Source of the DNA: Spirochaetes bacterium ADurb.BinA120 | Lineage (GTDB): Bacteria; Spirochaetota; UBA4802; UBA5368 | Direction: 5' to 3' | Length of the DNA stretch: 64,000 nucleotides | Assembly (NCBI GenBank): GCA_002069125.1 | Contig: MVZN01000006.1 | Span: 2,354-66,353 of the forward strand | Shown: piece by piece, positions 1 through 64,000 of the stretch | Numbering within the stretch: position 1 is the stretch's first letter | Layout: every line of letters starts with the position of its first letter | Position numbers and translations under genes: made by a program | Notes under the pieces: model-generated | Told to the model about the DNA's origin: nothing | Databases searched by the model: none | Seen by the model: only the letters and a program-made list of their open reading frames with translations

Positions 1-733
1 TCAGAGGATAATCCGATGCGAAGAGGATCTTACCCGCCCCGACGATCGAACGCGCCGCCATATAGATATCGTCCCGGTACAGGAACGGCGACGCGGCCGT
101 ATCGTAATACACCCCTTCGAACGCCTCCCTTACCTCGGGCATAAGCTCATAGAACAGTATTCCGCCTCCCCAGTGGGCCAGCACCACCGGGTGCCCCCGA
201 ACGGCGCGTATGGCCTCGTAGAGCGCCGCGAAGTCGCTTGCGTACTTGCCGGCGTAGAAATGCCCGACCGGCTCGTTAACGTGCAGGCAGACGGGCAGAG
301 CCGCCTCCCGTGCGGCCGAAAGAATAGCCGAGAGCAGCCCGGCCGATTCGGCCCCAAGGCCTTCCGAATAGAAGGAGATCTCGCCGATCCCTAGGAAACC
401 GTCTGCGCGCGCGAGGCCTATGTCCCGATCGACCTCGTCCGCGTCCTTTGCACTCAGGCCGCGGAACGGGATTATGCGCCCCCCGGAAGCGTGCGCGGAT
501 TCAAGCAGGTACTCGTTGTGCCTTGAAAGGCGGTCAGGGTCGGCCCACGGAAATCCCATCACCACCGCCGCGTCGATACCGTTTTCATCGAGGGCGCTTA
601 AAAGTTCTCCGGCGGTAGCCATGCGGGCTTTCGGAGAGGAATACAGGATGCCGAAGTCGGTGTCGTCGAAATGGCCATCCCGGTCGCGGACCACACTCTC
701 CGGAAAAATATGGGTATGAAAATCTATTCGCAT
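1..733 (-). CDS. Amidohydrolase family protein (amidohydro_2-like), truncated at the left edge of the window
   Basis: Translated by hand because it is not in the ORF track: ATG at 733 gives MRIDFHTHIFP (HxH metal motif) ...GIDAAVVMGFPW..., and the frame is still open at position 2 with KILFASDYPL (xSDYP motif). Confidence 0.85.
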   Translation of the reverse strand, partial: MRIDFHTHIFPESVVRDRDGHFDDTDFGILYSSPKARMATAGELLSALDENGIDAAVVMGFPWADPDRLSRHNEYLLESAHASGGRIIPFRGLSAKDADEVDRDIGLARADGFLGIGEISFYSEGLGAESAGLLSAILSAAREAALPVCLHVNEPVGHFYAGKYASDFAALYEAIRAVRGHPVVLAHWGGGILFYELMPEVREAFEGVYYDTAASPFLYRDDIYMAARSIVGAGKILFASDYPL

Positions 734-965
734 GCTCAAAATCTACCCCATCCGCCCGCGTTCGCAAGGACTTTACGGTCCGGCCGTCCTCCCGTCATGT
801 TTTTTATTTGCCTTTTCATTATCGAGCCTTTAGCCTTTTTTAAGGATGGTCCTTTGGGCGCCGGACGACAATAATTCCGGCCTCCGAAAAGAAAGGCCCT
901 TCAGGAAAAACCCGGAAGGGCCCGATCAATCGACATCCGAACTACAAACCGGAGGGATCGAAACG

Positions 966-2507
966 ATGAAAGGGCTCGCGTGTATTACGGCATTGCCGGC
1001 TCTCATACTGGCGGCATCCATCTCCGCAATCCTCGTCGCTCAGGTGCTTCCCCTCCAGGTGGATAAGATCGTAAACATGGGCCCGGAGATCAACACCCCT
1101 TTCGACGATTTCGCCCCTTCCTTCACCGCCGACGGAAACACAATGGTATTCAACTCAAAGCGCCTGGGCGAGCCATACCAGAATATCTATATATGCCGGA
1201 GAGAGGGCGGTCGATGGACCGAGGCCCGCGCCATCGCCGAGATCAACTCACCGTACAACGACGAGACCCCTTTTATCACCCCGGATGGGGCCTTTATTTT
1301 CTTTGCCTCCGACAGGGACGGCAGCCTCGAAATGCCGGCCGACGCTTCCGGCAGGATCCGGGTATCCTATGATATTTACGTCAGCCAGAACATCCAAGGC
1401 CGATGGCAGCGCCCAATACGCCTCCCGGGAACGGTAAACACGGCCCATCACGAGCGCTCCCCCTGCCTGAGCCGGGACATGACGGCACTCTACTATACTA
1501 CGTGGCCATTCGGCAACATCGAACGCGCCTATATCATGAGCGCTGAATACCGCGAGGACAACGGCGACGGCTCTTTCGTAAATCCCAGACCCATGCCTTC
1601 GCCGATCAACACCGGACAGCAGGACATCAGCCTAAGCCCCGCTCCCGACGGAAAGGGCTTTTTCTTCTCTTCCCGCCGCCCAGGCGGATACGGCGGATGG
1701 GACCTCTATTTCGCCCCGCTCGAAGACGGACGTATCGGCCCTCCGGTAAACTTGGGGCCGGGGATAAACTCGCCCGGCAACGACGTTCACCTGTCCATCA
1801 TCGGCGATAGCCTTTATTTCTGCTCCAATCGGGAAGGCGGCATGGGGCTATACGATATCTATAGCTCAACCATCGTAAAGGCGGAGCCGCTTACGATCAT
1901 CGTCCGCGATAAAAAGACGGGCAAACCCGTCGAGACCGAGCTCAATCTGTTCACCAGGGTCGAGCGGGAGGGCGCGGAGGCGCTCACCGCGGAGCTCAAG
2001 AAGAGGACCGATTCCAGAGGGCGGGCTACGATCACCTACAACCCGGCGGTAAAATCCATAGACCTGAATATCAGCGAGAAGGGCTATCTTCCGCTCTTCG
2101 AAACCATAGACATAGTTAGGGCCGCGGGCAAACCCCTTGTGCTGGAGCTTTCACCGATCGAAAAAGAGGCGCGTTTCGATATTCACGCCATTCACTTCGA
2201 CTTCGAATCGGCCCGAATCAAGCCCGAATCGATTCCCTATCTGGACGCGCTGGCGGATTACTTAAAAAAGAGCCCATCCCTGCGTTTTCAGATCGTTGGG
2301 CACACCGACCTTCACGGGGCTGATTCTTTTAATAAAAAGCTGAGCCTCGAGCGCGCCCGTGCGGTCAGGGACTATCTGGTAAATAAGGGAATTGACGCCT
2401 CGAGACTCACGGTCCGGGGCGCAGGGGCGTCCGAGCCCAAGGTCCACAAAAAGGGCCCCGGCCATGATGAGCAGAACCGGCGCACGGAATTCCGGCTCAT
2501 AGAATGA
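966..2507 (+). CDS. OmpA family protein with N-terminal PD40/WD40-like beta-propeller repeats
   Basis: Signal-peptide-like N-terminus after ATG 966; repeated 'G.EINT.F.DFAPSFT.DG..M.F.S.R' units; C-terminal OmpA domain (IHFDFESARIK, IVGHTD, LSLERARAV, NRRTEF). Confidence 0.85.
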   Translation: MKGLACITALPALILAASISAILVAQVLPLQVDKIVNMGPEINTPFDDFAPSFTADGNTMVFNSKRLGEPYQNIYICRREGGRWTEARAIAEINSPYNDETPFITPDGAFIFFASDRDGSLEMPADASGRIRVSYDIYVSQNIQGRWQRPIRLPGTVNTAHHERSPCLSRDMTALYYTTWPFGNIERAYIMSAEYREDNGDGSFVNPRPMPSPINTGQQDISLSPAPDGKGFFFSSRRPGGYGGWDLYFAPLEDGRIGPPVNLGPGINSPGNDVHLSIIGDSLYFCSNREGGMGLYDIYSSTIVKAEPLTIIVRDKKTGKPVETELNLFTRVEREGAEALTAELKKRTDSRGRATITYNPAVKSIDLNISEKGYLPLFETIDIVRAAGKPLVLELSPIEKEARFDIHAIHFDFESARIKPESIPYLDALADYLKKSPSLRFQIVGHTDLHGADSFNKKLSLERARAVRDYLVNKGIDASRLTVRGAGASEPKVHKKGPGHDEQNRRTEFRLIE

Positions 2508-2570
2508 ACAGGGTGTTCTAAGACATATAAAAGGCGAAACTATCGGGGGGATTCTATCGATTATTAAACT

Positions 2571-4118
2571 ATGGATAGACCGCCCAGCTTCATCGTGGAA
2601 GCCTCGCGTGAAGGCCTGCCCACCTTAGCCGTGCCGCGGGGCGGATCGCGCACCTATCTGCACAGCAGGATATCCCCTTCCCGCGAGGGCTCATCTCTCG
2701 AGGCCGAATTCCACCCCGAAAGATACGATGTACTCGTTGTTTTAGGCGTCGGATTGGGCTATCACCTGCTGCCCCTGACCGCCGAGGGCATCAACTACCG
2801 CCGGATTCTACTCATCGACATTCTGCCCGGCATAGAAAATGAAATCGCGCGAAACCCACTCACCTCCTTCCTGAATGGGCCGAAAACTCGGCTTTTATCC
2901 GGTGCTTCATCGGAAGAAATTGAGGGGATCCTGTTCGATCTACTGGACACGGGAGTGGAAAGGGGAATCCAGGTTATAGAGCACCCCCCCTCCATACGCC
3001 TCTTTCCGGAGTATTACGGAAGGGTCAAAGAGATTGTCCAGAGGGCTGTCGACCGTTTCGGGGGGAATAGAGCGACAAAGGCCGCCTTCGGACCGCGCTA
3101 TCTCCGCAACGCCATCCTCAACCTGACCGCCATCGATCGCTTCGTGCCGGTCTCCTCGCTGTTCGGCCGTCTTTCCGGCCTGCCCGGAGTCGTAGTCACC
3201 TCCGGTCCGACGCTCGATGGGGTTGTACCACATCTGAGAAAGGCGCGCTCGCGCGTCGTTGTCCTCGCGGTGGACTCGGCCGTTTCCTCGCTTTCCGCCG
3301 CCGGCATCATCCCCGATCTCGCCGTCTCCATCGATCCCCAGCAACACGTCTTAGAACACTTTGCGCACGCCTGGCCCGATTCGCTCGCTACCGTCTTTTC
3401 GACGACCTCCTATCCGCTCGCGCCGCGCCGGCAGGCCGGTTACATCTCGCTCAACTCGCATCCGGCATCCCAGCTTCTCGATGAATTGCGCCCCGGCTCG
3501 ATCGGCTCAATCGACTCCCTTACCGGGACGGTTGCCGGGGACGCCCTGCTTCTGGCCCATCGCCTCGGACTCTCCCCCATAGCACTTGCCGGATTCGATT
3601 TCTGTTTTACCGACCACGCCATCTACGCCCGAAACAGCGCCTATCAGCGGCGTTTCGCGCTGTACTTTCAGAACCGCTTTCATCCGGTGGAATCGCAAAA
3701 CCTGTCTTACATCTTCAAGTCAAGCGGGGGGCATCTCGTAGACGGACGCTTCAGCAGGAGGTCGTTCGAGGCCTACCGCTCCTCGATCGAATCGCTCCTA
3801 AGACGGGAATCCATTCGGAATATCCACCGGCTCGAACCTACCGGCGTGAGGCTACAGGGGGCCGACGAGCTCTCCGCCGAGCGCTTTTTCGAGGGAATCC
3901 AACATTCAACAGCGATCGAAGCCGTACCCGCCCTTCCATTACCTACCCCTATCAAGCCGGAAAGGCCCTTTTTTGGAGATCTAAGGGAGGTCCTGTCCGA
4001 AGATGATGTTCTGGGGCGCCTTATCACGGCATCGCTTGGCGAGGGCGCCCCTCGCGCGGTCGTAGAATCGGCAAGACGAAAGATGACGCACATGCTCGAA
4101 ATGGAGAAAAAGGAATGA
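2571..4118 (+). CDS. Motility-associated factor (Maf/DUF115, MptE-like) glycosyltransferase family protein
   Basis: Motifs VVVTSGPTL, LAVDSA, SIDP and LAGFDF are typical of the DUF115/Maf family. Confidence 0.7.
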   Translation: MDRPPSFIVEASREGLPTLAVPRGGSRTYLHSRISPSREGSSLEAEFHPERYDVLVVLGVGLGYHLLPLTAEGINYRRILLIDILPGIENEIARNPLTSFLNGPKTRLLSGASSEEIEGILFDLLDTGVERGIQVIEHPPSIRLFPEYYGRVKEIVQRAVDRFGGNRATKAAFGPRYLRNAILNLTAIDRFVPVSSLFGRLSGLPGVVVTSGPTLDGVVPHLRKARSRVVVLAVDSAVSSLSAAGIIPDLAVSIDPQQHVLEHFAHAWPDSLATVFSTTSYPLAPRRQAGYISLNSHPASQLLDELRPGSIGSIDSLTGTVAGDALLLAHRLGLSPIALAGFDFCFTDHAIYARNSAYQRRFALYFQNRFHPVESQNLSYIFKSSGGHLVDGRFSRRSFEAYRSSIESLLRRESIRNIHRLEPTGVRLQGADELSAERFFEGIQHSTAIEAVPALPLPTPIKPERPFFGDLREVLSEDDVLGRLITASLGEGAPRAVVESARRKMTHMLEMEKKE

Positions 4119-4711
4119 AGATCGGCGTAACTGGAATATTCGCCTCGGGCAAAGGAACGGTGTGCGCCATGTTCGAGGAACTCGGCGCCCGCGTTATAGA
4201 TACGGACATCATCGCGCGGGATGTGGTAGAGCCCGGCACGGAGGGCCTCCTCCGACTCGTCGAGGAATTCGGTCCGGGCATCCTCGCCGAGGACGGTGCG
4301 CTCGACCGAAGGGGCTTCGCGAGGCTCGTGTTCAAGGACAGCCAAAGCGTCAAGCGCCTCAACGCTATAACACATCCCCTCATTTTACGGAGGGTCACGG
4401 AGATATTTCAAAGCGATCCAGGCGCCGTTTTCATGGTAAATACCCCGCTCCTCTTTGAAAGCGGCTTCGACCGGTTGATGGACTACAATATCGTTGTCAC
4501 GGCCGACACCGACCAGGTCCTCGAACGGGGGGAGCTGCGCGACAATATCAGCAGAGAGGAGATACAGGAACGGCTTAAAAACCAAATTTCTCTCAATGAA
4601 AAGATTGAAAGGGCCGATTATGTAATCGACAATTCGGGCGCTCTGGAAAACACCAGGAGGCAGGTAGTAGAGATATGGAACACTTTGACGAATTCCACCA
4701 GAAGGGAATAA
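4115..4711 (+). CDS. coaE: Dephospho-CoA kinase
   Basis: IGVTGIFASGKGTV P-loop, IDTD..AR, LNAITHPLI, PLLFE, ADYVIDNSG; ATGA overlap with the upstream gene. Confidence 0.95.
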   Translation: MKIGVTGIFASGKGTVCAMFEELGARVIDTDIIARDVVEPGTEGLLRLVEEFGPGILAEDGALDRRGFARLVFKDSQSVKRLNAITHPLILRRVTEIFQSDPGAVFMVNTPLLFESGFDRLMDYNIVVTADTDQVLERGELRDNISREEIQERLKNQISLNEKIERADYVIDNSGALENTRRQVVEIWNTLTNSTRRE

Positions 4712-5469
4712 AAGAGAAGAGCATGTACACCGTCAATCTCGACACGCCGCGAATCATCATCGTCGCATCGGTCGCGATCGGGGTGATAGTCATATCATTT
4801 CTCCTCGGAATGAACCTGTACAAGTCGCATGAAAAGCCCGGTGACATCGTCGCCGGAAGGGACTCCGTCCTCGATCTGCCCGCGGACTCGATCTCCCCGG
4901 CGAAGCTTCCATCGGGGGATGAAAACATGATGAACGCGCAGTCCGAGATCGACAGACTACTGGCCCCGGGGGCCGCCGAAAAGGACAGGACAGCCCCGGC
5001 CAAAATCAACGAGTTCGCGGCGATGGAAAAGCATTCGCCCTCGCATGACCTGCTGACCTCCGAGGCCATCAAGGAGATAATACCCCCCACGCCCGATTCC
5101 ACAAAGGCTATGCTGCCCGCTGAAACCAACAAGCCGGAAAAGAAACAGGCGGTCAAAAAAAGAGAGAAACCGCGGAAACAAAAAACTGTGGAGGTCGTTT
5201 CGGTGGACCAAAAGGCCACGGCCCGCGCCGCGAGGGGGGAATACTCGGTACAGGTTGCCTCCTTCGACAAGAAGGCGAAAGCCGAGGCGGAGATAGAAAA
5301 CCTTAAAAAAATGAACTTCGACGCCTATGTGGACCGGGCGAGGATAAGCGGAAAAAACTTTTTCAGGGTGCGCATCGGGCCCATCGCCACAAAGGGCCGC
5401 GCCATCGACATCCTGAACGAGATACAGGATGATTCGCGCTACGCCGAGAGCTATATCGTGAGGGAGTGA
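4675..5469 (+). CDS. Membrane-anchored SPOR domain protein (FtsN/DedD-like architecture)
   Basis: Single TM helix, low-complexity linker, C-terminal SPOR domain (YSVQVASF...A...L....FRVRIGP). Start uncertain (4675 or 4722). Confidence 0.8.
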   Translation: MEHFDEFHQKGIKEKSMYTVNLDTPRIIIVASVAIGVIVISFLLGMNLYKSHEKPGDIVAGRDSVLDLPADSISPAKLPSGDENMMNAQSEIDRLLAPGAAEKDRTAPAKINEFAAMEKHSPSHDLLTSEAIKEIIPPTPDSTKAMLPAETNKPEKKQAVKKREKPRKQKTVEVVSVDQKATARAARGEYSVQVASFDKKAKAEAEIENLKKMNFDAYVDRARISGKNFFRVRIGPIATKGRAIDILNEIQDDSRYAESYIVRE

Positions 5470-5491
5470 GCGCGCCGAACTTTTACCGAAT

Positions 5492-5521
5492 CGAAAGAGC
5501 GCGGTTTCCCGCGCTCTTTCG
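5492..5521. terminator. Bidirectional intrinsic terminator between the convergent SPOR gene and gyrA
   Basis: Perfect 13-bp stem CGAAAGAGCGCGG-TTTC-CCGCGCTCTTTCG. Confidence 0.75.
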
Positions 5522-5541
5522 TACTCCGGACCCGCCTACGA

Positions 5542-8001
5542 TTACAGCTCTTCGGAGATGACCGCGAAATCGGTAACCATGTCATTCTCGCCAAGCTCGA
5601 GCAGTTTCACCCCGACCGTGGCCCTCCCCTGAACGGATACATCCTGAGCCAAAAGCCGGATGGTCATTCCCGCCTTCGAGGCGATGATTATCTCATCCTT
5701 CGGAAATACCGAGCGGATACCCGAGGCCGGGCCGTTTTTATCCGAAACCTTCAGATACGCCATTCCCTTGCCGCCCCTGCCCTTGGTCGCGAAGTTACGG
5801 TAATCCATCTTCTTTCCGTAGCCTCCCTCGGTGACCACGAAGAGGGACGAGTTCTTCTTTACCACGTCCATCCCGATCACCATATCGCCGGCGGAAAGGC
5901 GCATTCCGATTATGCCGGACGAGTTCCGACCCATCGGACGCATTGAACGGATATTGGTCCTTACGAGAAGCCCCTTGCGCGAGGCGATAACGACATCGTC
6001 ATCCCCTCTGACGAGCTTGACCTCGGAGAGTTCGTCCTCCTTTTTTAGATTTATCGCGATTATACCGCCCTTTCTGGCGTTTCGAAAATCCTCTATCGAG
6101 GTCTTTTTCAATATTCCGCCCTTGGTCACCATGCAGATATACATTTCACTTTCAAGGTCGGGGACGGCGCATATTGCGGTGATGTCCTCCCCCGAGGAGA
6201 GGTTGATCATTCCCTTGAGCGATTTTCCGCGGCTTGTCTTAGAGGCCTCCGGGAGTTCATAGGTCTTCATGCCGAAGATCTTCCCCTTGTTCGAGAAGAG
6301 GAAAATGGTGTCGTGAGTGGCGGCGACCATCATCACCTTGATGAAGTCCTCCCGCTTGGACGACATCCCCGTCACCCCCTTGCCGCCGCGGCGCTGTTTT
6401 TTAAACGTGTCGACGGCGAGGCGGCGGATAAACCCGTCGTTTGTGACCGTCACCACCATATCCTCGTCGGCGATGAGGTCCTCCACATCGAACGAGGTGG
6501 AGGACTCGGCGCCCACCAGTATCTCGGTCCGACGCTGATCGGAAAATTTCGTCTTAACGGCCGAAAGCTCGTCCTTTACGATGCCGAGAATGCGCTTGTC
6601 GCTCTTCAGTATGGCCTTGAGCTCCTCGATCAGCTTCAGGAGGTCCCGCAGTTCCTCGACGATTTTTTTGACCTCCAGGCTGGTAAGCCGCTGCAGGCGC
6701 ATCTCGAGTATCGCCTTCGACTGTACGGGCGAGAGTTTAAAACGCTTTCTAAGCCGCTCGTCGGCCTCGTCGACCGTTTTGGACGAGCGGATGATGCTTA
6801 TAACCTCGTCGATATTGTCCAGTGCGATCTTTAGCCCCTGCAGGATATGCGCCCTTTCCTCGGCGCGCTTCAGTTCGAACTGGGTCCTGCGCGTCACCAC
6901 CACTTTACGGTGAAGGATGTAATTTGAAAGCAGGCCCTTAAGGTCGAGCACCTTCGGCTCGTTGTTGACCAGGGCGAGCTGGATGATGCCGATCGACGTT
7001 TGAAGCGGGGTATGCTTGTAAAGCTGGTTTAGGATGATGTTGCTGTTGGCGTCCTTTTTAAGGCCGATAACTATTCGAAGGCCCGAACGGTCGGACTCAT
7101 CGCGTAGCTCCGCGATGCCTTCGAGCTCCTTGTTGTTGACCATATCGGCTATTCGGGTTACGAGCGCGGCCTTGTTGACCTGATATGGTATTTCACTTAC
7201 AATGATGGTCTCACGCCCCTTTTTGTCCTCCTCTATATCCACCCTTCCCCGCACCACGACGCTGCCCCGACCGGTCGAATAGGCCTTTGCGATTCCGTCG
7301 GAACCCATGATGATTCCGCCGGTCGGTAGGTCCGGCCCTTTGATAATCTTCATGAGCTGGCGAATTGTTATATCCGGGTTGTCGATAAGCGCGATGGTGC
7401 CGTCGATCACCTCCCCCAGATTGTGCGGGGGGATATTCGTCGCCATGCCGACCGCGATACCGGAGGAACCGTTTACAAGCAGATTGGGATACGCCGCGGG
7501 GAGCACGGTCGGCTCCTTCCGCGATTCGTCGAAATTGGCGACGAAGTCGACGGTCTCCTTGTCGATATCCTTAAGGAGCTCCTCGGCCAGAGTGGCCAGC
7601 CGCGCCTCTGTGTACCGGTAGGCCGCCGGGGGATCGCCGTCCACGGACCCGTAGTTTCCCTGTCCGTCAATAAGCTGTATACGCATGGAAAAATCCTGGG
7701 CCATTCGAACCATCGTATCGTACACGGCCGCGTCGCCGTGCGGGTGGAAGTTGCCTATGACCTCACCGACTATCTTGGCCGATTTTACATAAGGCCGGTC
7801 GCTTCTCCATGCGCGCTCGTTCATGGCGTGGAGAATCCGCCGGTGCACCGGCTTGAGGCCGTCACGCACGTCAGGAAGCGCCCTGCCCATTATGACGCTC
7901 ATGGCATAGGCCAGATAGGCGTCCTTCATCTGGTCTTCGATCTCGATGTTGATGATCTTCTGAAACAGGTCCCTGCCCTCTTTGGAGTCCTTCTTCGCCA
8001 C
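5542..8001 (-). CDS. gyrA: DNA gyrase subunit A
   Basis: [23 protein letters not shown], catalytic [10 protein letters not shown], GyrA-box QRRGGKG. GTG start at 8001 chosen from an upstream GGAGG (the ORF track starts at 8022). Confidence 0.98.
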
Positions 8002-8047
8002 GTCCGGTTCTTCCTCCGTCAATCGTTCTGTACCGCCTGGACGGCCG

Positions 8048-10177
<2,130 letters not shown>

Positions 10178-10178
<1 letters not shown>

Positions 10179-10549
10179 CACACTTTACCCCTGCCGTTAC
10201 CGACATGCGAAGGCCTCGCTGCAAAGACGTCTCTTCTCACCAGGACCCTTAGATCTCTAAGCCCTGCAACGGAGCACTCGGATGAAACCCTTTCGAGAAT
10301 GGCCTCACGCATCATGCTTATCTCGCCCGCGTACACGTTGTGGTCGACAGCGATATACAGGACTCCAGACTGGATACGGTCGGGAAAGCTGTGGGTGGCG
10401 ATGAGCTCACCGACTACCGAGGGCCACTTCGCCCGGACGGCCTCAACGAGAAACTCCTCGCTTAAATTGAACCGCTCCAAAATCGACTCGACCAATACGC
10501 CGAATCGCGTCGGTTTTTTGATTCTATCTTCCCTGATCCTGAATTTCAT
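10178..10549 (-). CDS. dciA: DUF721 domain protein, DciA-type replicative helicase loader
   Basis: W..VVG..IA.HS.P..I..GVLYIAVD...YA.E pattern of DUF721; located directly downstream of recF. Confidence 0.8.
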
Positions 10550-11652
10550 TCAGCGCGCACCGCCCCAGAGGGCCCTGTTTTGAACATGCGCGCGTTGCTG
10601 AAAGCGATGGTATCGAGGGATCCCGTGTTTACCATGGTGAAAATAACCTGGTTTTCACCATGCAGCGACTCAACGAGGTTCTCCCTTCTTTCAGCGTCGA
10701 GCTCCGAAAAAACATCGTCAATCATAACGACCACCCTTTCGCCGGTTGCCTTCTCGATTGAAATTCGCTCGGCGTTCTTCAAGGCGATAGAGGCTGTCCT
10801 CTTCTGGCCCTGGGACGAACAGGCCGAAAAAAGACGACCGTTCTCATGATAAAGAATATAATCATCCCTGTGGGGCCCGGCGGTGGTCGTTCCGGCGGCA
10901 ATGTCTTTCTTTCTCAAACCAAGTATTTTATCGTTAATCCCCTGTATCGTAAGGTCTCCAAAGCAGCACTGATAGCCGAGGGATGGAACGCTGTCACCGC
11001 CCGCGATTCCGCTGTACGCATCACGGAAAGAGGGCGTGAAAGAGGAAATAAAATCCATTCTTTTTTTCAATATGCCATAGGAGCTTTCGGCCAGCATATT
11101 GTCCCACACATCGAGTTCGGCTTCGGTCCCTCTACTATCCGCTATGGATTTCAACAGCCTGTTTCTCGAGGAGAGTATCTTCCTGAACTCCCCCAGCATG
11201 GACAGATACTCACGGTCTATGCGGGCCAGAATAGCGTCGAAGAAACGCCTTCTTAGCTCTGGCGCGCCATTTAATATCAATATATCACAGGGCGAATAAA
11301 TAACAGTAAGAAGCCTGCCAAAGTAATCCGAGACCCTATGGATCTCGCGGCCATCCACCTTGGCCTTCTTTCTCGAAAATCCGGGTGAGGACGCGTATCC
11401 AATTTCGATCTGCCTGAAGGGCGAATCGCCCAAGAACAGTCCGCAGAAATAGGACTCCTCCCCCCATTTTACCATTTCCGAATCAGCGGCGCCTCTGAAG
11501 GAGCGGATATTGGCCGCCACGGAAATTGCCTCCAGTATGTTCGTCTTGCCGCTGCCGTTCGGCCCCACGATGAAATTGGTTCCTTCTGAAAACTCGATCT
11601 CCAGGTTATCGTAGTTTCGAAACCTCTTCAAGACGATGCTTTCAACGAACAT
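10546..11652 (-). CDS. recF: DNA replication/repair protein RecF
   Basis: FRNY, GPNGSGKTNILEAI Walker A, P.LRRRFFD, GPHRDD, SQGQKR, MIDDVFSELD. Confidence 0.97.
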   Translation of the reverse strand: MFVESIVLKRFRNYDNLEIEFSEGTNFIVGPNGSGKTNILEAISVAANIRSFRGAADSEMVKWGEESYFCGLFLGDSPFRQIEIGYASSPGFSRKKAKVDGREIHRVSDYFGRLLTVIYSPCDILILNGAPELRRRFFDAILARIDREYLSMLGEFRKILSSRNRLLKSIADSRGTEAELDVWDNMLAESSYGILKKRMDFISSFTPSFRDAYSGIAGGDSVPSLGYQCCFGDLTIQGINDKILGLRKKDIAAGTTTAGPHRDDYILYHENGRLFSACSSQGQKRTASIALKNAERISIEKATGERVVVMIDDVFSELDAERRENLVESLHGENQVIFTMVNTGSLDTIAFSNARMFKTGPSGAVRAE

Positions 11653-11703
11653 TTTACAGACCCTTACAAACGGAGCCGCAAACATGGCATATGGACATAT
11701 CGT

Positions 11704-12825
11704 CTACGAAGACTTCACCTGAATCGGCATAATGACTGAAAGGCAATCCGGATCGCCTTCAGGCATTATCGTTACCGGGCTCATCTGGCCCGTAAGACCT
11801 ATCGATATGGAATTTGCGTCCAGGTCCTTCAGGGAATCCATCAGGAACTGGGCGTTTATTCCTATCTGCAGCGTCTCTTTCGCGTTCGACTCAATGGGTA
11901 TCTCCTCGCTCGATTCGCCGAGGTCCTGCGTTTTGGCCTCGACGAGCAGGCTGTCGCTGTTGAAACTTAGTATTATCTTGTTCGCAGGTTCCTTTGTAAA
12001 TACCATCGCCCTTCTCACCGAATCCATCAGTCGCTTCGTCTCCATGACGGCCGTGATACCCTGCTCTTTTGGAATGACCTGCCGAAAGTTCGGGAATTGT
12101 CCCTCGACTATTCTAGAGACCAGGTCCGTCTCGCCGACCTTGAAAAAACACTGGTTCTCGAAAAAGGAAAAGCTGCACATACCGCCGGAAAGCAATCTTA
12201 CTATCTCGTTCACGGTCTTAAGGGGAATTATCACGCCCTCGGGGAGCTGGGTCTCGTTTTCAACGTCCCTTGTAACCATCGATAGACGCCTCGAATCGGT
12301 CGCCACCACGGTCAGCCTTCCCTTTCGCTCGGAAACCATGTAAATGCCGTTGAAGACCGGTTTTATCGTATCGATAGCTGCCGCATGCAGTACCTTCCTG
12401 AGCATGTCCTTCAATACACTCTGACCGATCTCGACGGCGTTCTCTCCGTCGAAAAAAGGCACAGCCGGGTAATCATCCTTCGATGTCCCGACAAGCGTAT
12501 AAAGGGCCTTGATGTCCTTTGACTTCGTCTTGATATTTACCTGATATGAATTGCCGACTTCAACGACGACTTCCCCCTTGGGCAACTCCTTCAGTATGCC
12601 GGCGAACCTTTTACCGTTGGCGGTAAGGGCCATATCTCCATCGGCTACCGCGTCGAGACGTGTACGTATCCCTATTTCATTGTCCGTCGATATAATTTCC
12701 ATATAATCGCGGGTTATGTTGAAAAGACAGTTCGAAAGGACGGTGTTGACGTTCTTGCTCGATATTATCGAGTCGGCGATCATTATAGACCGCTGCAGTG
12801 AATCCTTGTCGATTGTCAGAATCAT
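11704..12825 (-). CDS. dnaN: DNA polymerase III beta sliding clamp
   Basis: STDNEIG, VATDSRRLS, VIIP.K, G.FPNFRQVIP, IGINAQFL.D, VIMPI; lies between dnaA and recF. Confidence 0.97.
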   Translation of the reverse strand: MILTIDKDSLQRSIMIADSIISSKNVNTVLSNCLFNITRDYMEIISTDNEIGIRTRLDAVADGDMALTANGKRFAGILKELPKGEVVVEVGNSYQVNIKTKSKDIKALYTLVGTSKDDYPAVPFFDGENAVEIGQSVLKDMLRKVLHAAAIDTIKPVFNGIYMVSERKGRLTVVATDSRRLSMVTRDVENETQLPEGVIIPLKTVNEIVRLLSGGMCSFSFFENQCFFKVGETDLVSRIVEGQFPNFRQVIPKEQGITAVMETKRLMDSVRRAMVFTKEPANKIILSFNSDSLLVEAKTQDLGESSEEIPIESNAKETLQIGINAQFLMDSLKDLDANSISIGLTGQMSPVTIMPEGDPDCLSVIMPIQVKSS

Positions 12826-12930
12826 ATCCTTCTCCGTCTTAAAGATTTTTATTTATCCGCCGTAAACCGCTACATGCGGGCGTTCCACCGGGATGATAAA
12901 TGGAAGGCTGCCCGCGGGTTTAACGGCACT

Positions 12931-12997
12931 GTTATTAATAATATAAAAAAATAATTATATTTCGTAATAGTAGTAGTGCCTTGGGATATGTTGATAA
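12931..12997 (-). other. oriC unwinding region: tandem DnaA boxes, GC spacer, DnaA-trios, AT-rich element
   Basis: Minus strand reads TTATCAACA TATCCCAA GGCAC TACTACTATTAC GAAATATAATTATTTTTTTATATTATTAATAAC, immediately upstream of dnaN. This is the same order as the B. subtilis basal unwinding system. Confidence 0.8.
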
Positions 12998-13198
12998 CTC
13001 CCGTAACCGCTGATGTATCCAGCTCTTTACACCTTAACAAACATGTTTATAAAATCAACAACTTAATGAGACATAAGAAAATTATCCGCGTCCGAAACTC
13101 GATAAAGAGAGCCTATAAAAAAAAGAAGACCAATCAACAATCAATACAGATGAAAAAGAAGGATATACACCGGTTATCAAGAGGGAAATAACGGTAGA

Positions 13199-14533
13199 TC
13201 AGCACTTGAGCTCGGCAACCATGTCCTCCAGCCGCTCTTTGAATTCCTCGTCCTCCTTGATCATTTTTTCCACATTGTTCATCGCGTTGAGCACGGTACT
13301 GTGGTCCCTGTCTCCGAATTCCCTGCCTATATCGATGGTAGTGAGATCGGTAAGCTTTCTGGTGAGGTACATGGCGACAAACCGGGGGAGAACGACGCGG
13401 CTGTGCCGGCTTTTCGATGTAAGGTCGTCTATGGAAACCTCAAATCGCTCCGCAACCCTGGACATGATGTCGGAGGTGGATATCTTCTTCTGGGTGTCGT
13501 CGTCGAATAAATCCTTTAAGTGCGTCTTGGCGTGCGCTATCGTAATGGGCTCGTTTTCTACTACCGCGACCATGTTAAGGCGAATAAGGGCGGCCTCAAG
13601 AGCGCGAATACTCGACTTTATACGACGGGCGATATAGTTGAGAACCTCGTCCGGTATGTTCATGTTGTCGCGCTCCGCCTTGTTGCGGAGAATGGCCTCT
13701 CGGGTTTCGAGGTTCGGCGGCTGAATGTCGGCAAGAAGACCCCATTCGAACCTTGTGCGAAGCCGCTCCTCGAGGGTGGAAAGCTCCTTGGGAGGGCGAT
13801 CGCTCGATATTATAATCTGTTTCTTGTTGTTGTGGAGCGTGTTGAAGGTGTGGAAGAACTCCTCCTGGGTTTGCTCCTTCTTTTCGATGAACTGTATATC
13901 GTCGATGAGGAGTACGTCGACGTTTCGATACTTTATCTTGAAGCTCGTAATGGTATTGGTGCGGATTGCCTGGATGAATTCGTTGACGAACTCCTCGCTT
14001 GGGACATACAGGACCTTGAGGTAGGGCCGCTCCCTGAGTATGTGATGTCCTATTGCCTGCATGAGGTGCGTTTTTCCAAGGCCGGTGCCGCCGTGAATGA
14101 AAAGGGGATTGTATTGAGTGGCCGGGGCGCGTGAAACGGAGACGGCCGCCGCATGCGCAAGCTGATTGTTAGGGCCTATGACGAAGTTTTCGAATGTGTA
14201 TCTGGGATTTAGTCGCTGGGCCGAGTAATCGGTGCTGTCCGATGATGGCACTGGCTCCGGAGGCGAGGTAAAATCGGCGGAGTTGGAATGACCGTTTCCA
14301 GTTACGAATTCGCAGTAAATATTCTGCCCCGTTATCGCGCCGATGGCCGATGAGATAATAGCGGAATAATTCTCGGATATATGGCGACGGGCCACATCAT
14401 CGGAGACCTTCACTTTAAGGGTGTTGTTTGACAGGGAAACCGGTTCGGTATCCTTCAGCCACATATCAAACGATTGCTTGTTGATGCTGGACTGAACGGA
14501 AGTAAGAACCTTTACCCATATTTCCTGTACCAT
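13199..14533 (-). CDS. dnaA: Chromosomal replication initiator DnaA
   Basis: LNPRYTFENFV, NPLFIHGGTGLGKTHL, LLIDDIQF, LRTRFEWGL, GDRDHSTV. Confidence 0.99.
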   Translation of the reverse strand: MVQEIWVKVLTSVQSSINKQSFDMWLKDTEPVSLSNNTLKVKVSDDVARRHISENYSAIISSAIGAITGQNIYCEFVTGNGHSNSADFTSPPEPVPSSDSTDYSAQRLNPRYTFENFVIGPNNQLAHAAAVSVSRAPATQYNPLFIHGGTGLGKTHLMQAIGHHILRERPYLKVLYVPSEEFVNEFIQAIRTNTITSFKIKYRNVDVLLIDDIQFIEKKEQTQEEFFHTFNTLHNNKKQIIISSDRPPKELSTLEERLRTRFEWGLLADIQPPNLETREAILRNKAERDNMNIPDEVLNYIARRIKSSIRALEAALIRLNMVAVVENEPITIAHAKTHLKDLFDDDTQKKISTSDIMSRVAERFEVSIDDLTSKSRHSRVVLPRFVAMYLTRKLTDLTTIDIGREFGDRDHSTVLNAMNNVEKMIKEDEEFKERLEDMVAELKC

Positions 14534-14543
14534 AAAGACGACT

Positions 14544-14848
14544 CACCGGTTATCAACAAATGTGGATAACTTTGTTCATAAATTGAATACTGGTTCGAGT
14601 AATGTTTGTATAATTTTATCTGATGCGTTTGGCGGACAGAAATAAGTCAGAAAATCCGTTAGCACCGCGCTGCCCTTGCTCTAGTTTAGAGCTTATTTTT
14701 TTGCAACCAATTAATTCGCCAAAAAAAGTGTATCGAAAAAAAAAATCGGGATTCTGGATATCGTGAGGATAAACCGGTCATTTCAAGTGAATAATATGTT
14801 GATAAGTGACTGAAAGTTGTTAAGGGATGGGGTCTACGCTGTGGATTT
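14544..14848. promoter_or_regulatory. DnaA-box cluster upstream of dnaA (second part of oriC / dnaA promoter)
   Basis: TTATCAACA 14550-14558, TGTGGATAA (perfect) 14561-14569, TGTTCATAA 14573-14581, AGTGAATAA 14786-14794, TGTTGATAA 14797-14805, TGTGGATTT 14840-14848; AT-rich context. Confidence 0.85.
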
Positions 14849-14890
14849 AAAAAAAAGGGGAAATGGGCAAGAAACCCATCCCCCTTTTTT
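14849..14890. terminator. Intrinsic terminator between the TPR gene and the oriC region
   Basis: A-run GGGG-AA-ATGGG / CCCAT-C-CCCC T-run hairpin, 20 nt past the TPR gene stop. Confidence 0.6.
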
Positions 14891-14910
14891 ACGCCGAGAG
14901 ATGAACTATT

Positions 14911-16551
14911 TTACTGCAGTTCCGAGAGGTTTTTCCTGTAGTCGTCGTTATTCGGGTCCCGTTTAGCCGCTTCGCCATACCAGAACTTGGCGGTGGAGAC
15001 GTCGTTCAGCCTGTTTCGGTAAAGCCAGCCAAGATACCCGGCGGGCCAGGCGTAATCGGGATGGAAATCGTTGGCCTGTCTGAGATATTTTACGGCGTTT
15101 GCGTTATCGCCGGTCTGGGCATAGCAGTAGCCGAGATTTGCCAGAGAGTAACGGTATTTGGGATCGTATTTCAAGGATACGAGATAGTTCTTTATCGCGT
15201 CCGGGTACTGGTTTTTGAGAAGATAAATATAGGCGATCTCACTCCACGCGTTGGCATAATCTGGTTTGACCTTTACCGCCTTCTGGAATTGAGCCATGGC
15301 CTCGTCGAAATTGTTGAGCCGGCGATATCCGATGCCCAGATTGATAATTCCGAGCGGATAATCGGGATATTTCTGGAGAACGATCTTATACATCTCAAGG
15401 GCGCGCTCGAGCTGGTTCTTGCGATCGTAGACGACGCCGAGGTTCATATATCCGGTCTTGAATTCCGGATCGATCTCCACCGTCCTGGTAAAGGCCCGCT
15501 CCGCCTCGTCCAGTTTTTTCTGATCGAGATAAATGACGCCGAGATTGTTGTGGGCGTCGGTGAGAAAATTGTTGAGGTGTATGGCCTTGAGAAGATATTC
15601 CTCCTCCTTGGCGTCATCATAACCGTAAATCCTGCTGAGAAGAAAATAGGCTTCGGAGTTGTTTGGATTGATATCGAGCGCCTTTCGTGTCTCATCCTCG
15701 CAGAGTTTCCATTTATTGGGATACTTATTTTCATCGGCTTCCTGATAATAGCGAGCGACGGAAAGGTGCGCCTCGTCGAGATTGGGACTTATCTCGAGCG
15801 CCTTTTTACTGTATTTAAAGGAATTCTCTATAAGCGAGGCGTCGATCTTGTTCGCGTAGTTACGGAGCTCCCAATAACGAAGGGAATACGCCTTGCCAAG
15901 GCCGGCATACGCAAGGCTGTAATTGGAGTCTATCCCTATAGCCTTGTTGAACATCTCGATGGCCTTGACGTAATTAAGCTTGTTGAGCACGAATTCCTGC
16001 CCCTTTACGTAATACTCGTAGGCGCTGACGTTGCTCGTAAAATTCTGTGTGATGCGATTTTTTACGTCCTGCGTGATGGCGATATTCGTCTGGTTTATGA
16101 TTTTCAGAGCGATCTCGTCCTGAAGCTCGAAGATATTGTCAATAACTCCGTCGGATTGCACCTGCTTGAGGATCTTGTGGCTTTCTACCTCCACGAGTTT
16201 TGCGTTGATGCGGACCCTGTTCCCGCTCTTTACGTAATTGCCGACGACGATTATGTCGGCGCCAAGGGCCTTGCCGGCCTTTTTCGCCTTGTTCTCGTCG
16301 AGCACTCCCGACTGTCCCAGCTGGACCTCGCCAAGGACCTTGTCGACATTGACACGGTCGATGACGATGTAATCCTGCACGTTTTTAAGCTTGTACGAGA
16401 TCGAGTCCGCCAGCCCGATCTCGAGCCAGGCGATCGATTTGTCCATGGTGAGATTGCTGAAGGAGGACACGCCGATCACTTTTTCGGCAAAAAGTGAAAC
16501 ACAGAAAAAACATTGAAACAGGAAGACAAATATGAGAGATATGAGCTTCAT
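14911..16551 (-). CDS. Exported TPR protein with N-terminal CsgG/FlgO/TolB-N-like domain
   Basis: Signal peptide MKLISLIFVFLFQCFFCVSLFA after a GGAG RBS; 'GKALGADIIVVG......RVRINAKLV.VE' domain; many TPR repeats (AHNNLG..Y, GYMNLG, AWSEIA, SLANLG). Confidence 0.8.
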   Translation of the reverse strand: MKLISLIFVFLFQCFFCVSLFAEKVIGVSSFSNLTMDKSIAWLEIGLADSISYKLKNVQDYIVIDRVNVDKVLGEVQLGQSGVLDENKAKKAGKALGADIIVVGNYVKSGNRVRINAKLVEVESHKILKQVQSDGVIDNIFELQDEIALKIINQTNIAITQDVKNRITQNFTSNVSAYEYYVKGQEFVLNKLNYVKAIEMFNKAIGIDSNYSLAYAGLGKAYSLRYWELRNYANKIDASLIENSFKYSKKALEISPNLDEAHLSVARYYQEADENKYPNKWKLCEDETRKALDINPNNSEAYFLLSRIYGYDDAKEEEYLLKAIHLNNFLTDAHNNLGVIYLDQKKLDEAERAFTRTVEIDPEFKTGYMNLGVVYDRKNQLERALEMYKIVLQKYPDYPLGIINLGIGYRRLNNFDEAMAQFQKAVKVKPDYANAWSEIAYIYLLKNQYPDAIKNYLVSLKYDPKYRYSLANLGYCYAQTGDNANAVKYLRQANDFHPDYAWPAGYLGWLYRNRLNDVSTAKFWYGEAAKRDPNNDDYRKNLSELQ

Positions 16552-16756
16552 GGACGATCTCCTGAATCCTGGTTTGGCCGGCCTGTACCACATGGCCCCG
16601 CCCTTGCGGCGCAAAGAAGAATAAGACGACCGTGGAATATAATAAAGCATATTTTTTTGTCAAAAGCAAGCGCGACCGGGCATGGTTACGGAAAAATATG
16701 AATATCCACACCGCCACCATACCGTAGAACGCTACAAAGATATTGGGAGGCTATGA

Positions 16757-17338
16757 ATGAAAAGGCTGCTCATACGCGGAGGAGGCATAGCGGCCGGGGT
16801 GGGGACGCCGGTCTCCTATGCCTCAATGATATCCGGGGAGCTCGCGAAAGACGGCATAGAGGTGGTGAACCGCTCGCGGAAGGGGGAGACCAGTTTCGAC
16901 GCGCTAAGGACCTACCTCGATGACATAGAACCGCTGCGGCCGGATATGCTCCTTCTTCACTTCGGCGTGGATGACATGTACCACCCGGTCTACCGTTCCG
17001 AGTTCAAGGAAAACCTCGTGCAATTGATACGACTCGCCAGAGAGCGCTTCGATCCGCGGATATTGTTATTGACCTCGCAGACATTTTCGGATCCCTCTGT
17101 GATGGACGCGGCATCCATATATTACAGGGCCATCCGCGAGGTCTCAATGGATCTGAGATGCGGATACATAGCTGTACACCTGTGGTGGATGTCATATCTG
17201 GCATCAGGCAGTGGGGACGCCGGGGCGCTTTTCGACGAATGCGAAACCTATCCGAACGAAAAGGGGCATGGGATAATAGCATCTGCGGTCGTTCAAAAAA
17301 TCAGGCGGCTATCAATATTATCGGAGAGTTCACAATGA
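16757..17338 (+). CDS. SGNH/GDSL-fold protein with substituted catalytic residues
   Basis: Block layout retained (N.S.KGET, LLLHFGVDD, FKENL, YPNEKGH..IA). Block I reads GGGIA rather than GDS, and block V reads ETYP rather than DxxHP. Confidence 0.75.
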   Translation: MKRLLIRGGGIAAGVGTPVSYASMISGELAKDGIEVVNRSRKGETSFDALRTYLDDIEPLRPDMLLLHFGVDDMYHPVYRSEFKENLVQLIRLARERFDPRILLLTSQTFSDPSVMDAASIYYRAIREVSMDLRCGYIAVHLWWMSYLASGSGDAGALFDECETYPNEKGHGIIASAVVQKIRRLSILSESSQ

Positions 17339-17595
17339 GCGTGCTTATTAAGGATATTCAGAAATCTGGAAACGAGATCATCAGGATAGAGATTTCCGAA
17401 TTCAAGGGAAGGGAGCTCATCAATATCCGCATTTGGTTCCAGGCTTTTGACGACAAGGGAAATGCGGTTTACAAACCCACCCAGAAGGGGATAGCGCTTA
17501 CCGTTTCTCAGTACGATGAGCTAAGGGAAGGGATAGAGAGAATCGGCGCTTATTTAAAGGACAAGACCGACGGCACTATGCCGAAAAACGAATAG
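17335..17595 (+). CDS. PC4/p15-family (YdbC-like) ssDNA-binding protein
   Basis: IRIEISEFKGRELINIRIWF...KPTQKGIAL; ATG 17335 overlaps the upstream TGA (ATGA). Confidence 0.85.
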   Translation: MSVLIKDIQKSGNEIIRIEISEFKGRELINIRIWFQAFDDKGNAVYKPTQKGIALTVSQYDELREGIERIGAYLKDKTDGTMPKNE

Positions 17596-19003
17596 CCCCG
17601 CTCTCAACGAGTTCGAGTATGCGGTCCGCGAGAGTATCGCCAGCGGCCCGGATGCCGGATTCGTCGTGAAGAATGTCGGGGTTTATCGTTCCATCGAGCA
17701 TGTCCTCTATGAGATAACGCGCGGGAAGCGCTATGCCCTCCAGGAACCTCCTTCGAGTTTCGAATGCAACCCCCTTTAGTGCGGTCGCGACGCGAAACCA
17801 GCCGGATTCCACGAGCAGCGTGTCGAAGTCGGCAGCTCTTTCGAGACGGGAAAGCAGGAAAGCGATATCGGCGCGTCCACGGGAGATGCGCCGAACACGG
17901 GCCCTTCTAAGCGCGGAGGCGAACCGGATCCTCGCCTCGAGCGACTCCTGTGCGCCTATTCCTCCCGGATCGGCGGAAAGCAGCTCGATCGAGGCCCGGC
18001 TGGAAACACAGGCCCTCAGCGCGTCTGAGAAATAGTCGGGGGCCCCGGAAAGGGCGATTCGGGATGTCCGCTCACCGCAGAGCCCGATCGCCTCATACAG
18101 TTCCCCGCTTGCGGCCATACTTGCGCAGAAAGACCAAAAATCGCCTTCCGGAAGAGAGCGCCTGAGCCGAAGACTATAGATGACGGCGCGCAGCCCGCGA
18201 AAAGGGCGCAACGGCCCCGGGGGCTCAGGCTCATTGAGCAGCCTGAAAACGGCATCCTCCAGGGAATAGACGCCTCCGGCGAGGTCGCGCCGGTTGATGA
18301 AGAGCCTTCGAGACGCGACAAGCTCGCGCCCCTCCCTCACAAGCGAGGCCGGCAGCGCGGATTCGATTCTGTCGGCCTTGTCGGGAAAGGCCCGGAGAAG
18401 AAGGACTGTCTGATATGACGAGAGAAGTCCGCGGAGGCGAAGTAAATGGAAAAGTTCCTCGAGTTCACGCGGAGAGAGGCAGTCCACAAGCGAGCCGACG
18501 CGGGGGAAGCACGACCGATGTCCGACAAAGAAGGATGCGATTTCCCGCTCCACGGACATCGGATCGGAGGGATCGACCGGTATTCCCATGAAGGCTCGAA
18601 AGAATTCTAAAGGGATGCCGATTCGAAGAAAACCCCCGCCGGCGAGGGAAAGGTCGACAATAAATTCAGGAGAGCTTCCGCCTCCAGTATCGGCCGCGAC
18701 AATTTTGGCCGAGGCGGGCCTTCCGGAAACGAGGCACAGGAGTAGAGAGACGGCGGCATCGATCACGCCGGAGCGGGAATGTATGCGCCTCCTCGTCCGG
18801 TCGGAGATTCCAGTTGACGAGAGGGGTGCCGAAAGGCGGAGGTCTCCGGAGGATATAAGCAGCGTAAAAATTGTTTTCATCCGAGGATCGAACGGATCCG
18901 CCGACACCAGAGGGGAGAAGGCGGCAATTGCGTCGCCGATCCAATCATCGATGTCCGGCAGAAGAATGTTTATTATTGCCCTCGAGGGCAAGGTATAGTG
19001 CAT
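17576..19003 (-). CDS. Hypothetical protein with tandem FliG C-terminal-like repeats
   Basis: The C-terminal RVATALKGVAFETRRRFLEGI...AAGDTLADRILELVESGAI aligns by eye with FliG_C (LALALKGAS.ELKEKIF.NM...EAQ.KI..IIRRLEE.GEI). A second unit has IALSGA..VSSRAS..EAR. Confidence 0.55.
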   Translation of the reverse strand: MHYTLPSRAIINILLPDIDDWIGDAIAAFSPLVSADPFDPRMKTIFTLLISSGDLRLSAPLSSTGISDRTRRRIHSRSGVIDAAVSLLLCLVSGRPASAKIVAADTGGGSSPEFIVDLSLAGGGFLRIGIPLEFFRAFMGIPVDPSDPMSVEREIASFFVGHRSCFPRVGSLVDCLSPRELEELFHLLRLRGLLSSYQTVLLLRAFPDKADRIESALPASLVREGRELVASRRLFINRRDLAGGVYSLEDAVFRLLNEPEPPGPLRPFRGLRAVIYSLRLRRSLPEGDFWSFCASMAASGELYEAIGLCGERTSRIALSGAPDYFSDALRACVSSRASIELLSADPGGIGAQESLEARIRFASALRRARVRRISRGRADIAFLLSRLERAADFDTLLVESGWFRVATALKGVAFETRRRFLEGIALPARYLIEDMLDGTINPDILHDESGIRAAGDTLADRILELVESGAIRFSA

Positions 19004-19106
19004 GGCTCGTTTCTATTTTGGCGATTAAGGCTGGAATATGATACGAAATGACCCGTATCAGGGCAACAAAAAGATACGCTGGGGATGATCTCAGGCAGGG
19101 CGGGGA

Positions 19107-21254
19107 TCAGGACCCCAGGCGCATGTTGACGATATAGGGACCCGCGGCATGAGGGATCCTGAGGTCCTTTAGTATCTGGAACTCGTCCTCAAGAAGTATG
19201 TTTCGAACCATGACGGGAATCCCGAGCTCATCGGCGAAGAGCTTGAGCCCGTTTATGATCTTAATGCGCTCGGGGAAAAGGTGAATGTTCCGGATGATAT
19301 TTTCGGAGAAGCAGAGGACACGGAGATCGACCGTGGAGAGTATGTTCAGGATGTCGTTTCCGATATAGCAGTTGTCGATTCCGAGCGATACGTTATCGGG
19401 TAGATCGGTGGCGATTCCGATGAGAAGCTCTGTGGGCATGGACTCCAGAACGCTCTCGTTTAGCATAAGGATGATATCCCAGTCCGGCAAGGCCGCATGC
19501 AGCATCCGGGCGTACTCGTCAAGTTCTACTGCGGAGACCCAGGGAATGAGAAGCGGGCATTCCAGCTCCTCCGCGAAACTCTCGGCGAACAGCCTCGTGA
19601 ACCTCTCGAAATCGTCGGTACACCTTATGCTTTCATGAAGCAAGAGCTCTGTGAAGTCAGCCTTGATGATGAAGTTGGAGGATGTGAAGTAATGATAAGT
19701 CGGCTCCATCGAAAAGAAGTCATAAAAGCTCTTGATCTCGAGAATGCCTTTCAGGGGGGAAGAGTCGTTGAGGGCGCTTCGCATCTCGTCGAATATGTTT
19801 ACGAAGAAGTCGCGCTTGTTGTCAAGCAGGTACATCCTGTCGCGGATCTTCTCAATCTCTTCCAGCAGAACGCGCGGCCTTCCCTTTTCCAGGTAGATGA
19901 CGTCTCCGGAAAAATAAATATCGAAGAAGTAATTGAGGATAAAAATGAAAAAGTCCATTGAGATGTCCCGGCAGAGGCCTCTGAACTTCTCGGGATTGTA
20001 GGAAAAATCGACGATGCTTGGGAAGAAGGCTATCATTTCGTGTGAGAAGAAGCTCGTAGCGGCGAGGTAGGTGTCGGAGGGGAAGTTGCTCTCGCAGGCC
20101 CAGCCAATGGTAAAACGCAAATTTTCGATATCGTAATCGATGTTCCGCTGTCCGCGGAGGGAGCGGAGGTCGAAAAGGGGCTGGAGCCTGATGATGAGCA
20201 CCCCGATGCTTCGAACCTCATAATCGAGATTGATTATCTGCTCGAGAGTATGCGGAAGGTAGGGGAGCTTCGATACGGGCTCGTTGAAAGGGGCCTCGAA
20301 GAACGTGCCCTTGCGGGTTTTCAGGTATTCCCAGAAACGGTCGTTTCGCGCCATTATGGGCCGGAATATATAGGTGCGCGCCCTGCCATCGTTTTTCGCC
20401 GCGTAGAGGGCCTGGTCGGCGCGTGAGAGCAGCTCGGAGATCGTCGAGGCCATGGCTGGATATTCGGCTATGCCGGCGCTGAAGGTGATATGAAACACCT
20501 CCATGGAGCCCGCCTGCCGGAAATGGGTGGCCTTAAGCTCATCCCGAAGGGAATCCATAACGGCCGCGGCTGAGGCGGCTGTCGTGCCGGGCAGCAGTAT
20601 CACGAACTCCTCCCCCCCGAATCGTGCCGGGAAGAAGTTATCGGATGTCCGGGTTTTAAGAATCTCCGCAAGCTTCATGAGAACCAGATCGCCGGTTTGA
20701 TGGCCGTAGGTGTCGTTTACCTTCTTGAAATAATCCAGGTCCAATATGCAGAGTGAGACGATAAGGGTATTCGGGTTTTCGAGCTCACCCGCGAAACGCT
20801 TGAGGAATTCCCGGCGGTTGTAGAGCCGCGTCAATTCGTCGGTTATCGAGAGCTGGTATAATTCATCGAAGCTATTCACTTTAGAGCGGACAATCGCGCG
20901 CAGCTCTTCGGAGTTGAACGGCTTTGCCAGATATGCGTCCGCTCCGGTCTGGAGCGCCGCGATGCGGTCGTCGACGCGGTCCGACGGCGCGATGAAGACG
21001 AAGGGAATGAGGCGGGTCTTTATGCCGGTGCGGATCTTTCGGCACAGCTCGTAACCGTTGAGTTCGGGGAGGTCGATCTCCGATATGATAATATGTGGGA
21101 GCTGGTATGTTATGGCGCCGAGGGCCTCTATGCCGGTATGCGCCGTGACATAATCGTAATCGATGTCGCTAAGCGCATCACAGATGAGGGCGACGTCCTC
21201 CTGAAGGTTCGCCACTACCAGTACTGTTTTACGATTTCCCCTCGTATCCTTCAA
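19107..21254 (-). CDS. Diguanylate cyclase: atypical receiver + GGEEF domain + degenerate GGDEF/EAL-like C-terminus
   Basis: DELTRLYNRR, LDLDYFKKVNDTYGHQTGD, RFGGEEF, ITFSAG. The TTG start at 21254 has GGAGG and overlaps the pyrF stop; the upstream 108 codons of the ORF-track call overlap pyrF and are spurious. Confidence 0.85.
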   Translation of the reverse strand: MKDTRGNRKTVLVVANLQEDVALICDALSDIDYDYVTAHTGIEALGAITYQLPHIIISEIDLPELNGYELCRKIRTGIKTRLIPFVFIAPSDRVDDRIAALQTGADAYLAKPFNSEELRAIVRSKVNSFDELYQLSITDELTRLYNRREFLKRFAGELENPNTLIVSLCILDLDYFKKVNDTYGHQTGDLVLMKLAEILKTRTSDNFFPARFGGEEFVILLPGTTAASAAAVMDSLRDELKATHFRQAGSMEVFHITFSAGIAEYPAMASTISELLSRADQALYAAKNDGRARTYIFRPIMARNDRFWEYLKTRKGTFFEAPFNEPVSKLPYLPHTLEQIINLDYEVRSIGVLIIRLQPLFDLRSLRGQRNIDYDIENLRFTIGWACESNFPSDTYLAATSFFSHEMIAFFPSIVDFSYNPEKFRGLCRDISMDFFIFILNYFFDIYFSGDVIYLEKGRPRVLLEEIEKIRDRMYLLDNKRDFFVNIFDEMRSALNDSSPLKGILEIKSFYDFFSMEPTYHYFTSSNFIIKADFTELLLHESIRCTDDFERFTRLFAESFAEELECPLLIPWVSAVELDEYARMLHAALPDWDIILMLNESVLESMPTELLIGIATDLPDNVSLGIDNCYIGNDILNILSTVDLRVLCFSENIIRNIHLFPERIKIINGLKLFADELGIPVMVRNILLEDEFQILKDLRIPHAAGPYIVNMRLGS

Positions 21255-22114
21255 GCGCCCCCCTCCAGGATGCCCGGGAACGAGCGCACCTCCTCGTTCA
21301 GATCGGACAGCGCGACGGCTGCCGCGTCGTCGAAGCGCAGCTCCGGTCTCTGGCGATAGGCGTAGTTGATCGCGCTCGACGAGTTGATCCTGTGTATGGA
21401 AGGGTCCGGGTGCCGTCCGAGCGCTCTGCATACCGCCTCGACGCTGCCGCCCTGCGATCCGATTCCGGGTATGAGAAGCGGGACCTCCAGGCCGGATTCG
21501 ATAAAAATTCCGCAAATGCCCGAAAGTTCCCCGGGATAGGTGGCGCCGACCACGGCGCCCATCCCGGGGCGGTGCCATTCTACGATCTTCCTCGATAGGC
21601 GCTGGTGCAGGGGTTCGCCGTCGACTATGAGGTCCTGCAGCTCGCCGGAACTCCTGTTGGAGGTCTTGTTGAGGATATAGGCGCCCTTTTCAGGGTAAAG
21701 CGAGAAGAACGGCCCTATGGAATCGAAACCAAGAAACGGGGAGAGCGTTACGGCATCCGCTTTGAAAAAGTCATAAGCCTCGCGGGCATAGGCCTCGGCC
21801 GTTGCGCCTATGTCCCCGCGCTTGACATCGAGAATCACCGGAAGGCCCAGCCCCCTGCAAACGTCGATAACCGTCGTGAGCGCGCCGATACCCTCGAGGC
21901 CGTACTGCGCGTAGAACGCGTAGTTGGGCTTAACGGCGGCAGGCATGATGTTGCGCCGCGCCATGGTATTTAGCATAGTCTCGTAGAATGAGCGTATGCG
22001 CTCACCCGGGCTTCCCTTATCGAGGGGTATGGAGTCGAGTACCGGATCGAGCCCCAGGCAGACGATGGAATTGAATTTACGTGAAGACGATTTGAGGAGC
22101 GAGCAGAAATCCAT
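21251..22114 (-). CDS. pyrF: Orotidine-5'-phosphate decarboxylase
   Basis: VCLGLDP, AVKPNYAF, ILDVKRGDIGAT, GAVVGAT, LLIPGIGSQGG, INSSSAI. Confidence 0.93.
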   Translation of the reverse strand: MDFCSLLKSSSRKFNSIVCLGLDPVLDSIPLDKGSPGERIRSFYETMLNTMARRNIMPAAVKPNYAFYAQYGLEGIGALTTVIDVCRGLGLPVILDVKRGDIGATAEAYAREAYDFFKADAVTLSPFLGFDSIGPFFSLYPEKGAYILNKTSNRSSGELQDLIVDGEPLHQRLSRKIVEWHRPGMGAVVGATYPGELSGICGIFIESGLEVPLLIPGIGSQGGSVEAVCRALGRHPDPSIHRINSSSAINYAYRQRPELRFDDAAAVALSDLNEEVRSFPGILEGGA

Positions 22115-22219
22115 CTTCGATTCTCCGGTTGGTTCATAATGGCTGTAAACGCCCGGGAGGGCGGCCGTGGCGAAACGGCGTCCGCCGGGGTCCCGGCCGG
22201 GCCAGAGCGGAGCCCGAGG

Positions 22220-22756
22220 TTAACGTAGCGATTCAATAAAATTATTATATATAGTATAATTTATAGAGTCATATAAAATGAAATATACATCAGCCAGATA
22301 TCCGGTGTCGAGCATAAAATCGAGCACCGTCCTAACCGCCACCTCGCAGGCATCGGCTGCCGGGTATCCATACACCCCGGTAGAGATGGCCGGAAAGGCC
22401 ACGGAGCGAAGGGAATATTCCTTTACCAGGGTCATAGAGTTGGCGTAAGAGGCGCGGAGGATTTCCCGCTCCCCCGAGGAGCCGCCCCTGTAAACAGGGC
22501 CAGGGGTGTGGATTATGTGCCGGGCGCTCAGATTATAGGCCCCGGTTATCCGCGCTTCACCTGGATTGCAGCCGCCTATTCGCCGGCACTCATCGAGCAG
22601 CCCCGGCCCCGCGGCCCGGTGTATGGCTCCATCGACTCCGCCTCCGCCGAGAAGCGAGGGGTTGGCTGCGTTGACTATGGCGTCGACGCGTTCCAGGGTG
22701 ATGTCCCCCCGCCGCACGAAAAGACGGTCGATGAGTTTTGGCGGATAAGAGGCCAC
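22220..22756 (-). CDS. Macro domain O-acetyl-ADP-ribose deacetylase (YmdB-like)
   Basis: GDIT, DAIVNAAN, GGGVDGAIHRAAG, IIHTPGP, FPAISTGVYGYP. Confidence 0.92.
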   Translation of the reverse strand: MASYPPKLIDRLFVRRGDITLERVDAIVNAANPSLLGGGGVDGAIHRAAGPGLLDECRRIGGCNPGEARITGAYNLSARHIIHTPGPVYRGGSSGEREILRASYANSMTLVKEYSLRSVAFPAISTGVYGYPAADACEVAVRTVLDFMLDTGYLADVYFILYDSINYTIYNNFIESLR

Positions 22757-23087
22757 GGCGCGCGCTCCTCGGCTTAGTTAATCCTTACGCGAATCCCCTG
22801 AATTCCAAACGGGTCCGCGGGTGGATTTCTCTATACGGCCCGCCCAGCATATCACCGGCCTAGGTTACGCGATACTAAAAAATTATCGCATCAGGAAAAA
22901 TGTTGTATACTGGATGTGACGGGGCCATGATGCCCCGTTTGAACACCGAATTCATGATATAAAATTATGTCACATTATCCCGACAGTCCGCGCGATAGAA
23001 ACGGGTCGAAGGGATTGGGCAATTTTTCGCTATCGGTCCTAAAGGAGAATGGACAGTGCACGGATTGCCCAAGGGGACGAGAAAACG

Positions 23088-24989
23088 ATGATTAGAAGGT
23101 TCGACATAATAGTGGTAGGGGCGGGACACGCCGGCGCCGAAGCAGCGCTGGCCTCTTCGCGCATGGGCTGCTCGACGCTACTACTGACGGGCAATCTCGA
23201 CACGATATGCCAGATGAGCTGCAACCCCGCAATCGGCGGGCTCGCAAAGGGTCACCTGGTGCGCGAGATAGACGCTCTTGGCGGAGAGATGGCGAGGGCG
23301 ATCGACGAGACCGGGATTCACTTTAAAATGCTGAACAGGAGCAAGGGGCCGGCCGTGTGGGCGCCGAGGGCCCAGGCGGATAAAAGGGCCTACCAGCGGA
23401 GGATGAGAGCGGCCATAGAGTCCGAAAAAGGCATAACGCTGATTCAGGACATCGCCAGGGGAATCCTCGTGGAGAACGGAAGGGCGCGTGGCGTGATTAC
23501 CGTGCGCGGGCAAGAGCACCATACAGGGGCCGTAATAATATGCACCGGGACCTTCCTGAAGGGCCTGATCCACATAGGCGAATACAGCGAACGGTGCGGC
23601 AGGCTTGGAGACTTCTCCTCGGAGGAGCTCTCCGATTCGCTGAGGGAACTGGGATTTCCGGTGCTAAGGCTAAAGACAGGGACTCCGCCCCGCGTTAACG
23701 CGGACTCCATAGACTTTTCCAGATGCCAGGTCCAGATGCCCGACGAGAGGCCTTCTCCGTTCTCGTTCGAAACCCTCTCGCTCGAAAGGCCCCAGGTGCC
23801 ATGCTGGGTGACGAACACGACCGAAGAGACGCACGAATTAATACGAAAGAACCTACACCGCTCGCCGCTCTATGGAGGGAAGATAAAGGGGATAGGGGCC
23901 CGCTATTGCCCGTCCATAGAGGACAAGGTGGTCCGCTTCGCCGGGAAATCCTCCCACCAGTTGTTTCTGGAGCCGGAGGGGCTGGATACAAAAGAAATAT
24001 ATATAAACGGCTTCTCGAGCTCGCTGCCGGAGGACGTTCAGCTCGAGATGATGCGTACGGTTCCCGGCCTCGAGAACGCCAGGACCATGAGGCCGGCCTA
24101 CGCGGTGGAATACGATTTCGTGCCGCCGGGGGAGTTAAAGAGCACGCTCGAAACAAGACGGGTGAAGGGACTCTACCACGCGGGCCAGATAAACGGGACA
24201 TCCGGCTACGAGGAGGCGGCGGGGCAGGGGCTATGGGCCGCAATAAACGCCGTGCGGAAAATAAAGGGGATGGGGCCTTTCGTGCTCGGACGCCACGAGG
24301 CCTATCTCGGGGTTCTCATTGACGATCTCATCACCAAGGGCGCCGAAGAGCCATACAGAATGTTCACATCGAGGGCCGAACACCGGCTTATACTAAGGCA
24401 GGACAACGCGGACAGGCGGCTTATGGGCTACGGACTCGAAAACGGGCTGATCGATGCGGAGAGGCACGAGCGCATGCTTGAAAAATACCGGCGAGCCGAC
24501 GAACTCGTGCTGGATCTGTCATCACGGCTCATCGCTGTGGACGGGCGGATCAAAGACAGGCTTGGCGCATCGGGAAGGGAGGGGGAAAAGCTCGCGGCGA
24601 GAATGACGGCGGGGAGGCTTTTAAAGCGGCCGGAGATACGGATTGCGGACATTCTGGAGGAGGCGGGCCTGGAAATGGACGAGGAAATGGCCGCGATAGC
24701 GGAGATGCAGATTAAATACGAGGGCTATATAGAGCGCGACCTGGAGAGAATAAAAAAGATGAAGCGAATGGAGTCCAGAAGAATACCCGAATCGTTCGAT
24801 TATGCCGGCGTGTCGGGGCTTAAAAACGAGGCGAGGGAGAAGCTCGAGAGAATAAGGCCCGAAACCATAGGGCAGGCTTCGCGGATCTCGGGAGTGGATC
24901 CCTCGGACATATCCCTTGTCGCGGTGAGGCTGGAGGCCCTGTCGCGTCGTGAGGCGAGGGCGAGGACGGGGGCCTGCAGAGGTGAATAG
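23088..24989 (+). CDS. mnmG: tRNA uridine 5-carboxymethylaminomethyl modification enzyme MnmG (GidA)
   Basis: [59 protein letters not shown]. Start is 23088 or 23049. Confidence 0.98.
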
Positions 24990-25734
24990 GGCGGAGGAAC
25001 TCGCCGACGGCGCAATGTTCCACGTGGAACAGAACAGGCTGCTCTCCTGGGCGGGGCGCTCGGGCGTGGAGCTTGGAAAAGGGGCCCCGGCCCTCATGGT
25101 GCGCTACGCGGCCATGGTGCTCGAGGCAAACACCAGGCAAAACCTCACCGGATGCTCGACCCTGACGGAGGCCGTAGAAACGCTTGTAGTCGAAAGCCTC
25201 GAGCCCCTGGCGCGACTGAATGTTCCACGTGGAACACGATACGCGGATATCGGCTCGGGCCCGGGCGTTCCGGGCATTCCGCTTGCGCTCGCAAGGCCCG
25301 ACGCTTTCGGCGTGCTTATCGAGGCGCAGGCAAAGAGGGCGGAATTCATGGAGAGCGCAATCAGGGGGCTCTCGATTGCGAATCTGACGGTGGAGTGCAA
25401 ACGGGTGGAGGAGATGGCCCGTGTAGAGCGGTGGAGGGGTTCGCTCGACATGGTCTTCAGCCGGGCCTTCGGCCCCGTCTATGTGGTTCTGGAGATGGCC
25501 CTGCCGCTTTTAAAAATTGGGGGTCGCTTGTATATCTATTCCAGGCGAGGCGGCGAGGAACTCGTGGATGCGCTCGCCGACCAAGCCTCGTCGCTTAGGG
25601 GTCGGATTGTCCCGGGGGGGCCCGGAGTGGTCGTTGAAAAGCTCGGCGCAACGCCAAACTCCCGCCCGCGCCGCTATCCGGCTATAAAGCGGGAGGCGGA
25701 GCGCCTTGGGTGTGAGTGGAAGAATGAGACATAA
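24982..25734 (+). CDS. rsmG: 16S rRNA m7G527 methyltransferase RsmG (GidB)
   Basis: [26 protein letters not shown]...TP..RPRR; follows mnmG with overlap. Start is GTG 24982 or ATG 25015. Confidence 0.9.
25016..25031. promoter_or_regulatory. parS site (ParB loading site)
   Basis: Perfect palindrome TGTTCCACGTGGAACA matching the parS consensus TGTTNCACGTGAAACA; origin-proximal. Confidence 0.9.
25221..25236. promoter_or_regulatory. Second parS site
   Basis: Identical TGTTCCACGTGGAACA within the rsmG coding sequence. Confidence 0.9.
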
Positions 25735-25735
25735 T

Positions 25736-26341
25736 ATGGCGGCGCGCATCTTGAATGCGCTGGGGGGTTTGTTGATGCATCACAGGGCTGTTGCGTGCGC
25801 CATCCTTCTCGTATGTGCGGGTCTGGCCCCGCCGGAGGAGATGGCCGTGCGGATAAAGAACGATCCGTCCCTGGTGGCCCCTGGTTTCGGCGCCGAGAGG
25901 GTGCTTCTGGGCGAGCAGGCCTCCTCGCTCCAAAGGGACCGTGGCGCGCCCGACCGCATCGCGGCGCCCGGGTCGGTGCGGCTGCTTTTCGGGGATATCT
26001 TCGGATACGAAGAGGGGCCGTCGGTCCGCTTCGACAGGATCTTTCACTACACCTATGGGCGCTTTACGGTGTTCCTGCTCGGGGGGGAGGTGGTGGCCGT
26101 CGCCGGTTACGACAGCGCCCGGGTCACTACGGACGCCGTGAACATATCCTCCGGGGTGGAGTCGTTTATCTTCAACTACGGTAACGCCGGCCTGGAGCGC
26201 CTTGCCAGGCGCACGAGCACGATGTACCTGTATCGAAACCTCGGCATTGCGGTAGCGGACGACGGAAACGACGATTCGATCGATCTCGTGCTGGTATTCC
26301 CCGCGCTCACGCCCCGGGAGCTTGCGCCACGGCCTCGCTGA
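25736..26341 (+). CDS. Exported hypothetical protein
   Basis: ATG 2 nt after the rsmG stop; hydrophobic N-terminus; two internal 'LG....V...G.P...Y.Y...G' like units (BLIP/DUF4309-like, by eye). Confidence 0.55.
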   Translation: MAARILNALGGLLMHHRAVACAILLVCAGLAPPEEMAVRIKNDPSLVAPGFGAERVLLGEQASSLQRDRGAPDRIAAPGSVRLLFGDIFGYEEGPSVRFDRIFHYTYGRFTVFLLGGEVVAVAGYDSARVTTDAVNISSGVESFIFNYGNAGLERLARRTSTMYLYRNLGIAVADDGNDDSIDLVLVFPALTPRELAPRPR

Positions 26342-28067
26342 TTCGGGCGGCCTCCGCGCCACCGATGCCGTACATGCTGAACACCATGTCCTCTATGCTC
26401 TCCCTGGCCCGTTTACCGGCGGGCGAGCAAGGCGAGTCCATCACCATTCGGACCAGGGTGCGGATTCGCCTGCGGGTGGCGCCGTCTGCCTGGCACAGCG
26501 GCAGGCGCTCCAGGTTCCCCCTTAGCACCTTCACCGTGAAGAAGTTCTTCTCGTAATAGTACTGCATCAGCCGCGAATTGAGAAGCGCCAGTAGATATTC
26601 CGGCTCGAGTGCAGGGTCCTCCGGTATGAGCGCGTTCACGTTGTTCAGGGAAAAACGGCCCTCCGTGTCGAGTGCAAAGACCAGGCGCCTCCCTATGAAT
26701 CGATAAAGGAGCTTCCGCTTGTTGAGGTATAACTCGCGCGGCGCCACCTGCTGAAGGGCGGAGGGGTCGTACTTGAAGTGGTGTCCGCTGAAGTCGATCC
26801 TGTACTGGGACAGGTCGCGGCCGATTATGATCGGGTCGGGCGCTTCGCCGGATCGGCCCTTGCGCAGGTGGCGGGGGTTGTCGCCGGTGACAACGCCGAG
26901 AAAAAATCTGGCGGCCCCCTTCAGAGAGCGGCATTCCCGCTCCTCCATGCGGCTTATCAACTCCACCGCGCGCCTGGTATAGTGGATGTTGAATATATTC
27001 CGGGGGGTGGAGAGGTAATGGGCCTGGGGTATGAGGGCAGCGGTGCCGGTTCCCTTTTCGGCCGGGGAGGAGACCCGGATTATGTGGCGCTCGAGAGCGG
27101 AGGGTGAGTCTTCCCGCGCCGCGACGAGTGAGACGGCCGGCGCGAACACGCCCCTGAAGCGCTCGCCCCAGGAGGCTATGTCCAGTATGCGCATGTGTTC
27201 GAGAACGTGCCGCCTGGAGGCGCTGTGGGCCCCGATGTTGAGATAGGCCTGGGGCAGCAGGAAGGCCATCACTCCTCGCCGTGTGAGAAGCGAAGCGGTG
27301 CGCTCTATGAAAAGCGTAAAGGAGTTGATGCCGGAGCGCGCGGAGACGTAGAGCTCGCGCGACATGCGCCGCTCTTCGGGGCTGAGGCCGGAGCCCCATG
27401 GCGGGTTTCCGATAACGGCGTCGAAGCCGTGTTTCGGAAAAGGATTGACTGGGGCGTCATGAGTGAACAAATAATTATTATTGTATATGTTGTGAATTCG
27501 TGATTCGTCCACGCCGCTTATCCTGGAGAGGTTCCACCTGCAAATTTGGGCGGCAAAGGGGTCGGAATCCATGCCGTAAAGCCTGGGAAGGAGGCTTTCG
27601 GCATCGACCTCGCCCGGTGCGCGTTTGCGGCCGCCGGCGCGGAAATGGGCGTAGGCCGCGATGAGGAACTGCCCGGAGCCGCAGGCGGGATCGAGTACTG
27701 TGGGGGGATGGGATTCCGGATTGGCCGCCATGGCCTTCGATATGATGTAATCCACGATATCGCGCGGCGTGAAATAGCACCCGTTCCTTTTTCGCTTCTC
27801 CCTGGCCTGGAGTTCTTGATACACGTATCCGAGAAGGTCCCCGTCTTCGAGGATGTTCCATCTGTAAAGAAGGTCCTTAAGCTCGGGAAGAGCGCGGAGG
27901 GCCTCGCCCCGGACGCCTTTCGGCAAAGCGGCGTGGTCCATGAGGTAGTCGAGCATTTCGCCGTAAGGCGATACCTCGGTTTTTTCGCGCGGAGAGGCGC
28001 CTGCCAGCGCGGCGATTCGATAGTCAACGTATGCGCCGTGGCGGGCGAGATAATGTCTGCGGTTCAT
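26307..28067 (-). CDS. N6-adenine DNA methyltransferase (TaqI/Eco57I-like, gamma class) with TaqI-C-like recognition domain
   Basis: G.YFTP, VLDPACGSG.F (motif I), GMD, VIGNPPW (motif IV), FIER, YLLALLNS. Confidence 0.88.
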   Translation of the reverse strand: MNRRHYLARHGAYVDYRIAALAGASPREKTEVSPYGEMLDYLMDHAALPKGVRGEALRALPELKDLLYRWNILEDGDLLGYVYQELQAREKRKRNGCYFTPRDIVDYIISKAMAANPESHPPTVLDPACGSGQFLIAAYAHFRAGGRKRAPGEVDAESLLPRLYGMDSDPFAAQICRWNLSRISGVDESRIHNIYNNNYLFTHDAPVNPFPKHGFDAVIGNPPWGSGLSPEERRMSRELYVSARSGINSFTLFIERTASLLTRRGVMAFLLPQAYLNIGAHSASRRHVLEHMRILDIASWGERFRGVFAPAVSLVAAREDSPSALERHIIRVSSPAEKGTGTAALIPQAHYLSTPRNIFNIHYTRRAVELISRMEERECRSLKGAARFFLGVVTGDNPRHLRKGRSGEAPDPIIIGRDLSQYRIDFSGHHFKYDPSALQQVAPRELYLNKRKLLYRFIGRRLVFALDTEGRFSLNNVNALIPEDPALEPEYLLALLNSRLMQYYYEKNFFTVKVLRGNLERLPLCQADGATRRRIRTLVRMVMDSPCSPAGKRARESIEDMVFSMYGIGGAEAARISEAVAQAPGA

Positions 28068-28185
28068 GCCTGCTTTTGGTCGCCGCCGGGAAATTGTCTT
28101 GAAATTAACATGGCGGTCTCAGCATCTATATCGTGCCCAAGCGGCCGAAAAATTAGGCAAAACACCCGGATAGGAAGCGCCCTCA

Positions 28186-28533
28186 ATGCACGAGCTTTCC
28201 ATAATGAGCAACATACTCGATATCGTTTTGGACTATGCCGGCCGCGGGGGCGCTCGACGGGTTGTGAGGATAAACCTGGAGGTCGGCCAGATCTCAGATC
28301 TGATTCCCGAATGGATGCAGACCTATTTCGATTTCGTGAGCAAGGATACCATAGCCGAAAAGGCCGAGCTGTCCGTTGAGAGGGTGCCCGCGGTGTTGCG
28401 CTGTAAATCCTGCGGCGCGGAATTCGGCTTCACCAGGGAGGACTGGCGCTTCTCATGCGCTTCGTGCGGATCGGCTGACATAAGCATAGTCAGCGGCCGC
28501 GAATTCAGGATCGTCAGCATCGAGGTGGAGTGA
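28186..28533 (+). CDS. hypA: Hydrogenase/urease nickel incorporation protein HypA
   Basis: MHELSI, two CxxC motifs (CKSC, CASC), SGREF.I.SIEVE. Confidence 0.95.
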   Translation: MHELSIMSNILDIVLDYAGRGGARRVVRINLEVGQISDLIPEWMQTYFDFVSKDTIAEKAELSVERVPAVLRCKSCGAEFGFTREDWRFSCASCGSADISIVSGREFRIVSIEVE

Positions 28534-28543
28534 GGGGGGTCAA

Positions 28544-29032
28544 ATGGTCCGAGTGGGGATAATCACGGTAAGCGACAGGTCTTCGCGAGGCGAGCGCGCG
28601 GACCTCGCCGGTCCGGAGATACGCGCCTGGGCCGGGCGGATGGGGCACGCGGTTGTGGCCGAATCCATCGTCCCCGACGAACGGGAGCGCATTAGGGATG
28701 AACTCGTCGCCTTTGCGAAGATGGGGGTAGACCTCATCCTGACAACCGGCGGCACCGGCTTCGCTCCGCGCGATGTGACGCCGGAGGCGACCCTGGACGC
28801 CATCGACAGGGCGGCCCCCGGTTTTGCCGAGGTCATGAGACAGCGTTCGCTTGCCATCACTCCGCACGCAATGCTCTCCCGCGCCGTGGCGGGCATACGA
28901 GGCTCCACACTGATCGTCAACCTGCCCGGAAGCCCCAAGGCGGTGCGCGAAAACCTCGAGGTCATAGAAAGAGCCATACCCCATGCGGTGGAACTTTTAA
29001 GCGGAGGGGTGGGAGACTGCGGCAGCCCCTAA
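28544..29032 (+). CDS. mog: Molybdopterin adenylyltransferase (MogA/MoaB family)
   Basis: GIITVSDR, IVPDE, LTTGGTGFAPRDVTPEAT, SRAVAG, VNLPGSPKAV. Confidence 0.93.
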   Translation: MVRVGIITVSDRSSRGERADLAGPEIRAWAGRMGHAVVAESIVPDERERIRDELVAFAKMGVDLILTTGGTGFAPRDVTPEATLDAIDRAAPGFAEVMRQRSLAITPHAMLSRAVAGIRGSTLIVNLPGSPKAVRENLEVIERAIPHAVELLSGGVGDCGSP

Positions 29033-29142
29033 GGCCAAAGGCCTTTCACGCCAGGCGAAAAAACCTCCACCGATTCCATGCCGGGGCCGATAGTATATAC
29101 AGAGTATAAGACTGTGCATAGTACCCGTACCGGAAGCGTGCC

Positions 29143-30633
29143 ATGACAAATGCCTTCAATCAAATGATGCGCCTTGCGTTCCTCGCCACTATTACGGCGG
29201 TCCTTGCCGTGCTGTTTGCCGCACCCGTGCTGGGGGGGCCGTATGTAAAAATACTGTCGACCGATACATCGGCGTTTCCGACCGTTCTCCTGAAAGTGGC
29301 CGTTTCGAACGGTGGCCGAGGGGCCCCGTCGGACATCACGGACGAGGGCCTCCTGGTGTACGAAGACGGCTTTCGCGTCAATACTGTGAGCGTGAAGCGA
29401 GTGGAGTCGGAAGAAGCGGGGCGTTTTGTCCTCGCCATCGACTCGAGCAGGAGCATAAAGGCCGCGGATCTGGAAATGGTAAAAAAGGCGGCGAGGCGGC
29501 TGATCGACGGCTCGGCGGCCTCGGACAGTTTCGCGGTGGTACGGTTTAACGACGAGGTGAGGATCAACTGTCCGCTCACCACCGCCCGCGAAAAGCTCGC
29601 ACGTTGCGTCGATGGAATACGGGCACACGGCTCACAAACGAAGCTGTACGCGGCCGTTTACGATTCTATCGATCTGCTGGGTGTGGAGGGTGTGGGTCCC
29701 AGGGCGGTGGTGGTATTCACCGACGGTAAGGACGAGGGAAGCGGTCTGGAGAGCGGCGATCTGGTCGCCCTGGCCAGGGAGAATTCCGTTCCGGTACACG
29801 TAGTGGCCGTAAAACCCGGCAGGGAGTCCCGTCGCCTGGAGCGTCTCGCCAGGCTTACGGGCGGATCCTACCTTCGATGCTGCAAGGAGAGGAACATCGA
29901 CTCCCTTTACGGCGTATTAAAAAGCGGCCACACGAGTCGCTACGACGTACGTTTCCGTACGACGGCCCCTGCCGACGGTATCGCTCGTCCGGTCGAGGTC
30001 CGACTGCGTTACGATTCTCTAAGGGACAGGGATTCGATGGAGGTGTCCTATCCGCGCGGGGGGATCGATCTCGGACTTAAAAACCTTCCACAGTCGCTTA
30101 TGGCGGCTCTCATCCTTGCGATAGTCCTTCTTTTACTCGGCTGCGTGATCCTCCTTCTGAGGAGGGGGACTATGGCCATGCGTCGAGCGGCGACGGAGCC
30201 CGCAGGATTCATCCCGGGCACGAAGACACCTTATATAGTGGAGGATTTCGAGGGGGCTCTTAGACGAGACGAGGAGGCCCGGCGCCGTCGGGACCGGCTT
30301 ATCGGTACCGGGGACCCGGAATACGTCTACGCGAAGGCCTGGCTGGTCGAGCGGGACGGCCCGGAAGCGGGAAAGAAATTCCCCATGTACTGGGAGGAGA
30401 TAACGATCGGCCGCGACGAGGAGAACGCCATCATCATCAAGGATGACGCCGTATCCCTGAAGCACGCCCGCATCAGGGAAATGAAAGGGGCCTATTATCT
30501 CTTCGACCTTGCCTCCGACAACGGCACATTTTTAAACGGCAGGAAGCTCCTCAGGCCCAGGCCCCTTTATGACTGGGACGAGATCCGAATGGGGCGCACC
30601 CTTTTCATATTCCGCGGGTCCAAAATATCCTGA
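29143..30633 (+). CDS. Membrane protein with extracytoplasmic VWA domain and C-terminal FHA domain
   Basis: Signal peptide; MIDAS motif DSSRSI...T...FTDG; TM helix ALILAIVLLLLGCVILLL; FHA motifs IGR, S..HA, DL.S.NGTFLNG. Confidence 0.85.
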   Translation: MTNAFNQMMRLAFLATITAVLAVLFAAPVLGGPYVKILSTDTSAFPTVLLKVAVSNGGRGAPSDITDEGLLVYEDGFRVNTVSVKRVESEEAGRFVLAIDSSRSIKAADLEMVKKAARRLIDGSAASDSFAVVRFNDEVRINCPLTTAREKLARCVDGIRAHGSQTKLYAAVYDSIDLLGVEGVGPRAVVVFTDGKDEGSGLESGDLVALARENSVPVHVVAVKPGRESRRLERLARLTGGSYLRCCKERNIDSLYGVLKSGHTSRYDVRFRTTAPADGIARPVEVRLRYDSLRDRDSMEVSYPRGGIDLGLKNLPQSLMAALILAIVLLLLGCVILLLRRGTMAMRRAATEPAGFIPGTKTPYIVEDFEGALRRDEEARRRRDRLIGTGDPEYVYAKAWLVERDGPEAGKKFPMYWEEITIGRDEENAIIIKDDAVSLKHARIREMKGAYYLFDLASDNGTFLNGRKLLRPRPLYDWDEIRMGRTLFIFRGSKIS

Positions 30634-30763
30634 GCGTATTTGTCCGGCTGACCCGCATTTTTACTTGCCAATACGACATCGCCAAACTTTTATACAATCC
30701 TTGGGGCGGCGAGCCGCGGCCCGTAAACGCCGCCATGTTTGAAACGAGGCCCGGGGGGCATAT

Positions 30764-32008
30764 ATGCGTTATTGCGTAATAGGATCGGGGGGACGCGAGC
30801 ACGCGATCGCCTGGAGACTCATGACAGACGGAAGCGCGGACGAGGTATACGTACTTCCCGGAAATGGCGGTATCGACGAGCGCTTCAGGGTGCGTATTGG
30901 TATCGATGACTTCGAAGGGATCGCCCGCTTCTGTTCCGAGAAAAAAATGGACATGGTTGTCGTGGGCCCCGAGGTTCCGCTCTCAGCGGGGATTTCCGAT
31001 TTTCTAAACGAGCGGGGAATACGGACCTTCGGACCATCGCGAAGAGCGGCAATGCTGGAGGGAAGCAAAATCTTCGCGAAAAGGGTCATGCGCGCCTGCG
31101 GCGTTCCCACCGGCGATTATCGCGAGTTCGACTCGCGCGACGAGCTTCTCCGGCATATCGATTCCACCTCCACATTCCCCATGGTGATAAAGCTTGACGG
31201 CCTGGCGGCGGGAAAGGGCGTGGGCATTCCGGAGAATAGAAAAGAGGCCCGGGCGTTCGTGGACTCGATGGTCGCCGACGGGATGAGGGTCCTTGTGGAG
31301 GAATACCTGGACGGAGAGGAGGCATCGGTCCTCGGGATATGCGACGGGCGGAACGTCGTTCCGTTGGTCGCGGCGCAGGACCACAAGCGTGCCTATGACG
31401 GGGACCGGGGCCCTAACACCGGGGGCATGGGCGCGTACGCCCCTGCGCCGGTGATGACGGCGGAGCTGCTCGAACGAGTCCGCCGCGAGGTGCTGGCGCC
31501 CACGATCGAGGGCATGAGCAAAGAGGGAACGCCCTTCAAGGGGATCCTATACGCCGGCCTCATTATAAAAGGCGACGATATCCGGGTACTCGAATTCAAC
31601 GTGCGTTTCGGCGATCCGGAGACGCAGGTCATTCTTCCGCTCCTGGAGAACAGGCTGGGCGAGCTCTTCAACGCTTCGGTGGACGGCGCCCTTTCCGGCT
31701 GCGATATACGCTTCGCCCGGAAAAGCGCGATCACGGTCGTGATGGCCTCCGGGGGCTATCCGGGGAATTACGAAAAGGGCAGGCCCATAGCCGGCCTCGA
31801 TGCCATACCGGATGGGGCCATCGTATTCCACGCGGGAACCGAGCGCCGTGGCGATGAGCTCTACACGGCCGGGGGAAGGGTGCTCAACGTGATGGCGACC
31901 GGGAGTACGCTGGCCGAGGCGAGGGACGCGGCATACGAGGCCGTCGGAAGGATATCGTTCGAGGGGGCGTTTTTCCGGAAGGATATCGGGCACAGGGCGC
32001 TTGGGTAG
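30764..32008 (+). CDS. purD: Phosphoribosylamine--glycine ligase
   Basis: GSGGREHA, PGNGG, VGPE, LEGSK.FAK, QDHKR..DGD.GPNTGGMG, EFNVRFGDPE, GGRVL. Confidence 0.98.
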   Translation: MRYCVIGSGGREHAIAWRLMTDGSADEVYVLPGNGGIDERFRVRIGIDDFEGIARFCSEKKMDMVVVGPEVPLSAGISDFLNERGIRTFGPSRRAAMLEGSKIFAKRVMRACGVPTGDYREFDSRDELLRHIDSTSTFPMVIKLDGLAAGKGVGIPENRKEARAFVDSMVADGMRVLVEEYLDGEEASVLGICDGRNVVPLVAAQDHKRAYDGDRGPNTGGMGAYAPAPVMTAELLERVRREVLAPTIEGMSKEGTPFKGILYAGLIIKGDDIRVLEFNVRFGDPETQVILPLLENRLGELFNASVDGALSGCDIRFARKSAITVVMASGGYPGNYEKGRPIAGLDAIPDGAIVFHAGTERRGDELYTAGGRVLNVMATGSTLAEARDAAYEAVGRISFEGAFFRKDIGHRALG

Positions 32009-32031
32009 TTCCCTTGTATCGGGAGGATTAA

Positions 32032-32772
32032 ATGAATGTGCGAGGCCTGTCTTCATGCGGTACCATCATCCTAATGCTCCTGCGTCTCCCTGCGGGCGCC
32101 CAGTCCGTAACGAATTTCGATTACTTCGGCGCGGAACTGAAGAAGAGGGATGCGGGAGTAGAGGAATACTCCAAGCCGGACGGCACCGTCATTTATAAAT
32201 ACCCGGACAGGGAAAAGGCCCGGTTGAAAGACGGAACGGTAATAGAGCGGTACCCTGACGGCAGGAGGGAGATAAAGGCTCCCGATGGGAGGAGTCTTGT
32301 AATCGATTTCGATGGGACCCGGCATTACCGCTCGGCCGACGGCAAAGAGCGGACGATTTCCATGGATGCTAAAACCCCCTGGGGGGATCCCATCTCCCCG
32401 GTGGAGACGGTGGTTTCACAGGGAGGGGCCAGGATCGTTCTCGTTTTCGATCCCTCCCTCTCGGACGATCATCTCGAAGGCGCGGCCAAAAAATTTTTCG
32501 ATGAGCTGGCGGCGGCGCTTAAGGCCAAAATGGCTTCCGTAAAACCCGCCAGCGGGTTCGAGGGGCGGATAGTCATATCGCAATGCAGGTTCGCCAGAAC
32601 CGGCCACTGCAGGAGAAAAAACGCGCAGGAACTCGTGGCCCGCATCAGCCTCCAGGGGCGAGAGAGAGCCTCCTTTTGCCTATCGTACGAATCGATGCTA
32701 AGGGACGAGGAGCGAATCGGCTTTGTCGGGCGCGTGGCGGACCGGGCCCTGGGGGCTGAGACCGGTAAATAA
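32032..32772 (+). CDS. Exported hypothetical protein with short PDG beta-hairpin repeats
   Basis: Signal peptide followed by about 8 repeats of 8-9 aa, mostly (P/K/F/A)DG(T/R/K). Confidence 0.65.
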   Translation: MNVRGLSSCGTIILMLLRLPAGAQSVTNFDYFGAELKKRDAGVEEYSKPDGTVIYKYPDREKARLKDGTVIERYPDGRREIKAPDGRSLVIDFDGTRHYRSADGKERTISMDAKTPWGDPISPVETVVSQGGARIVLVFDPSLSDDHLEGAAKKFFDELAAALKAKMASVKPASGFEGRIVISQCRFARTGHCRRKNAQELVARISLQGRERASFCLSYESMLRDEERIGFVGRVADRALGAETGK

Positions 32773-32856
32773 TCATTTGACTAAGCTCCGACGGAGGGGC
32801 AGAATATATAGTGCGGACGGTCCCTTGCCGCGACAATCGAGGCGCCGGGGTGATAG

Positions 32857-34758
32857 ATGACCAATAGTAATCATAAAGACGAACGCGCTATTCTAGATAA
32901 TTTGCGAGCCGAACACCCCGAAAAATTCACCTCTCTTGAAAGGGCTTTCTCCCACATAAAAAGCGGCACACGCATATTCATTTCCACGGCCTGCGCCGTT
33001 CCGCGCTTTCTCGTCCGCTCCCTCGCCGAGTACGCCGAGGCAAGCCCGGATTTTCTTCCGGACGATGAGACGCTAAACACGTATACGCTCGGCGTCTCGC
33101 CATATCTGGACGAGCGGCTGAAGAGGAATTTCCGGTATAATTCGTTCTTCATCGGGCACAGCATACGGGAGCAGGTCAACGACGGCGAAGCGGACTATAC
33201 GCCGGGTTTTTTCTCCGGCCTCCCTCGGCTATTCCGTCACAGGCTCGTCGAGATAGACGTGGCCCTCATTCAGACCTCGCTGCCCGACCCAAGCGGCATG
33301 CTGAGCCTTGGAGTGAGCATCGATATCGTAAAGGCGGCGGTGGAGAACGCGTCGATTGTAATGGCCCAGGTCAATTCGTTCATGCCGAGGGTGCATGGTG
33401 ACACCTTTATAAGCGTGGATGATGTGGATTTCCTGTTCCACCACGACGAGCCGCTTCTTGAATACGATTCCGGAGAGCCCGACGAGGTTTCGGAGCGCAT
33501 TGGACGTTTGGTGGCACGGATGGTACTGGATGGTGATACTATACAGGTTGGATATGGGAGCCTTCCTAACGCGATAATGGCCAATCTTCACAATAAAAGG
33601 GACCTCGGGGTACACACCGAACTTTTGTCCGACGGCCTGGTCGAGCTGATAAAAAGCGGCGCCATCAACAATTCCAGGAAGACGGTCGACAGGGGTAAAA
33701 CCGTCGCCACCTTCTGCATGGGCAGGCGATCGACCTATGAATTTCTACACGACAATCCCAGCATCTCCTTTCATCCCGTGGAATATACGAACAATCCACT
33801 CATAATCTCCGGGCTTCGCGGCATCGCGGCGATAAATTCCGTTCTGCAGCTTGACCTGTCCGGCCAGGGGAGCGCCGAATCCCTCGGCGCCTACAACTAC
33901 AGCGGAATCGGCGGCCAGGCCGATTTCATGAGGGGGGCCATGCTCGCCCCCGGCGGCCGGAGCATTCTGATGTTGAAATCGACGGCAAGGGGCGGGAAGG
34001 TATCCCGCGTGGTGCCCGTAATCGACGCCGGGGCCGGCGTTACCCTCAATCGCGGAGACGTGCATTATATCGTCACCGAATACGGTATTGCCTATATAAA
34101 CGGAAAGAACCTTCGCGAGCGGGCCATCTCCATTATTGCGATAGCCCATCCCGATTTCAGGCCTTGGCTGATGGATGAGGCGAAGAGGCTCGGTGTTGTC
34201 GAGAAGGGCATGATCGGCATCCCTGGAACGAAGGGATGGTATCCGGCTCACCTCGAGGCGCGCCGCACTACACGCTCGGGAGATCGCCTGCTCCTTCGCC
34301 CGGCACGGCCGGAGGACGCCGCTTCGCTTAATGGCTTCTTCGGCTCCCTGCAGGACAGGAGCGTGCGCGGCCGCCTGCTTGGGGACGTGAGTCATGGGGA
34401 TATCGAATCCTGGTTGAGCGGGCTCGACTTCGTGAACGAAACGGTAATCCTGGGCACGGTGCTCACAAGCGACGGAGAGTTCATTCTCGGTATCGGAAAA
34501 TACCGGATCATGGAGCAGGATCATGGCGCGGAGCTTTCACTGGTGGTGCGCGACGATTACAGGAACCGCGGGGTTGGGACGGAAATAATCTCCCACCTAG
34601 CCCTGATAGCGCGGAGGGAGGGGCTTTTCTATATTTCGGCGGAGGCCCTCATAGAGAATAAACCGGTATTGCGTCTGCTTGACAAATGCGGCCTCGACAC
34701 GGAGCGTAACCTCGGAGCGGGCGTCTACGAACTGAAGGCGTATTTCCATAGAGAATAG
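32857..34758 (+). CDS. Acetyl-CoA hydrolase/transferase with C-terminal GNAT domain
   Basis: LSLG.S.D, QVN..MP, GDTIQVGYG, GVHTELLSDG, SGIGGQ.DFMRGA, VHYIVTEYG; C-terminal GNAT (RPARPED, VRDDYRNRGVGT). Confidence 0.9.
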   Translation: MTNSNHKDERAILDNLRAEHPEKFTSLERAFSHIKSGTRIFISTACAVPRFLVRSLAEYAEASPDFLPDDETLNTYTLGVSPYLDERLKRNFRYNSFFIGHSIREQVNDGEADYTPGFFSGLPRLFRHRLVEIDVALIQTSLPDPSGMLSLGVSIDIVKAAVENASIVMAQVNSFMPRVHGDTFISVDDVDFLFHHDEPLLEYDSGEPDEVSERIGRLVARMVLDGDTIQVGYGSLPNAIMANLHNKRDLGVHTELLSDGLVELIKSGAINNSRKTVDRGKTVATFCMGRRSTYEFLHDNPSISFHPVEYTNNPLIISGLRGIAAINSVLQLDLSGQGSAESLGAYNYSGIGGQADFMRGAMLAPGGRSILMLKSTARGGKVSRVVPVIDAGAGVTLNRGDVHYIVTEYGIAYINGKNLRERAISIIAIAHPDFRPWLMDEAKRLGVVEKGMIGIPGTKGWYPAHLEARRTTRSGDRLLLRPARPEDAASLNGFFGSLQDRSVRGRLLGDVSHGDIESWLSGLDFVNETVILGTVLTSDGEFILGIGKYRIMEQDHGAELSLVVRDDYRNRGVGTEIISHLALIARREGLFYISAEALIENKPVLRLLDKCGLDTERNLGAGVYELKAYFHRE

Positions 34759-34906
34759 AGAATAAAGGCTCTTTCCTCTTGCCGACTGTCCGCGACCGGT
34801 GTAAATTTGATCCAGATGTATTCGGCAACGGTGTGTAATCTGGCCGCCTTAAAAAATGGGGAATCGCGCCGCTTTCTCCACGGAGAAGTCCGGCGGCAAG
34901 GAGCGT

Positions 34907-36028
34907 ATGGCTGTGGTGAGCAGGGGATGGTTGTATGGAATGATCGTCGCTATTGGCATGTCGCTTGGGGGGACATCATTTCTCCAATCCCCCATCCTCT
35001 TTGCGGACGTCCACGGAGACGGCTCCCAGGAGTATTCATACACGCAGAGCTTCATCAACATCAGGACGCCGAACGGAAAGCTGTATGCGTATGTGGTCCT
35101 CCTCTTCAATGAAAACCCCCATTTCGTGAACATGATCCAGGAGTACACCATTCCCGTCGAGAAGATGCAGAAAGACGGGTTTCATATCGCGGAATACCGC
35201 ACCTATCTGAAAAACCTTCGTGACCCGGCGATCCACCGCATCGCAGAACAGCTTCTGAACGTCAACCTGCAGCCTAAGAAGTATTCCGATCGTGCGCTCG
35301 ACTCGCTAAGCGAGCTGCTTGAAAAGCGGAACATCATCCTCAGATTCTCTCGCGATGGAAGGGGAGGCGAAGATGAGAGGATACTTCTCGACTATTGCAT
35401 TTTCGGCGCTCGAAAACCGCTCACCATCAGCCACCCTCTTTTCAACGCCAGTGAGCGCTTTTACAACATTATCCCGTTCATCTATTACGACGAGTTCTCG
35501 ACCAGCAATTCGACATTTTACTTCGACATGATCTACATCAACCCCGAGGAGGTCCAGAATGATTACATCATCGCCAGGCGCGTACTCTCGGGGGAGAACG
35601 TCGATTCCATGTTTTTCGTCGGAGCGCGGGTAAGCGAGGACATCAAGTACTGTCTGGCGAAGGCGTTCGACAATTCCAAATCGATCCGCGGGGAGATCTG
35701 GAAGCTCTTCGAGATACACGAGCTGACGCATAAGATACTCAACAACAGCTTTAATTATTTCGACCAGGTGATGGGCGAGGAGCTGGCCCTGTCGAGCACG
35801 ATCTACGCGAACCCGTATCTGGGGCTTTCGGTGTTGTATGCCTACCTGGATTACAACAGCACCAACCCTCACCGGATAGCAGCCGCTAATTTCATCCGTT
35901 ATGTGGCCGCCGAGACTGGCCGAAAGGAGATAGTGGAGAACGCGTCGATTTTAAAAAGCCTCTCGCATGGGGACCTCCAGAGGCTGGCGCGTCTCCACTT
36001 CAATTCGCTGATCAAGAACCTAAAATAG
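34907..36028 (+). CDS. Exported hypothetical protein with HExxH motif (putative zinc metallopeptidase)
   Basis: AAGGAG RBS; signal-like N-terminus; EIHELTH followed by GEELA about 13-14 residues later. Confidence 0.6.
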   Translation: MAVVSRGWLYGMIVAIGMSLGGTSFLQSPILFADVHGDGSQEYSYTQSFINIRTPNGKLYAYVVLLFNENPHFVNMIQEYTIPVEKMQKDGFHIAEYRTYLKNLRDPAIHRIAEQLLNVNLQPKKYSDRALDSLSELLEKRNIILRFSRDGRGGEDERILLDYCIFGARKPLTISHPLFNASERFYNIIPFIYYDEFSTSNSTFYFDMIYINPEEVQNDYIIARRVLSGENVDSMFFVGARVSEDIKYCLAKAFDNSKSIRGEIWKLFEIHELTHKILNNSFNYFDQVMGEELALSSTIYANPYLGLSVLYAYLDYNSTNPHRIAAANFIRYVAAETGRKEIVENASILKSLSHGDLQRLARLHFNSLIKNLK

Positions 36029-36061
36029 GCCCTAAGGGGGGGGGGCACCCGTGTCTCCGCC

Positions 36062-37156
36062 TTACAGGCGCATTCGAAGCGGCTTTTTAATTCTAAGTGA
36101 CGATGGGCCGGCGCCCGCCTCGCCGGTGTGTGAATCGGCCATGAATTCCGAAATGATGGCGTTTATGTCGGCCTTACCGGTGTAGAGGCCCGATTCCATC
36201 CGTTCCCAGGCCGCGACGGTGCGCTCGCGCGCGATCTTGAAAAGGTCCTCGACCGATTCATAGTGCAGGCCTGCGGCGCCGGTCGGGTGGAACCAGCGTT
36301 CGCGGTGCAGGTTCAAGGCGTGACGGTTCATGCGCCTGGGCTCGGGGTAGCGCGTCACATAGTCCGGGAAGAGTCTGCGCCGCACCCTAATACGATCCAT
36401 AATCCTTCGGATTGTCGCGTTACCCGTGCGCTTGATCCGGTAGCTTATTCCGATAAGGTGCGGCAGCAAGTCGACAAGGCCTCTTCCCCATCGATCATTC
36501 TCCTGGCGCTGTGGCGGGGTCTTACGGGCCAACCGGGGGAGCTCTGCGGGACACGAGTCGGCCAGCACCTCGAGGAGGAGGCTCTTTATCCTCCCGTCGA
36601 GCACCCGAAATCCCCATGGGGTATGTTCCACCGGCAGCGAATCATCGAGGCTGAATTCGAATACATGGTTGTTGTAGTGATACTGAAAAAACAAGTCCAT
36701 GTTGTACTGGAACAGGAGCAACTGCTCCCGATAGTGGAATATATCCCTGCGGCTGCCGCCGTCGGGGAAACCGGCCCAGTAGTATACGAAGGGATGGAAT
36801 ACAGCGTCGCCGATAAGATGGGATACGTACCCATAGCAATAGGCGCGGCGGGTCGCCGACCATTCGTTGTTGAAATCACCGACCAGAAGCGTGCGGGAAA
36901 GAAGAGAGGAGAGGCTGTCGGCCATCGAAGGGGAGTGGAGCCGCATGGTGAGTCCGGTTCCGAAGAAATCCCTGCGTCTTACGGGGAGGTAGTCGAAAAT
37001 GTCGGGCCCGAGCGCCCCGAACAAACCGGCCCTTCGCCGTTCGGGTGGGGCGAAAAGGGCCTGTGTGGACCTGTTGTACGGGGTTGGGTCTTTCGTCCTT
37101 TGAAGGGACGAAAGGGATTCGTGAAAAAGCCTGCTGTGCGTTATAATTCCGGGCAT
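36062..37156 (-). CDS. Zinc-dependent phospholipase C family protein
   Basis: N-terminal MPGIITH, GALGPD.F.Y, H, GYVSHLIGD..FHPFV metal-ligand pattern. Confidence 0.75.
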   Translation of the reverse strand: MPGIITHSRLFHESLSSLQRTKDPTPYNRSTQALFAPPERRRAGLFGALGPDIFDYLPVRRRDFFGTGLTMRLHSPSMADSLSSLLSRTLLVGDFNNEWSATRRAYCYGYVSHLIGDAVFHPFVYYWAGFPDGGSRRDIFHYREQLLLFQYNMDLFFQYHYNNHVFEFSLDDSLPVEHTPWGFRVLDGRIKSLLLEVLADSCPAELPRLARKTPPQRQENDRWGRGLVDLLPHLIGISYRIKRTGNATIRRIMDRIRVRRRLFPDYVTRYPEPRRMNRHALNLHRERWFHPTGAAGLHYESVEDLFKIARERTVAAWERMESGLYTGKADINAIISEFMADSHTGEAGAGPSSLRIKKPLRMRL

Positions 37157-37215
37157 TGGATTTGTACGGTCTCCGAGCTTGGGTATGACATATCGTTTCC
37201 GGCGGCGAGTCAAAT

Positions 37216-37248
37216 AAAAAAAGCATGCCCCCGGGGGACATGCTTTTT
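37216..37248. terminator. Intrinsic terminator after the cytochrome c gene
   Basis: AAAAAGCATG-CCCCCGGGGGA-CATGCTTTTT hairpin with A/T tails. Confidence 0.75.
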
Positions 37249-37271
37249 CCGGCAGGCCGAAATGACCCGGA

Positions 37272-37502
37272 TTATTTCAAGGGATGGCATCCCGCTCCCA
37301 TACACAGCGGGTTCTTGTTAACGAGCGCGATTCCATACCCCTTCTTTTTCTCGATTTTGGCGGTGGTGTGGCAGTAGGCGCAATTGATAACCTTGCCGTC
37401 CTTTTTATGGCCTTTGTGCTTTTTTTGAATTTCGGGATTGGCGAGCGCGATCGATGAGGCGCAGAATATCGTCAGCATTACCAGATATCCTATTTTCTTC
37501 AT
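37272..37502 (-). CDS. Small secreted c-type cytochrome (CxxCH plus CxxxxCH)
   Basis: Sec signal peptide ending ALA; CAYCH and CMGAGCH; two extra His residues (KKHKGH); GAGGAG RBS. Confidence 0.75.
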   Translation of the reverse strand: MKKIGYLVMLTIFCASSIALANPEIQKKHKGHKKDGKVINCAYCHTTAKIEKKKGYGIALVNKNPLCMGAGCHPLK

Positions 37503-37649
37503 TTGACAGCTCCTCGTTCCTATAGTTTGGTATTGCGATAGCCGTCAGGTAGCTTGCTACCCGAAGGCTTGCGCGTCAATAATTTTTATTTTTTGTTGGG
37601 AACCGCCCCCAGGGCCGCCTGCCCGTCTCCTGATGGACTCCGCTCGCTT

Positions 37650-37934
37650 TCAATACATTGTTTTGAGCGGTACGGTAAAGGCGTGTATGCCCACTCCGGG
37701 AAACCGCTTCTTTAGGTCCCGCATCTCTTCGACCAGGGACTTTTCCTGGTTTTTGTCGACAACCGTCATTATACAGTTGTTGACCCCCGGCCAGATGTGC
37801 GAACCGAGATGGGGTTCTCCTCGTCCCTCCCCGTGTACCCCCAGAAAGCGCGTATATCCGTCCGCGGCGCGGCGTATCGTCTCGACCATCTCGTCGTCGA
37901 CGGCGTTACTGTATACGATGAACATGAGGTTCAT
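37650..37934 (-). CDS. PII-like transporter-associated protein (PG0541 family-like)
   Basis: FIVYS..., G.GRGEPHLGSHIWPG.NN; last gene of the RND operon. Confidence 0.75.
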   Translation of the reverse strand: MNLMFIVYSNAVDDEMVETIRRAADGYTRFLGVHGEGRGEPHLGSHIWPGVNNCIMTVVDKNQEKSLVEEMRDLKKRFPGVGIHAFTVPLKTMY

Positions 37935-37938
37935 TGGT

Positions 37939-40900
37939 TTAACCTCTCCCTGAAAAACTCTTCTTTACTCTCGCCGAGAGGTCCTCGAAAAGGGAGTAGA
38001 CCACCGGCACAAAAAGCAGCGTGAAAATGAACGAGGAGCTCATTCCCCCCATGACCGTGCGGGCCAGGGGCGCCGAAAGCTCCGCTCCCTCGCCCAGACC
38101 CAGGGACATCGGGACAAGCGCAAGGATCGTGGTAAACGTGGTCATGAGGATCGGCCGAAGCCTCTTGCTTCCGGCCTCCATAAGGGCCTCGCGTGTAGGA
38201 AGCCCCCGCGCCTTGAGGATGTTTGTATAGTCCACAAGCACTATCGAGTTGTTGACCACAATTCCCGAAAGCATGAGTATCCCCATGAACGATACGACAT
38301 TGAAGGTGGTTCCCGTGAGGAACAGAAAGATCATCACGCCGAAGATGAGGGTGGGGACCGAAAACATGATGATAAATGGATACAGATATGATTCGAACTG
38401 GGCGGCCATAATGATGTATATCAGCACTATGGCGAGGAGAAGCGCAAGCCCAAGGTCCCTGAAGGATTCCTGCATGTCTTTGAACGCCCCGGCTATTTGG
38501 ACGTAGAAATTCCGGGGTTTGGGCAGGGTGTCGATTTTCGCCTGTATGTCCCTGGCCACGGAGTTGAGGTCGCGGCCTACGGCCTTGCAGTTGATGTATA
38601 TTACGCGCTCCTGCTTCTTCCGCTGTATGGTGGTGGGGCCGCTGGATGAACTGACTTCGATGATGTTGCCAAGCGGCACCGAGGCGCCCACCGGGGTGCG
38701 GACAAGGAGCGATTTGATGTCGTCGAGGCTTTTTCGGTCCTCCTCCCGCAGGCGCACGAAGATGTCGTATTCCTTGCCCTCATGGCGATATATCGATGCG
38801 ATCTTGCCCGCCACATTGTCCTTGATGAGATTCGCGACATAAGAGGCGTTGAGGCCCATCTTGGAGGCCTTCTCGCGATTGACCACTATGACGAGCTCGG
38901 GAAGGCCCTCCTCGCGGCTTATTTCGGCGTCCTTGAGGCCGGGGATTCCGGTGATCGCGTTTTTAATCTGCTGGCTGTATTCCTGTGCCTGGTCGAAATC
39001 GTAGCCATATATCTCTATGGATATTTGAGGGCCGCCTCCCATGGAGAGCCCCTGGCCCTCAACGGCGAAGTTAAAGGTGACGCCCGGTACGTCCGCTACG
39101 GCCTTTCGAACCGCCTCCCGGATATCGTGTTCGGAGCGATCCCTTTTGGAAACCGAGACCAGGCGCATCTCGATCTTGGCCGTATGGTCGGTCGTTTCGC
39201 CAAAGGCGGCCGCGAAGCCCTCGCCGTATCCGGCGCGCACGCTGACCACCCGGTATTCGTTGCGGCGAACCACCTTGAGCACCCTTTCCTCAACCATGCG
39301 CATGACGCTTTCGGTGGTATCGAGGTTTGTGCCTATAGGCAGCTTGGCGGTAAAGACGACCTGCTCCTGGTCCTGCTCAGGCATGAACTCCATGCCCGCG
39401 AGCGGTATGAGGGCGAGACCCGCGACAACCGCAAGGGCGGAGAATAAAACCACGCGTCGTCTATGGCCAAGGGCCCAGCGGATAGTAAGGGCGTAGAAGC
39501 GTTCAAGGCGCGTAAACATGCCCTCGCTCCACGAGAAGAGGTCGTTTAAAAAGGCGGTCCTCCCGGTGTGGCGGACGGTGATGGTCTTTATGAATCTGGC
39601 GGACATCATGGGCACGAGGGTTAGAGCGACCGCCAGAGAGCAGAGCTGCGAGAAGGTGATCGTAAGCGCCATCTGACGGAAGAGCTGGCCGGCGAGCCCC
39701 GTGGTGAAGAAGAAGGGAATGAAAACGCACAGGTTGGTGAGGGTGGAGGCGGTGATGGCCATCGCCATCTCGTCCGCACCGAGCCTGGCCGCCTCGTTGG
39801 GGCGCGCCCCCTTTTCCCTGAAACGGAAGATGTTTTCCAATATGACGATAGAGTTGTCGATGAGCATGCCGACGCCAAGGGCGAGTCCTCCCATGGACAT
39901 CATGTTCAGGGATATATCGAAGTAATACATGGCTATGAAGGTGGCGACAATGGAGACCGGAATCGAGAGGCCGAGGATCAGCGCGGAGCGCAGGTTTCGA
40001 AGCATAATGAATACGACGAGGATGGCTATTATCCCCCCCTGCCAGGCGCTGTCGATCACGTTATCTATGGAGCGCTCTATGTATTCGGCCTGGTTGAAAA
40101 TGGGGGTGATTTCCATGCCCCGGGGGAGGGTCTTCCGTATCACCTCGAGCTGTTTCATGATGTCCCGCGCGACGATGACCGTGTTCTTGTCGGACTGCTT
40201 TGTCATCCGGATCACGACGCCGTTCTCTCCATTCAGCCGGACCAGTTCCTTGCGTTCCGCCGGGGCGTCGTATACGCGAGCGACATCCTTCAGGTATATG
40301 GGGGTGCCGTTCTTTACGCTCACCACCATGTTTCGGATGTCCTCCAGCGATTCGAACTCGCCCTTGGTGCGCAGGGTATATTTGCGATGCGGCGATTTGA
40401 TGTCTCCGCCCGCCACGTTCATGTTCTCCAGCCCCACCATGCCGACAACGGTTTCGATGGAGATGTCGTAGGCCTCCATGCGATTTTTGACGAGTTCAAC
40501 CCTTACCTCGCGCTTCTGGCCGCCTATCGGCACCGCCGAGGCGACGCCGTCGATCTGTTCGAGCAGGTTTTTCAGGTTGTCCTCGGCGTACTCGCGAAGG
40601 TAGCTCGAGTCCTTGCTTCCTGATACCGAAAGGACCATTATCGGCATCATCGAAACGTCGAATTTAAGAACCACAGGGGTCTCAATTCCTTCGGGCAGGA
40701 ATTTTTTGATGATATCTATGCGCTCCCTTATGTCCGATACGGCGAGGGACATGTCGGTTCCCCAGATGAAGCGCACGCCGATCAGCGACATGCCCTCCTT
40801 GGAGGTGGAGGTGATGTAGTCGATGTTGTTGATTCCGGCAAGTGACTCCTCGAGCCGCCTGGTGACGGTGCTCTCGATCTCTTTGGGGCCTACTCCCTTA

Positions 40901-41052
40901 TATTCGGTTATGACCGCCGCTATGGGAAACTCGATATCGGGAAGGAGGTCGAGGGGCATCTTGGAAAAGCCGACGTATCCGAGCACGATGAGCGCAACGA
41001 AGATCATCATGGCCGTGATGGGCCGGTTGACGGACATTTCTGTTATTTTCAT
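37939..41052 (-). CDS. RND efflux transporter permease subunit
   Basis: P.DLLP.I.FP, GMLIDNSIVILENI, GIVVNNSIVLVD, RLRPILMTT, P.ARTV.GG; 1037 aa. Confidence 0.95.
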   Translation of the reverse strand: MKITEMSVNRPITAMMIFVALIVLGYVGFSKMPLDLLPDIEFPIAAVITEYKGVGPKEIESTVTRRLEESLAGINNIDYITSTSKEGMSLIGVRFIWGTDMSLAVSDIRERIDIIKKFLPEGIETPVVLKFDVSMMPIMVLSVSGSKDSSYLREYAEDNLKNLLEQIDGVASAVPIGGQKREVRVELVKNRMEAYDISIETVVGMVGLENMNVAGGDIKSPHRKYTLRTKGEFESLEDIRNMVVSVKNGTPIYLKDVARVYDAPAERKELVRLNGENGVVIRMTKQSDKNTVIVARDIMKQLEVIRKTLPRGMEITPIFNQAEYIERSIDNVIDSAWQGGIIAILVVFIMLRNLRSALILGLSIPVSIVATFIAMYYFDISLNMMSMGGLALGVGMLIDNSIVILENIFRFREKGARPNEAARLGADEMAMAITASTLTNLCVFIPFFFTTGLAGQLFRQMALTITFSQLCSLAVALTLVPMMSARFIKTITVRHTGRTAFLNDLFSWSEGMFTRLERFYALTIRWALGHRRRVVLFSALAVVAGLALIPLAGMEFMPEQDQEQVVFTAKLPIGTNLDTTESVMRMVEERVLKVVRRNEYRVVSVRAGYGEGFAAAFGETTDHTAKIEMRLVSVSKRDRSEHDIREAVRKAVADVPGVTFNFAVEGQGLSMGGGPQISIEIYGYDFDQAQEYSQQIKNAITGIPGLKDAEISREEGLPELVIVVNREKASKMGLNASYVANLIKDNVAGKIASIYRHEGKEYDIFVRLREEDRKSLDDIKSLLVRTPVGASVPLGNIIEVSSSSGPTTIQRKKQERVIYINCKAVGRDLNSVARDIQAKIDTLPKPRNFYVQIAGAFKDMQESFRDLGLALLLAIVLIYIIMAAQFESYLYPFIIMFSVPTLIFGVMIFLFLTGTTFNVVSFMGILMLSGIVVNNSIVLVDYTNILKARGLPTREALMEAGSKRLRPILMTTFTTILALVPMSLGLGEGAELSAPLARTVMGGMSSSFIFTLLFVPVVYSLFEDLSARVKKSFSGRG

Positions 41053-41054
41053 GG

Positions 41055-42011
41055 TCAGTCTCCGGTCTTTTTCTGTGTCGCCACGGCGGGCGGGCCCTCG
41101 TCCTCGCGGTATACCAGTAGCTCATCGCCGTCGGCCAGGGTCTCCTGGCCAAGAGTCACCACTATCTCACCCGCCCTTAACCCGCTCGTCACCTCGGTAA
41201 GGCGGCCGGTCGTTATGCCGGTCCTTATCGTCCGCTTATGCGCACGGCCGTCCTCCACCACGAAAACATCCGACTCGCCCGAAAGCCCGCTCAAGATGGC
41301 GTCGACAGGGGCCGCTACCACGCCGGGTCTGGAGCTCAGCACGATCTCGATATTCGCGAACATGCCGTGCTTGAGGTTCATGCCGGGATTGTCGAGCCTT
41401 ATACGCACCTCCTGGGTGCGGCTTAGCTGGTCGAGTACGGCGCTCTTCTTGTAGATGCGGCCGGAGAAGATACGGCCAGGAAAAGATTCAACGGTAATGA
41501 GGGCGCGCATCCCAATGTCCACACGATTGATATTCTCCTCCATGATGCGTATGACCGCTTCGACCGAGGACATGTTGACTATCTGGGCCAGGGGCGTGGC
41601 ATTGGTGACGGTCATGCCGCGGTCGACCATGATCTTCCCTACGTGACCGGTTATGGGCGACTCGACGATCGCGAGATTGTATTCCATGCCCACGATATCC
41701 CTGTCGATCTTGAAAACCACGGCCCCCTTGCGGACGAAATTTCCCTCCTTGATCAAGATGGACTCGATTTTACCCGGGGCGGGAGGAAAGACATTTACGA
41801 CCTCGGTGCCTATGATATCCCCGGTCAGTTTGAGGGTGCTCTGCATGTCGGTACGGCGCACAGCCTCGGCCTTTACGGGGATCTTCCTGGTTTCCTCGGT
41901 TTTCCGGGAGGCCTGTATGCGGTTTATAATGATCTTGCTGACCCGGTATCCCGCAATTAGCAGGATAACGATCAGGATGGCGGTGAGTATTCGTTTGGTA
42001 CTCTTTTTCAT
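41055..42011 (-). CDS. RND periplasmic adaptor (membrane fusion protein)
   Basis: N-terminal TM, G...V.KG, SPITG.V, L..GMFA, GLRAGE.VV..G. Confidence 0.92.
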   Translation of the reverse strand: MKKSTKRILTAILIVILLIAGYRVSKIIINRIQASRKTEETRKIPVKAEAVRRTDMQSTLKLTGDIIGTEVVNVFPPAPGKIESILIKEGNFVRKGAVVFKIDRDIVGMEYNLAIVESPITGHVGKIMVDRGMTVTNATPLAQIVNMSSVEAVIRIMEENINRVDIGMRALITVESFPGRIFSGRIYKKSAVLDQLSRTQEVRIRLDNPGMNLKHGMFANIEIVLSSRPGVVAAPVDAILSGLSGESDVFVVEDGRAHKRTIRTGITTGRLTEVTSGLRAGEIVVTLGQETLADGDELLVYREDEGPPAVATQKKTGD

Positions 42012-42035
42012 CGTGTATTCTCCGTTGGAAGCCTG

Positions 42036-43457
42036 TCAACGCACCGGAAAGAATTCGACCCCAATCGCGCGATTGAGTTCGGCGCGCGCGACCTGGAAAT
42101 CGTAAAGAGATTGTATGTAAAGCGTCCGCGCGGTGATAAGCTGGACATTGGCCTCGAGAAGCTTGGTGTTGTCGATTATGCCGTTGCGAAACTGGGTAAT
42201 GGCGGCCTTTAGCCCCTCTTCGGCAGTTGCGACGTTGCCCTGCTGGGACGAAAGGGAGACATGGGCGGCTTTAAGCTTGAGGTAGCCCCTCTGTATCTCG
42301 AGCTTTACGCCCTTTATAAAGTCGTCCATCTGGTGTTCGGTCTGTTTGGCGGAACTGCGCGATTGCTTGGCTTTGGCGTGCGATGTGTCGAGCGGTGAAA
42401 GCGCACCCCAGCGGTAGGTCGCGCCGACCGTAACGTTCCACGACTTGTTCCAGCCGGAGGGCGCTAAATTCTCGCGCATTCCATATATCATCTGGTTTAG
42501 CATGTTGGTCAATGGATCGGGGCTCGTGGGAGGGGGTGAACCGGAGTCCGAGCTTTCGGTCTTTGAGGTGCCGTAACTGCCGCTCACGAAGAACGTTGGC
42601 CATAGATATATGGCCTCCGCCGCCGAGGCGATGTCCTCCTTCATCTCCCTGGTTTTTCTGATCTGGATGACCTCAGGCCGGTGTTTCAGGGCCTCTCCTA
42701 TCATGGAGACGAGGAGCTTGCGCTCCCTCTCCGCATCGGAGGGCAGGGCCTCGAGAAGGGCCTTGTCTATCTGCATCTCCGCCGGGTCCGGTTCTATGCG
42801 CATGAAGATATCGTTCCCTATCTGAATGTTAAGGTCGGCCATGGCCGAAAGGGCGTCGTTGCCGGCGTTTATGAACTGGGTCTTTTCATTGGAAAAAGCC
42901 ACCTGGGCGCGCAGATAGTCCAGGCGGGAGAAAATTCCCTTGTTGTATCCTATCGTCACTGTTTTTAGGTTTTCCTCGAGCGCCTTGAGGGATTCCATGC
43001 GCATGGCTTCGGCTTCCCGGGCCAGGAGCAGCCTGTAATATGACTGTATGGAGCGCACCACCGTTTCGCTCCTCTGCTTTCGAACGTTGTTTTCGGCTAT
43101 GATATGCGCGTTTCGGGTGGCCAGGAGGCTGTTGTAAAAGACGCCCGGGTTAATCGCGATCTGGCCGTTTATGAACTTGACGTCGTAGTTGGCCTTGATA
43201 TTCGAGCTGAAGCCCGCGTCGGCGCCCTGGCGCGTATAGGCGACGTCCGTGGAAAGGGTCGGCCACAGCATTCCCCATGACTCGCGTACCTTCTGTCTGC
43301 TCTCCTCCACGGCCTCGATGGATATTTTGTAATTGTTGTTGTTTTCGATGGCCAGGCGAACCGCTTCGCGAAGGGATAAGGTCTCCGCGGCGGAAACAGC
43401 GGAGGCCGCCATGGCGGGAAAGATTAAAGCCGCAAGGGCAAGGCGCGTGGATGTCAT
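42036..43457 (-). CDS. TolC family outer membrane efflux protein
   Basis: LSLREAVRLA.ENN, YYRLL, LDYLRAQV, LLEA...L..AR...Y.F..A...L..AIG. Confidence 0.9.
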   Translation of the reverse strand: MTSTRLALAALIFPAMAASAVSAAETLSLREAVRLAIENNNNYKISIEAVEESRQKVRESWGMLWPTLSTDVAYTRQGADAGFSSNIKANYDVKFINGQIAINPGVFYNSLLATRNAHIIAENNVRKQRSETVVRSIQSYYRLLLAREAEAMRMESLKALEENLKTVTIGYNKGIFSRLDYLRAQVAFSNEKTQFINAGNDALSAMADLNIQIGNDIFMRIEPDPAEMQIDKALLEALPSDAERERKLLVSMIGEALKHRPEVIQIRKTREMKEDIASAAEAIYLWPTFFVSGSYGTSKTESSDSGSPPPTSPDPLTNMLNQMIYGMRENLAPSGWNKSWNVTVGATYRWGALSPLDTSHAKAKQSRSSAKQTEHQMDDFIKGVKLEIQRGYLKLKAAHVSLSSQQGNVATAEEGLKAAITQFRNGIIDNTKLLEANVQLITARTLYIQSLYDFQVARAELNRAIGVEFFPVR

Positions 43458-44032
43458 CGATAAAGCCCTCTGTAAAAAATTGAAATGAACGCCATCAGGT
43501 CTTTTTCCGGGACCGTTTGTTTTTCCAAATGGTAACTCTGTAAAACCCCCCCAAGCATATCCATAAACAGGCGGGCCGCCCTGGAGGGCGGCATAATGGG
43601 ATTACCGTCGTCCGACTCGAGGACCTCCATTATGAGCTGGATATTCTGGCTTAAAAAGATATTCCGTATGCGTATGAGGTCCTCGAAGTTCTGGAATATC
43701 TCATCGACCGTAAGGTTGTAAAGATTGTGAAAGTCCTGATGGAACTTATTGCTGTGGCTCGCATAGACGATCAACTTTTCCTCCACGGTATTGGCGCTTG
43801 AAAGCAGGCCCCGGACTTTGGTGAAGAATAGGTCCACTTCGTGCTCGAGCACGGCAAAGAAGAGCTCCTGTTTATTGCGATAATAATAGTACAGCGCGCT
43901 CTTCACCATGCCGAGCCTGTCGGCGATGTCTTCTATCGTCGTCTTCTTGTAGCCGTGCCGCGCGAACGCCTCCTGCGCGGCCTGTAGGATTTCATGTGTC
44001 CGCGGCTTCCTGTCCGTATCGCCTTCGGCCAT
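43454..44032 (-). CDS. TetR/AcrR family transcriptional regulator
   Basis: ILQAA..AFARHGY..TTIEDIA..LG..KSALYYYY.NK.ELF. Confidence 0.95.
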   Translation of the reverse strand: MAEGDTDRKPRTHEILQAAQEAFARHGYKKTTIEDIADRLGMVKSALYYYYRNKQELFFAVLEHEVDLFFTKVRGLLSSANTVEEKLIVYASHSNKFHQDFHNLYNLTVDEIFQNFEDLIRIRNIFLSQNIQLIMEVLESDDGNPIMPPSRAARLFMDMLGGVLQSYHLEKQTVPEKDLMAFISIFYRGLYR

Positions 44033-44065
44033 TGCGTGTTCCCGATTGTATTTGCGAATTCAATA

Positions 44066-44103
44066 AAGATAGCACATTCGAACACATTGGTCAATAGTTC
44101 AAA
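44066..44103 (-). promoter_or_regulatory. Sigma70-type promoter of the tetR-RND operon with an overlapping imperfect inverted repeat (candidate TetR operator)
   Basis: Minus strand TTGACC-N17-TATCTT; imperfect IR TTGAACTATTG / CAATGTGTTCGA spans the -35 element. Confidence 0.6.
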
Positions 44104-44187
44104 TATTTAATTAATAAAATTTGTTTTTTAAAAAATATGCTTGGCCTATTTATTCATATTTATGATTTATAATATTGTAATTATTAA

Positions 44188-44307
44188 TGGATTTTCCAGA
44201 GGTTAAATTTTTAAGATTCATATAAATTGCAACTACTGGCAAATTAAGCGCTTGGGTTTTCCCGCCCGTCTTCGGCGGGCGGGAAAACCTAATTTTTAGA
44301 GATTGCC
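44188..44307 (+). repeat. Dispersed ~120 bp intergenic element, copy A (MITE/REP-like)
   Basis: Shares TTAAGAT..C.TAAATTG, GGCAAA.T.AGC.CT, a GC hairpin and the AGAGATTGCC end with copies B and C. Confidence 0.75.
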
Positions 44308-44441
44308 TAATGATTTATTTTGACAGCCCCCGGATTTGGATTGTCACGAGTTTCAATTTTTAGGGTCGTTCTCGGTCGAATGAATTTTACTCCCGCGGAC
44401 TTAAGGAGCATTTCTATTCACTGAAGGTAGGATGGAGGATT

Positions 44442-45554
44442 ATGAAGGGACTGGCGGACTTTTTCGGTTCAAGAAAAGCCATTATCGCGACCGGCTTTCT
44501 AATAGGCATGGGGGCCGCACTGCTGCAGAAATTGGGGAATCCCGCGAACATGGGCATCTGTGTGGCCTGCATGGAGCGCGATATTGCAGGGGCCCTGGGC
44601 TTTCACAGGGCGGCCGCGGCACAATACATCAGGCCCGAGATCATAGGCCTAATATTCGGTGCTCTTATCGCCGCTCTCTCTTTCGGGGAGTTCCGTGCCC
44701 GGTCCGGCTCGGCTCCCATGGTGCGCTTCGTACTCGGGTTCTTCGCCATGCTGGGGGCTCTGGTCTTCCTTGGCTGCCCCTGGCGCGCATTGCTGCGCCT
44801 TTCGGGAGGCGACGGAAACGCAATCGTCGGCCTTGCCGGGCTTGCCATCGGTGTCGCGATAGGGGTATTTTTTATAAAGAACGGTTACAGCCTCGGTGCG
44901 AGTAAAAAGACCCATACCTCCGCAGGCTGGATAATGCCGGTGATGATGATCGCCCTTATGCTGCTCCTGCTTGGGAATACCGTTTGGGGCGCCTCGAAAG
45001 CATTGCTGTATGCGGAGCCGGACAGCTTTGCGCCGTTTTTCAGCGCAAAGGGGCCGGGCTCCCAGCACGCTCCGGTTCTCATTTCACTTGGAATCGCCCT
45101 CGTCATCGGCTTCCTCGCGCAGCGCACCCGTTTTTGCACCATGGGGGCGCTCCGAGACGTCCTTCTTATTGGGGACATGCATCTGATGTGGGGCGTGGTA
45201 GCGCTCGTCCTGGGCGCGTTCGCGACCAATTACGCGTTCGGACAATTCAACCCCGGTTTTGCCGGTCAGCCGGTGGCGCATACCGCGCACACCTGGAATT
45301 TCGGCGGAATGGCGCTCTCGGGCCTCGCCTTCGCGCTTGCCGGGGGTTGCCCCGGAAGACAGCTCTTCCTTTCAGGGGAGGGCGATGGAGATGCCGCCAT
45401 CTTTGTGATGGGGATGATCGTCGGGGCCGCTTTCGCGCACAATTTCGCCGCGGCAAGCACGTCCGAAGGTCCCGGACTCTGGGGGCCGGCCTCGGTGATT
45501 GCGGGGCTTGTCGTGTGCCTTGTAATCGGTTTTACCATGCGCCAGAAGGCGTGA
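44442..45554 (+). CDS. yedE: YedE family putative selenium/sulfur transporter
   Basis: GNP.NMGIC.AC..RDIAGALG, RPEI.G, FLGCP.R, .RTRFC..G, GGCPGRQ. Confidence 0.9.
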   Translation: MKGLADFFGSRKAIIATGFLIGMGAALLQKLGNPANMGICVACMERDIAGALGFHRAAAAQYIRPEIIGLIFGALIAALSFGEFRARSGSAPMVRFVLGFFAMLGALVFLGCPWRALLRLSGGDGNAIVGLAGLAIGVAIGVFFIKNGYSLGASKKTHTSAGWIMPVMMIALMLLLLGNTVWGASKALLYAEPDSFAPFFSAKGPGSQHAPVLISLGIALVIGFLAQRTRFCTMGALRDVLLIGDMHLMWGVVALVLGAFATNYAFGQFNPGFAGQPVAHTAHTWNFGGMALSGLAFALAGGCPGRQLFLSGEGDGDAAIFVMGMIVGAAFAHNFAAASTSEGPGLWGPASVIAGLVVCLVIGFTMRQKA

Positions 45555-45569
45555 TCGAAGGAGGATTCT

Positions 45570-45785
45570 ATGGCGGATAAGCTGGATATGCGCGGGCTTT
45601 CGTGCCCGCAGCCGGTCTACGAGACGAAGAAAAAAATCGAGGCGATGGGATCGGGCGTGCTCGATGTGCTTGTGGACTCGGGCGCGGCGCGCGAGAACGT
45701 CACGCGGCTGGCCGAGAACAGGGGTTGGTCCGTCTCGGTAAAGGAAAAAGAGGGTGAATTCCTGTTAACCCTGAAGAGGCAATAA
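45570..45785 (+). CDS. TusA/YedF family sulfur carrier
   Basis: LDMRGLSCPQPV, VLVD..AARENV.R. Confidence 0.92.
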   Translation: MADKLDMRGLSCPQPVYETKKKIEAMGSGVLDVLVDSGAARENVTRLAENRGWSVSVKEKEGEFLLTLKRQ

Positions 45786-45838
45786 ATGGGCGCACTGGAA
45801 GGCGGACGCGTTCGCTTTCGGGGAGGCTTTTTATCGCC

Positions 45839-46996
45839 ATGATCTATCTCGATAACGCGGCGACCTCATTTCCCAAGCCAGCCCGGGTCGTCGATGCCAT
45901 GACCGAATTCGCGCGGGAGATCGGCGCAAACCCGGGGCGGTCGGGGCACCGCCTTTCGGTCGAGGCGGGTCGAACCATATACGATGCGCGAGAGGCTCTT
46001 GCCTCTCTCTTCAAAATCCGCGATCCGCTAAGGGTGATTTTTACCGCCAACGCAACCGTAGGGCTGAACCAGGCCTTGCTGGGCCTTCTGTCGGCCGGGG
46101 ATAGGGTCGTGACGAGCGGGATGGAGCATAATTCGGTGATGAGACCGCTTCGCTTCCTCGAGGCTTCCGGTATCCGCGTAGCGACCGTTCCATGCTCCTC
46201 TCAAGGCCTGCTCGACCCGGATGAACTGCGGCGAACACTTTCCGAGAGGACCGCGATGGTCGTCGTCAACCACGGCTCGAACGTCAATGGCTGTATTCAG
46301 CCAGTCCGCGCGCTGGGGGCCGCCGCGCGCGAGGCCGGGGCCCTCTTTCTTGTTGACGCGGCCCAGACGGCCGGTTGCGTGGAGATAGATATGGCGGAAG
46401 ACAACATCGATCTCCTGGCGTTTACCGGCCACAAGGCCCTGTACGGGCCGCAGGGAACTGGCGGGCTTGTCCTTGGGGGGAGGGTGCCGGTCGAGCGAAT
46501 GAGGCCTATAGTCTTCGGCGGAACCGGAAGCCGCTCAGAGTACGAGACTCAGCCCGATTTTCTGCCGGACCGCTACGAGAGCGGCACGCCCAACACCGTG
46601 GGCATTGCGGGGCTTCTGGAGGGCGTTCGCTTCATACTCGAAACCGGGGTTACGGCCATACGCCGCCGGGAGGATGCGCTTGCCGACGTGCTGACAGAGG
46701 GCCTTGCCGAGGTCAACGGCCTGCGCATTTTCTCCGGCTCTGGCGGCAGCCGTCTGCCGACGGTTTCCTTTACCGGAGATACGCTCCCGCCGGACGAGAT
46801 CGGGCTACGGCTCGACGAGGAATTTGGAGTTCTCTGCAGGGTGGGGCTTCACTGCAGCCCGGCGGCCCACAATACGCTGGGCAGCTTTCCGGACGGCACG
46901 GTTCGTTTAAGCGCGGGTTTGTTTACCACGGAGGAGGAGATCCGGGCGGCAATTGATGCGGTGCGCGTAATCGTAAGCGAAGGAGGCGCCCGGTGA
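45839..46996 (+). CDS. Class V aminotransferase, cysteine desulfurase/selenocysteine lyase family
   Basis: YLDNAATS.PKP, EHNSV.RP, VDAAQ, FTGHK (PLP Lys), R.GLHC.P.AH. Confidence 0.92.
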   Translation: MIYLDNAATSFPKPARVVDAMTEFAREIGANPGRSGHRLSVEAGRTIYDAREALASLFKIRDPLRVIFTANATVGLNQALLGLLSAGDRVVTSGMEHNSVMRPLRFLEASGIRVATVPCSSQGLLDPDELRRTLSERTAMVVVNHGSNVNGCIQPVRALGAAAREAGALFLVDAAQTAGCVEIDMAEDNIDLLAFTGHKALYGPQGTGGLVLGGRVPVERMRPIVFGGTGSRSEYETQPDFLPDRYESGTPNTVGIAGLLEGVRFILETGVTAIRRREDALADVLTEGLAEVNGLRIFSGSGGSRLPTVSFTGDTLPPDEIGLRLDEEFGVLCRVGLHCSPAAHNTLGSFPDGTVRLSAGLFTTEEEIRAAIDAVRVIVSEGGAR

Positions 46997-47217
46997 ATGA
47001 AGGACAATGCGTGGCGCTGTTCCATTCTACAAGCCTTGCGCTCCGGGGAGAGAAGCTGTGTCGGGCCGAGGGGATACCCGTAAAGCTGATCCCCGTTCCG
47101 CGCCGCTTAAGTTCGGACTGCGGCGTATGCCTGCGTTTCGCGGGAGCCTTCGAGGAGCGCGTGCGAGCCCTCTTCAATGAAAGGGCGCTCGAATTCGAAG
47201 ATATCGTGTGCCTGTAG
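46993..47217 (+). CDS. DUF3343 family putative Se/S carrier protein
   Basis: F.ST..AL..EK......LIPVPR.LSSDCG.CL. Confidence 0.85.
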   Translation: MNEGQCVALFHSTSLALRGEKLCRAEGIPVKLIPVPRRLSSDCGVCLRFAGAFEERVRALFNERALEFEDIVCL

Positions 47218-47282
47218 GCCTCCCGCCGGGTATTTTGGGGTTTTCCGTTCTCGAGGGTTTTTGCCCGGCCTTAAAAGGCGCT

Positions 47283-47600
47283 TCAGCCGGTCGAGTCGTC
47301 AATCCATTGCAGGTATGGAGCGTTCCCTTCCACGATAGGCAGTGCGATGATCTCCGGCACCTCGTATGGGTGTAGCGATTCTATGCGTTCCCGGAGCCGT
47401 CCGAAGAGTTCTCCTCGTGTTTTTATTATCATGAGGCATTCCTCATCCCTGCACAGCTCTCCTTTCCAGGTATAGAAAGACGATATTCCTCCGATTACGT
47501 TCGCGCACGCGGCCAGCCGGTCGGGGACAAGCGATTCGGCAATGGCGACCGCCACCTCTCTCGAAGGCGTGGTGCAGAAGATTACTATATGCTTTTCCAT
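47283..47600 (-). CDS. cutA: Divalent-cation tolerance protein CutA
   Basis: LAACAN, S.Y.WKG, E..MIIKT, HPYEVPEIIAL. Confidence 0.93.
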   Translation of the reverse strand: MEKHIVIFCTTPSREVAVAIAESLVPDRLAACANVIGGISSFYTWKGELCRDEECLMIIKTRGELFGRLRERIESLHPYEVPEIIALPIVEGNAPYLQWIDDSTG

Positions 47601-47734
47601 CGTGAGCCTCGAAATAATTGTTTACCGGCCCGTGCCGGGGGCTAAGACTATCCCTGCTTGAACGCGCAGTCAAGCCTTAGAAAGCGTCCAGCCGTGGACG
47701 AATGGATGGAGCTCGAGATGAGCGGGTGGGGCTT

Positions 47735-48913
47735 ATGATAAATAATTTGAAAAATCGTACCATGATCTTGGCGTCCATAATTCTGGTTTACTGCGCGCTT
47801 CCGGTGGGGGGAGGGGCGCAAAACAATGACTATTTCGTAATCGGCTCAAATACCGCGCAAAAGGTTCGCTGGGAGGTGAGCTCCAGCCATGGACCTGGCA
47901 ATTCGGGCCTTATGGCCCTCGACAGCGATCCGGAGAGCTCGTGGATGTCCGCGAGGTCCGACTCGGCGCAATGGCTGCAGGTCGATTTCGGCGCGAAGCG
48001 CCTGCTCACCAGAATAGTGGTGGTGCCGGGCTATAGGGACAACTACCGCATGCTCCGCTATTGCGTCGTGCAGTTCCTTCATAATGGCGAATGGTTCGAT
48101 TTCAAGCGCGTCGATTTCGGCGGAAAAGAGCGCAGGGGCGTATTCTCCAGGCTGTTAGGAGACCGCTCGGGGTCCGCCGACCGAGCAGTTGTGGAATTGG
48201 GGGGAGTGGATGCAAGTACCTTCCGGATTCTGGCGCCTCCCGACGCAATGGTCGACGGCAGGGCGGCGATAGCGGAGGTGGAGTGCTATGTCGGATCGAT
48301 CGCGTTGAGATATTTCGATGGGAGGCTTAAGGGGCTGTGCGTTCCCGTGAGAAACGCCCTTCTCCCTCCGAACGACGCGTCATATCCGAACGCACCACGA
48401 GGGTACAGGGGGGGCATTCATGCGGGACTGGATATCTATAATTCTTTCGCCGAGGGGAGCTACGAGCAGGTTCCGGTTGATTTCAGTACCCCTGTGTACG
48501 CGGCGGATGGAGGGACCGTCATCCGCGCGGACTGGAGCTACGAGCCGATGACGCCAAGCCAGTGGAGGGAACAATCCGAATATACCAGGAGCAATCCGCG
48601 CACATTCGTTCTTCGCTCTTTCGGCGGCAGACAGGTGTGGCTGGACCACGGCAACGGGGTCGTAACGACCTATAATCATCTGTCGGCCATCGACAGGAAG
48701 GTCGTACAGGGGGCCAGGGTATCCAGGGGGCAGCGGATTGGCCATGTCGGAAACTCCGGACTTTTCGGAGAGGCCGAAGGAAAGCGCTACGGCGCTCATC
48801 TGCATTTCGAGATATGGGTTGACGGCTTCTATCTGGGATACGGAATGACTGTCGAGGATGTTAGAAAATACTTCGGCTGGATTTTTCAGACGGCGGTCCA
48901 ACCCGGCGATTGA
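47735..48913 (+). CDS. M23 family peptidase with N-terminal discoidin (F5/8 type C) domain
   Basis: A.DSD..SSW...QWLQVDFG (discoidin); HAGLDIY, TTYNHL, GNSG, HLHFEI (M23). Confidence 0.85.
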   Translation: MINNLKNRTMILASIILVYCALPVGGGAQNNDYFVIGSNTAQKVRWEVSSSHGPGNSGLMALDSDPESSWMSARSDSAQWLQVDFGAKRLLTRIVVVPGYRDNYRMLRYCVVQFLHNGEWFDFKRVDFGGKERRGVFSRLLGDRSGSADRAVVELGGVDASTFRILAPPDAMVDGRAAIAEVECYVGSIALRYFDGRLKGLCVPVRNALLPPNDASYPNAPRGYRGGIHAGLDIYNSFAEGSYEQVPVDFSTPVYAADGGTVIRADWSYEPMTPSQWREQSEYTRSNPRTFVLRSFGGRQVWLDHGNGVVTTYNHLSAIDRKVVQGARVSRGQRIGHVGNSGLFGEAEGKRYGAHLHFEIWVDGFYLGYGMTVEDVRKYFGWIFQTAVQPGD

Positions 48914-49118
48914 TGCGGATGAGCCGGGCCGCCGTGGGAGTTTTTTCCTTATGGATTTACGCAAAATATATGATAAAAATGACAGGGAGCTTGCGCGGGG
49001 CAAGGGGCGCGAAGATTATATGCATGCGTTCTCTCCAGCCGCCCGGCTCGTTGAAGAGGCATTCGGTATGACGGCGCGTGGCGCATAGGGCATTACTATA
49101 TGGAGTACAGCGGATTCT

Positions 49119-49568
49119 ATGGAAAAGCTCAGCGAGTATACGAACGAGAAATTCATAAAAAGGCTAAGGGCCAGGAACAAGTACAAGGCGATCGAGGAGC
49201 TCGCGAGGCTTTTCGATGGCGCACAGGTTTGCTCCGATATAGACGAGCTGGTAACCGCCCTCGTCGAAAGGGAGAAGATCATGAGCACGGGGATAGGTTT
49301 CGGCCTGGCCATTCCTCACGCTAAGATCAAGTCGGTGAAGGATATCGCCTTCTCCATCGGAATATCGCGGGCCGGAATCGATTTCGATTCCATGGACGGC
49401 AAGCCCGTAAACCTCATCATCCTGGTCGCGGCAGGCGACCGGCAGCACAAGGACTACCTGACGCTCCTTTCCAGAATAATGTCCATCCTGAAGGACGAAA
49501 AAAGGCGGGCCGAGATCATCAATGCCGCCGGTCCCGGGGAAATAATGGAGATACTTTCAGTGGAATGA
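49119..49568 (+). CDS. PTS IIA (Fru/Ntr-type) domain protein
   Basis: ERE...STGIG.GLAIPHAK, DFDSMDGKPV.LI. Confidence 0.92.
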   Translation: MEKLSEYTNEKFIKRLRARNKYKAIEELARLFDGAQVCSDIDELVTALVEREKIMSTGIGFGLAIPHAKIKSVKDIAFSIGISRAGIDFDSMDGKPVNLIILVAAGDRQHKDYLTLLSRIMSILKDEKRRAEIINAAGPGEIMEILSVE

Positions 49569-51379
49569 TGTCGGGTAGAAGACGCATTAACTGGGCCGGG
49601 CTGTGGAAGGCGCAGCGGGGCTTGAGGGCCCGCTACACCAGCACCGACATTTCCAAATACATCTCTCATATCGTATTCTCGGTGGTCCTGGGGCTCTTCG
49701 CCGGCGCCGGAGCGGTCGCGTTTCATTCGATGCTGGAAGGGACACGCCATTTCTTCGAATTCTTCAATCTGAGGTCCTACCTGGGGGTGGATGTAAACCT
49801 GGTCTTCGTATTCCCGGTCGTAGGGGCTCTGATAGTGGCGGCCATGACGCGCTACCTGCCCGCGCTGGCCAGGGAACGCGATGTAACCAGCGTCATCAAG
49901 GCCGTGCTGCTTCGAAACGGATTTATACCTTTCAGGGTAACGCTCTTCCATTTTTTCGCTCCGATCATATCGATCGGTTCAGGGGCCCCTCTTGGCCCCG
50001 AGGGGCCGGCCGCAAAGATGGGTAGCGGCCTGGGTTCGCTCATGTCGCAGTTCTTTCGGCTCAACCAGCGTGAGATGCGAATGTACACGGTGGCAGGCGC
50101 CGGCGCGGCCATCGCGGCCGTGTTCAATGCGCCGATAGCCGGGGTCTTTTTCGGGATCGAGGTGATCCTATTGAACGACCTCAAGAACCAGGCGATGAGC
50201 GCGCTGGTAATCTCCTCCGTGGTCGCGGACGTGTTCTCCCGGGCGGTGCACGGGAACAAGCACGTGTTCAGGATACCCCAGTACGTTACCGGAGAAGTCG
50301 GCGAGTTCCCGTATTTCCTGATGCTGGCCATTCTGTGCGGCGTGGTCTCGCTCCTCTTCTTTCAGCTCCGCCGCGCATCCGGATTTCTTTTAACAAAAAA
50401 GCTCGGCCTGCGGAACGAATTTGTACGGCTGCTCCCGGTAGCCGCGCTTTTCGGAATAGCGCTTCTCCATTTCCACGAGCTCTATGGCATAGGATACAAT
50501 ACCATTAACGAGGTCCTAAACAGGCACCATTCGCTCGCGTTCGTACTGGCGCTCCTGTTTCTCAAGCTCGTATTCATGGCCCTGTTCCTGGAGGCCGGCT
50601 CCTACGGAGGGACCTTCGCGCCATCGCTTATGATCGGCGTTCTGATGGGCCACTCCTTCGCGCTCACGCTAAACTCCCTGTTCGCCCTGTCGCTCGACCC
50701 GGTGGTCTTCGCGCTGGTCGGAATGGGAGGGGTGCTCGCCGGAATCAACTCCATCCCTCTGACCTCCATCCTGCTGGTGTTCGAGGTGACTGGGGACTAT
50801 CACTTCATACTGCCGCTAATGTTCGTTTCCATTATATCCTATTTGGTGGTGATCTACGTAAACCGCGGGAGCACCTATGCGCTCGAACTGCTGAAGGAGG
50901 GGATCGATGTCTCCAGACGGGGGGAGATGGATCTTCTGGGCAAGATCAAGGTTAAAGAGCTGCGAAAGGCCGACTTCGACACGGTTAGCCATCGCACTCC
51001 GTTCGCGAAACTTTCCAAAATCCTTATGCACTCGACCTACGGCGATGTGTTCGTGCTGGATGACCGCAAGGAGCTCGCCGGCGTGATATCCCTTCGGCAG
51101 GTCAGGCAGGCCATCATGTCGAATGAGCTCACGGATCTATTGATCGCGGGGGACGTCATCGACGAGGTGCCGGTGGTTACGGAGGACGATCCCGTGTCGC
51201 TCGCCATGCAGAAAATCGAGGAATACGATCTGGAGACCATTCCGGTGTTGAAGTCGGAGAATGAGCGCATTGTGACGGGCGTGCTGACGCATCGCGATAT
51301 CATACAGGCCTATAACAGGCTTCTGGACGTGTGGGCTACCGACCAATTCCTGACGGACACGAGGCGCGAACGAGGCTGA
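49565..51379 (+). CDS. ClC chloride channel/antiporter family protein with CBS pair
   Basis: G.EGP (GPEGP), FNAPIAG.FFGIE, GG.FAP.L, PLTSILLVFE.TG; C-terminal CBS domains. Confidence 0.9.
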   Translation: MMSGRRRINWAGLWKAQRGLRARYTSTDISKYISHIVFSVVLGLFAGAGAVAFHSMLEGTRHFFEFFNLRSYLGVDVNLVFVFPVVGALIVAAMTRYLPALARERDVTSVIKAVLLRNGFIPFRVTLFHFFAPIISIGSGAPLGPEGPAAKMGSGLGSLMSQFFRLNQREMRMYTVAGAGAAIAAVFNAPIAGVFFGIEVILLNDLKNQAMSALVISSVVADVFSRAVHGNKHVFRIPQYVTGEVGEFPYFLMLAILCGVVSLLFFQLRRASGFLLTKKLGLRNEFVRLLPVAALFGIALLHFHELYGIGYNTINEVLNRHHSLAFVLALLFLKLVFMALFLEAGSYGGTFAPSLMIGVLMGHSFALTLNSLFALSLDPVVFALVGMGGVLAGINSIPLTSILLVFEVTGDYHFILPLMFVSIISYLVVIYVNRGSTYALELLKEGIDVSRRGEMDLLGKIKVKELRKADFDTVSHRTPFAKLSKILMHSTYGDVFVLDDRKELAGVISLRQVRQAIMSNELTDLLIAGDVIDEVPVVTEDDPVSLAMQKIEEYDLETIPVLKSENERIVTGVLTHRDIIQAYNRLLDVWATDQFLTDTRRERG

Positions 51380-51442
51380 CCCCGCGTTTTTCGGCATTGT
51401 ACTTGACTTTTATTCATCGTAAAAAGAATTAAAGCGACAAAA

Positions 51443-51556
51443 GGGAATCTCTAAAGATTAACTTTTAAGATCCCATAAATTGTAAAGTCGGCAAAATCAG
51501 CGCTGGCGCTTCCCCCGCCTCAGGCGGGCGAAAAATCTTGATAATCAGAGATTGCC
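51443..51556 (+). repeat. Dispersed intergenic element, copy B
   Basis: GGGAATCTCT ... AGAGATTGCC terminal inverted repeat (9/10), flanked by AAAA on both sides; CCCGCC-TCA-GGCGGG hairpin. Confidence 0.8.
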
Positions 51557-51581
51557 AAAATATTGAGCTGTGAGGTGTTCC

Positions 51582-54050
51582 ATGACGGAGCGCGGATATT
51601 TATTCAAGGATATAGAATCCAAATGGCGGAAGCGCTGGGAGGATGACAGGGTATTCGAATCGCGGCGCGACCCCGACAGAAAAAAGTATTATCTGCTGGA
51701 GATGTTTCCCTATCCGTCGGGCCGGCTTCACATGGGCCATGTACGAAATTATTCCATAGGCGATCTCATGGCGCGCTTCAAGCGCATGCGCGGATACAAC
51801 GTACTGCACCCCATCGGCTGGGACGCGTTCGGGCTTCCGGCCGAGAACGCGGCGATAAAGGAGGGCATCCCGCCGTTCCGCTGGACGCTCGACAATATCG
51901 GCCACATGAAGGAGCAGTTCGGCAAGCTGGGGGTGTCATACGACTGGACGAGGGAGTTTGCCACCTGCGACCCCAATTATTACCGCTGGAACCAGTGGGT
52001 TTTTCTGAAGATGTACGAGAGGGGGCTGGCGTATAAAAAGAAGGCCTCGGTGAACTGGTGCCCTTCGTGCAATACGGTGCTCGCCAACGAACAGGTGGTG
52101 GACGGGCTGTGCTGGCGCTGCGAGTCGAACGTTTTGCAGAAGGAGCTGGAGCAATGGTTCTTCAAGATTACCGATTACGCCGAGGACCTGCTCAAAGGGC
52201 ATGATGAGCTTGGCGACGGCTGGCCCGAGCGGGTCGTGACCATGCAGCGCAACTGGATAGGGCGTTCGACCGGCCTTACGGTTAAATTCAGGCTCGAGAG
52301 CGGGGAGGATTTCCCCATCTATACGACCAGGCCGGATACGGTATTCGGCGTTACCTTTATGGTCATTGCGCCCGAACATTCACTTCTGGACCGAGTCGGG
52401 GACCCCAGGGTCCGCGAATTCATCGAGCGCTTCAAGTCGCAGCCGCTGGTCGACCGGCTTTCGGACGAAAAGGAAAAGGAAGGCGTGGACACCGGCCTCA
52501 AGGTGATCAATCCCTTTAATGGCGACATCGTCCCGCTTTACGTCGGCAACTTCGTGCTGATGGAGTACGGTACAGGGGCGATCATGGCGGTTCCGGCGCA
52601 CGACACGCGCGACTTCGCCTTCGCGAAGAAATACGGGATTCCGGTAAAGCTCGTAATCGACCGCCCCGGCGAATCCCTGTCGGTATCGACCATGGAGGAC
52701 GCCTATGTGGAGGACGGCGTATGCGTGAACTCCGGTCCCTTCGACGGCCTTGGAAACCGCGAGGCCATGTCGAAGATCTCGGACTACGCCGAGGAAAAGG
52801 GCTTTGGAAAACGCGCCGTAACCTACCGCCTTCGGGACTGGCTGATCTCCCGCCAGCGCTACTGGGGCTGCCCCATTCCCGTGGTCTATTGCGATAAATG
52901 CGGGCCCCAGCCGGTAAAGGAGGAGGAGCTGCCGGTTGTACTTCCCACCGATGTGGAGTTCCGGGGCGATTCGCGTTCCCCTCTCATCTTTATGGATGAT
53001 TTTATCAAGACGAGCTGTCCCAAATGCGGGGGCGCCGCGAGGCGGGAGACGGACACCATGGACACCTTTGTGGACTCGTCGTGGTACTTCGCCAAATTCA
53101 CCTCGCCGAAATCCAGCGGCATGTTCGACCAAGAGGAGGTTAACTACTGGATGCCGGTGGACCAGTACATCGGCGGCATAGAGCATGCGTGTTTGCACCT
53201 CCTGTACGCGCGCTTTTTCAACATGGTGCTAAACGACCTGGGGGTCGTAAACTGCCGCGAGCCCTTCACCAGGCTCCTCACCCAGGGGATGGTGATAAAG
53301 GAAGGCGCCAAGATGAGCAAGTCCAAGGGGAACATAGTGGACCCCGATAAAATAATCGAGGAATACGGCGCGGACACGGCGCGGCTTTTCATGCTATTCG
53401 CCTCTCCGCCGGAGAAAGACCTCGACTGGTCCGACAAGGGCGTTGAGGGCTGTTCCCGTTTTATTGGACGGGTATGGCGCGTAGTTTCCAAATACGCCGC
53501 CGACTATACGGCCGAGCGTTGCGCCGCGGAAGCGGCCCTTTCGGACGAGCTTCGGGCGCTGCGCATAGAGCTCCACCGCACCATGAAGATCGTTACCCAC
53601 GATATCGAGGAACGCCTGCAATACAATACCGCCATAGCCCGATTGATGGAGCTTGTAAACGCGCTCTACCAGCTTCCCGACTCCGAGGCGGCCACGCCGG
53701 ACGGCAAAAAAGTCCTTTCCGAGGTCTTCGACAGCCTGATTCCAATGCTCTCACCCTTCGTACCCCATGTCGCCGAGGAGATGTGGGCCATGCTTGGGCA
53801 CAAGGAGCTCCTTGTAAATCAACCCTGGCCCGCCTACATAGAGGCGCTTTCGGTCAGAGATGAGATCGAGATCGTCTTCCAGGTAAACGGCAAGAACCGC
53901 TCCAAGGCCCCGGTCGCGCCGGACATCTCGAAGGATGAGATGGAAAGGCTTGCGCTCGCGGACCAGCGAATCGGCGATTTTATCGCGGGAAAACAGGTTG
54001 TTAAGGTAATAGTCGTTCCGGGGAAGCTCGTCAATATCGTCGTTAAATAA
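51582..54050 (+). CDS. leuS: Leucine--tRNA ligase
   Basis: EMFPYPSG.LHMGH, WLISRQRYWG.PIP, DTMDTFVDSSWY, YIGGIEHA, KMSKSKGN. Confidence 0.98.
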   Translation: MTERGYLFKDIESKWRKRWEDDRVFESRRDPDRKKYYLLEMFPYPSGRLHMGHVRNYSIGDLMARFKRMRGYNVLHPIGWDAFGLPAENAAIKEGIPPFRWTLDNIGHMKEQFGKLGVSYDWTREFATCDPNYYRWNQWVFLKMYERGLAYKKKASVNWCPSCNTVLANEQVVDGLCWRCESNVLQKELEQWFFKITDYAEDLLKGHDELGDGWPERVVTMQRNWIGRSTGLTVKFRLESGEDFPIYTTRPDTVFGVTFMVIAPEHSLLDRVGDPRVREFIERFKSQPLVDRLSDEKEKEGVDTGLKVINPFNGDIVPLYVGNFVLMEYGTGAIMAVPAHDTRDFAFAKKYGIPVKLVIDRPGESLSVSTMEDAYVEDGVCVNSGPFDGLGNREAMSKISDYAEEKGFGKRAVTYRLRDWLISRQRYWGCPIPVVYCDKCGPQPVKEEELPVVLPTDVEFRGDSRSPLIFMDDFIKTSCPKCGGAARRETDTMDTFVDSSWYFAKFTSPKSSGMFDQEEVNYWMPVDQYIGGIEHACLHLLYARFFNMVLNDLGVVNCREPFTRLLTQGMVIKEGAKMSKSKGNIVDPDKIIEEYGADTARLFMLFASPPEKDLDWSDKGVEGCSRFIGRVWRVVSKYAADYTAERCAAEAALSDELRALRIELHRTMKIVTHDIEERLQYNTAIARLMELVNALYQLPDSEAATPDGKKVLSEVFDSLIPMLSPFVPHVAEEMWAMLGHKELLVNQPWPAYIEALSVRDEIEIVFQVNGKNRSKAPVAPDISKDEMERLALADQRIGDFIAGKQVVKVIVVPGKLVNIVVK

Positions 54051-54071
54051 ACGGATAAGGCCTCACCAGCG

Positions 54072-54099
54072 AAAAGGCCGGGTTAATCCCGGCTTTTTT
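54072..54099 (+). terminator. Intrinsic terminator of leuS
   Basis: AAAAGGCCGGG-TTAAT-CCCGGCTTTTT. Confidence 0.8.
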
Positions 54100-54111
54100 A
54101 TGAATAAGGAG

Positions 54112-54139
54112 TTGCGTTATTTGCGCGCAAATATATTAT
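54112..54139 (+). promoter_or_regulatory. Candidate promoter with a perfect 16-bp palindromic operator for the GH57-like/uxu operon
   Basis: TTGCGT-N16-TATTAT, where the spacer is exactly the palindrome TATTTGCGCGCAAATA (54118-54133). Confidence 0.55.
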
Positions 54140-54204
54140 TTTCGATATATGAACGAGCGCAATAAGGGTCCGTTACCTTGTCGTTCGCCAATCGGAGTGT
54201 CAGA

Positions 54205-56742
54205 ATGAAAGTCGACAGCCCCTCGATCCATATCGCCTTTCGTTTCCATGTCAATTTTTACCATTCCTACCGCGGCGATACGGCCGATGAACTCGGATTC
54301 GGAAAGGACATCCGCGTGATTCGCCGCATCATAGAGGTCCTCGATTATTATAATTCGAGTGGGGTTCCGGTAAGGGGGACCTGGGATTTCGAGAACTATT
54401 TTTCGCTGCAGCTCATAATGCCCAAGCACTGCCCGGATATCATCGATTCCATATCGAGGCGTGTTCGTAAGGGATCGGACGAGATACAGGTGATGTCTTA
54501 CAATAACGGCATGATAAACGCACATACGGCGTCCGAGTTCGACGCGGCGATCTCCCGTGCGCTGTCCAACGACGATGGTTCCGGGGTGGCGGATATATTC
54601 GGTTCGTTTTCACCGATGGTCCGTCCGCAGGAGATGATGTACAATCCGTCTCACCTGTCGCTCTATCCCCGGCACGGGATAGAGGCCATAAGCCTATATT
54701 ATAGCGCCATCCCCTTCAACGCGTTCAGCGCCTTTGTAAGGCCGCTCTCGGTTGCGGAAAGGCATAATCCCCTCCGGCTTAGGTCTCCAGGAAGCGAGGG
54801 GGAGATGGTCCTATTGCCGGCATATAATCCAGGCGATCTAATAGACAATATCTCGCTTCGCCGTTGGGTGAAGCGCCTGCGAAGGAGGCAGCTTGGCATG
54901 CGAAGCCCGGTCGATCTGTTGATCCTTATGGACATGGACGCGGACGACGAGTTCTGGAGCGGTATAGAGGTTCCGCTCGTCTCCCGAGTCTATTCGGTGG
55001 GGAGAGGGCTTCGCGGGCTTATCGAGAGCGTACTCGATCTGGATTATATCCGATTCACAACCCCCTGCAAGTATCTGGATGATCACGCCCCGGTCGGCGC
55101 CGTGGAAATCGGACAGGATACGGCGGACGGGAGTTTTGACGGGATGGCGAGCTGGGCGGAGAAATGGGAGAACCAGGCCCTGTGGACCGGCATAGAGCGC
55201 TCGCGATTGCTTGAGCTGCATGCGCGCCGACTGATGGAGAAGGCTTCAGAGCGCGCCGCTCGAAAGCCCAGGAGCCTTCTTTCCGCCTCTTTCGAGGAGA
55301 GGCTGCGTTCCCTTTCCTCCACGCATTTCGGGATGGCGGCGCCGGTGATGAACCGGGCCAGACTCTTGGCGGCTGCGGAGATCGTGAAGCTCTCGGTGGT
55401 AAAAGCGGAGGTTTCGCTTTCCATGATGATCGAAGCGCGAAGGCCCGAGACTCGAGGCCTACGGCTTTTAGATTTTAAGCGGGGGGTCGACCATGGTTCG
55501 ATAAGTTACAAAAAGCGCTCGTCGAGGGCCCTTGTGCGCGTTCCGTTGAGGCCCGGGGTACTTAGTGACGGCATGCACTTTTTATCCGATGAGTCCGGGC
55601 GGGCCGTTCCGTCCGCGTTAAGGAAGGGCGAGTGGGGCGAGGAGCTCGTTTTCGTCACTCGCATGAGGGCGGGAGGGGAAAAGGCATACCGCCTCGAGAC
55701 CGGCGAAGGCCGGAAGAAGACGCTCCGTATTAAAAGCCCGGTGCTCGCCGGGGCCGGTTCGCTTTCGAACGAATCCATCTCCATATCGTTCGATTCCAGG
55801 GGCTCGCTGAAGGGGCTTTCGTTCCATGGCGATACCTTTTTTGGGGCAGGCTCCATGCGCACGGGCGTTCGCTACTCCAACAATCGCCGCGAAATTGAGA
55901 GGTGGTCGAGCGTCGAAGAGAATCTTTCGGGGGGCGGCCTTATCGGCGCGATAAGGATGCTCGGCGAGCTCGGTTTCGGGCGGGGAGAGAGGCACAGGCT
56001 CTGGGTGGAGAGGGAGATCCTCCTCGCCTCCGGTCTGCCTTATCTTTATATAGACCAGACCGTTCACTATCCCTATACGGGATTTTTCGGATACAATCCA
56101 GGCCGCGCTCGTCGGCTTCAGAGGAAATGGGATACCAGATGGAGGGAGGTAATGCCGCTCGAGATAGAGCCCTCTTTCAGGGGCTCCCCGGAAAGGGAGC
56201 TGCGTGTATGGAAGCACGATTATTTGGATAATGTGAGCTCCTATGCACTCGATTACGGGCGCTTTTCGAAAAACAGACAGCTCGATTCCTGCAACAACCA
56301 CATCACGAACGGCTGGGTGGCCGTCTCGAACGGGGAGCGGGGGCTGCTGGTGGCGCAGACGGCCGATATGCTTTGCTCGCCGGCCTTCTGCCCGCTAAGA
56401 ACTCGCAAAGACCGCGAAGGGCTGCGCGTCATAATGAATCCATTCGGAAGCTATACCGGTAGGCAGTACCGCTATCCGGGCACCTATAGCGGGCTTGGCT
56501 GGATGGCGGCGGTCCGCTTTTCGGCCTCCGACCATATCGGGCCCTATGCGCCTTCATTCAATGGGAGGACTCAGCGCTTCCGCTTGATGATAGCGCCGTA
56601 CAGGGGGGACGCTCCGCCGGAGGATATACGGGCGGACGCGGCGGCATTCGCGTATCCGTACCTTGCCCTGGGCGATGGCCGCTTCTTTGCCGCCCCGGCC
56701 AACCGTTCATGGGGGATGATTGACGACAGCTTATTCGATTGA
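54205..56742 (+). CDS. Large GH57/GH38-like carbohydrate-active protein
   Basis: N-terminal H.N.YHS motif, W.FE, RPQEM (nucleophile-like Glu), MDMDADDEFW; beta-rich C-terminus; co-oriented with uxuBA. Confidence 0.5.
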   Translation: MKVDSPSIHIAFRFHVNFYHSYRGDTADELGFGKDIRVIRRIIEVLDYYNSSGVPVRGTWDFENYFSLQLIMPKHCPDIIDSISRRVRKGSDEIQVMSYNNGMINAHTASEFDAAISRALSNDDGSGVADIFGSFSPMVRPQEMMYNPSHLSLYPRHGIEAISLYYSAIPFNAFSAFVRPLSVAERHNPLRLRSPGSEGEMVLLPAYNPGDLIDNISLRRWVKRLRRRQLGMRSPVDLLILMDMDADDEFWSGIEVPLVSRVYSVGRGLRGLIESVLDLDYIRFTTPCKYLDDHAPVGAVEIGQDTADGSFDGMASWAEKWENQALWTGIERSRLLELHARRLMEKASERAARKPRSLLSASFEERLRSLSSTHFGMAAPVMNRARLLAAAEIVKLSVVKAEVSLSMMIEARRPETRGLRLLDFKRGVDHGSISYKKRSSRALVRVPLRPGVLSDGMHFLSDESGRAVPSALRKGEWGEELVFVTRMRAGGEKAYRLETGEGRKKTLRIKSPVLAGAGSLSNESISISFDSRGSLKGLSFHGDTFFGAGSMRTGVRYSNNRREIERWSSVEENLSGGGLIGAIRMLGELGFGRGERHRLWVEREILLASGLPYLYIDQTVHYPYTGFFGYNPGRARRLQRKWDTRWREVMPLEIEPSFRGSPERELRVWKHDYLDNVSSYALDYGRFSKNRQLDSCNNHITNGWVAVSNGERGLLVAQTADMLCSPAFCPLRTRKDREGLRVIMNPFGSYTGRQYRYPGTYSGLGWMAAVRFSASDHIGPYAPSFNGRTQRFRLMIAPYRGDAPPEDIRADAAAFAYPYLALGDGRFFAAPANRSWGMIDDSLFD

Positions 56743-56757
56743 TGGGGAGTGACCGAT

Positions 56758-57612
56758 ATGGAGATTCCTTTTCGTGTGGGCCTCGACGGTAAGGTCGCGG
56801 TAGTGACCGGCGGGGCGGGCGTACTCTGCGGCTTGTTCGCCTCGGCGCTCGCCGAGTGCGGGGCACGGGTGGCGGTATTGGACCTTAAGGGGGAGGCCGC
56901 GGCCCGAAAGGCCCGGGAGATAGGCTCCGGGGGCGGCACGGCTATAGGCGTGGAGGCCGACGTGCTCGACGCGGGGAGCCTTCGCAAGGCCGCGGATAGG
57001 GTGAGGGCGGAGTTCGGGAGATGCGATATTCTCGTCAACGGGGCCGGGGGGAATCATCCCAGGGGAACGACGGAGCATGACTGGCTGGAAGCCGGATATG
57101 TCCTCTCCGGGGCGGAAGGAGGGCGCTCCTTCTTCGATCTCGACAGGGAGGGTGTGGAGTTCGTCTTCGGGCTCAATTTTACGGGTACGCTGTTGACAAC
57201 ACAGGAGTTCGCCCGCGACATGCTGGGGCGGGGCGGGACGGTGCTAAACATGTCATCGATGAACGCCTTTCGCCCGCTTACGAGAATTCCGGCCTACAGC
57301 GCTGCCAAGGCCGCGGTGAACAATTTTACCCAATGGCTTGCGGTGTACCTGTCGAGGCATGCCATTAGGGTCAACGCGATAGCCCCTGGCTTCTTTCTGA
57401 CAGACCAAAACCGAAGCCTGCTTGTCGGGCCAGACGGCACGCATACTCCGCGGGCCGGCAGGATCATTGCCCATACGCCCTTGGGCCGTTTCGGCGTACC
57501 CGAAGAGCTGGTGGGAACCCTCCTCTGGCTGGCGGACGAACGATCATCCGGATTTGTCTCCGGGGCGGTGGTCCCGGTGGACGGCGGCTTTTCGGCCTAT
57601 TCCGGCGTGTAG
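56758..57612 (+). CDS. uxuB: D-mannonate oxidoreductase (SDR)
   Basis: TGGAGVL, NGAGGNHP, SSMNAFRPLTRIPAYSAAKAA..NFTQWLAV, IIAHTP.GRFG.PEEL. Confidence 0.88.
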   Translation: MEIPFRVGLDGKVAVVTGGAGVLCGLFASALAECGARVAVLDLKGEAAARKAREIGSGGGTAIGVEADVLDAGSLRKAADRVRAEFGRCDILVNGAGGNHPRGTTEHDWLEAGYVLSGAEGGRSFFDLDREGVEFVFGLNFTGTLLTTQEFARDMLGRGGTVLNMSSMNAFRPLTRIPAYSAAKAAVNNFTQWLAVYLSRHAIRVNAIAPGFFLTDQNRSLLVGPDGTHTPRAGRIIAHTPLGRFGVPEELVGTLLWLADERSSGFVSGAVVPVDGGFSAYSGV

Positions 57613-57623
57613 GAGGCTATGGC

Positions 57624-58670
57624 ATGATAATGACCTTCAGGTGGTACGGAGAGGGCGATCCGATCCCGCTCCGCCATATCCGCCAGATCCCCGTGGTAAA
57701 AGGGATCGTGTCCGCCCTGTACGACGTTCCCGTGGGGGAGATATGGCCCCTCGAAAGGATGGCTACGCTTCAACGAAGGATACTCGATGAGGGACTGGCG
57801 CTTTCGGTGATAGAGAGCATACCGGTGCATGAGGATATCAAGCTCGGCAGGCCGACCAGGGACCGTTATATAGACGCGTATCGTCAAAGCATTCGCAATA
57901 TGGGCGCTCTCGGCATTCCCATCCTATGTTATAACTTCATGCCGGTCTTCGACTGGATGCGCACGGACCTTTCGATGGAGCTTCCGGACGGCTCTACTGC
58001 GCTCTCATACGATCATGAGGCCATAGAGGCGATCGACATTAAGGACGGAATTCCCGATCTTCCGGGCTGGGCTACTGCATACTCGGCGGAAGAGCTTCGT
58101 TCCCTTCTCGACGCCTATGCCGGGGTCGGCACGGAGGACCTGTGGAGAAATCTGAATTATTTTTTAAGGGCGGTGGTGCCGGTTGCCGAAGAGAGCGGCG
58201 TGCGAATGGGAATCCATCCGGACGATCCGCCATGGCCTGTTTTCGGGCTTCCGCGGATCATCACCGACGACGCCGCGCTTGCGCGTCTGACCGAAATCGT
58301 CGACAGCCCTTCGAACGGCATAAGCTTCTGTACTGGCTCGCTCGGTCCAAACGCCGGGATCGATCTAATAAAAAGCCTGGGGCGCTTTGTCCGCAAGGGG
58401 CGGGTTCCCTTCGTACATGCGCGTAATATCCGGCGCACCGGGGAACGCGCCTTCCACGAAACGGCCCATTGCTCGGAATCGGGGGACGTGGACATATACA
58501 GGATCATCCGCGAGCTTGCGGACGCGGGCTTCGATGGGGCCATTCGCCCCGATCATGGCAGGATGATATGGGATGAAAGGGGGCGCCCCGGTTATGGCCT
58601 CTACGACAGGGCCCTCGGCGCCATGTATCTGGCGGGCCTCTGGGAGGCCGTGGGAAGATCGTCTAAATGA
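57624..58670 (+). CDS. uxuA: Mannonate dehydratase
   Basis: MTFRWYG, ES.PVHE.IK.G, CYNFMPVFDW.RT, IHPDDPP, RPDHGR, GY..YDRALG. Confidence 0.96.
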   Translation: MIMTFRWYGEGDPIPLRHIRQIPVVKGIVSALYDVPVGEIWPLERMATLQRRILDEGLALSVIESIPVHEDIKLGRPTRDRYIDAYRQSIRNMGALGIPILCYNFMPVFDWMRTDLSMELPDGSTALSYDHEAIEAIDIKDGIPDLPGWATAYSAEELRSLLDAYAGVGTEDLWRNLNYFLRAVVPVAEESGVRMGIHPDDPPWPVFGLPRIITDDAALARLTEIVDSPSNGISFCTGSLGPNAGIDLIKSLGRFVRKGRVPFVHARNIRRTGERAFHETAHCSESGDVDIYRIIRELADAGFDGAIRPDHGRMIWDERGRPGYGLYDRALGAMYLAGLWEAVGRSSK

Positions 58671-58715
58671 ATCCGTATAAAACGCGCATCAGGATAGAGG
58701 TCGGAGGTTGCCGAG

Positions 58716-59756
58716 ATGGGGATGAAGGGCGAACGGGCCAGGCGCCTTGAAGACATAGCGCGCCGCTGCGGGGTTTCAATAAGCTCCGTGTCACGCGCTC
58801 TGAATAACAGGCCGGGGGTATCGGCCGAAACGCGCAGACGGGTTCTCTCGGTGGCCGGGGAGCAGGGCTTCCGGCCGCGCGCCCGAAAGCGCCACCTCTC
58901 TCGTGCAATGCTTGACCTCCTGTTGGTGGTCCCCGAACGGGAGGAGCTTTCGGCGAACCCATTTTTGAACATTTCGGAGCTGGTCGGTGCGATCGGCGAG
59001 GCCTTTCGTGACGAAAAGAAAAGGGTGGAGGTCGTCCCGGTCGGCGATTTTGCTGATTCGATTGGGGATGGGGCCCCAGGGGTGGACGGCGTGCTCTTCG
59101 CCTATAGGAGCGTGGGCGAAAAAGAGCGGAAAAGGCTCATGGATACGAAAATACCGTACGTGTTCATCAGCCGCGTTATTCCCGGCGAAAATTATGTTTC
59201 ATGCAATTATTATAAAAGCATGCTCGGACTCACGCGAATGATGATAGAGTCCGGGCACAGGCGCCTGGGATACCTTGGCAACCGGGGGAACCCGAACGAT
59301 ATCGACAGGCTTCGGGGATTCAAAACGGCCGTCACCGAGTCGGGGGTGGAGCATTCGGTTTACGCCCGGGTGGATACTATATTCGGGGTAGATGAAAGGG
59401 TCGCCGGCGTATTTACGGATGGCCGGTGCGACGCGGTGTTATGTTTCAACGACTTCATGGCGATCAGGCTGATCGGGAATCTGCGAGATCTTGGCTGCGC
59501 GGTTCCCGACGACATGTCCGTTACCGGTTTCGACGATTCGCCTCTGCGAAGGGCGGCAGCCCCCTTCCTCACCACGGTGCGCCAGCCGGCCTTTGAAATG
59601 GCGTTTTTGGCATCCCGATGGCTGCGCGACAATATACTGAACAAGACCAATCGCCGGCTCTGCATCGAGGTCGAGGGGGAAGTCGTATTCGGGGAGAGCA
59701 CTCTTATGCGGGGCGGAATCAGAAACCGGCATCGTGAGCATACGAGAACACCATGA
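58716..59756 (+). CDS. LacI family transcriptional regulator
   Basis: DIARRCGVS.SSVSRALN, FNDFMA, D.SVTGFDD, LTTV.QP. Confidence 0.93.
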   Translation: MGMKGERARRLEDIARRCGVSISSVSRALNNRPGVSAETRRRVLSVAGEQGFRPRARKRHLSRAMLDLLLVVPEREELSANPFLNISELVGAIGEAFRDEKKRVEVVPVGDFADSIGDGAPGVDGVLFAYRSVGEKERKRLMDTKIPYVFISRVIPGENYVSCNYYKSMLGLTRMMIESGHRRLGYLGNRGNPNDIDRLRGFKTAVTESGVEHSVYARVDTIFGVDERVAGVFTDGRCDAVLCFNDFMAIRLIGNLRDLGCAVPDDMSVTGFDDSPLRRAAAPFLTTVRQPAFEMAFLASRWLRDNILNKTNRRLCIEVEGEVVFGESTLMRGGIRNRHREHTRTP

Positions 59757-60123
59757 ACAGGCCGAGGGTCGCGCGAAGGGCAGCGTCGATAAGGATGAGC
59801 CGCCGCGCCGAGGCGGGACGTAGTTCATCAACGGTCGAAAGAAAGAGTGAACGCACCCGATCGGCGTATAAAAGGATGAACGGTCCGGTAAAGACCATGA
59901 CAACGCCGAGCCAGAAGACGATACATCCCACGCTCGAGCCGCCGGCGCAGGTAAGCGGCAGACCGGCGACAATGAGCATGGCGCCATGGAGGAAAAAAAG
60001 CCGATGGCTTATCCAGCGGCGCCAGAGGGCCAGCGACTTCGCCGGCACGATGGCCTCAATGCATCCCATTAAAACGAGAAGGCCGCCGAATATGAATATG
60101 TATAGATCCAGCACGCTATCCAC
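59719..60123 (-). CDS. Small membrane protein (DUF2065-like)
   Basis: Four hydrophobic segments; G..E..P...W pattern. Confidence 0.6.
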   Translation of the reverse strand: MDSVLDLYIFIFGGLLVLMGCIEAIVPAKSLALWRRWISHRLFFLHGAMLIVAGLPLTCAGGSSVGCIVFWLGVVMVFTGPFILLYADRVRSLFLSTVDELRPASARRLILIDAALRATLGLFMVFSYAHDAGF

Positions 60124-60299
60124 CGCCGTTTCGTGCGCTTATGGGTGGGGGCCTGGACATGGAAATCAAGCGAAAATAATGAGCTCGGGCGGGAAAATTC
60201 GTTGGTTTTTTTTATTGACATATATTTCTTTAAGAAAAACGAACCGACAGCGGTTCGATCCCGCCCATCGAGGGCGGCATATCATGAATTGAGGCAAAT

Positions 60300-62135
60300 A
60301 TGGCAATTGAGAAACGAGAGATAGTAAAATTCGCCAAGGCGAGAAAAAACCACGAGCTGGACGATGCCCCGGCGCCGAACCTTTACCGGGATATTTTTCC
60401 GTACGACAAGGTATGCCGCATCCCGTTCGGAAGCGAGATGATCCCGCTTGTGCCGGCCGCGAAATTCCGTCTTTCCGACACCACCTTCCGCGATGGCCAG
60501 CAGGCCCGCCCGCCGTATACGGTGGAGCAGATAGGGACCATCTTCGACTTCCTGCATCGTCTGTCCGGGTCGAAGGGGCTTGTAACCCACTCGGAGTTTT
60601 TTCTATACACCAAAAAGGACCGCGAGGCCGTTGAGCGCTGCCGCTCGAAGGGCTATTCCTTCCCGCGCATCACCTCGTGGATCAGGGCGAACAAAAAGGA
60701 TTTCGAGCTTGTCAAGGAGATGGGTATAGAGGAGACGGGCATCCTCACCTCCGTGTCGGATTATCACATCTTCCTCAAGCTGAACAAGACCCGCCGTGAG
60801 GCCATGGAGGAATACCTGGAGATAGTTTACGCCGCCCTCGAAAACGATATAATCCCGCGCCTGCACTTCGAGGACATCACCAGGGCGGATTTCTATGGCT
60901 TCGTCATTCCGTTCGCCCAGCAGCTTGTGCGGATAATGGAAAAGAGCAAGATCCCGGTCAAGATACGGCTGTGCGACACCATGGGCTACGGCGTGACCTA
61001 TCCGATGGCCGAGCTTCCGCGCTCGGTGCCCAGGATGATCCGCGCCATGATCGACGAGGCGGGAATGCCGGGGGAGCTCCTCGAGTGGCACGGCCATAAC
61101 GACTTCCATCGCGGATTTACAAACGCGACCTACGCGTGGATGTTCGGCTGCGAGACGGTCAACACTACGCTTCTGGGCTTCGGCGAGCGCACGGGCAATA
61201 CGCCGCTCGAGGCCATGGTCGTGGAATATATGTCGCTTACGGGCGATGACGAGGGAATCGACCTGACCGCGATCACAGACATGGCCCATTACTTCGAATC
61301 GATCGGTTTCAGGATTCCGGAGAACTATCCCTTTGTCGGGGCGGACTTCAACGTAACGCGGGCCGGCATTCACGTGGACGGGCTCATCAAGAACGAGGAG
61401 ATTTACAATATCTTTAACACCGAAAAGCTTTTAAAGCGGCCCATTGCCGTGGCCATCACCGACAAGAGCGGTACGGCCGGGATCTCACGCTGGCTTAACA
61501 GCCACCTCAGGCTGGACGGCGAGAACGCCATCGATAAAAAACACCCCGGCGTTGCGGGAATGCACAGGGAGATCCTGAGGCTTTACGAGACCGGGCGGGA
61601 AACCTCGATATCGAACGAGGAGCTGGCCAAGCTGGCCCGAAAGCACCTGCCTGAATTTTTCGTCTCCGAATTCGACCGGATCAAATTCCGTGAGAAAAAA
61701 TACGCCTTTTCGCTGCTCGATCGCTTCCTGGAAAACCCGAAAATTAAATCCATGCTACCGGCGGAACAGGAGGTCCTTCTTCAGGAGCTGGTCGATGAAT
61801 TCCCCTTCGTGTCCTTCGCTTATGTAGTCGATATCAATGGGGATAAGGTGACCAAACACGTAACGCACCTTTCGGACAGGTCCAAATACGACCGGCACCT
61901 CATCGACAGGAATTACGCGGACCGCGACTGGTTTATAAACGTAGTCAAGACCGGCAAGATTTACGTGTCCGACATCTTCACCTCGAAGATTACCGGAAGC
62001 CTTATGATAACGGTTTCGGGGCCGATAAGCGACGATAACGACAATCTGGTGGGCGTGCTCGGTCTGGATATACGCTTTGAGGATGTGGCCAAAATAGATG
62101 AGATGGAAGTGAACGGAAACCGGGAAGAAGCTTAA
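60300..62135 (+). CDS. Re-citrate synthase (DRE-TIM/HMGL-like) with C-terminal Cache/PDC-like domain
   Basis: PNLYRDIFPY, DTTFRDGQQA.PPY, EFFLYT.KD, HFEDITRADFYGF, EWHGHNDF, NVTRAGIH.DG match recalled clostridial Re-citrate synthase; C-terminal RDWF..V.TG..YVS....ITVS.P. Confidence 0.85.
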   Translation: MAIEKREIVKFAKARKNHELDDAPAPNLYRDIFPYDKVCRIPFGSEMIPLVPAAKFRLSDTTFRDGQQARPPYTVEQIGTIFDFLHRLSGSKGLVTHSEFFLYTKKDREAVERCRSKGYSFPRITSWIRANKKDFELVKEMGIEETGILTSVSDYHIFLKLNKTRREAMEEYLEIVYAALENDIIPRLHFEDITRADFYGFVIPFAQQLVRIMEKSKIPVKIRLCDTMGYGVTYPMAELPRSVPRMIRAMIDEAGMPGELLEWHGHNDFHRGFTNATYAWMFGCETVNTTLLGFGERTGNTPLEAMVVEYMSLTGDDEGIDLTAITDMAHYFESIGFRIPENYPFVGADFNVTRAGIHVDGLIKNEEIYNIFNTEKLLKRPIAVAITDKSGTAGISRWLNSHLRLDGENAIDKKHPGVAGMHREILRLYETGRETSISNEELAKLARKHLPEFFVSEFDRIKFREKKYAFSLLDRFLENPKIKSMLPAEQEVLLQELVDEFPFVSFAYVVDINGDKVTKHVTHLSDRSKYDRHLIDRNYADRDWFINVVKTGKIYVSDIFTSKITGSLMITVSGPISDDNDNLVGVLGLDIRFEDVAKIDEMEVNGNREEA

Positions 62136-62212
62136 GCGAAGCGGCGAATAACCGACCCGGAAGGGTCTTCGCGCACGGCGCGAGGCGGTGTTTGAGGACG
62201 GAGGCCGCCGGC

Positions 62213-62449
62213 CTATATGTATTGTTCGATGGTGCCGACGAGGGCGTCTTCCAGGTCCTCGAGGCAGGATAACCTCTCCTCGAAGGAAAGCGGTTCGAAG
62301 AGCTGAGATACAGGGTTCCCGACCACATCCGGCGACTGGTCCGTCACCTGGACAGATATCGTCGCGGAAACCGTAACTATCGTCCCGTTCAGCCGCCGCC
62401 GGGTCCGTATGGATAAAAGGGTGCTCAACGTCGCTCCGCCCCGATACAT
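62213..62449 (-). CDS. Possible small hypothetical protein
   Basis: The ORF fills the gap after the hydrolase gene and overlaps its stop; amphipathic acidic C-terminus; no recognisable family. Confidence 0.3.
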   Translation of the reverse strand: MYRGGATLSTLLSIRTRRRLNGTIVTVSATISVQVTDQSPDVVGNPVSQLFEPLSFEERLSCLEDLEDALVGTIEQYI

Positions 62450-63204
62450 CCATGGTTATGTGAAGCGATCCAGGCGGGGATTTCGGCCTTGAAAAGCCGC
62501 AGGTCCCCGTCGCGGGTCAGGTTGTGGTCCCCGTCGGGGATGAGGACGATACTCCGCTCGACCGTAAGGGCGTTCCGTAAAAATTCGGTATTGTTGACGT
62601 CCACCACGCCGTCCCGCGCGCCGTGGATGACCAGTGTCGGTACGGCCACAGAGCGGACGGCGGCATCCATATCGAGGCCCAGAGCCTCCCTGAAAAAACC
62701 ATTTCCTATCGGGACCCCGTCGATGACGGTCGTCCCCCCTTCGGAGAGTCCGGAGACATCGATCCCGCCCGACAGGCGGCCTATCAGGCCCGCAAGGTCG
62801 GCCGGTGTGGCGATGAGCGTGAGAGATCGCAGGGGCTCCGGCCGGGATGCGGCGTAGAGGAGGGAGATCACGCCTCCCATGCTCGAGCCGATCAGGTGCA
62901 AGTGGGTCAGTCCGCGCTCCAGCAGGTAGGATACGGCGGATTGGAGGTCCTGGACCTCCCTCATTATGGAGAATTCGCGGAAGCTTTCGGGCATTCCCGA
63001 TATGAACGAGAAGTCGAATGTGAGGAGCGTGAATTCGGACCGGACGATATCCGCCGCAAGGTTCACTATTTTATACGCATCCTTGGAGGAAAAGAGTCCG
63101 TGGCAGAAGATGACTCCTCCCCTGGGTGTTGCCCCGGGTGAGTACAGGCGTCCTCCAAGACGGTCGCCCCGATCGTTATGGATTTCGATTTCTTCGATTT
63201 TCAT
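62425..63204 (-). CDS. Alpha/beta hydrolase
   Basis: CHG, GSSMGG nucleophile elbow, IHG.RD, GDH. Confidence 0.88.
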   Translation of the reverse strand: MKIEEIEIHNDRGDRLGGRLYSPGATPRGGVIFCHGLFSSKDAYKIVNLAADIVRSEFTLLTFDFSFISGMPESFREFSIMREVQDLQSAVSYLLERGLTHLHLIGSSMGGVISLLYAASRPEPLRSLTLIATPADLAGLIGRLSGGIDVSGLSEGGTTVIDGVPIGNGFFREALGLDMDAAVRSVAVPTLVIHGARDGVVDVNNTEFLRNALTVERSIVLIPDGDHNLTRDGDLRLFKAEIPAWIASHNHGCIGAERR

Positions 63205-63214
63205 GTTGATTTAA

Positions 63215-63332
63215 TGCAAGCTCTTATAATTCGTTTTTCCCGCCCGCCTTCGGCAGGCGGAAAAACCTTAGTGCTGAATTTGCCGGTTCTTGCAATTTAT
63301 GGGAATCTTAAACTAAATTTTTAGAAATTCCC
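63215..63332 (-). repeat. Dispersed intergenic element, copy C (inverted relative to A and B)
   Basis: Reverse complement GGGAATTTCTAAAAATTTAGTTTAAGATTCCCATAAATTGCAAGAACCGGCAAATTCAGCACT...GGCGGGCGGGAAAAA...AAGAGCTTGCA aligns with A and B. Confidence 0.78.
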
Positions 63333-63462
63333 TTTATAAAGATCTTCATGGGCTGCCCTTTCACTGAATGATAGCAGATAGATGCTACTTAAACAATAAC
63401 ATTTTTGGTATTATTTTATTTATAGTATTAAAGAGATTTGAAGCTTTGGCCCATGCCCGCGT

Positions 63463-63924
63463 TCACGGAGACCGGGAGAGGCGTATTTCGGGTTCGAAAT
63501 ATCCGTCCGAAGAGCGCCCGTCGATGACGCAGCGCGTTGGAATGAGAACCAATACCGGGGACGCGGCAGGGCCGGTAAAGGAGGCCCTAAAGACGAAATA
63601 TGTCGATGAGGTTTTTGTGAAACCGGCGCCTGCCGGCGGGTAGGACGCGGAGGCGTCGTTCTTCATCTCGTAGATGTTTATCCGTAGCGCGTCGTCGCCC
63701 TCGAAGGTGTATATGCCCTTGAATACTACGGCGCTCGTATTCAAATGGATGACGCAGATTGACTGGTAGTTTTTTTGGAATGTAAAGCTATAGCCGTACC
63801 CCCCCCTGTATAGAAGCCGCCATGTTCCAAACAGGCGTGAGTGTTGGATCTTTTCCGCGGGGCTTAGTATCGCCGCGGGAAAAATGCAGAATATGACAAA
63901 GAGGGTGATGGCCCGGTTAAGCAT
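63463..63924 (-). CDS. Exported hypothetical protein (lipocalin-like beta fold?)
   Basis: Signal peptide; L.GTW motif; beta-strand-rich. Confidence 0.6.
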   Translation of the reverse strand: MLNRAITLFVIFCIFPAAILSPAEKIQHSRLFGTWRLLYRGGYGYSFTFQKNYQSICVIHLNTSAVVFKGIYTFEGDDALRINIYEMKNDASASYPPAGAGFTKTSSTYFVFRASFTGPAASPVLVLIPTRCVIDGRSSDGYFEPEIRLSRSP

Positions 63925-64000
63925 GCGGGAATATTAGGCCGGTGGAGGCGCCGGCGCAATTCTTTTTTGGAACGAAGGCAGTGGGGCGCTAAACGGATAC

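Follow-up and report, generated by a model that had tools for sequence, protein, structure and literature searches.

Probable IS5-type miniature transposons in the gene spacers of an uncultured spirochaete

The 64-kb window, i.e. the whole stretch of spirochaete DNA analysed here and the frame for all positions of A, B and C, contains three repeats, each upstream of a gene. Copy A (44189..44307, + strand; 117 bits) lies 134 nt before the start codon of yedE, copy B (51443..51556, + strand; 114 bp, 76 bits) 26 nt before that of leuS (ATG at 51583) and copy C (63215..63332, − strand; 118 bp, 107 bits) 10 nt before that of a hydrolase gene (ATG at 63204). The three align end to end with a mean column identity of 79%, as expected from the original prediction that homologous repeats occupy these places. 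Its limits for B and C were exact, while A starts one base further in, and its distances to the three genes were right or within one base. Copy A has TAAT on both flanks (44185..44188 and 44308-44311), a 4-bp target-site duplication with which the genome-wide pattern agrees. The AAAA runs reported on either side of B are present (51439..51442 and 51557-51560) and form a second 4-bp target-site duplication; the flanks of C (TAAA and TTAA) are imperfect.

The repeated unit measures 114-121 bp and is non-coding, far too short for a transposase gene. Its ends were proposed to be imperfect inverted repeats of each other and they are, with 18-bp terminal inverted repeats (GGGAACCTCTAAAAATTA / GGCAACCTCTAATAATTA); over a set of 31 copies, pairing holds in 79% of their cells. 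The left repeat, GGGAACCTCTAAAAATTA, is followed at positions ~18-34 by a degenerate inverted copy of itself, previously read as a 'AAGATTCCC' block, and then by a conserved interior (GTAACTACTGGCA...) that ends in a GC hairpin of 16-19 bp; the right repeat, TAATTATTAGAGGTTGCC, comes last. Two terminal-repeat subfamilies were distinguished, the first with ends GGGAACCTCT... and the second with ends GGGAAGTCCT..., and the changes at both ends match. One interior was found on two different terminal-repeat types. Copy A is an old one, with its left repeat decayed to GGATTTTCCAGAGG and its right repeat (AGAGATTGCC) intact. A candidate sigma-54 promoter in the interior (TGGCA-N-GC) was rejected: although the GG-N10-GC spacing is present in copy A, the family as a whole does not conserve the -12 GC.

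The central GC hairpin of A (44252..44292, + strand) has 19 pairs closed by a TTC loop (CTTCGG), with TTTTT behind the stem, and is terminator-like on the + strand of the element. That of B (51510..51532, + strand) has decayed to CCCCGCC-TCA-GGCGGG with no T-run behind it, and that of C (63236..63264, − strand), likewise outside the pattern of a stem with a T-run directly behind it, has GAA as its loop (CGAAGG), the inverse of that in A. Both the preservation of pairing between copies and the inverted loop had been noticed from the letters alone. Within the family, 89% of hairpin cells are paired and seven pairs have changes on both sides. Among 20 young copies from G024, a related spirochaete MAG of another family, 17 pair changes were compensated, compared with 7 broken and 7 wobble, and a GAA/TTC flip of the loop separates the sister copies L218 and L227. 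The hairpin core of the unit can resemble a terminator, but a T-run follows the GC stem in only some copies.

Searching the 3.5-Mb genome with nhmmer identified about 65 copies (65 non-overlapping copies or fragments, E-values down to 1e-39), and the similarity among them is far beyond chance. The 46 copies that cover at least 90 model positions are all intergenic, and each of the 31 occurrences of the hairpin core GCCCGCC-NNN-GGCGGGC in the genome falls inside a copy. Most intact copies are flanked by A/T-rich 4-bp duplications (TTAA, TTAT, ATAT, AAAA, TTGA, TTCA, TAAT and others), as are most intact copies in G024 and G352; perfect duplications are missing at C and a few other copies. Some copies stand in adjacent or nested arrays. 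An empty site was found at the B locus, where the leuS upstream region of five same-genus genomes is without the unit. On one side of copy B is a promoter-like box conserved in the genus (TTGACT...AAAAAGAAT), and on the other is the leuS ribosome-binding site. The A locus in same-genus relatives is too diverged for an empty-site comparison.

The spacers that hold copies are of all three kinds, tandem, divergent and convergent. As the original prediction pointed out, A, B and C do face the same way as yedE, leuS and the hydrolase gene, but they are a sample of three; across tandem-gene contexts genome-wide, 6 copies are co-oriented and 12 anti-oriented (p=0.24), and the agreement at A, B and C is chance. 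Replication was also rejected as the determinant of orientation, which in this genome follows neither GC skew nor gene strand; the G024 contigs C4, C11 and C15 each have copies in both orientations.

Of 401 genomes sampled across the phylum, 3 carry the element, this one included, and they represent three families of one order. None of the 7 genomes searched from the same genus, or of the 5 from the same family, has it. About 180 copies, 90-96% identical to the consensus, are present in G024, together with 368 terminal-repeat matches. The terminal repeat was scanned against 596 Gb of genome contigs; as we estimate that ~70 single 18-mer matches would arise by chance, only genomes with several hits were taken from among the matches listed. 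The same ends surround unrelated interiors in several phyla: MITEs marked by the end sequence of one IS5 lineage occur in at least Spirochaetota, Desulfobacterales, Methylococcaceae, Rickettsiales and other groups. One 18-bp plasmid hit to the terminal-repeat palindrome, upstream of aph(3')-IIIa in pCCK411, was judged to be chance.

Intact elements of 1346-1349 bp from metagenomes (L233-L242) encode a 368-aa IS5-family transposase and have ends near-identical to those of the repeats; one end is GGGCATCTCTAATAATT or GGGTATCTCTAATAATT and the opposite end is GGGAACCTCTATTAATT. The duplications beside them (TTAA, TTAT, TTTA and ATAA) match those of the short units in length and in spectrum. None of the intact elements recovered has exactly the ends of the short unit; those found, from other organisms, differ at 2-3 of 17 end positions. 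A Methylobacter MAG holds a decayed 1344-bp element of the same kind with a TTAA duplication, pieces of which match PF01609 and NF033581, and in a Rickettsiales MAG an N-terminal IS5 fragment adjoins GGGCACTTCTAAAAATT. G024 retains a 57-aa C-terminal IS5 transposase remnant (NF033581, E=1e-7) ~150 bp before an exact GGGAACCTCTAAAAATT end, its only match to this transposase. No cognate transposase had been reported from the window, and the same holds for the assembly as a whole, a 96%-complete MAG of 216 contigs in which the NF033581 search gave no match; copies in this genome are therefore orphans.

Several other candidate partners or origins were rejected. The ends of C65, the sole PF01609 (DDE_Tnp_1) element in this genome, are unrelated, as are those of an intact IS5 of Methylomonas aurea. 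Distant terminal-repeat pairs that might have bounded an autonomous element (L045, L061 and L071) enclose ordinary host genes, and the open reading frames beside unpaired terminal repeats (118 loci) are all host genes, e.g. carA, sucC and asd. A mini-transposon with an 86-aa GIY-YIG gene was likewise rejected, since neither the 275-320-bp elements bounded by the repeats nor the other loci retrieved contain a frame of that kind. Origin of the unit by internal deletion was not borne out either, as the unit and the G024 insertion sequence remnant have no significant similarity past the terminal repeat.

We conclude that A, B and C are very probably old, diverged copies of a non-autonomous miniature transposon (MITE) with IS5-type ends, and that its mover was probably the enzyme of an IS5-family insertion sequence. 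Of the three possibilities originally proposed, a MITE is upheld by the target duplications, the empty site and the insertion-sequence ends, and neither a REP-like unit nor a leader RNA is. In size, too, the units fall within the range of prokaryotic MITEs (about 50-800 bp), and their terminal repeats exceed the usual minimum of 10-15 bp. Going by the properties of the family, an IS5-family DDE transposase supplied in trans would bind both ends, and the unit would then insert at an A/T-rich 4-bp target that is duplicated on insertion. The distribution suggests horizontal entry into this lineage, because the element is missing in all seven sampled same-genus genomes and abundant in a spirochaete of another family. 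Amplification would have followed, and then stranding of the family, since the assembly is without a matching transposase. The copies would now be passengers in gene spacers, with B residing within the leuS leader, and are unlikely to form a regulatory system. The MITE family appears to be undescribed, with only unrelated primer matches to the terminal-repeat string in the literature; as selfish DNA, it is ordinary in kind.

A structured RNA dispersed through the genome, either a leader or a small RNA, which would be transcribed with the downstream gene and regulate it, would suit the position of A, B and C (10-134 nt before a gene and in its direction), the compensated changes in the stem and a folding of the units well above that of shuffled sequence (z from -2.8 to -8.5). 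Moreover, should the conserved box upstream of leuS be the promoter, B is necessarily in the leuS leader. However, the units fold about equally on both strands, their orientation is unbiased genome-wide, the downstream genes are mutually unrelated and the same genes are expressed without the unit in same-genus relatives, while target duplications and terminal repeats already explain the dispersal. Rfam covariance models at the gathering score also gave no match in the 64-kb window, i.e. no described RNA family was recovered, and we regard a leader RNA as extremely improbable. The REP/BIME-like reading, in which a RAYT (Y1 tyrosine transposase) would have spread the unit through its action on hairpins of single-stranded DNA, is largely refuted and retains almost no credibility, even though the unit has a GC-rich hairpin core, some copies form adjacent or nested arrays and the genome encodes four Y1_Tnp-type genes. 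The association with a RAYT failed, as none of these four Y1/RAYT-like genes has a copy or a hairpin core within 1.5 kb. REPs are without terminal inverted repeats or target duplications, whereas these units have 18 bp of the former and 4 bp of the latter; their ends match IS5-family elements and their orientation is independent of GC skew.

A further explanation accepts the MITE but holds that its interior was recruited as an orientation-dependent intrinsic terminator or mRNA-stabilising hairpin, with selection keeping the stem, in the manner of SPRITE or the Correia and ERIC elements. The TTTTT behind a long stem (+ strand) in A, several other first-subfamily copies and most second-subfamily copies would fit such a role, as would the presence of one interior on two terminal-repeat types and the strong excess of compensated changes. 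Yet the common variant has TTATTA after the stem in place of a T-run, B and C are not terminator-like, and there is no orientation bias relative to genes. Template switching between the arms of inverted repeats leads to arm homogenisation and spacer inversion (PMC8604942, PMC8794818), and can account for compensation and loop flips without any function (PMC8604942). We therefore consider recruitment of the interior highly unlikely. For the MITE that we favour, replication template switching between the arms is the most likely cause of the maintained stem pairing and the 3-nt GAA/TTC flips, and selection for the stem among amplifying copies is the alternative cause; the behaviour of the hairpin is the least certain step of this account.

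A more speculative proposal, which we think rather unlikely, is that the interior (GTAACTACTGG... plus the GC hairpin) is a selected, portable module and not filler. Two or more interchangeable IS5-type end sets, crossing between spirochaete families and a stem kept by a strong excess of compensated changes are compatible with such a module. If it were one, the extruded hairpin might be needed for propagation, as a landing site for transposase or a host factor or as a single-strand intermediate, or else it might serve the host as an orientation-dependent terminator or stabiliser. In a wider version, a single IS5 lineage, recognisable by its GGGAACCTCTAAAAATT ends, may be a 'MITE factory' at work across phyla, packaging local hairpins again and again.

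For annotation, these results mark about 65 spacers with the unit, and hairpins or 'conserved motifs' upstream of genes in this genome should therefore not be taken as regulatory. Through the shared end sequence, one transposase lineage, and horizontal transfer with it, could be followed from phylum to phylum, and the many young copies lend themselves to measuring how palindrome arms are homogenised and loops inverted in bacteria. The family is common to three spirochaete families yet absent from sampled congeners; a recent survey reported MITEs to be mostly genus-specific (PMC11602168).

The autonomous elements related to this MITE resemble the IS5 group (E. coli IS5; NCBIfam NF033581 transpos_IS5_4) in their length of 1.35 kb, single DDE_Tnp_1 frame with an N-terminal DUF772, ends that start with GG and 4-bp duplications centred on TA/AT; the element in the window, unlike the IS5 group, has no gene. 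The target usually quoted for IS5 is YTAR, and that of the MITE is looser, since ACAA, AGAT, TTTT and AAAA also occur. Among MITEs, MITEPsy1 of Pseudomonas syringae derives from the IS5-family insertion sequence ISPsy2 (PMC3189936), and Porphyromonas gingivalis MITEs share IS5-type terminal repeats (PMC4596501). Like these IS5-derived MITEs, the spirochaete units are small and non-coding, with IS5-family terminal repeats, short A/T-rich duplications and many intergenic copies, and by analogy they would depend on a transposase supplied in trans. They differ from MITEPsy1 and the P. gingivalis MITEs in terminal-repeat sequence, interior and host lineage (uncultured spirochaetes of the order Leptospirales), in having no partner in the same genome, and in that the same ends occur on unrelated interiors in other phyla. 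The units also resemble the Correia (CREE) elements of Neisseria and the ERIC/IRU elements of enterobacteria, which are intergenic hairpin MITEs of 100-150 bp, often close to gene starts and able to be co-transcribed (PMC3184786, PMC10969869). Correia elements, however, duplicate TA and fold end to end, whereas the spirochaete units have 4-bp duplications and pair only at their ends and in the central stem.

A, B and C (44189-44307 on the forward strand, 51443-51556 forward and 63215-63332 reverse) lie where the original prediction placed them and align end to end, with a mean column identity of 79%. The genome from which the window comes totals 3.51 Mb (216 contigs, 57% G+C), and the window is C6:2354-66353 in it. 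A profile built from A, B and C and iterated once matched this genome at 65 non-overlapping sites, counting fragments as well as copies; 46 of them span at least 90 model positions, and E-values go down to 1e-39. Since several copies sit at contig ends, this count is probably an underestimate. There are 31 instances of the hairpin core GCCCGCC-NNN-GGCGGGC in this genome, exclusively within element copies, and chance likeness in AT-rich DNA is excluded as the source of the A/B/C match.

An alignment of 41 copies defined the anatomy. The left end of 18 bp (GGGAACCTCTAAAAATTA) recurs in inverted, degenerate form at positions ∼18-34; next come a conserved interior (GTAACTACTGGCA(T/A)A(C/T)TCAGGACTTAGG), the GC hairpin (GGTTTTCCCGCCCGCC-GAA/TTC-GGCGGGCGGGAAAACC) and the right end (TAATTATTAGAGGTTGCC). 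The inverted copy is the previously noted 'TTAAGATTCCCATAAATTG' block, so identified because AAGATTCCC complements GGGAATCTT. In a second subfamily this interior is combined with different ends (GGGAAGTCCTAAAAA and GGGTAGTCACAAAAACTC), which show corresponding changes at left and right. A, B and C are among the older, more diverged copies, and the left end of A has decayed. Copies are often adjacent or nested (C9:61102-61343, C11:63628-63869, C4:88946-89205, C17:15456-15707, C39:1918-2145, C39:6220-6496 and C112:753-1053), and in two places a second-subfamily copy abuts a first-subfamily copy without its first ∼25 bases, a pattern suggesting that newer copies inserted within or next to existing ones. 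There are also 34-36-bp 'mini-elements' consisting of two terminal repeats back to back and nothing else, at three fetched loci (L061 2778-2813 and 4750-4785, L069 2510-2544, L034 1684-1717) and at C3 ∼113313-113347 of the window genome. Those of L061 have matching 4-bp flanks (AGTA, TAAA), and the 120-bp unit resembles a mini-element over its left 34 bp. If mobile, mini-elements would be very small for MITEs (gene-less miniature transposons).

Most intact copies in the window genome lie within a 4-bp direct repeat (TTAA, TTAT, ATAT, ATAA, TAAA, TTGA, TTCA, TTTA, CTAA or CATG), which is AAAA for B and TAAT for A. Likewise, 4-bp duplications are seen among 20 copies fetched from a related spirochaete genome, G024 (ACAA, ATAA, AGAT, TTTT, TTAA, TATT), and in two from a third, G352 (ATAA, TGAA). 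Five same-genus genomes lack the element upstream of leuS and provide the empty site for B: there, GAAAGCGAYRATAT and a GAGG ribosome-binding site come immediately after a box conserved across the genus (TTGACTTTTA..TAAAAAGAAT), and in the window genome a 114-bp unit and a second AAAA stand between box and ribosome-binding site. This box (51397-51429; TTGACTTTTAYC..TAAAAAGAAT), kept in 7/7 same-genus genomes aligned, is probably the leuS promoter, which copy B places 118 bp from the ribosome-binding site. In one same-genus genome (L199, G004:C111), the leuS upstream region has a different hairpin-bearing insert of ∼100 bp (…CTTACCCTCCGACGAAGGCGGGAGAAAAC…CCCAGTTATGCAACAAC…), and it lies a few bases away from the position corresponding to B. 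The CCAGTTATGC(A/G)AC motif of this insert is also present next to a composite copy in the window genome (compare C3:113236-113330). Such inserts may represent a second repeat family, and the leuS upstream spacer is possibly a hot spot for insertion. At A, the unit is present in no relative, and the locus is too diverged to delimit an empty site; relatives share TTTTTAATTATTGATTAATCA in the stretch aligned opposite this copy. Upstream of yedE, at ∼44050-44100, a genus-conserved motif (AATAGCACATT(A/C)GAACA.ATT.GTCAATAGTTCAAAT) that is possibly an operator adjoins a divergent 192-aa gene.

The predicted lack of a cognate transposase in the window extends to the whole genome assembly, where the IS5 model NF033581 had no match. 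Its sole PF01609 element (C65:12170-13999, encoding a 515-aa DDE_Tnp_1 transposase at a contig end) was rejected as a partner, as its ends (CCTAAAACAAGCG...) are unrelated to those of the MITE. The terminal repeat was then scanned as an 18-mer against a 596-Gb collection with one genome per species; because an estimated ∼70 single matches are expected by chance at that size, only genomes with several matches were used, and these were searched for DDE transposases. Among the matches listed, many genomes have identical 17-18-bp ends. In other phyla these ends bound short elements with the same 4-bp duplications and wholly unrelated interiors (e.g. L044 497-625, L090 328-470 and L042 1797-1917, among L022-L139); carriers include a Desulfobacterales MAG (Bpl_7; dozens of copies), Methylococcaceae, Methylobacter, Methylomonas aurea, Rickettsiales MAGs, Syntrophaceae and Bacteroidales. 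A Methylobacter MAG has a 1344-bp element with ends GGGCATCTCTAATAATT and GGGAACCTCTATTAATT, a TTAA duplication and an IS5-type gene decayed by two stop codons and one frameshift, pieces of which match DUF772, DDE_Tnp_1 and NF033581. In G024, a 57-aa C-terminal IS5 remnant stops ∼150 bp short of an exact GGGAACCTCTAAAAATT end, and the element interior has no similarity to this remnant past the terminal repeat; in a Rickettsiales MAG, an N-terminal IS5 fragment truncated by the contig end adjoins GGGCACTTCTAAAAATT. Read through its stops, the Methylobacter gene gave a 368-aa query. Its relatives number in the thousands, and some are intact 368-aa 'IS5 family transposases' 78-90% identical to it. 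At ten genomic places, one of two such proteins (P0012 or P0016) is encoded by a complete element, 1346-1349 bp long, with ends near-identical to those of the MITE; several identical copies often occur in one assembly, and 8/10 elements have clean duplications (TTAA, TTAT, TTTA, ATAA). Because complete elements share both features, the MITE ends and duplication length are, judged from sequence, those of a living IS5 lineage, which seems to have repeatedly generated MITEs across phyla and whose transposase would mobilise the element in trans.

The original prediction had left the choice between a non-autonomous MITE, a REP-like unit and a dispersed structured leader RNA. REPs have neither terminal repeats nor target duplications. 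The element has both, and none of the four Y1_Tnp (IS200/RAYT-like) genes in the window genome (C44:23221-23532, C31:13862-14134, C42:1466-1690, C190:513-737), all unrelated to it, is close to a copy or hairpin core, which argues against a REP-like unit. A leader RNA would accord with the co-orientation of A, B and C with their downstream genes, and this observation stands; however, it has no genome-wide counterpart. A crude gene call (3038 genes, 89% coding) places every one of the 46 longer copies between genes, 13 in divergent and 4 in convergent spacers, and in tandem-gene spacers 6 are co-oriented with the genes and 12 against (P = 0.24). The co-orientation of A, B and C is therefore a small-sample effect. 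Copy orientation in this genome also shows no relation to local GC skew or to gene-strand bias, and three G024 contigs (C4, C11 and C15) each have BLAST-matched copies in both orientations. Rfam gave no match in the 64-kb window. Sigma-54-like promoter spacing in A is not kept across the family, and the longer elements bearing these ends contain no GIY-YIG frame. Terminal repeats, 4-bp duplications, the empty site at B and IS5-type ends bear out the MITE reading, and by these sequence criteria the element belongs with the MITEs of an IS5 lineage.

As predicted, the hairpin varies between copies yet keeps its pairing: in an alignment of 31 copies, pairing is kept in 89% of stem cells and 7 stem pairs have changed on both sides. 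Compared with shuffled sequence, every copy folds much better (z -2.8 to -8.5), both strands about equally well. In 20 young G024 copies there are 17 compensated pair changes versus 7 broken and 7 wobble, where independent mutation at ∼5% divergence would give an estimated ∼0.3 compensated changes. Most young copies have GAA as the 3-nt loop and older ones TTC, and L218 and L227, sister copies in other respects, differ in it. Template switching during replication is known to copy arm onto arm and to invert the spacer where short inverted repeats occur (PMC8604942, PMC8794818), and it is taken as the most economical explanation of both compensated changes and loop flips. Alternatively, the stem may be kept by selection among copies that amplify. 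On the element plus strand, the stem is followed by TTTTT in A, some other first-subfamily copies and most second-subfamily copies, making these terminator-like in sequence, which B and C are not.

Elements with this interior are absent from seven same-genus and five same-family genomes and present in G024, from a different family of the same order; copies there are 90-96% identical to the consensus, and terminal-repeat matches number 368. G352, representing a third family, and a pair of MAGs labelled 'uncultured Leptospirales' have such elements too; in the phylum sample, 3/401 genomes are carriers. Because near-identical copies are so patchily spread, the distribution points to horizontal transfer followed by amplification bursts. 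Within the literature searched, the family appears undescribed and the kind of element already known. MITEs are reported to be mostly genus-specific, and Leptospirales are known to be very rich in them (PMC11602168).
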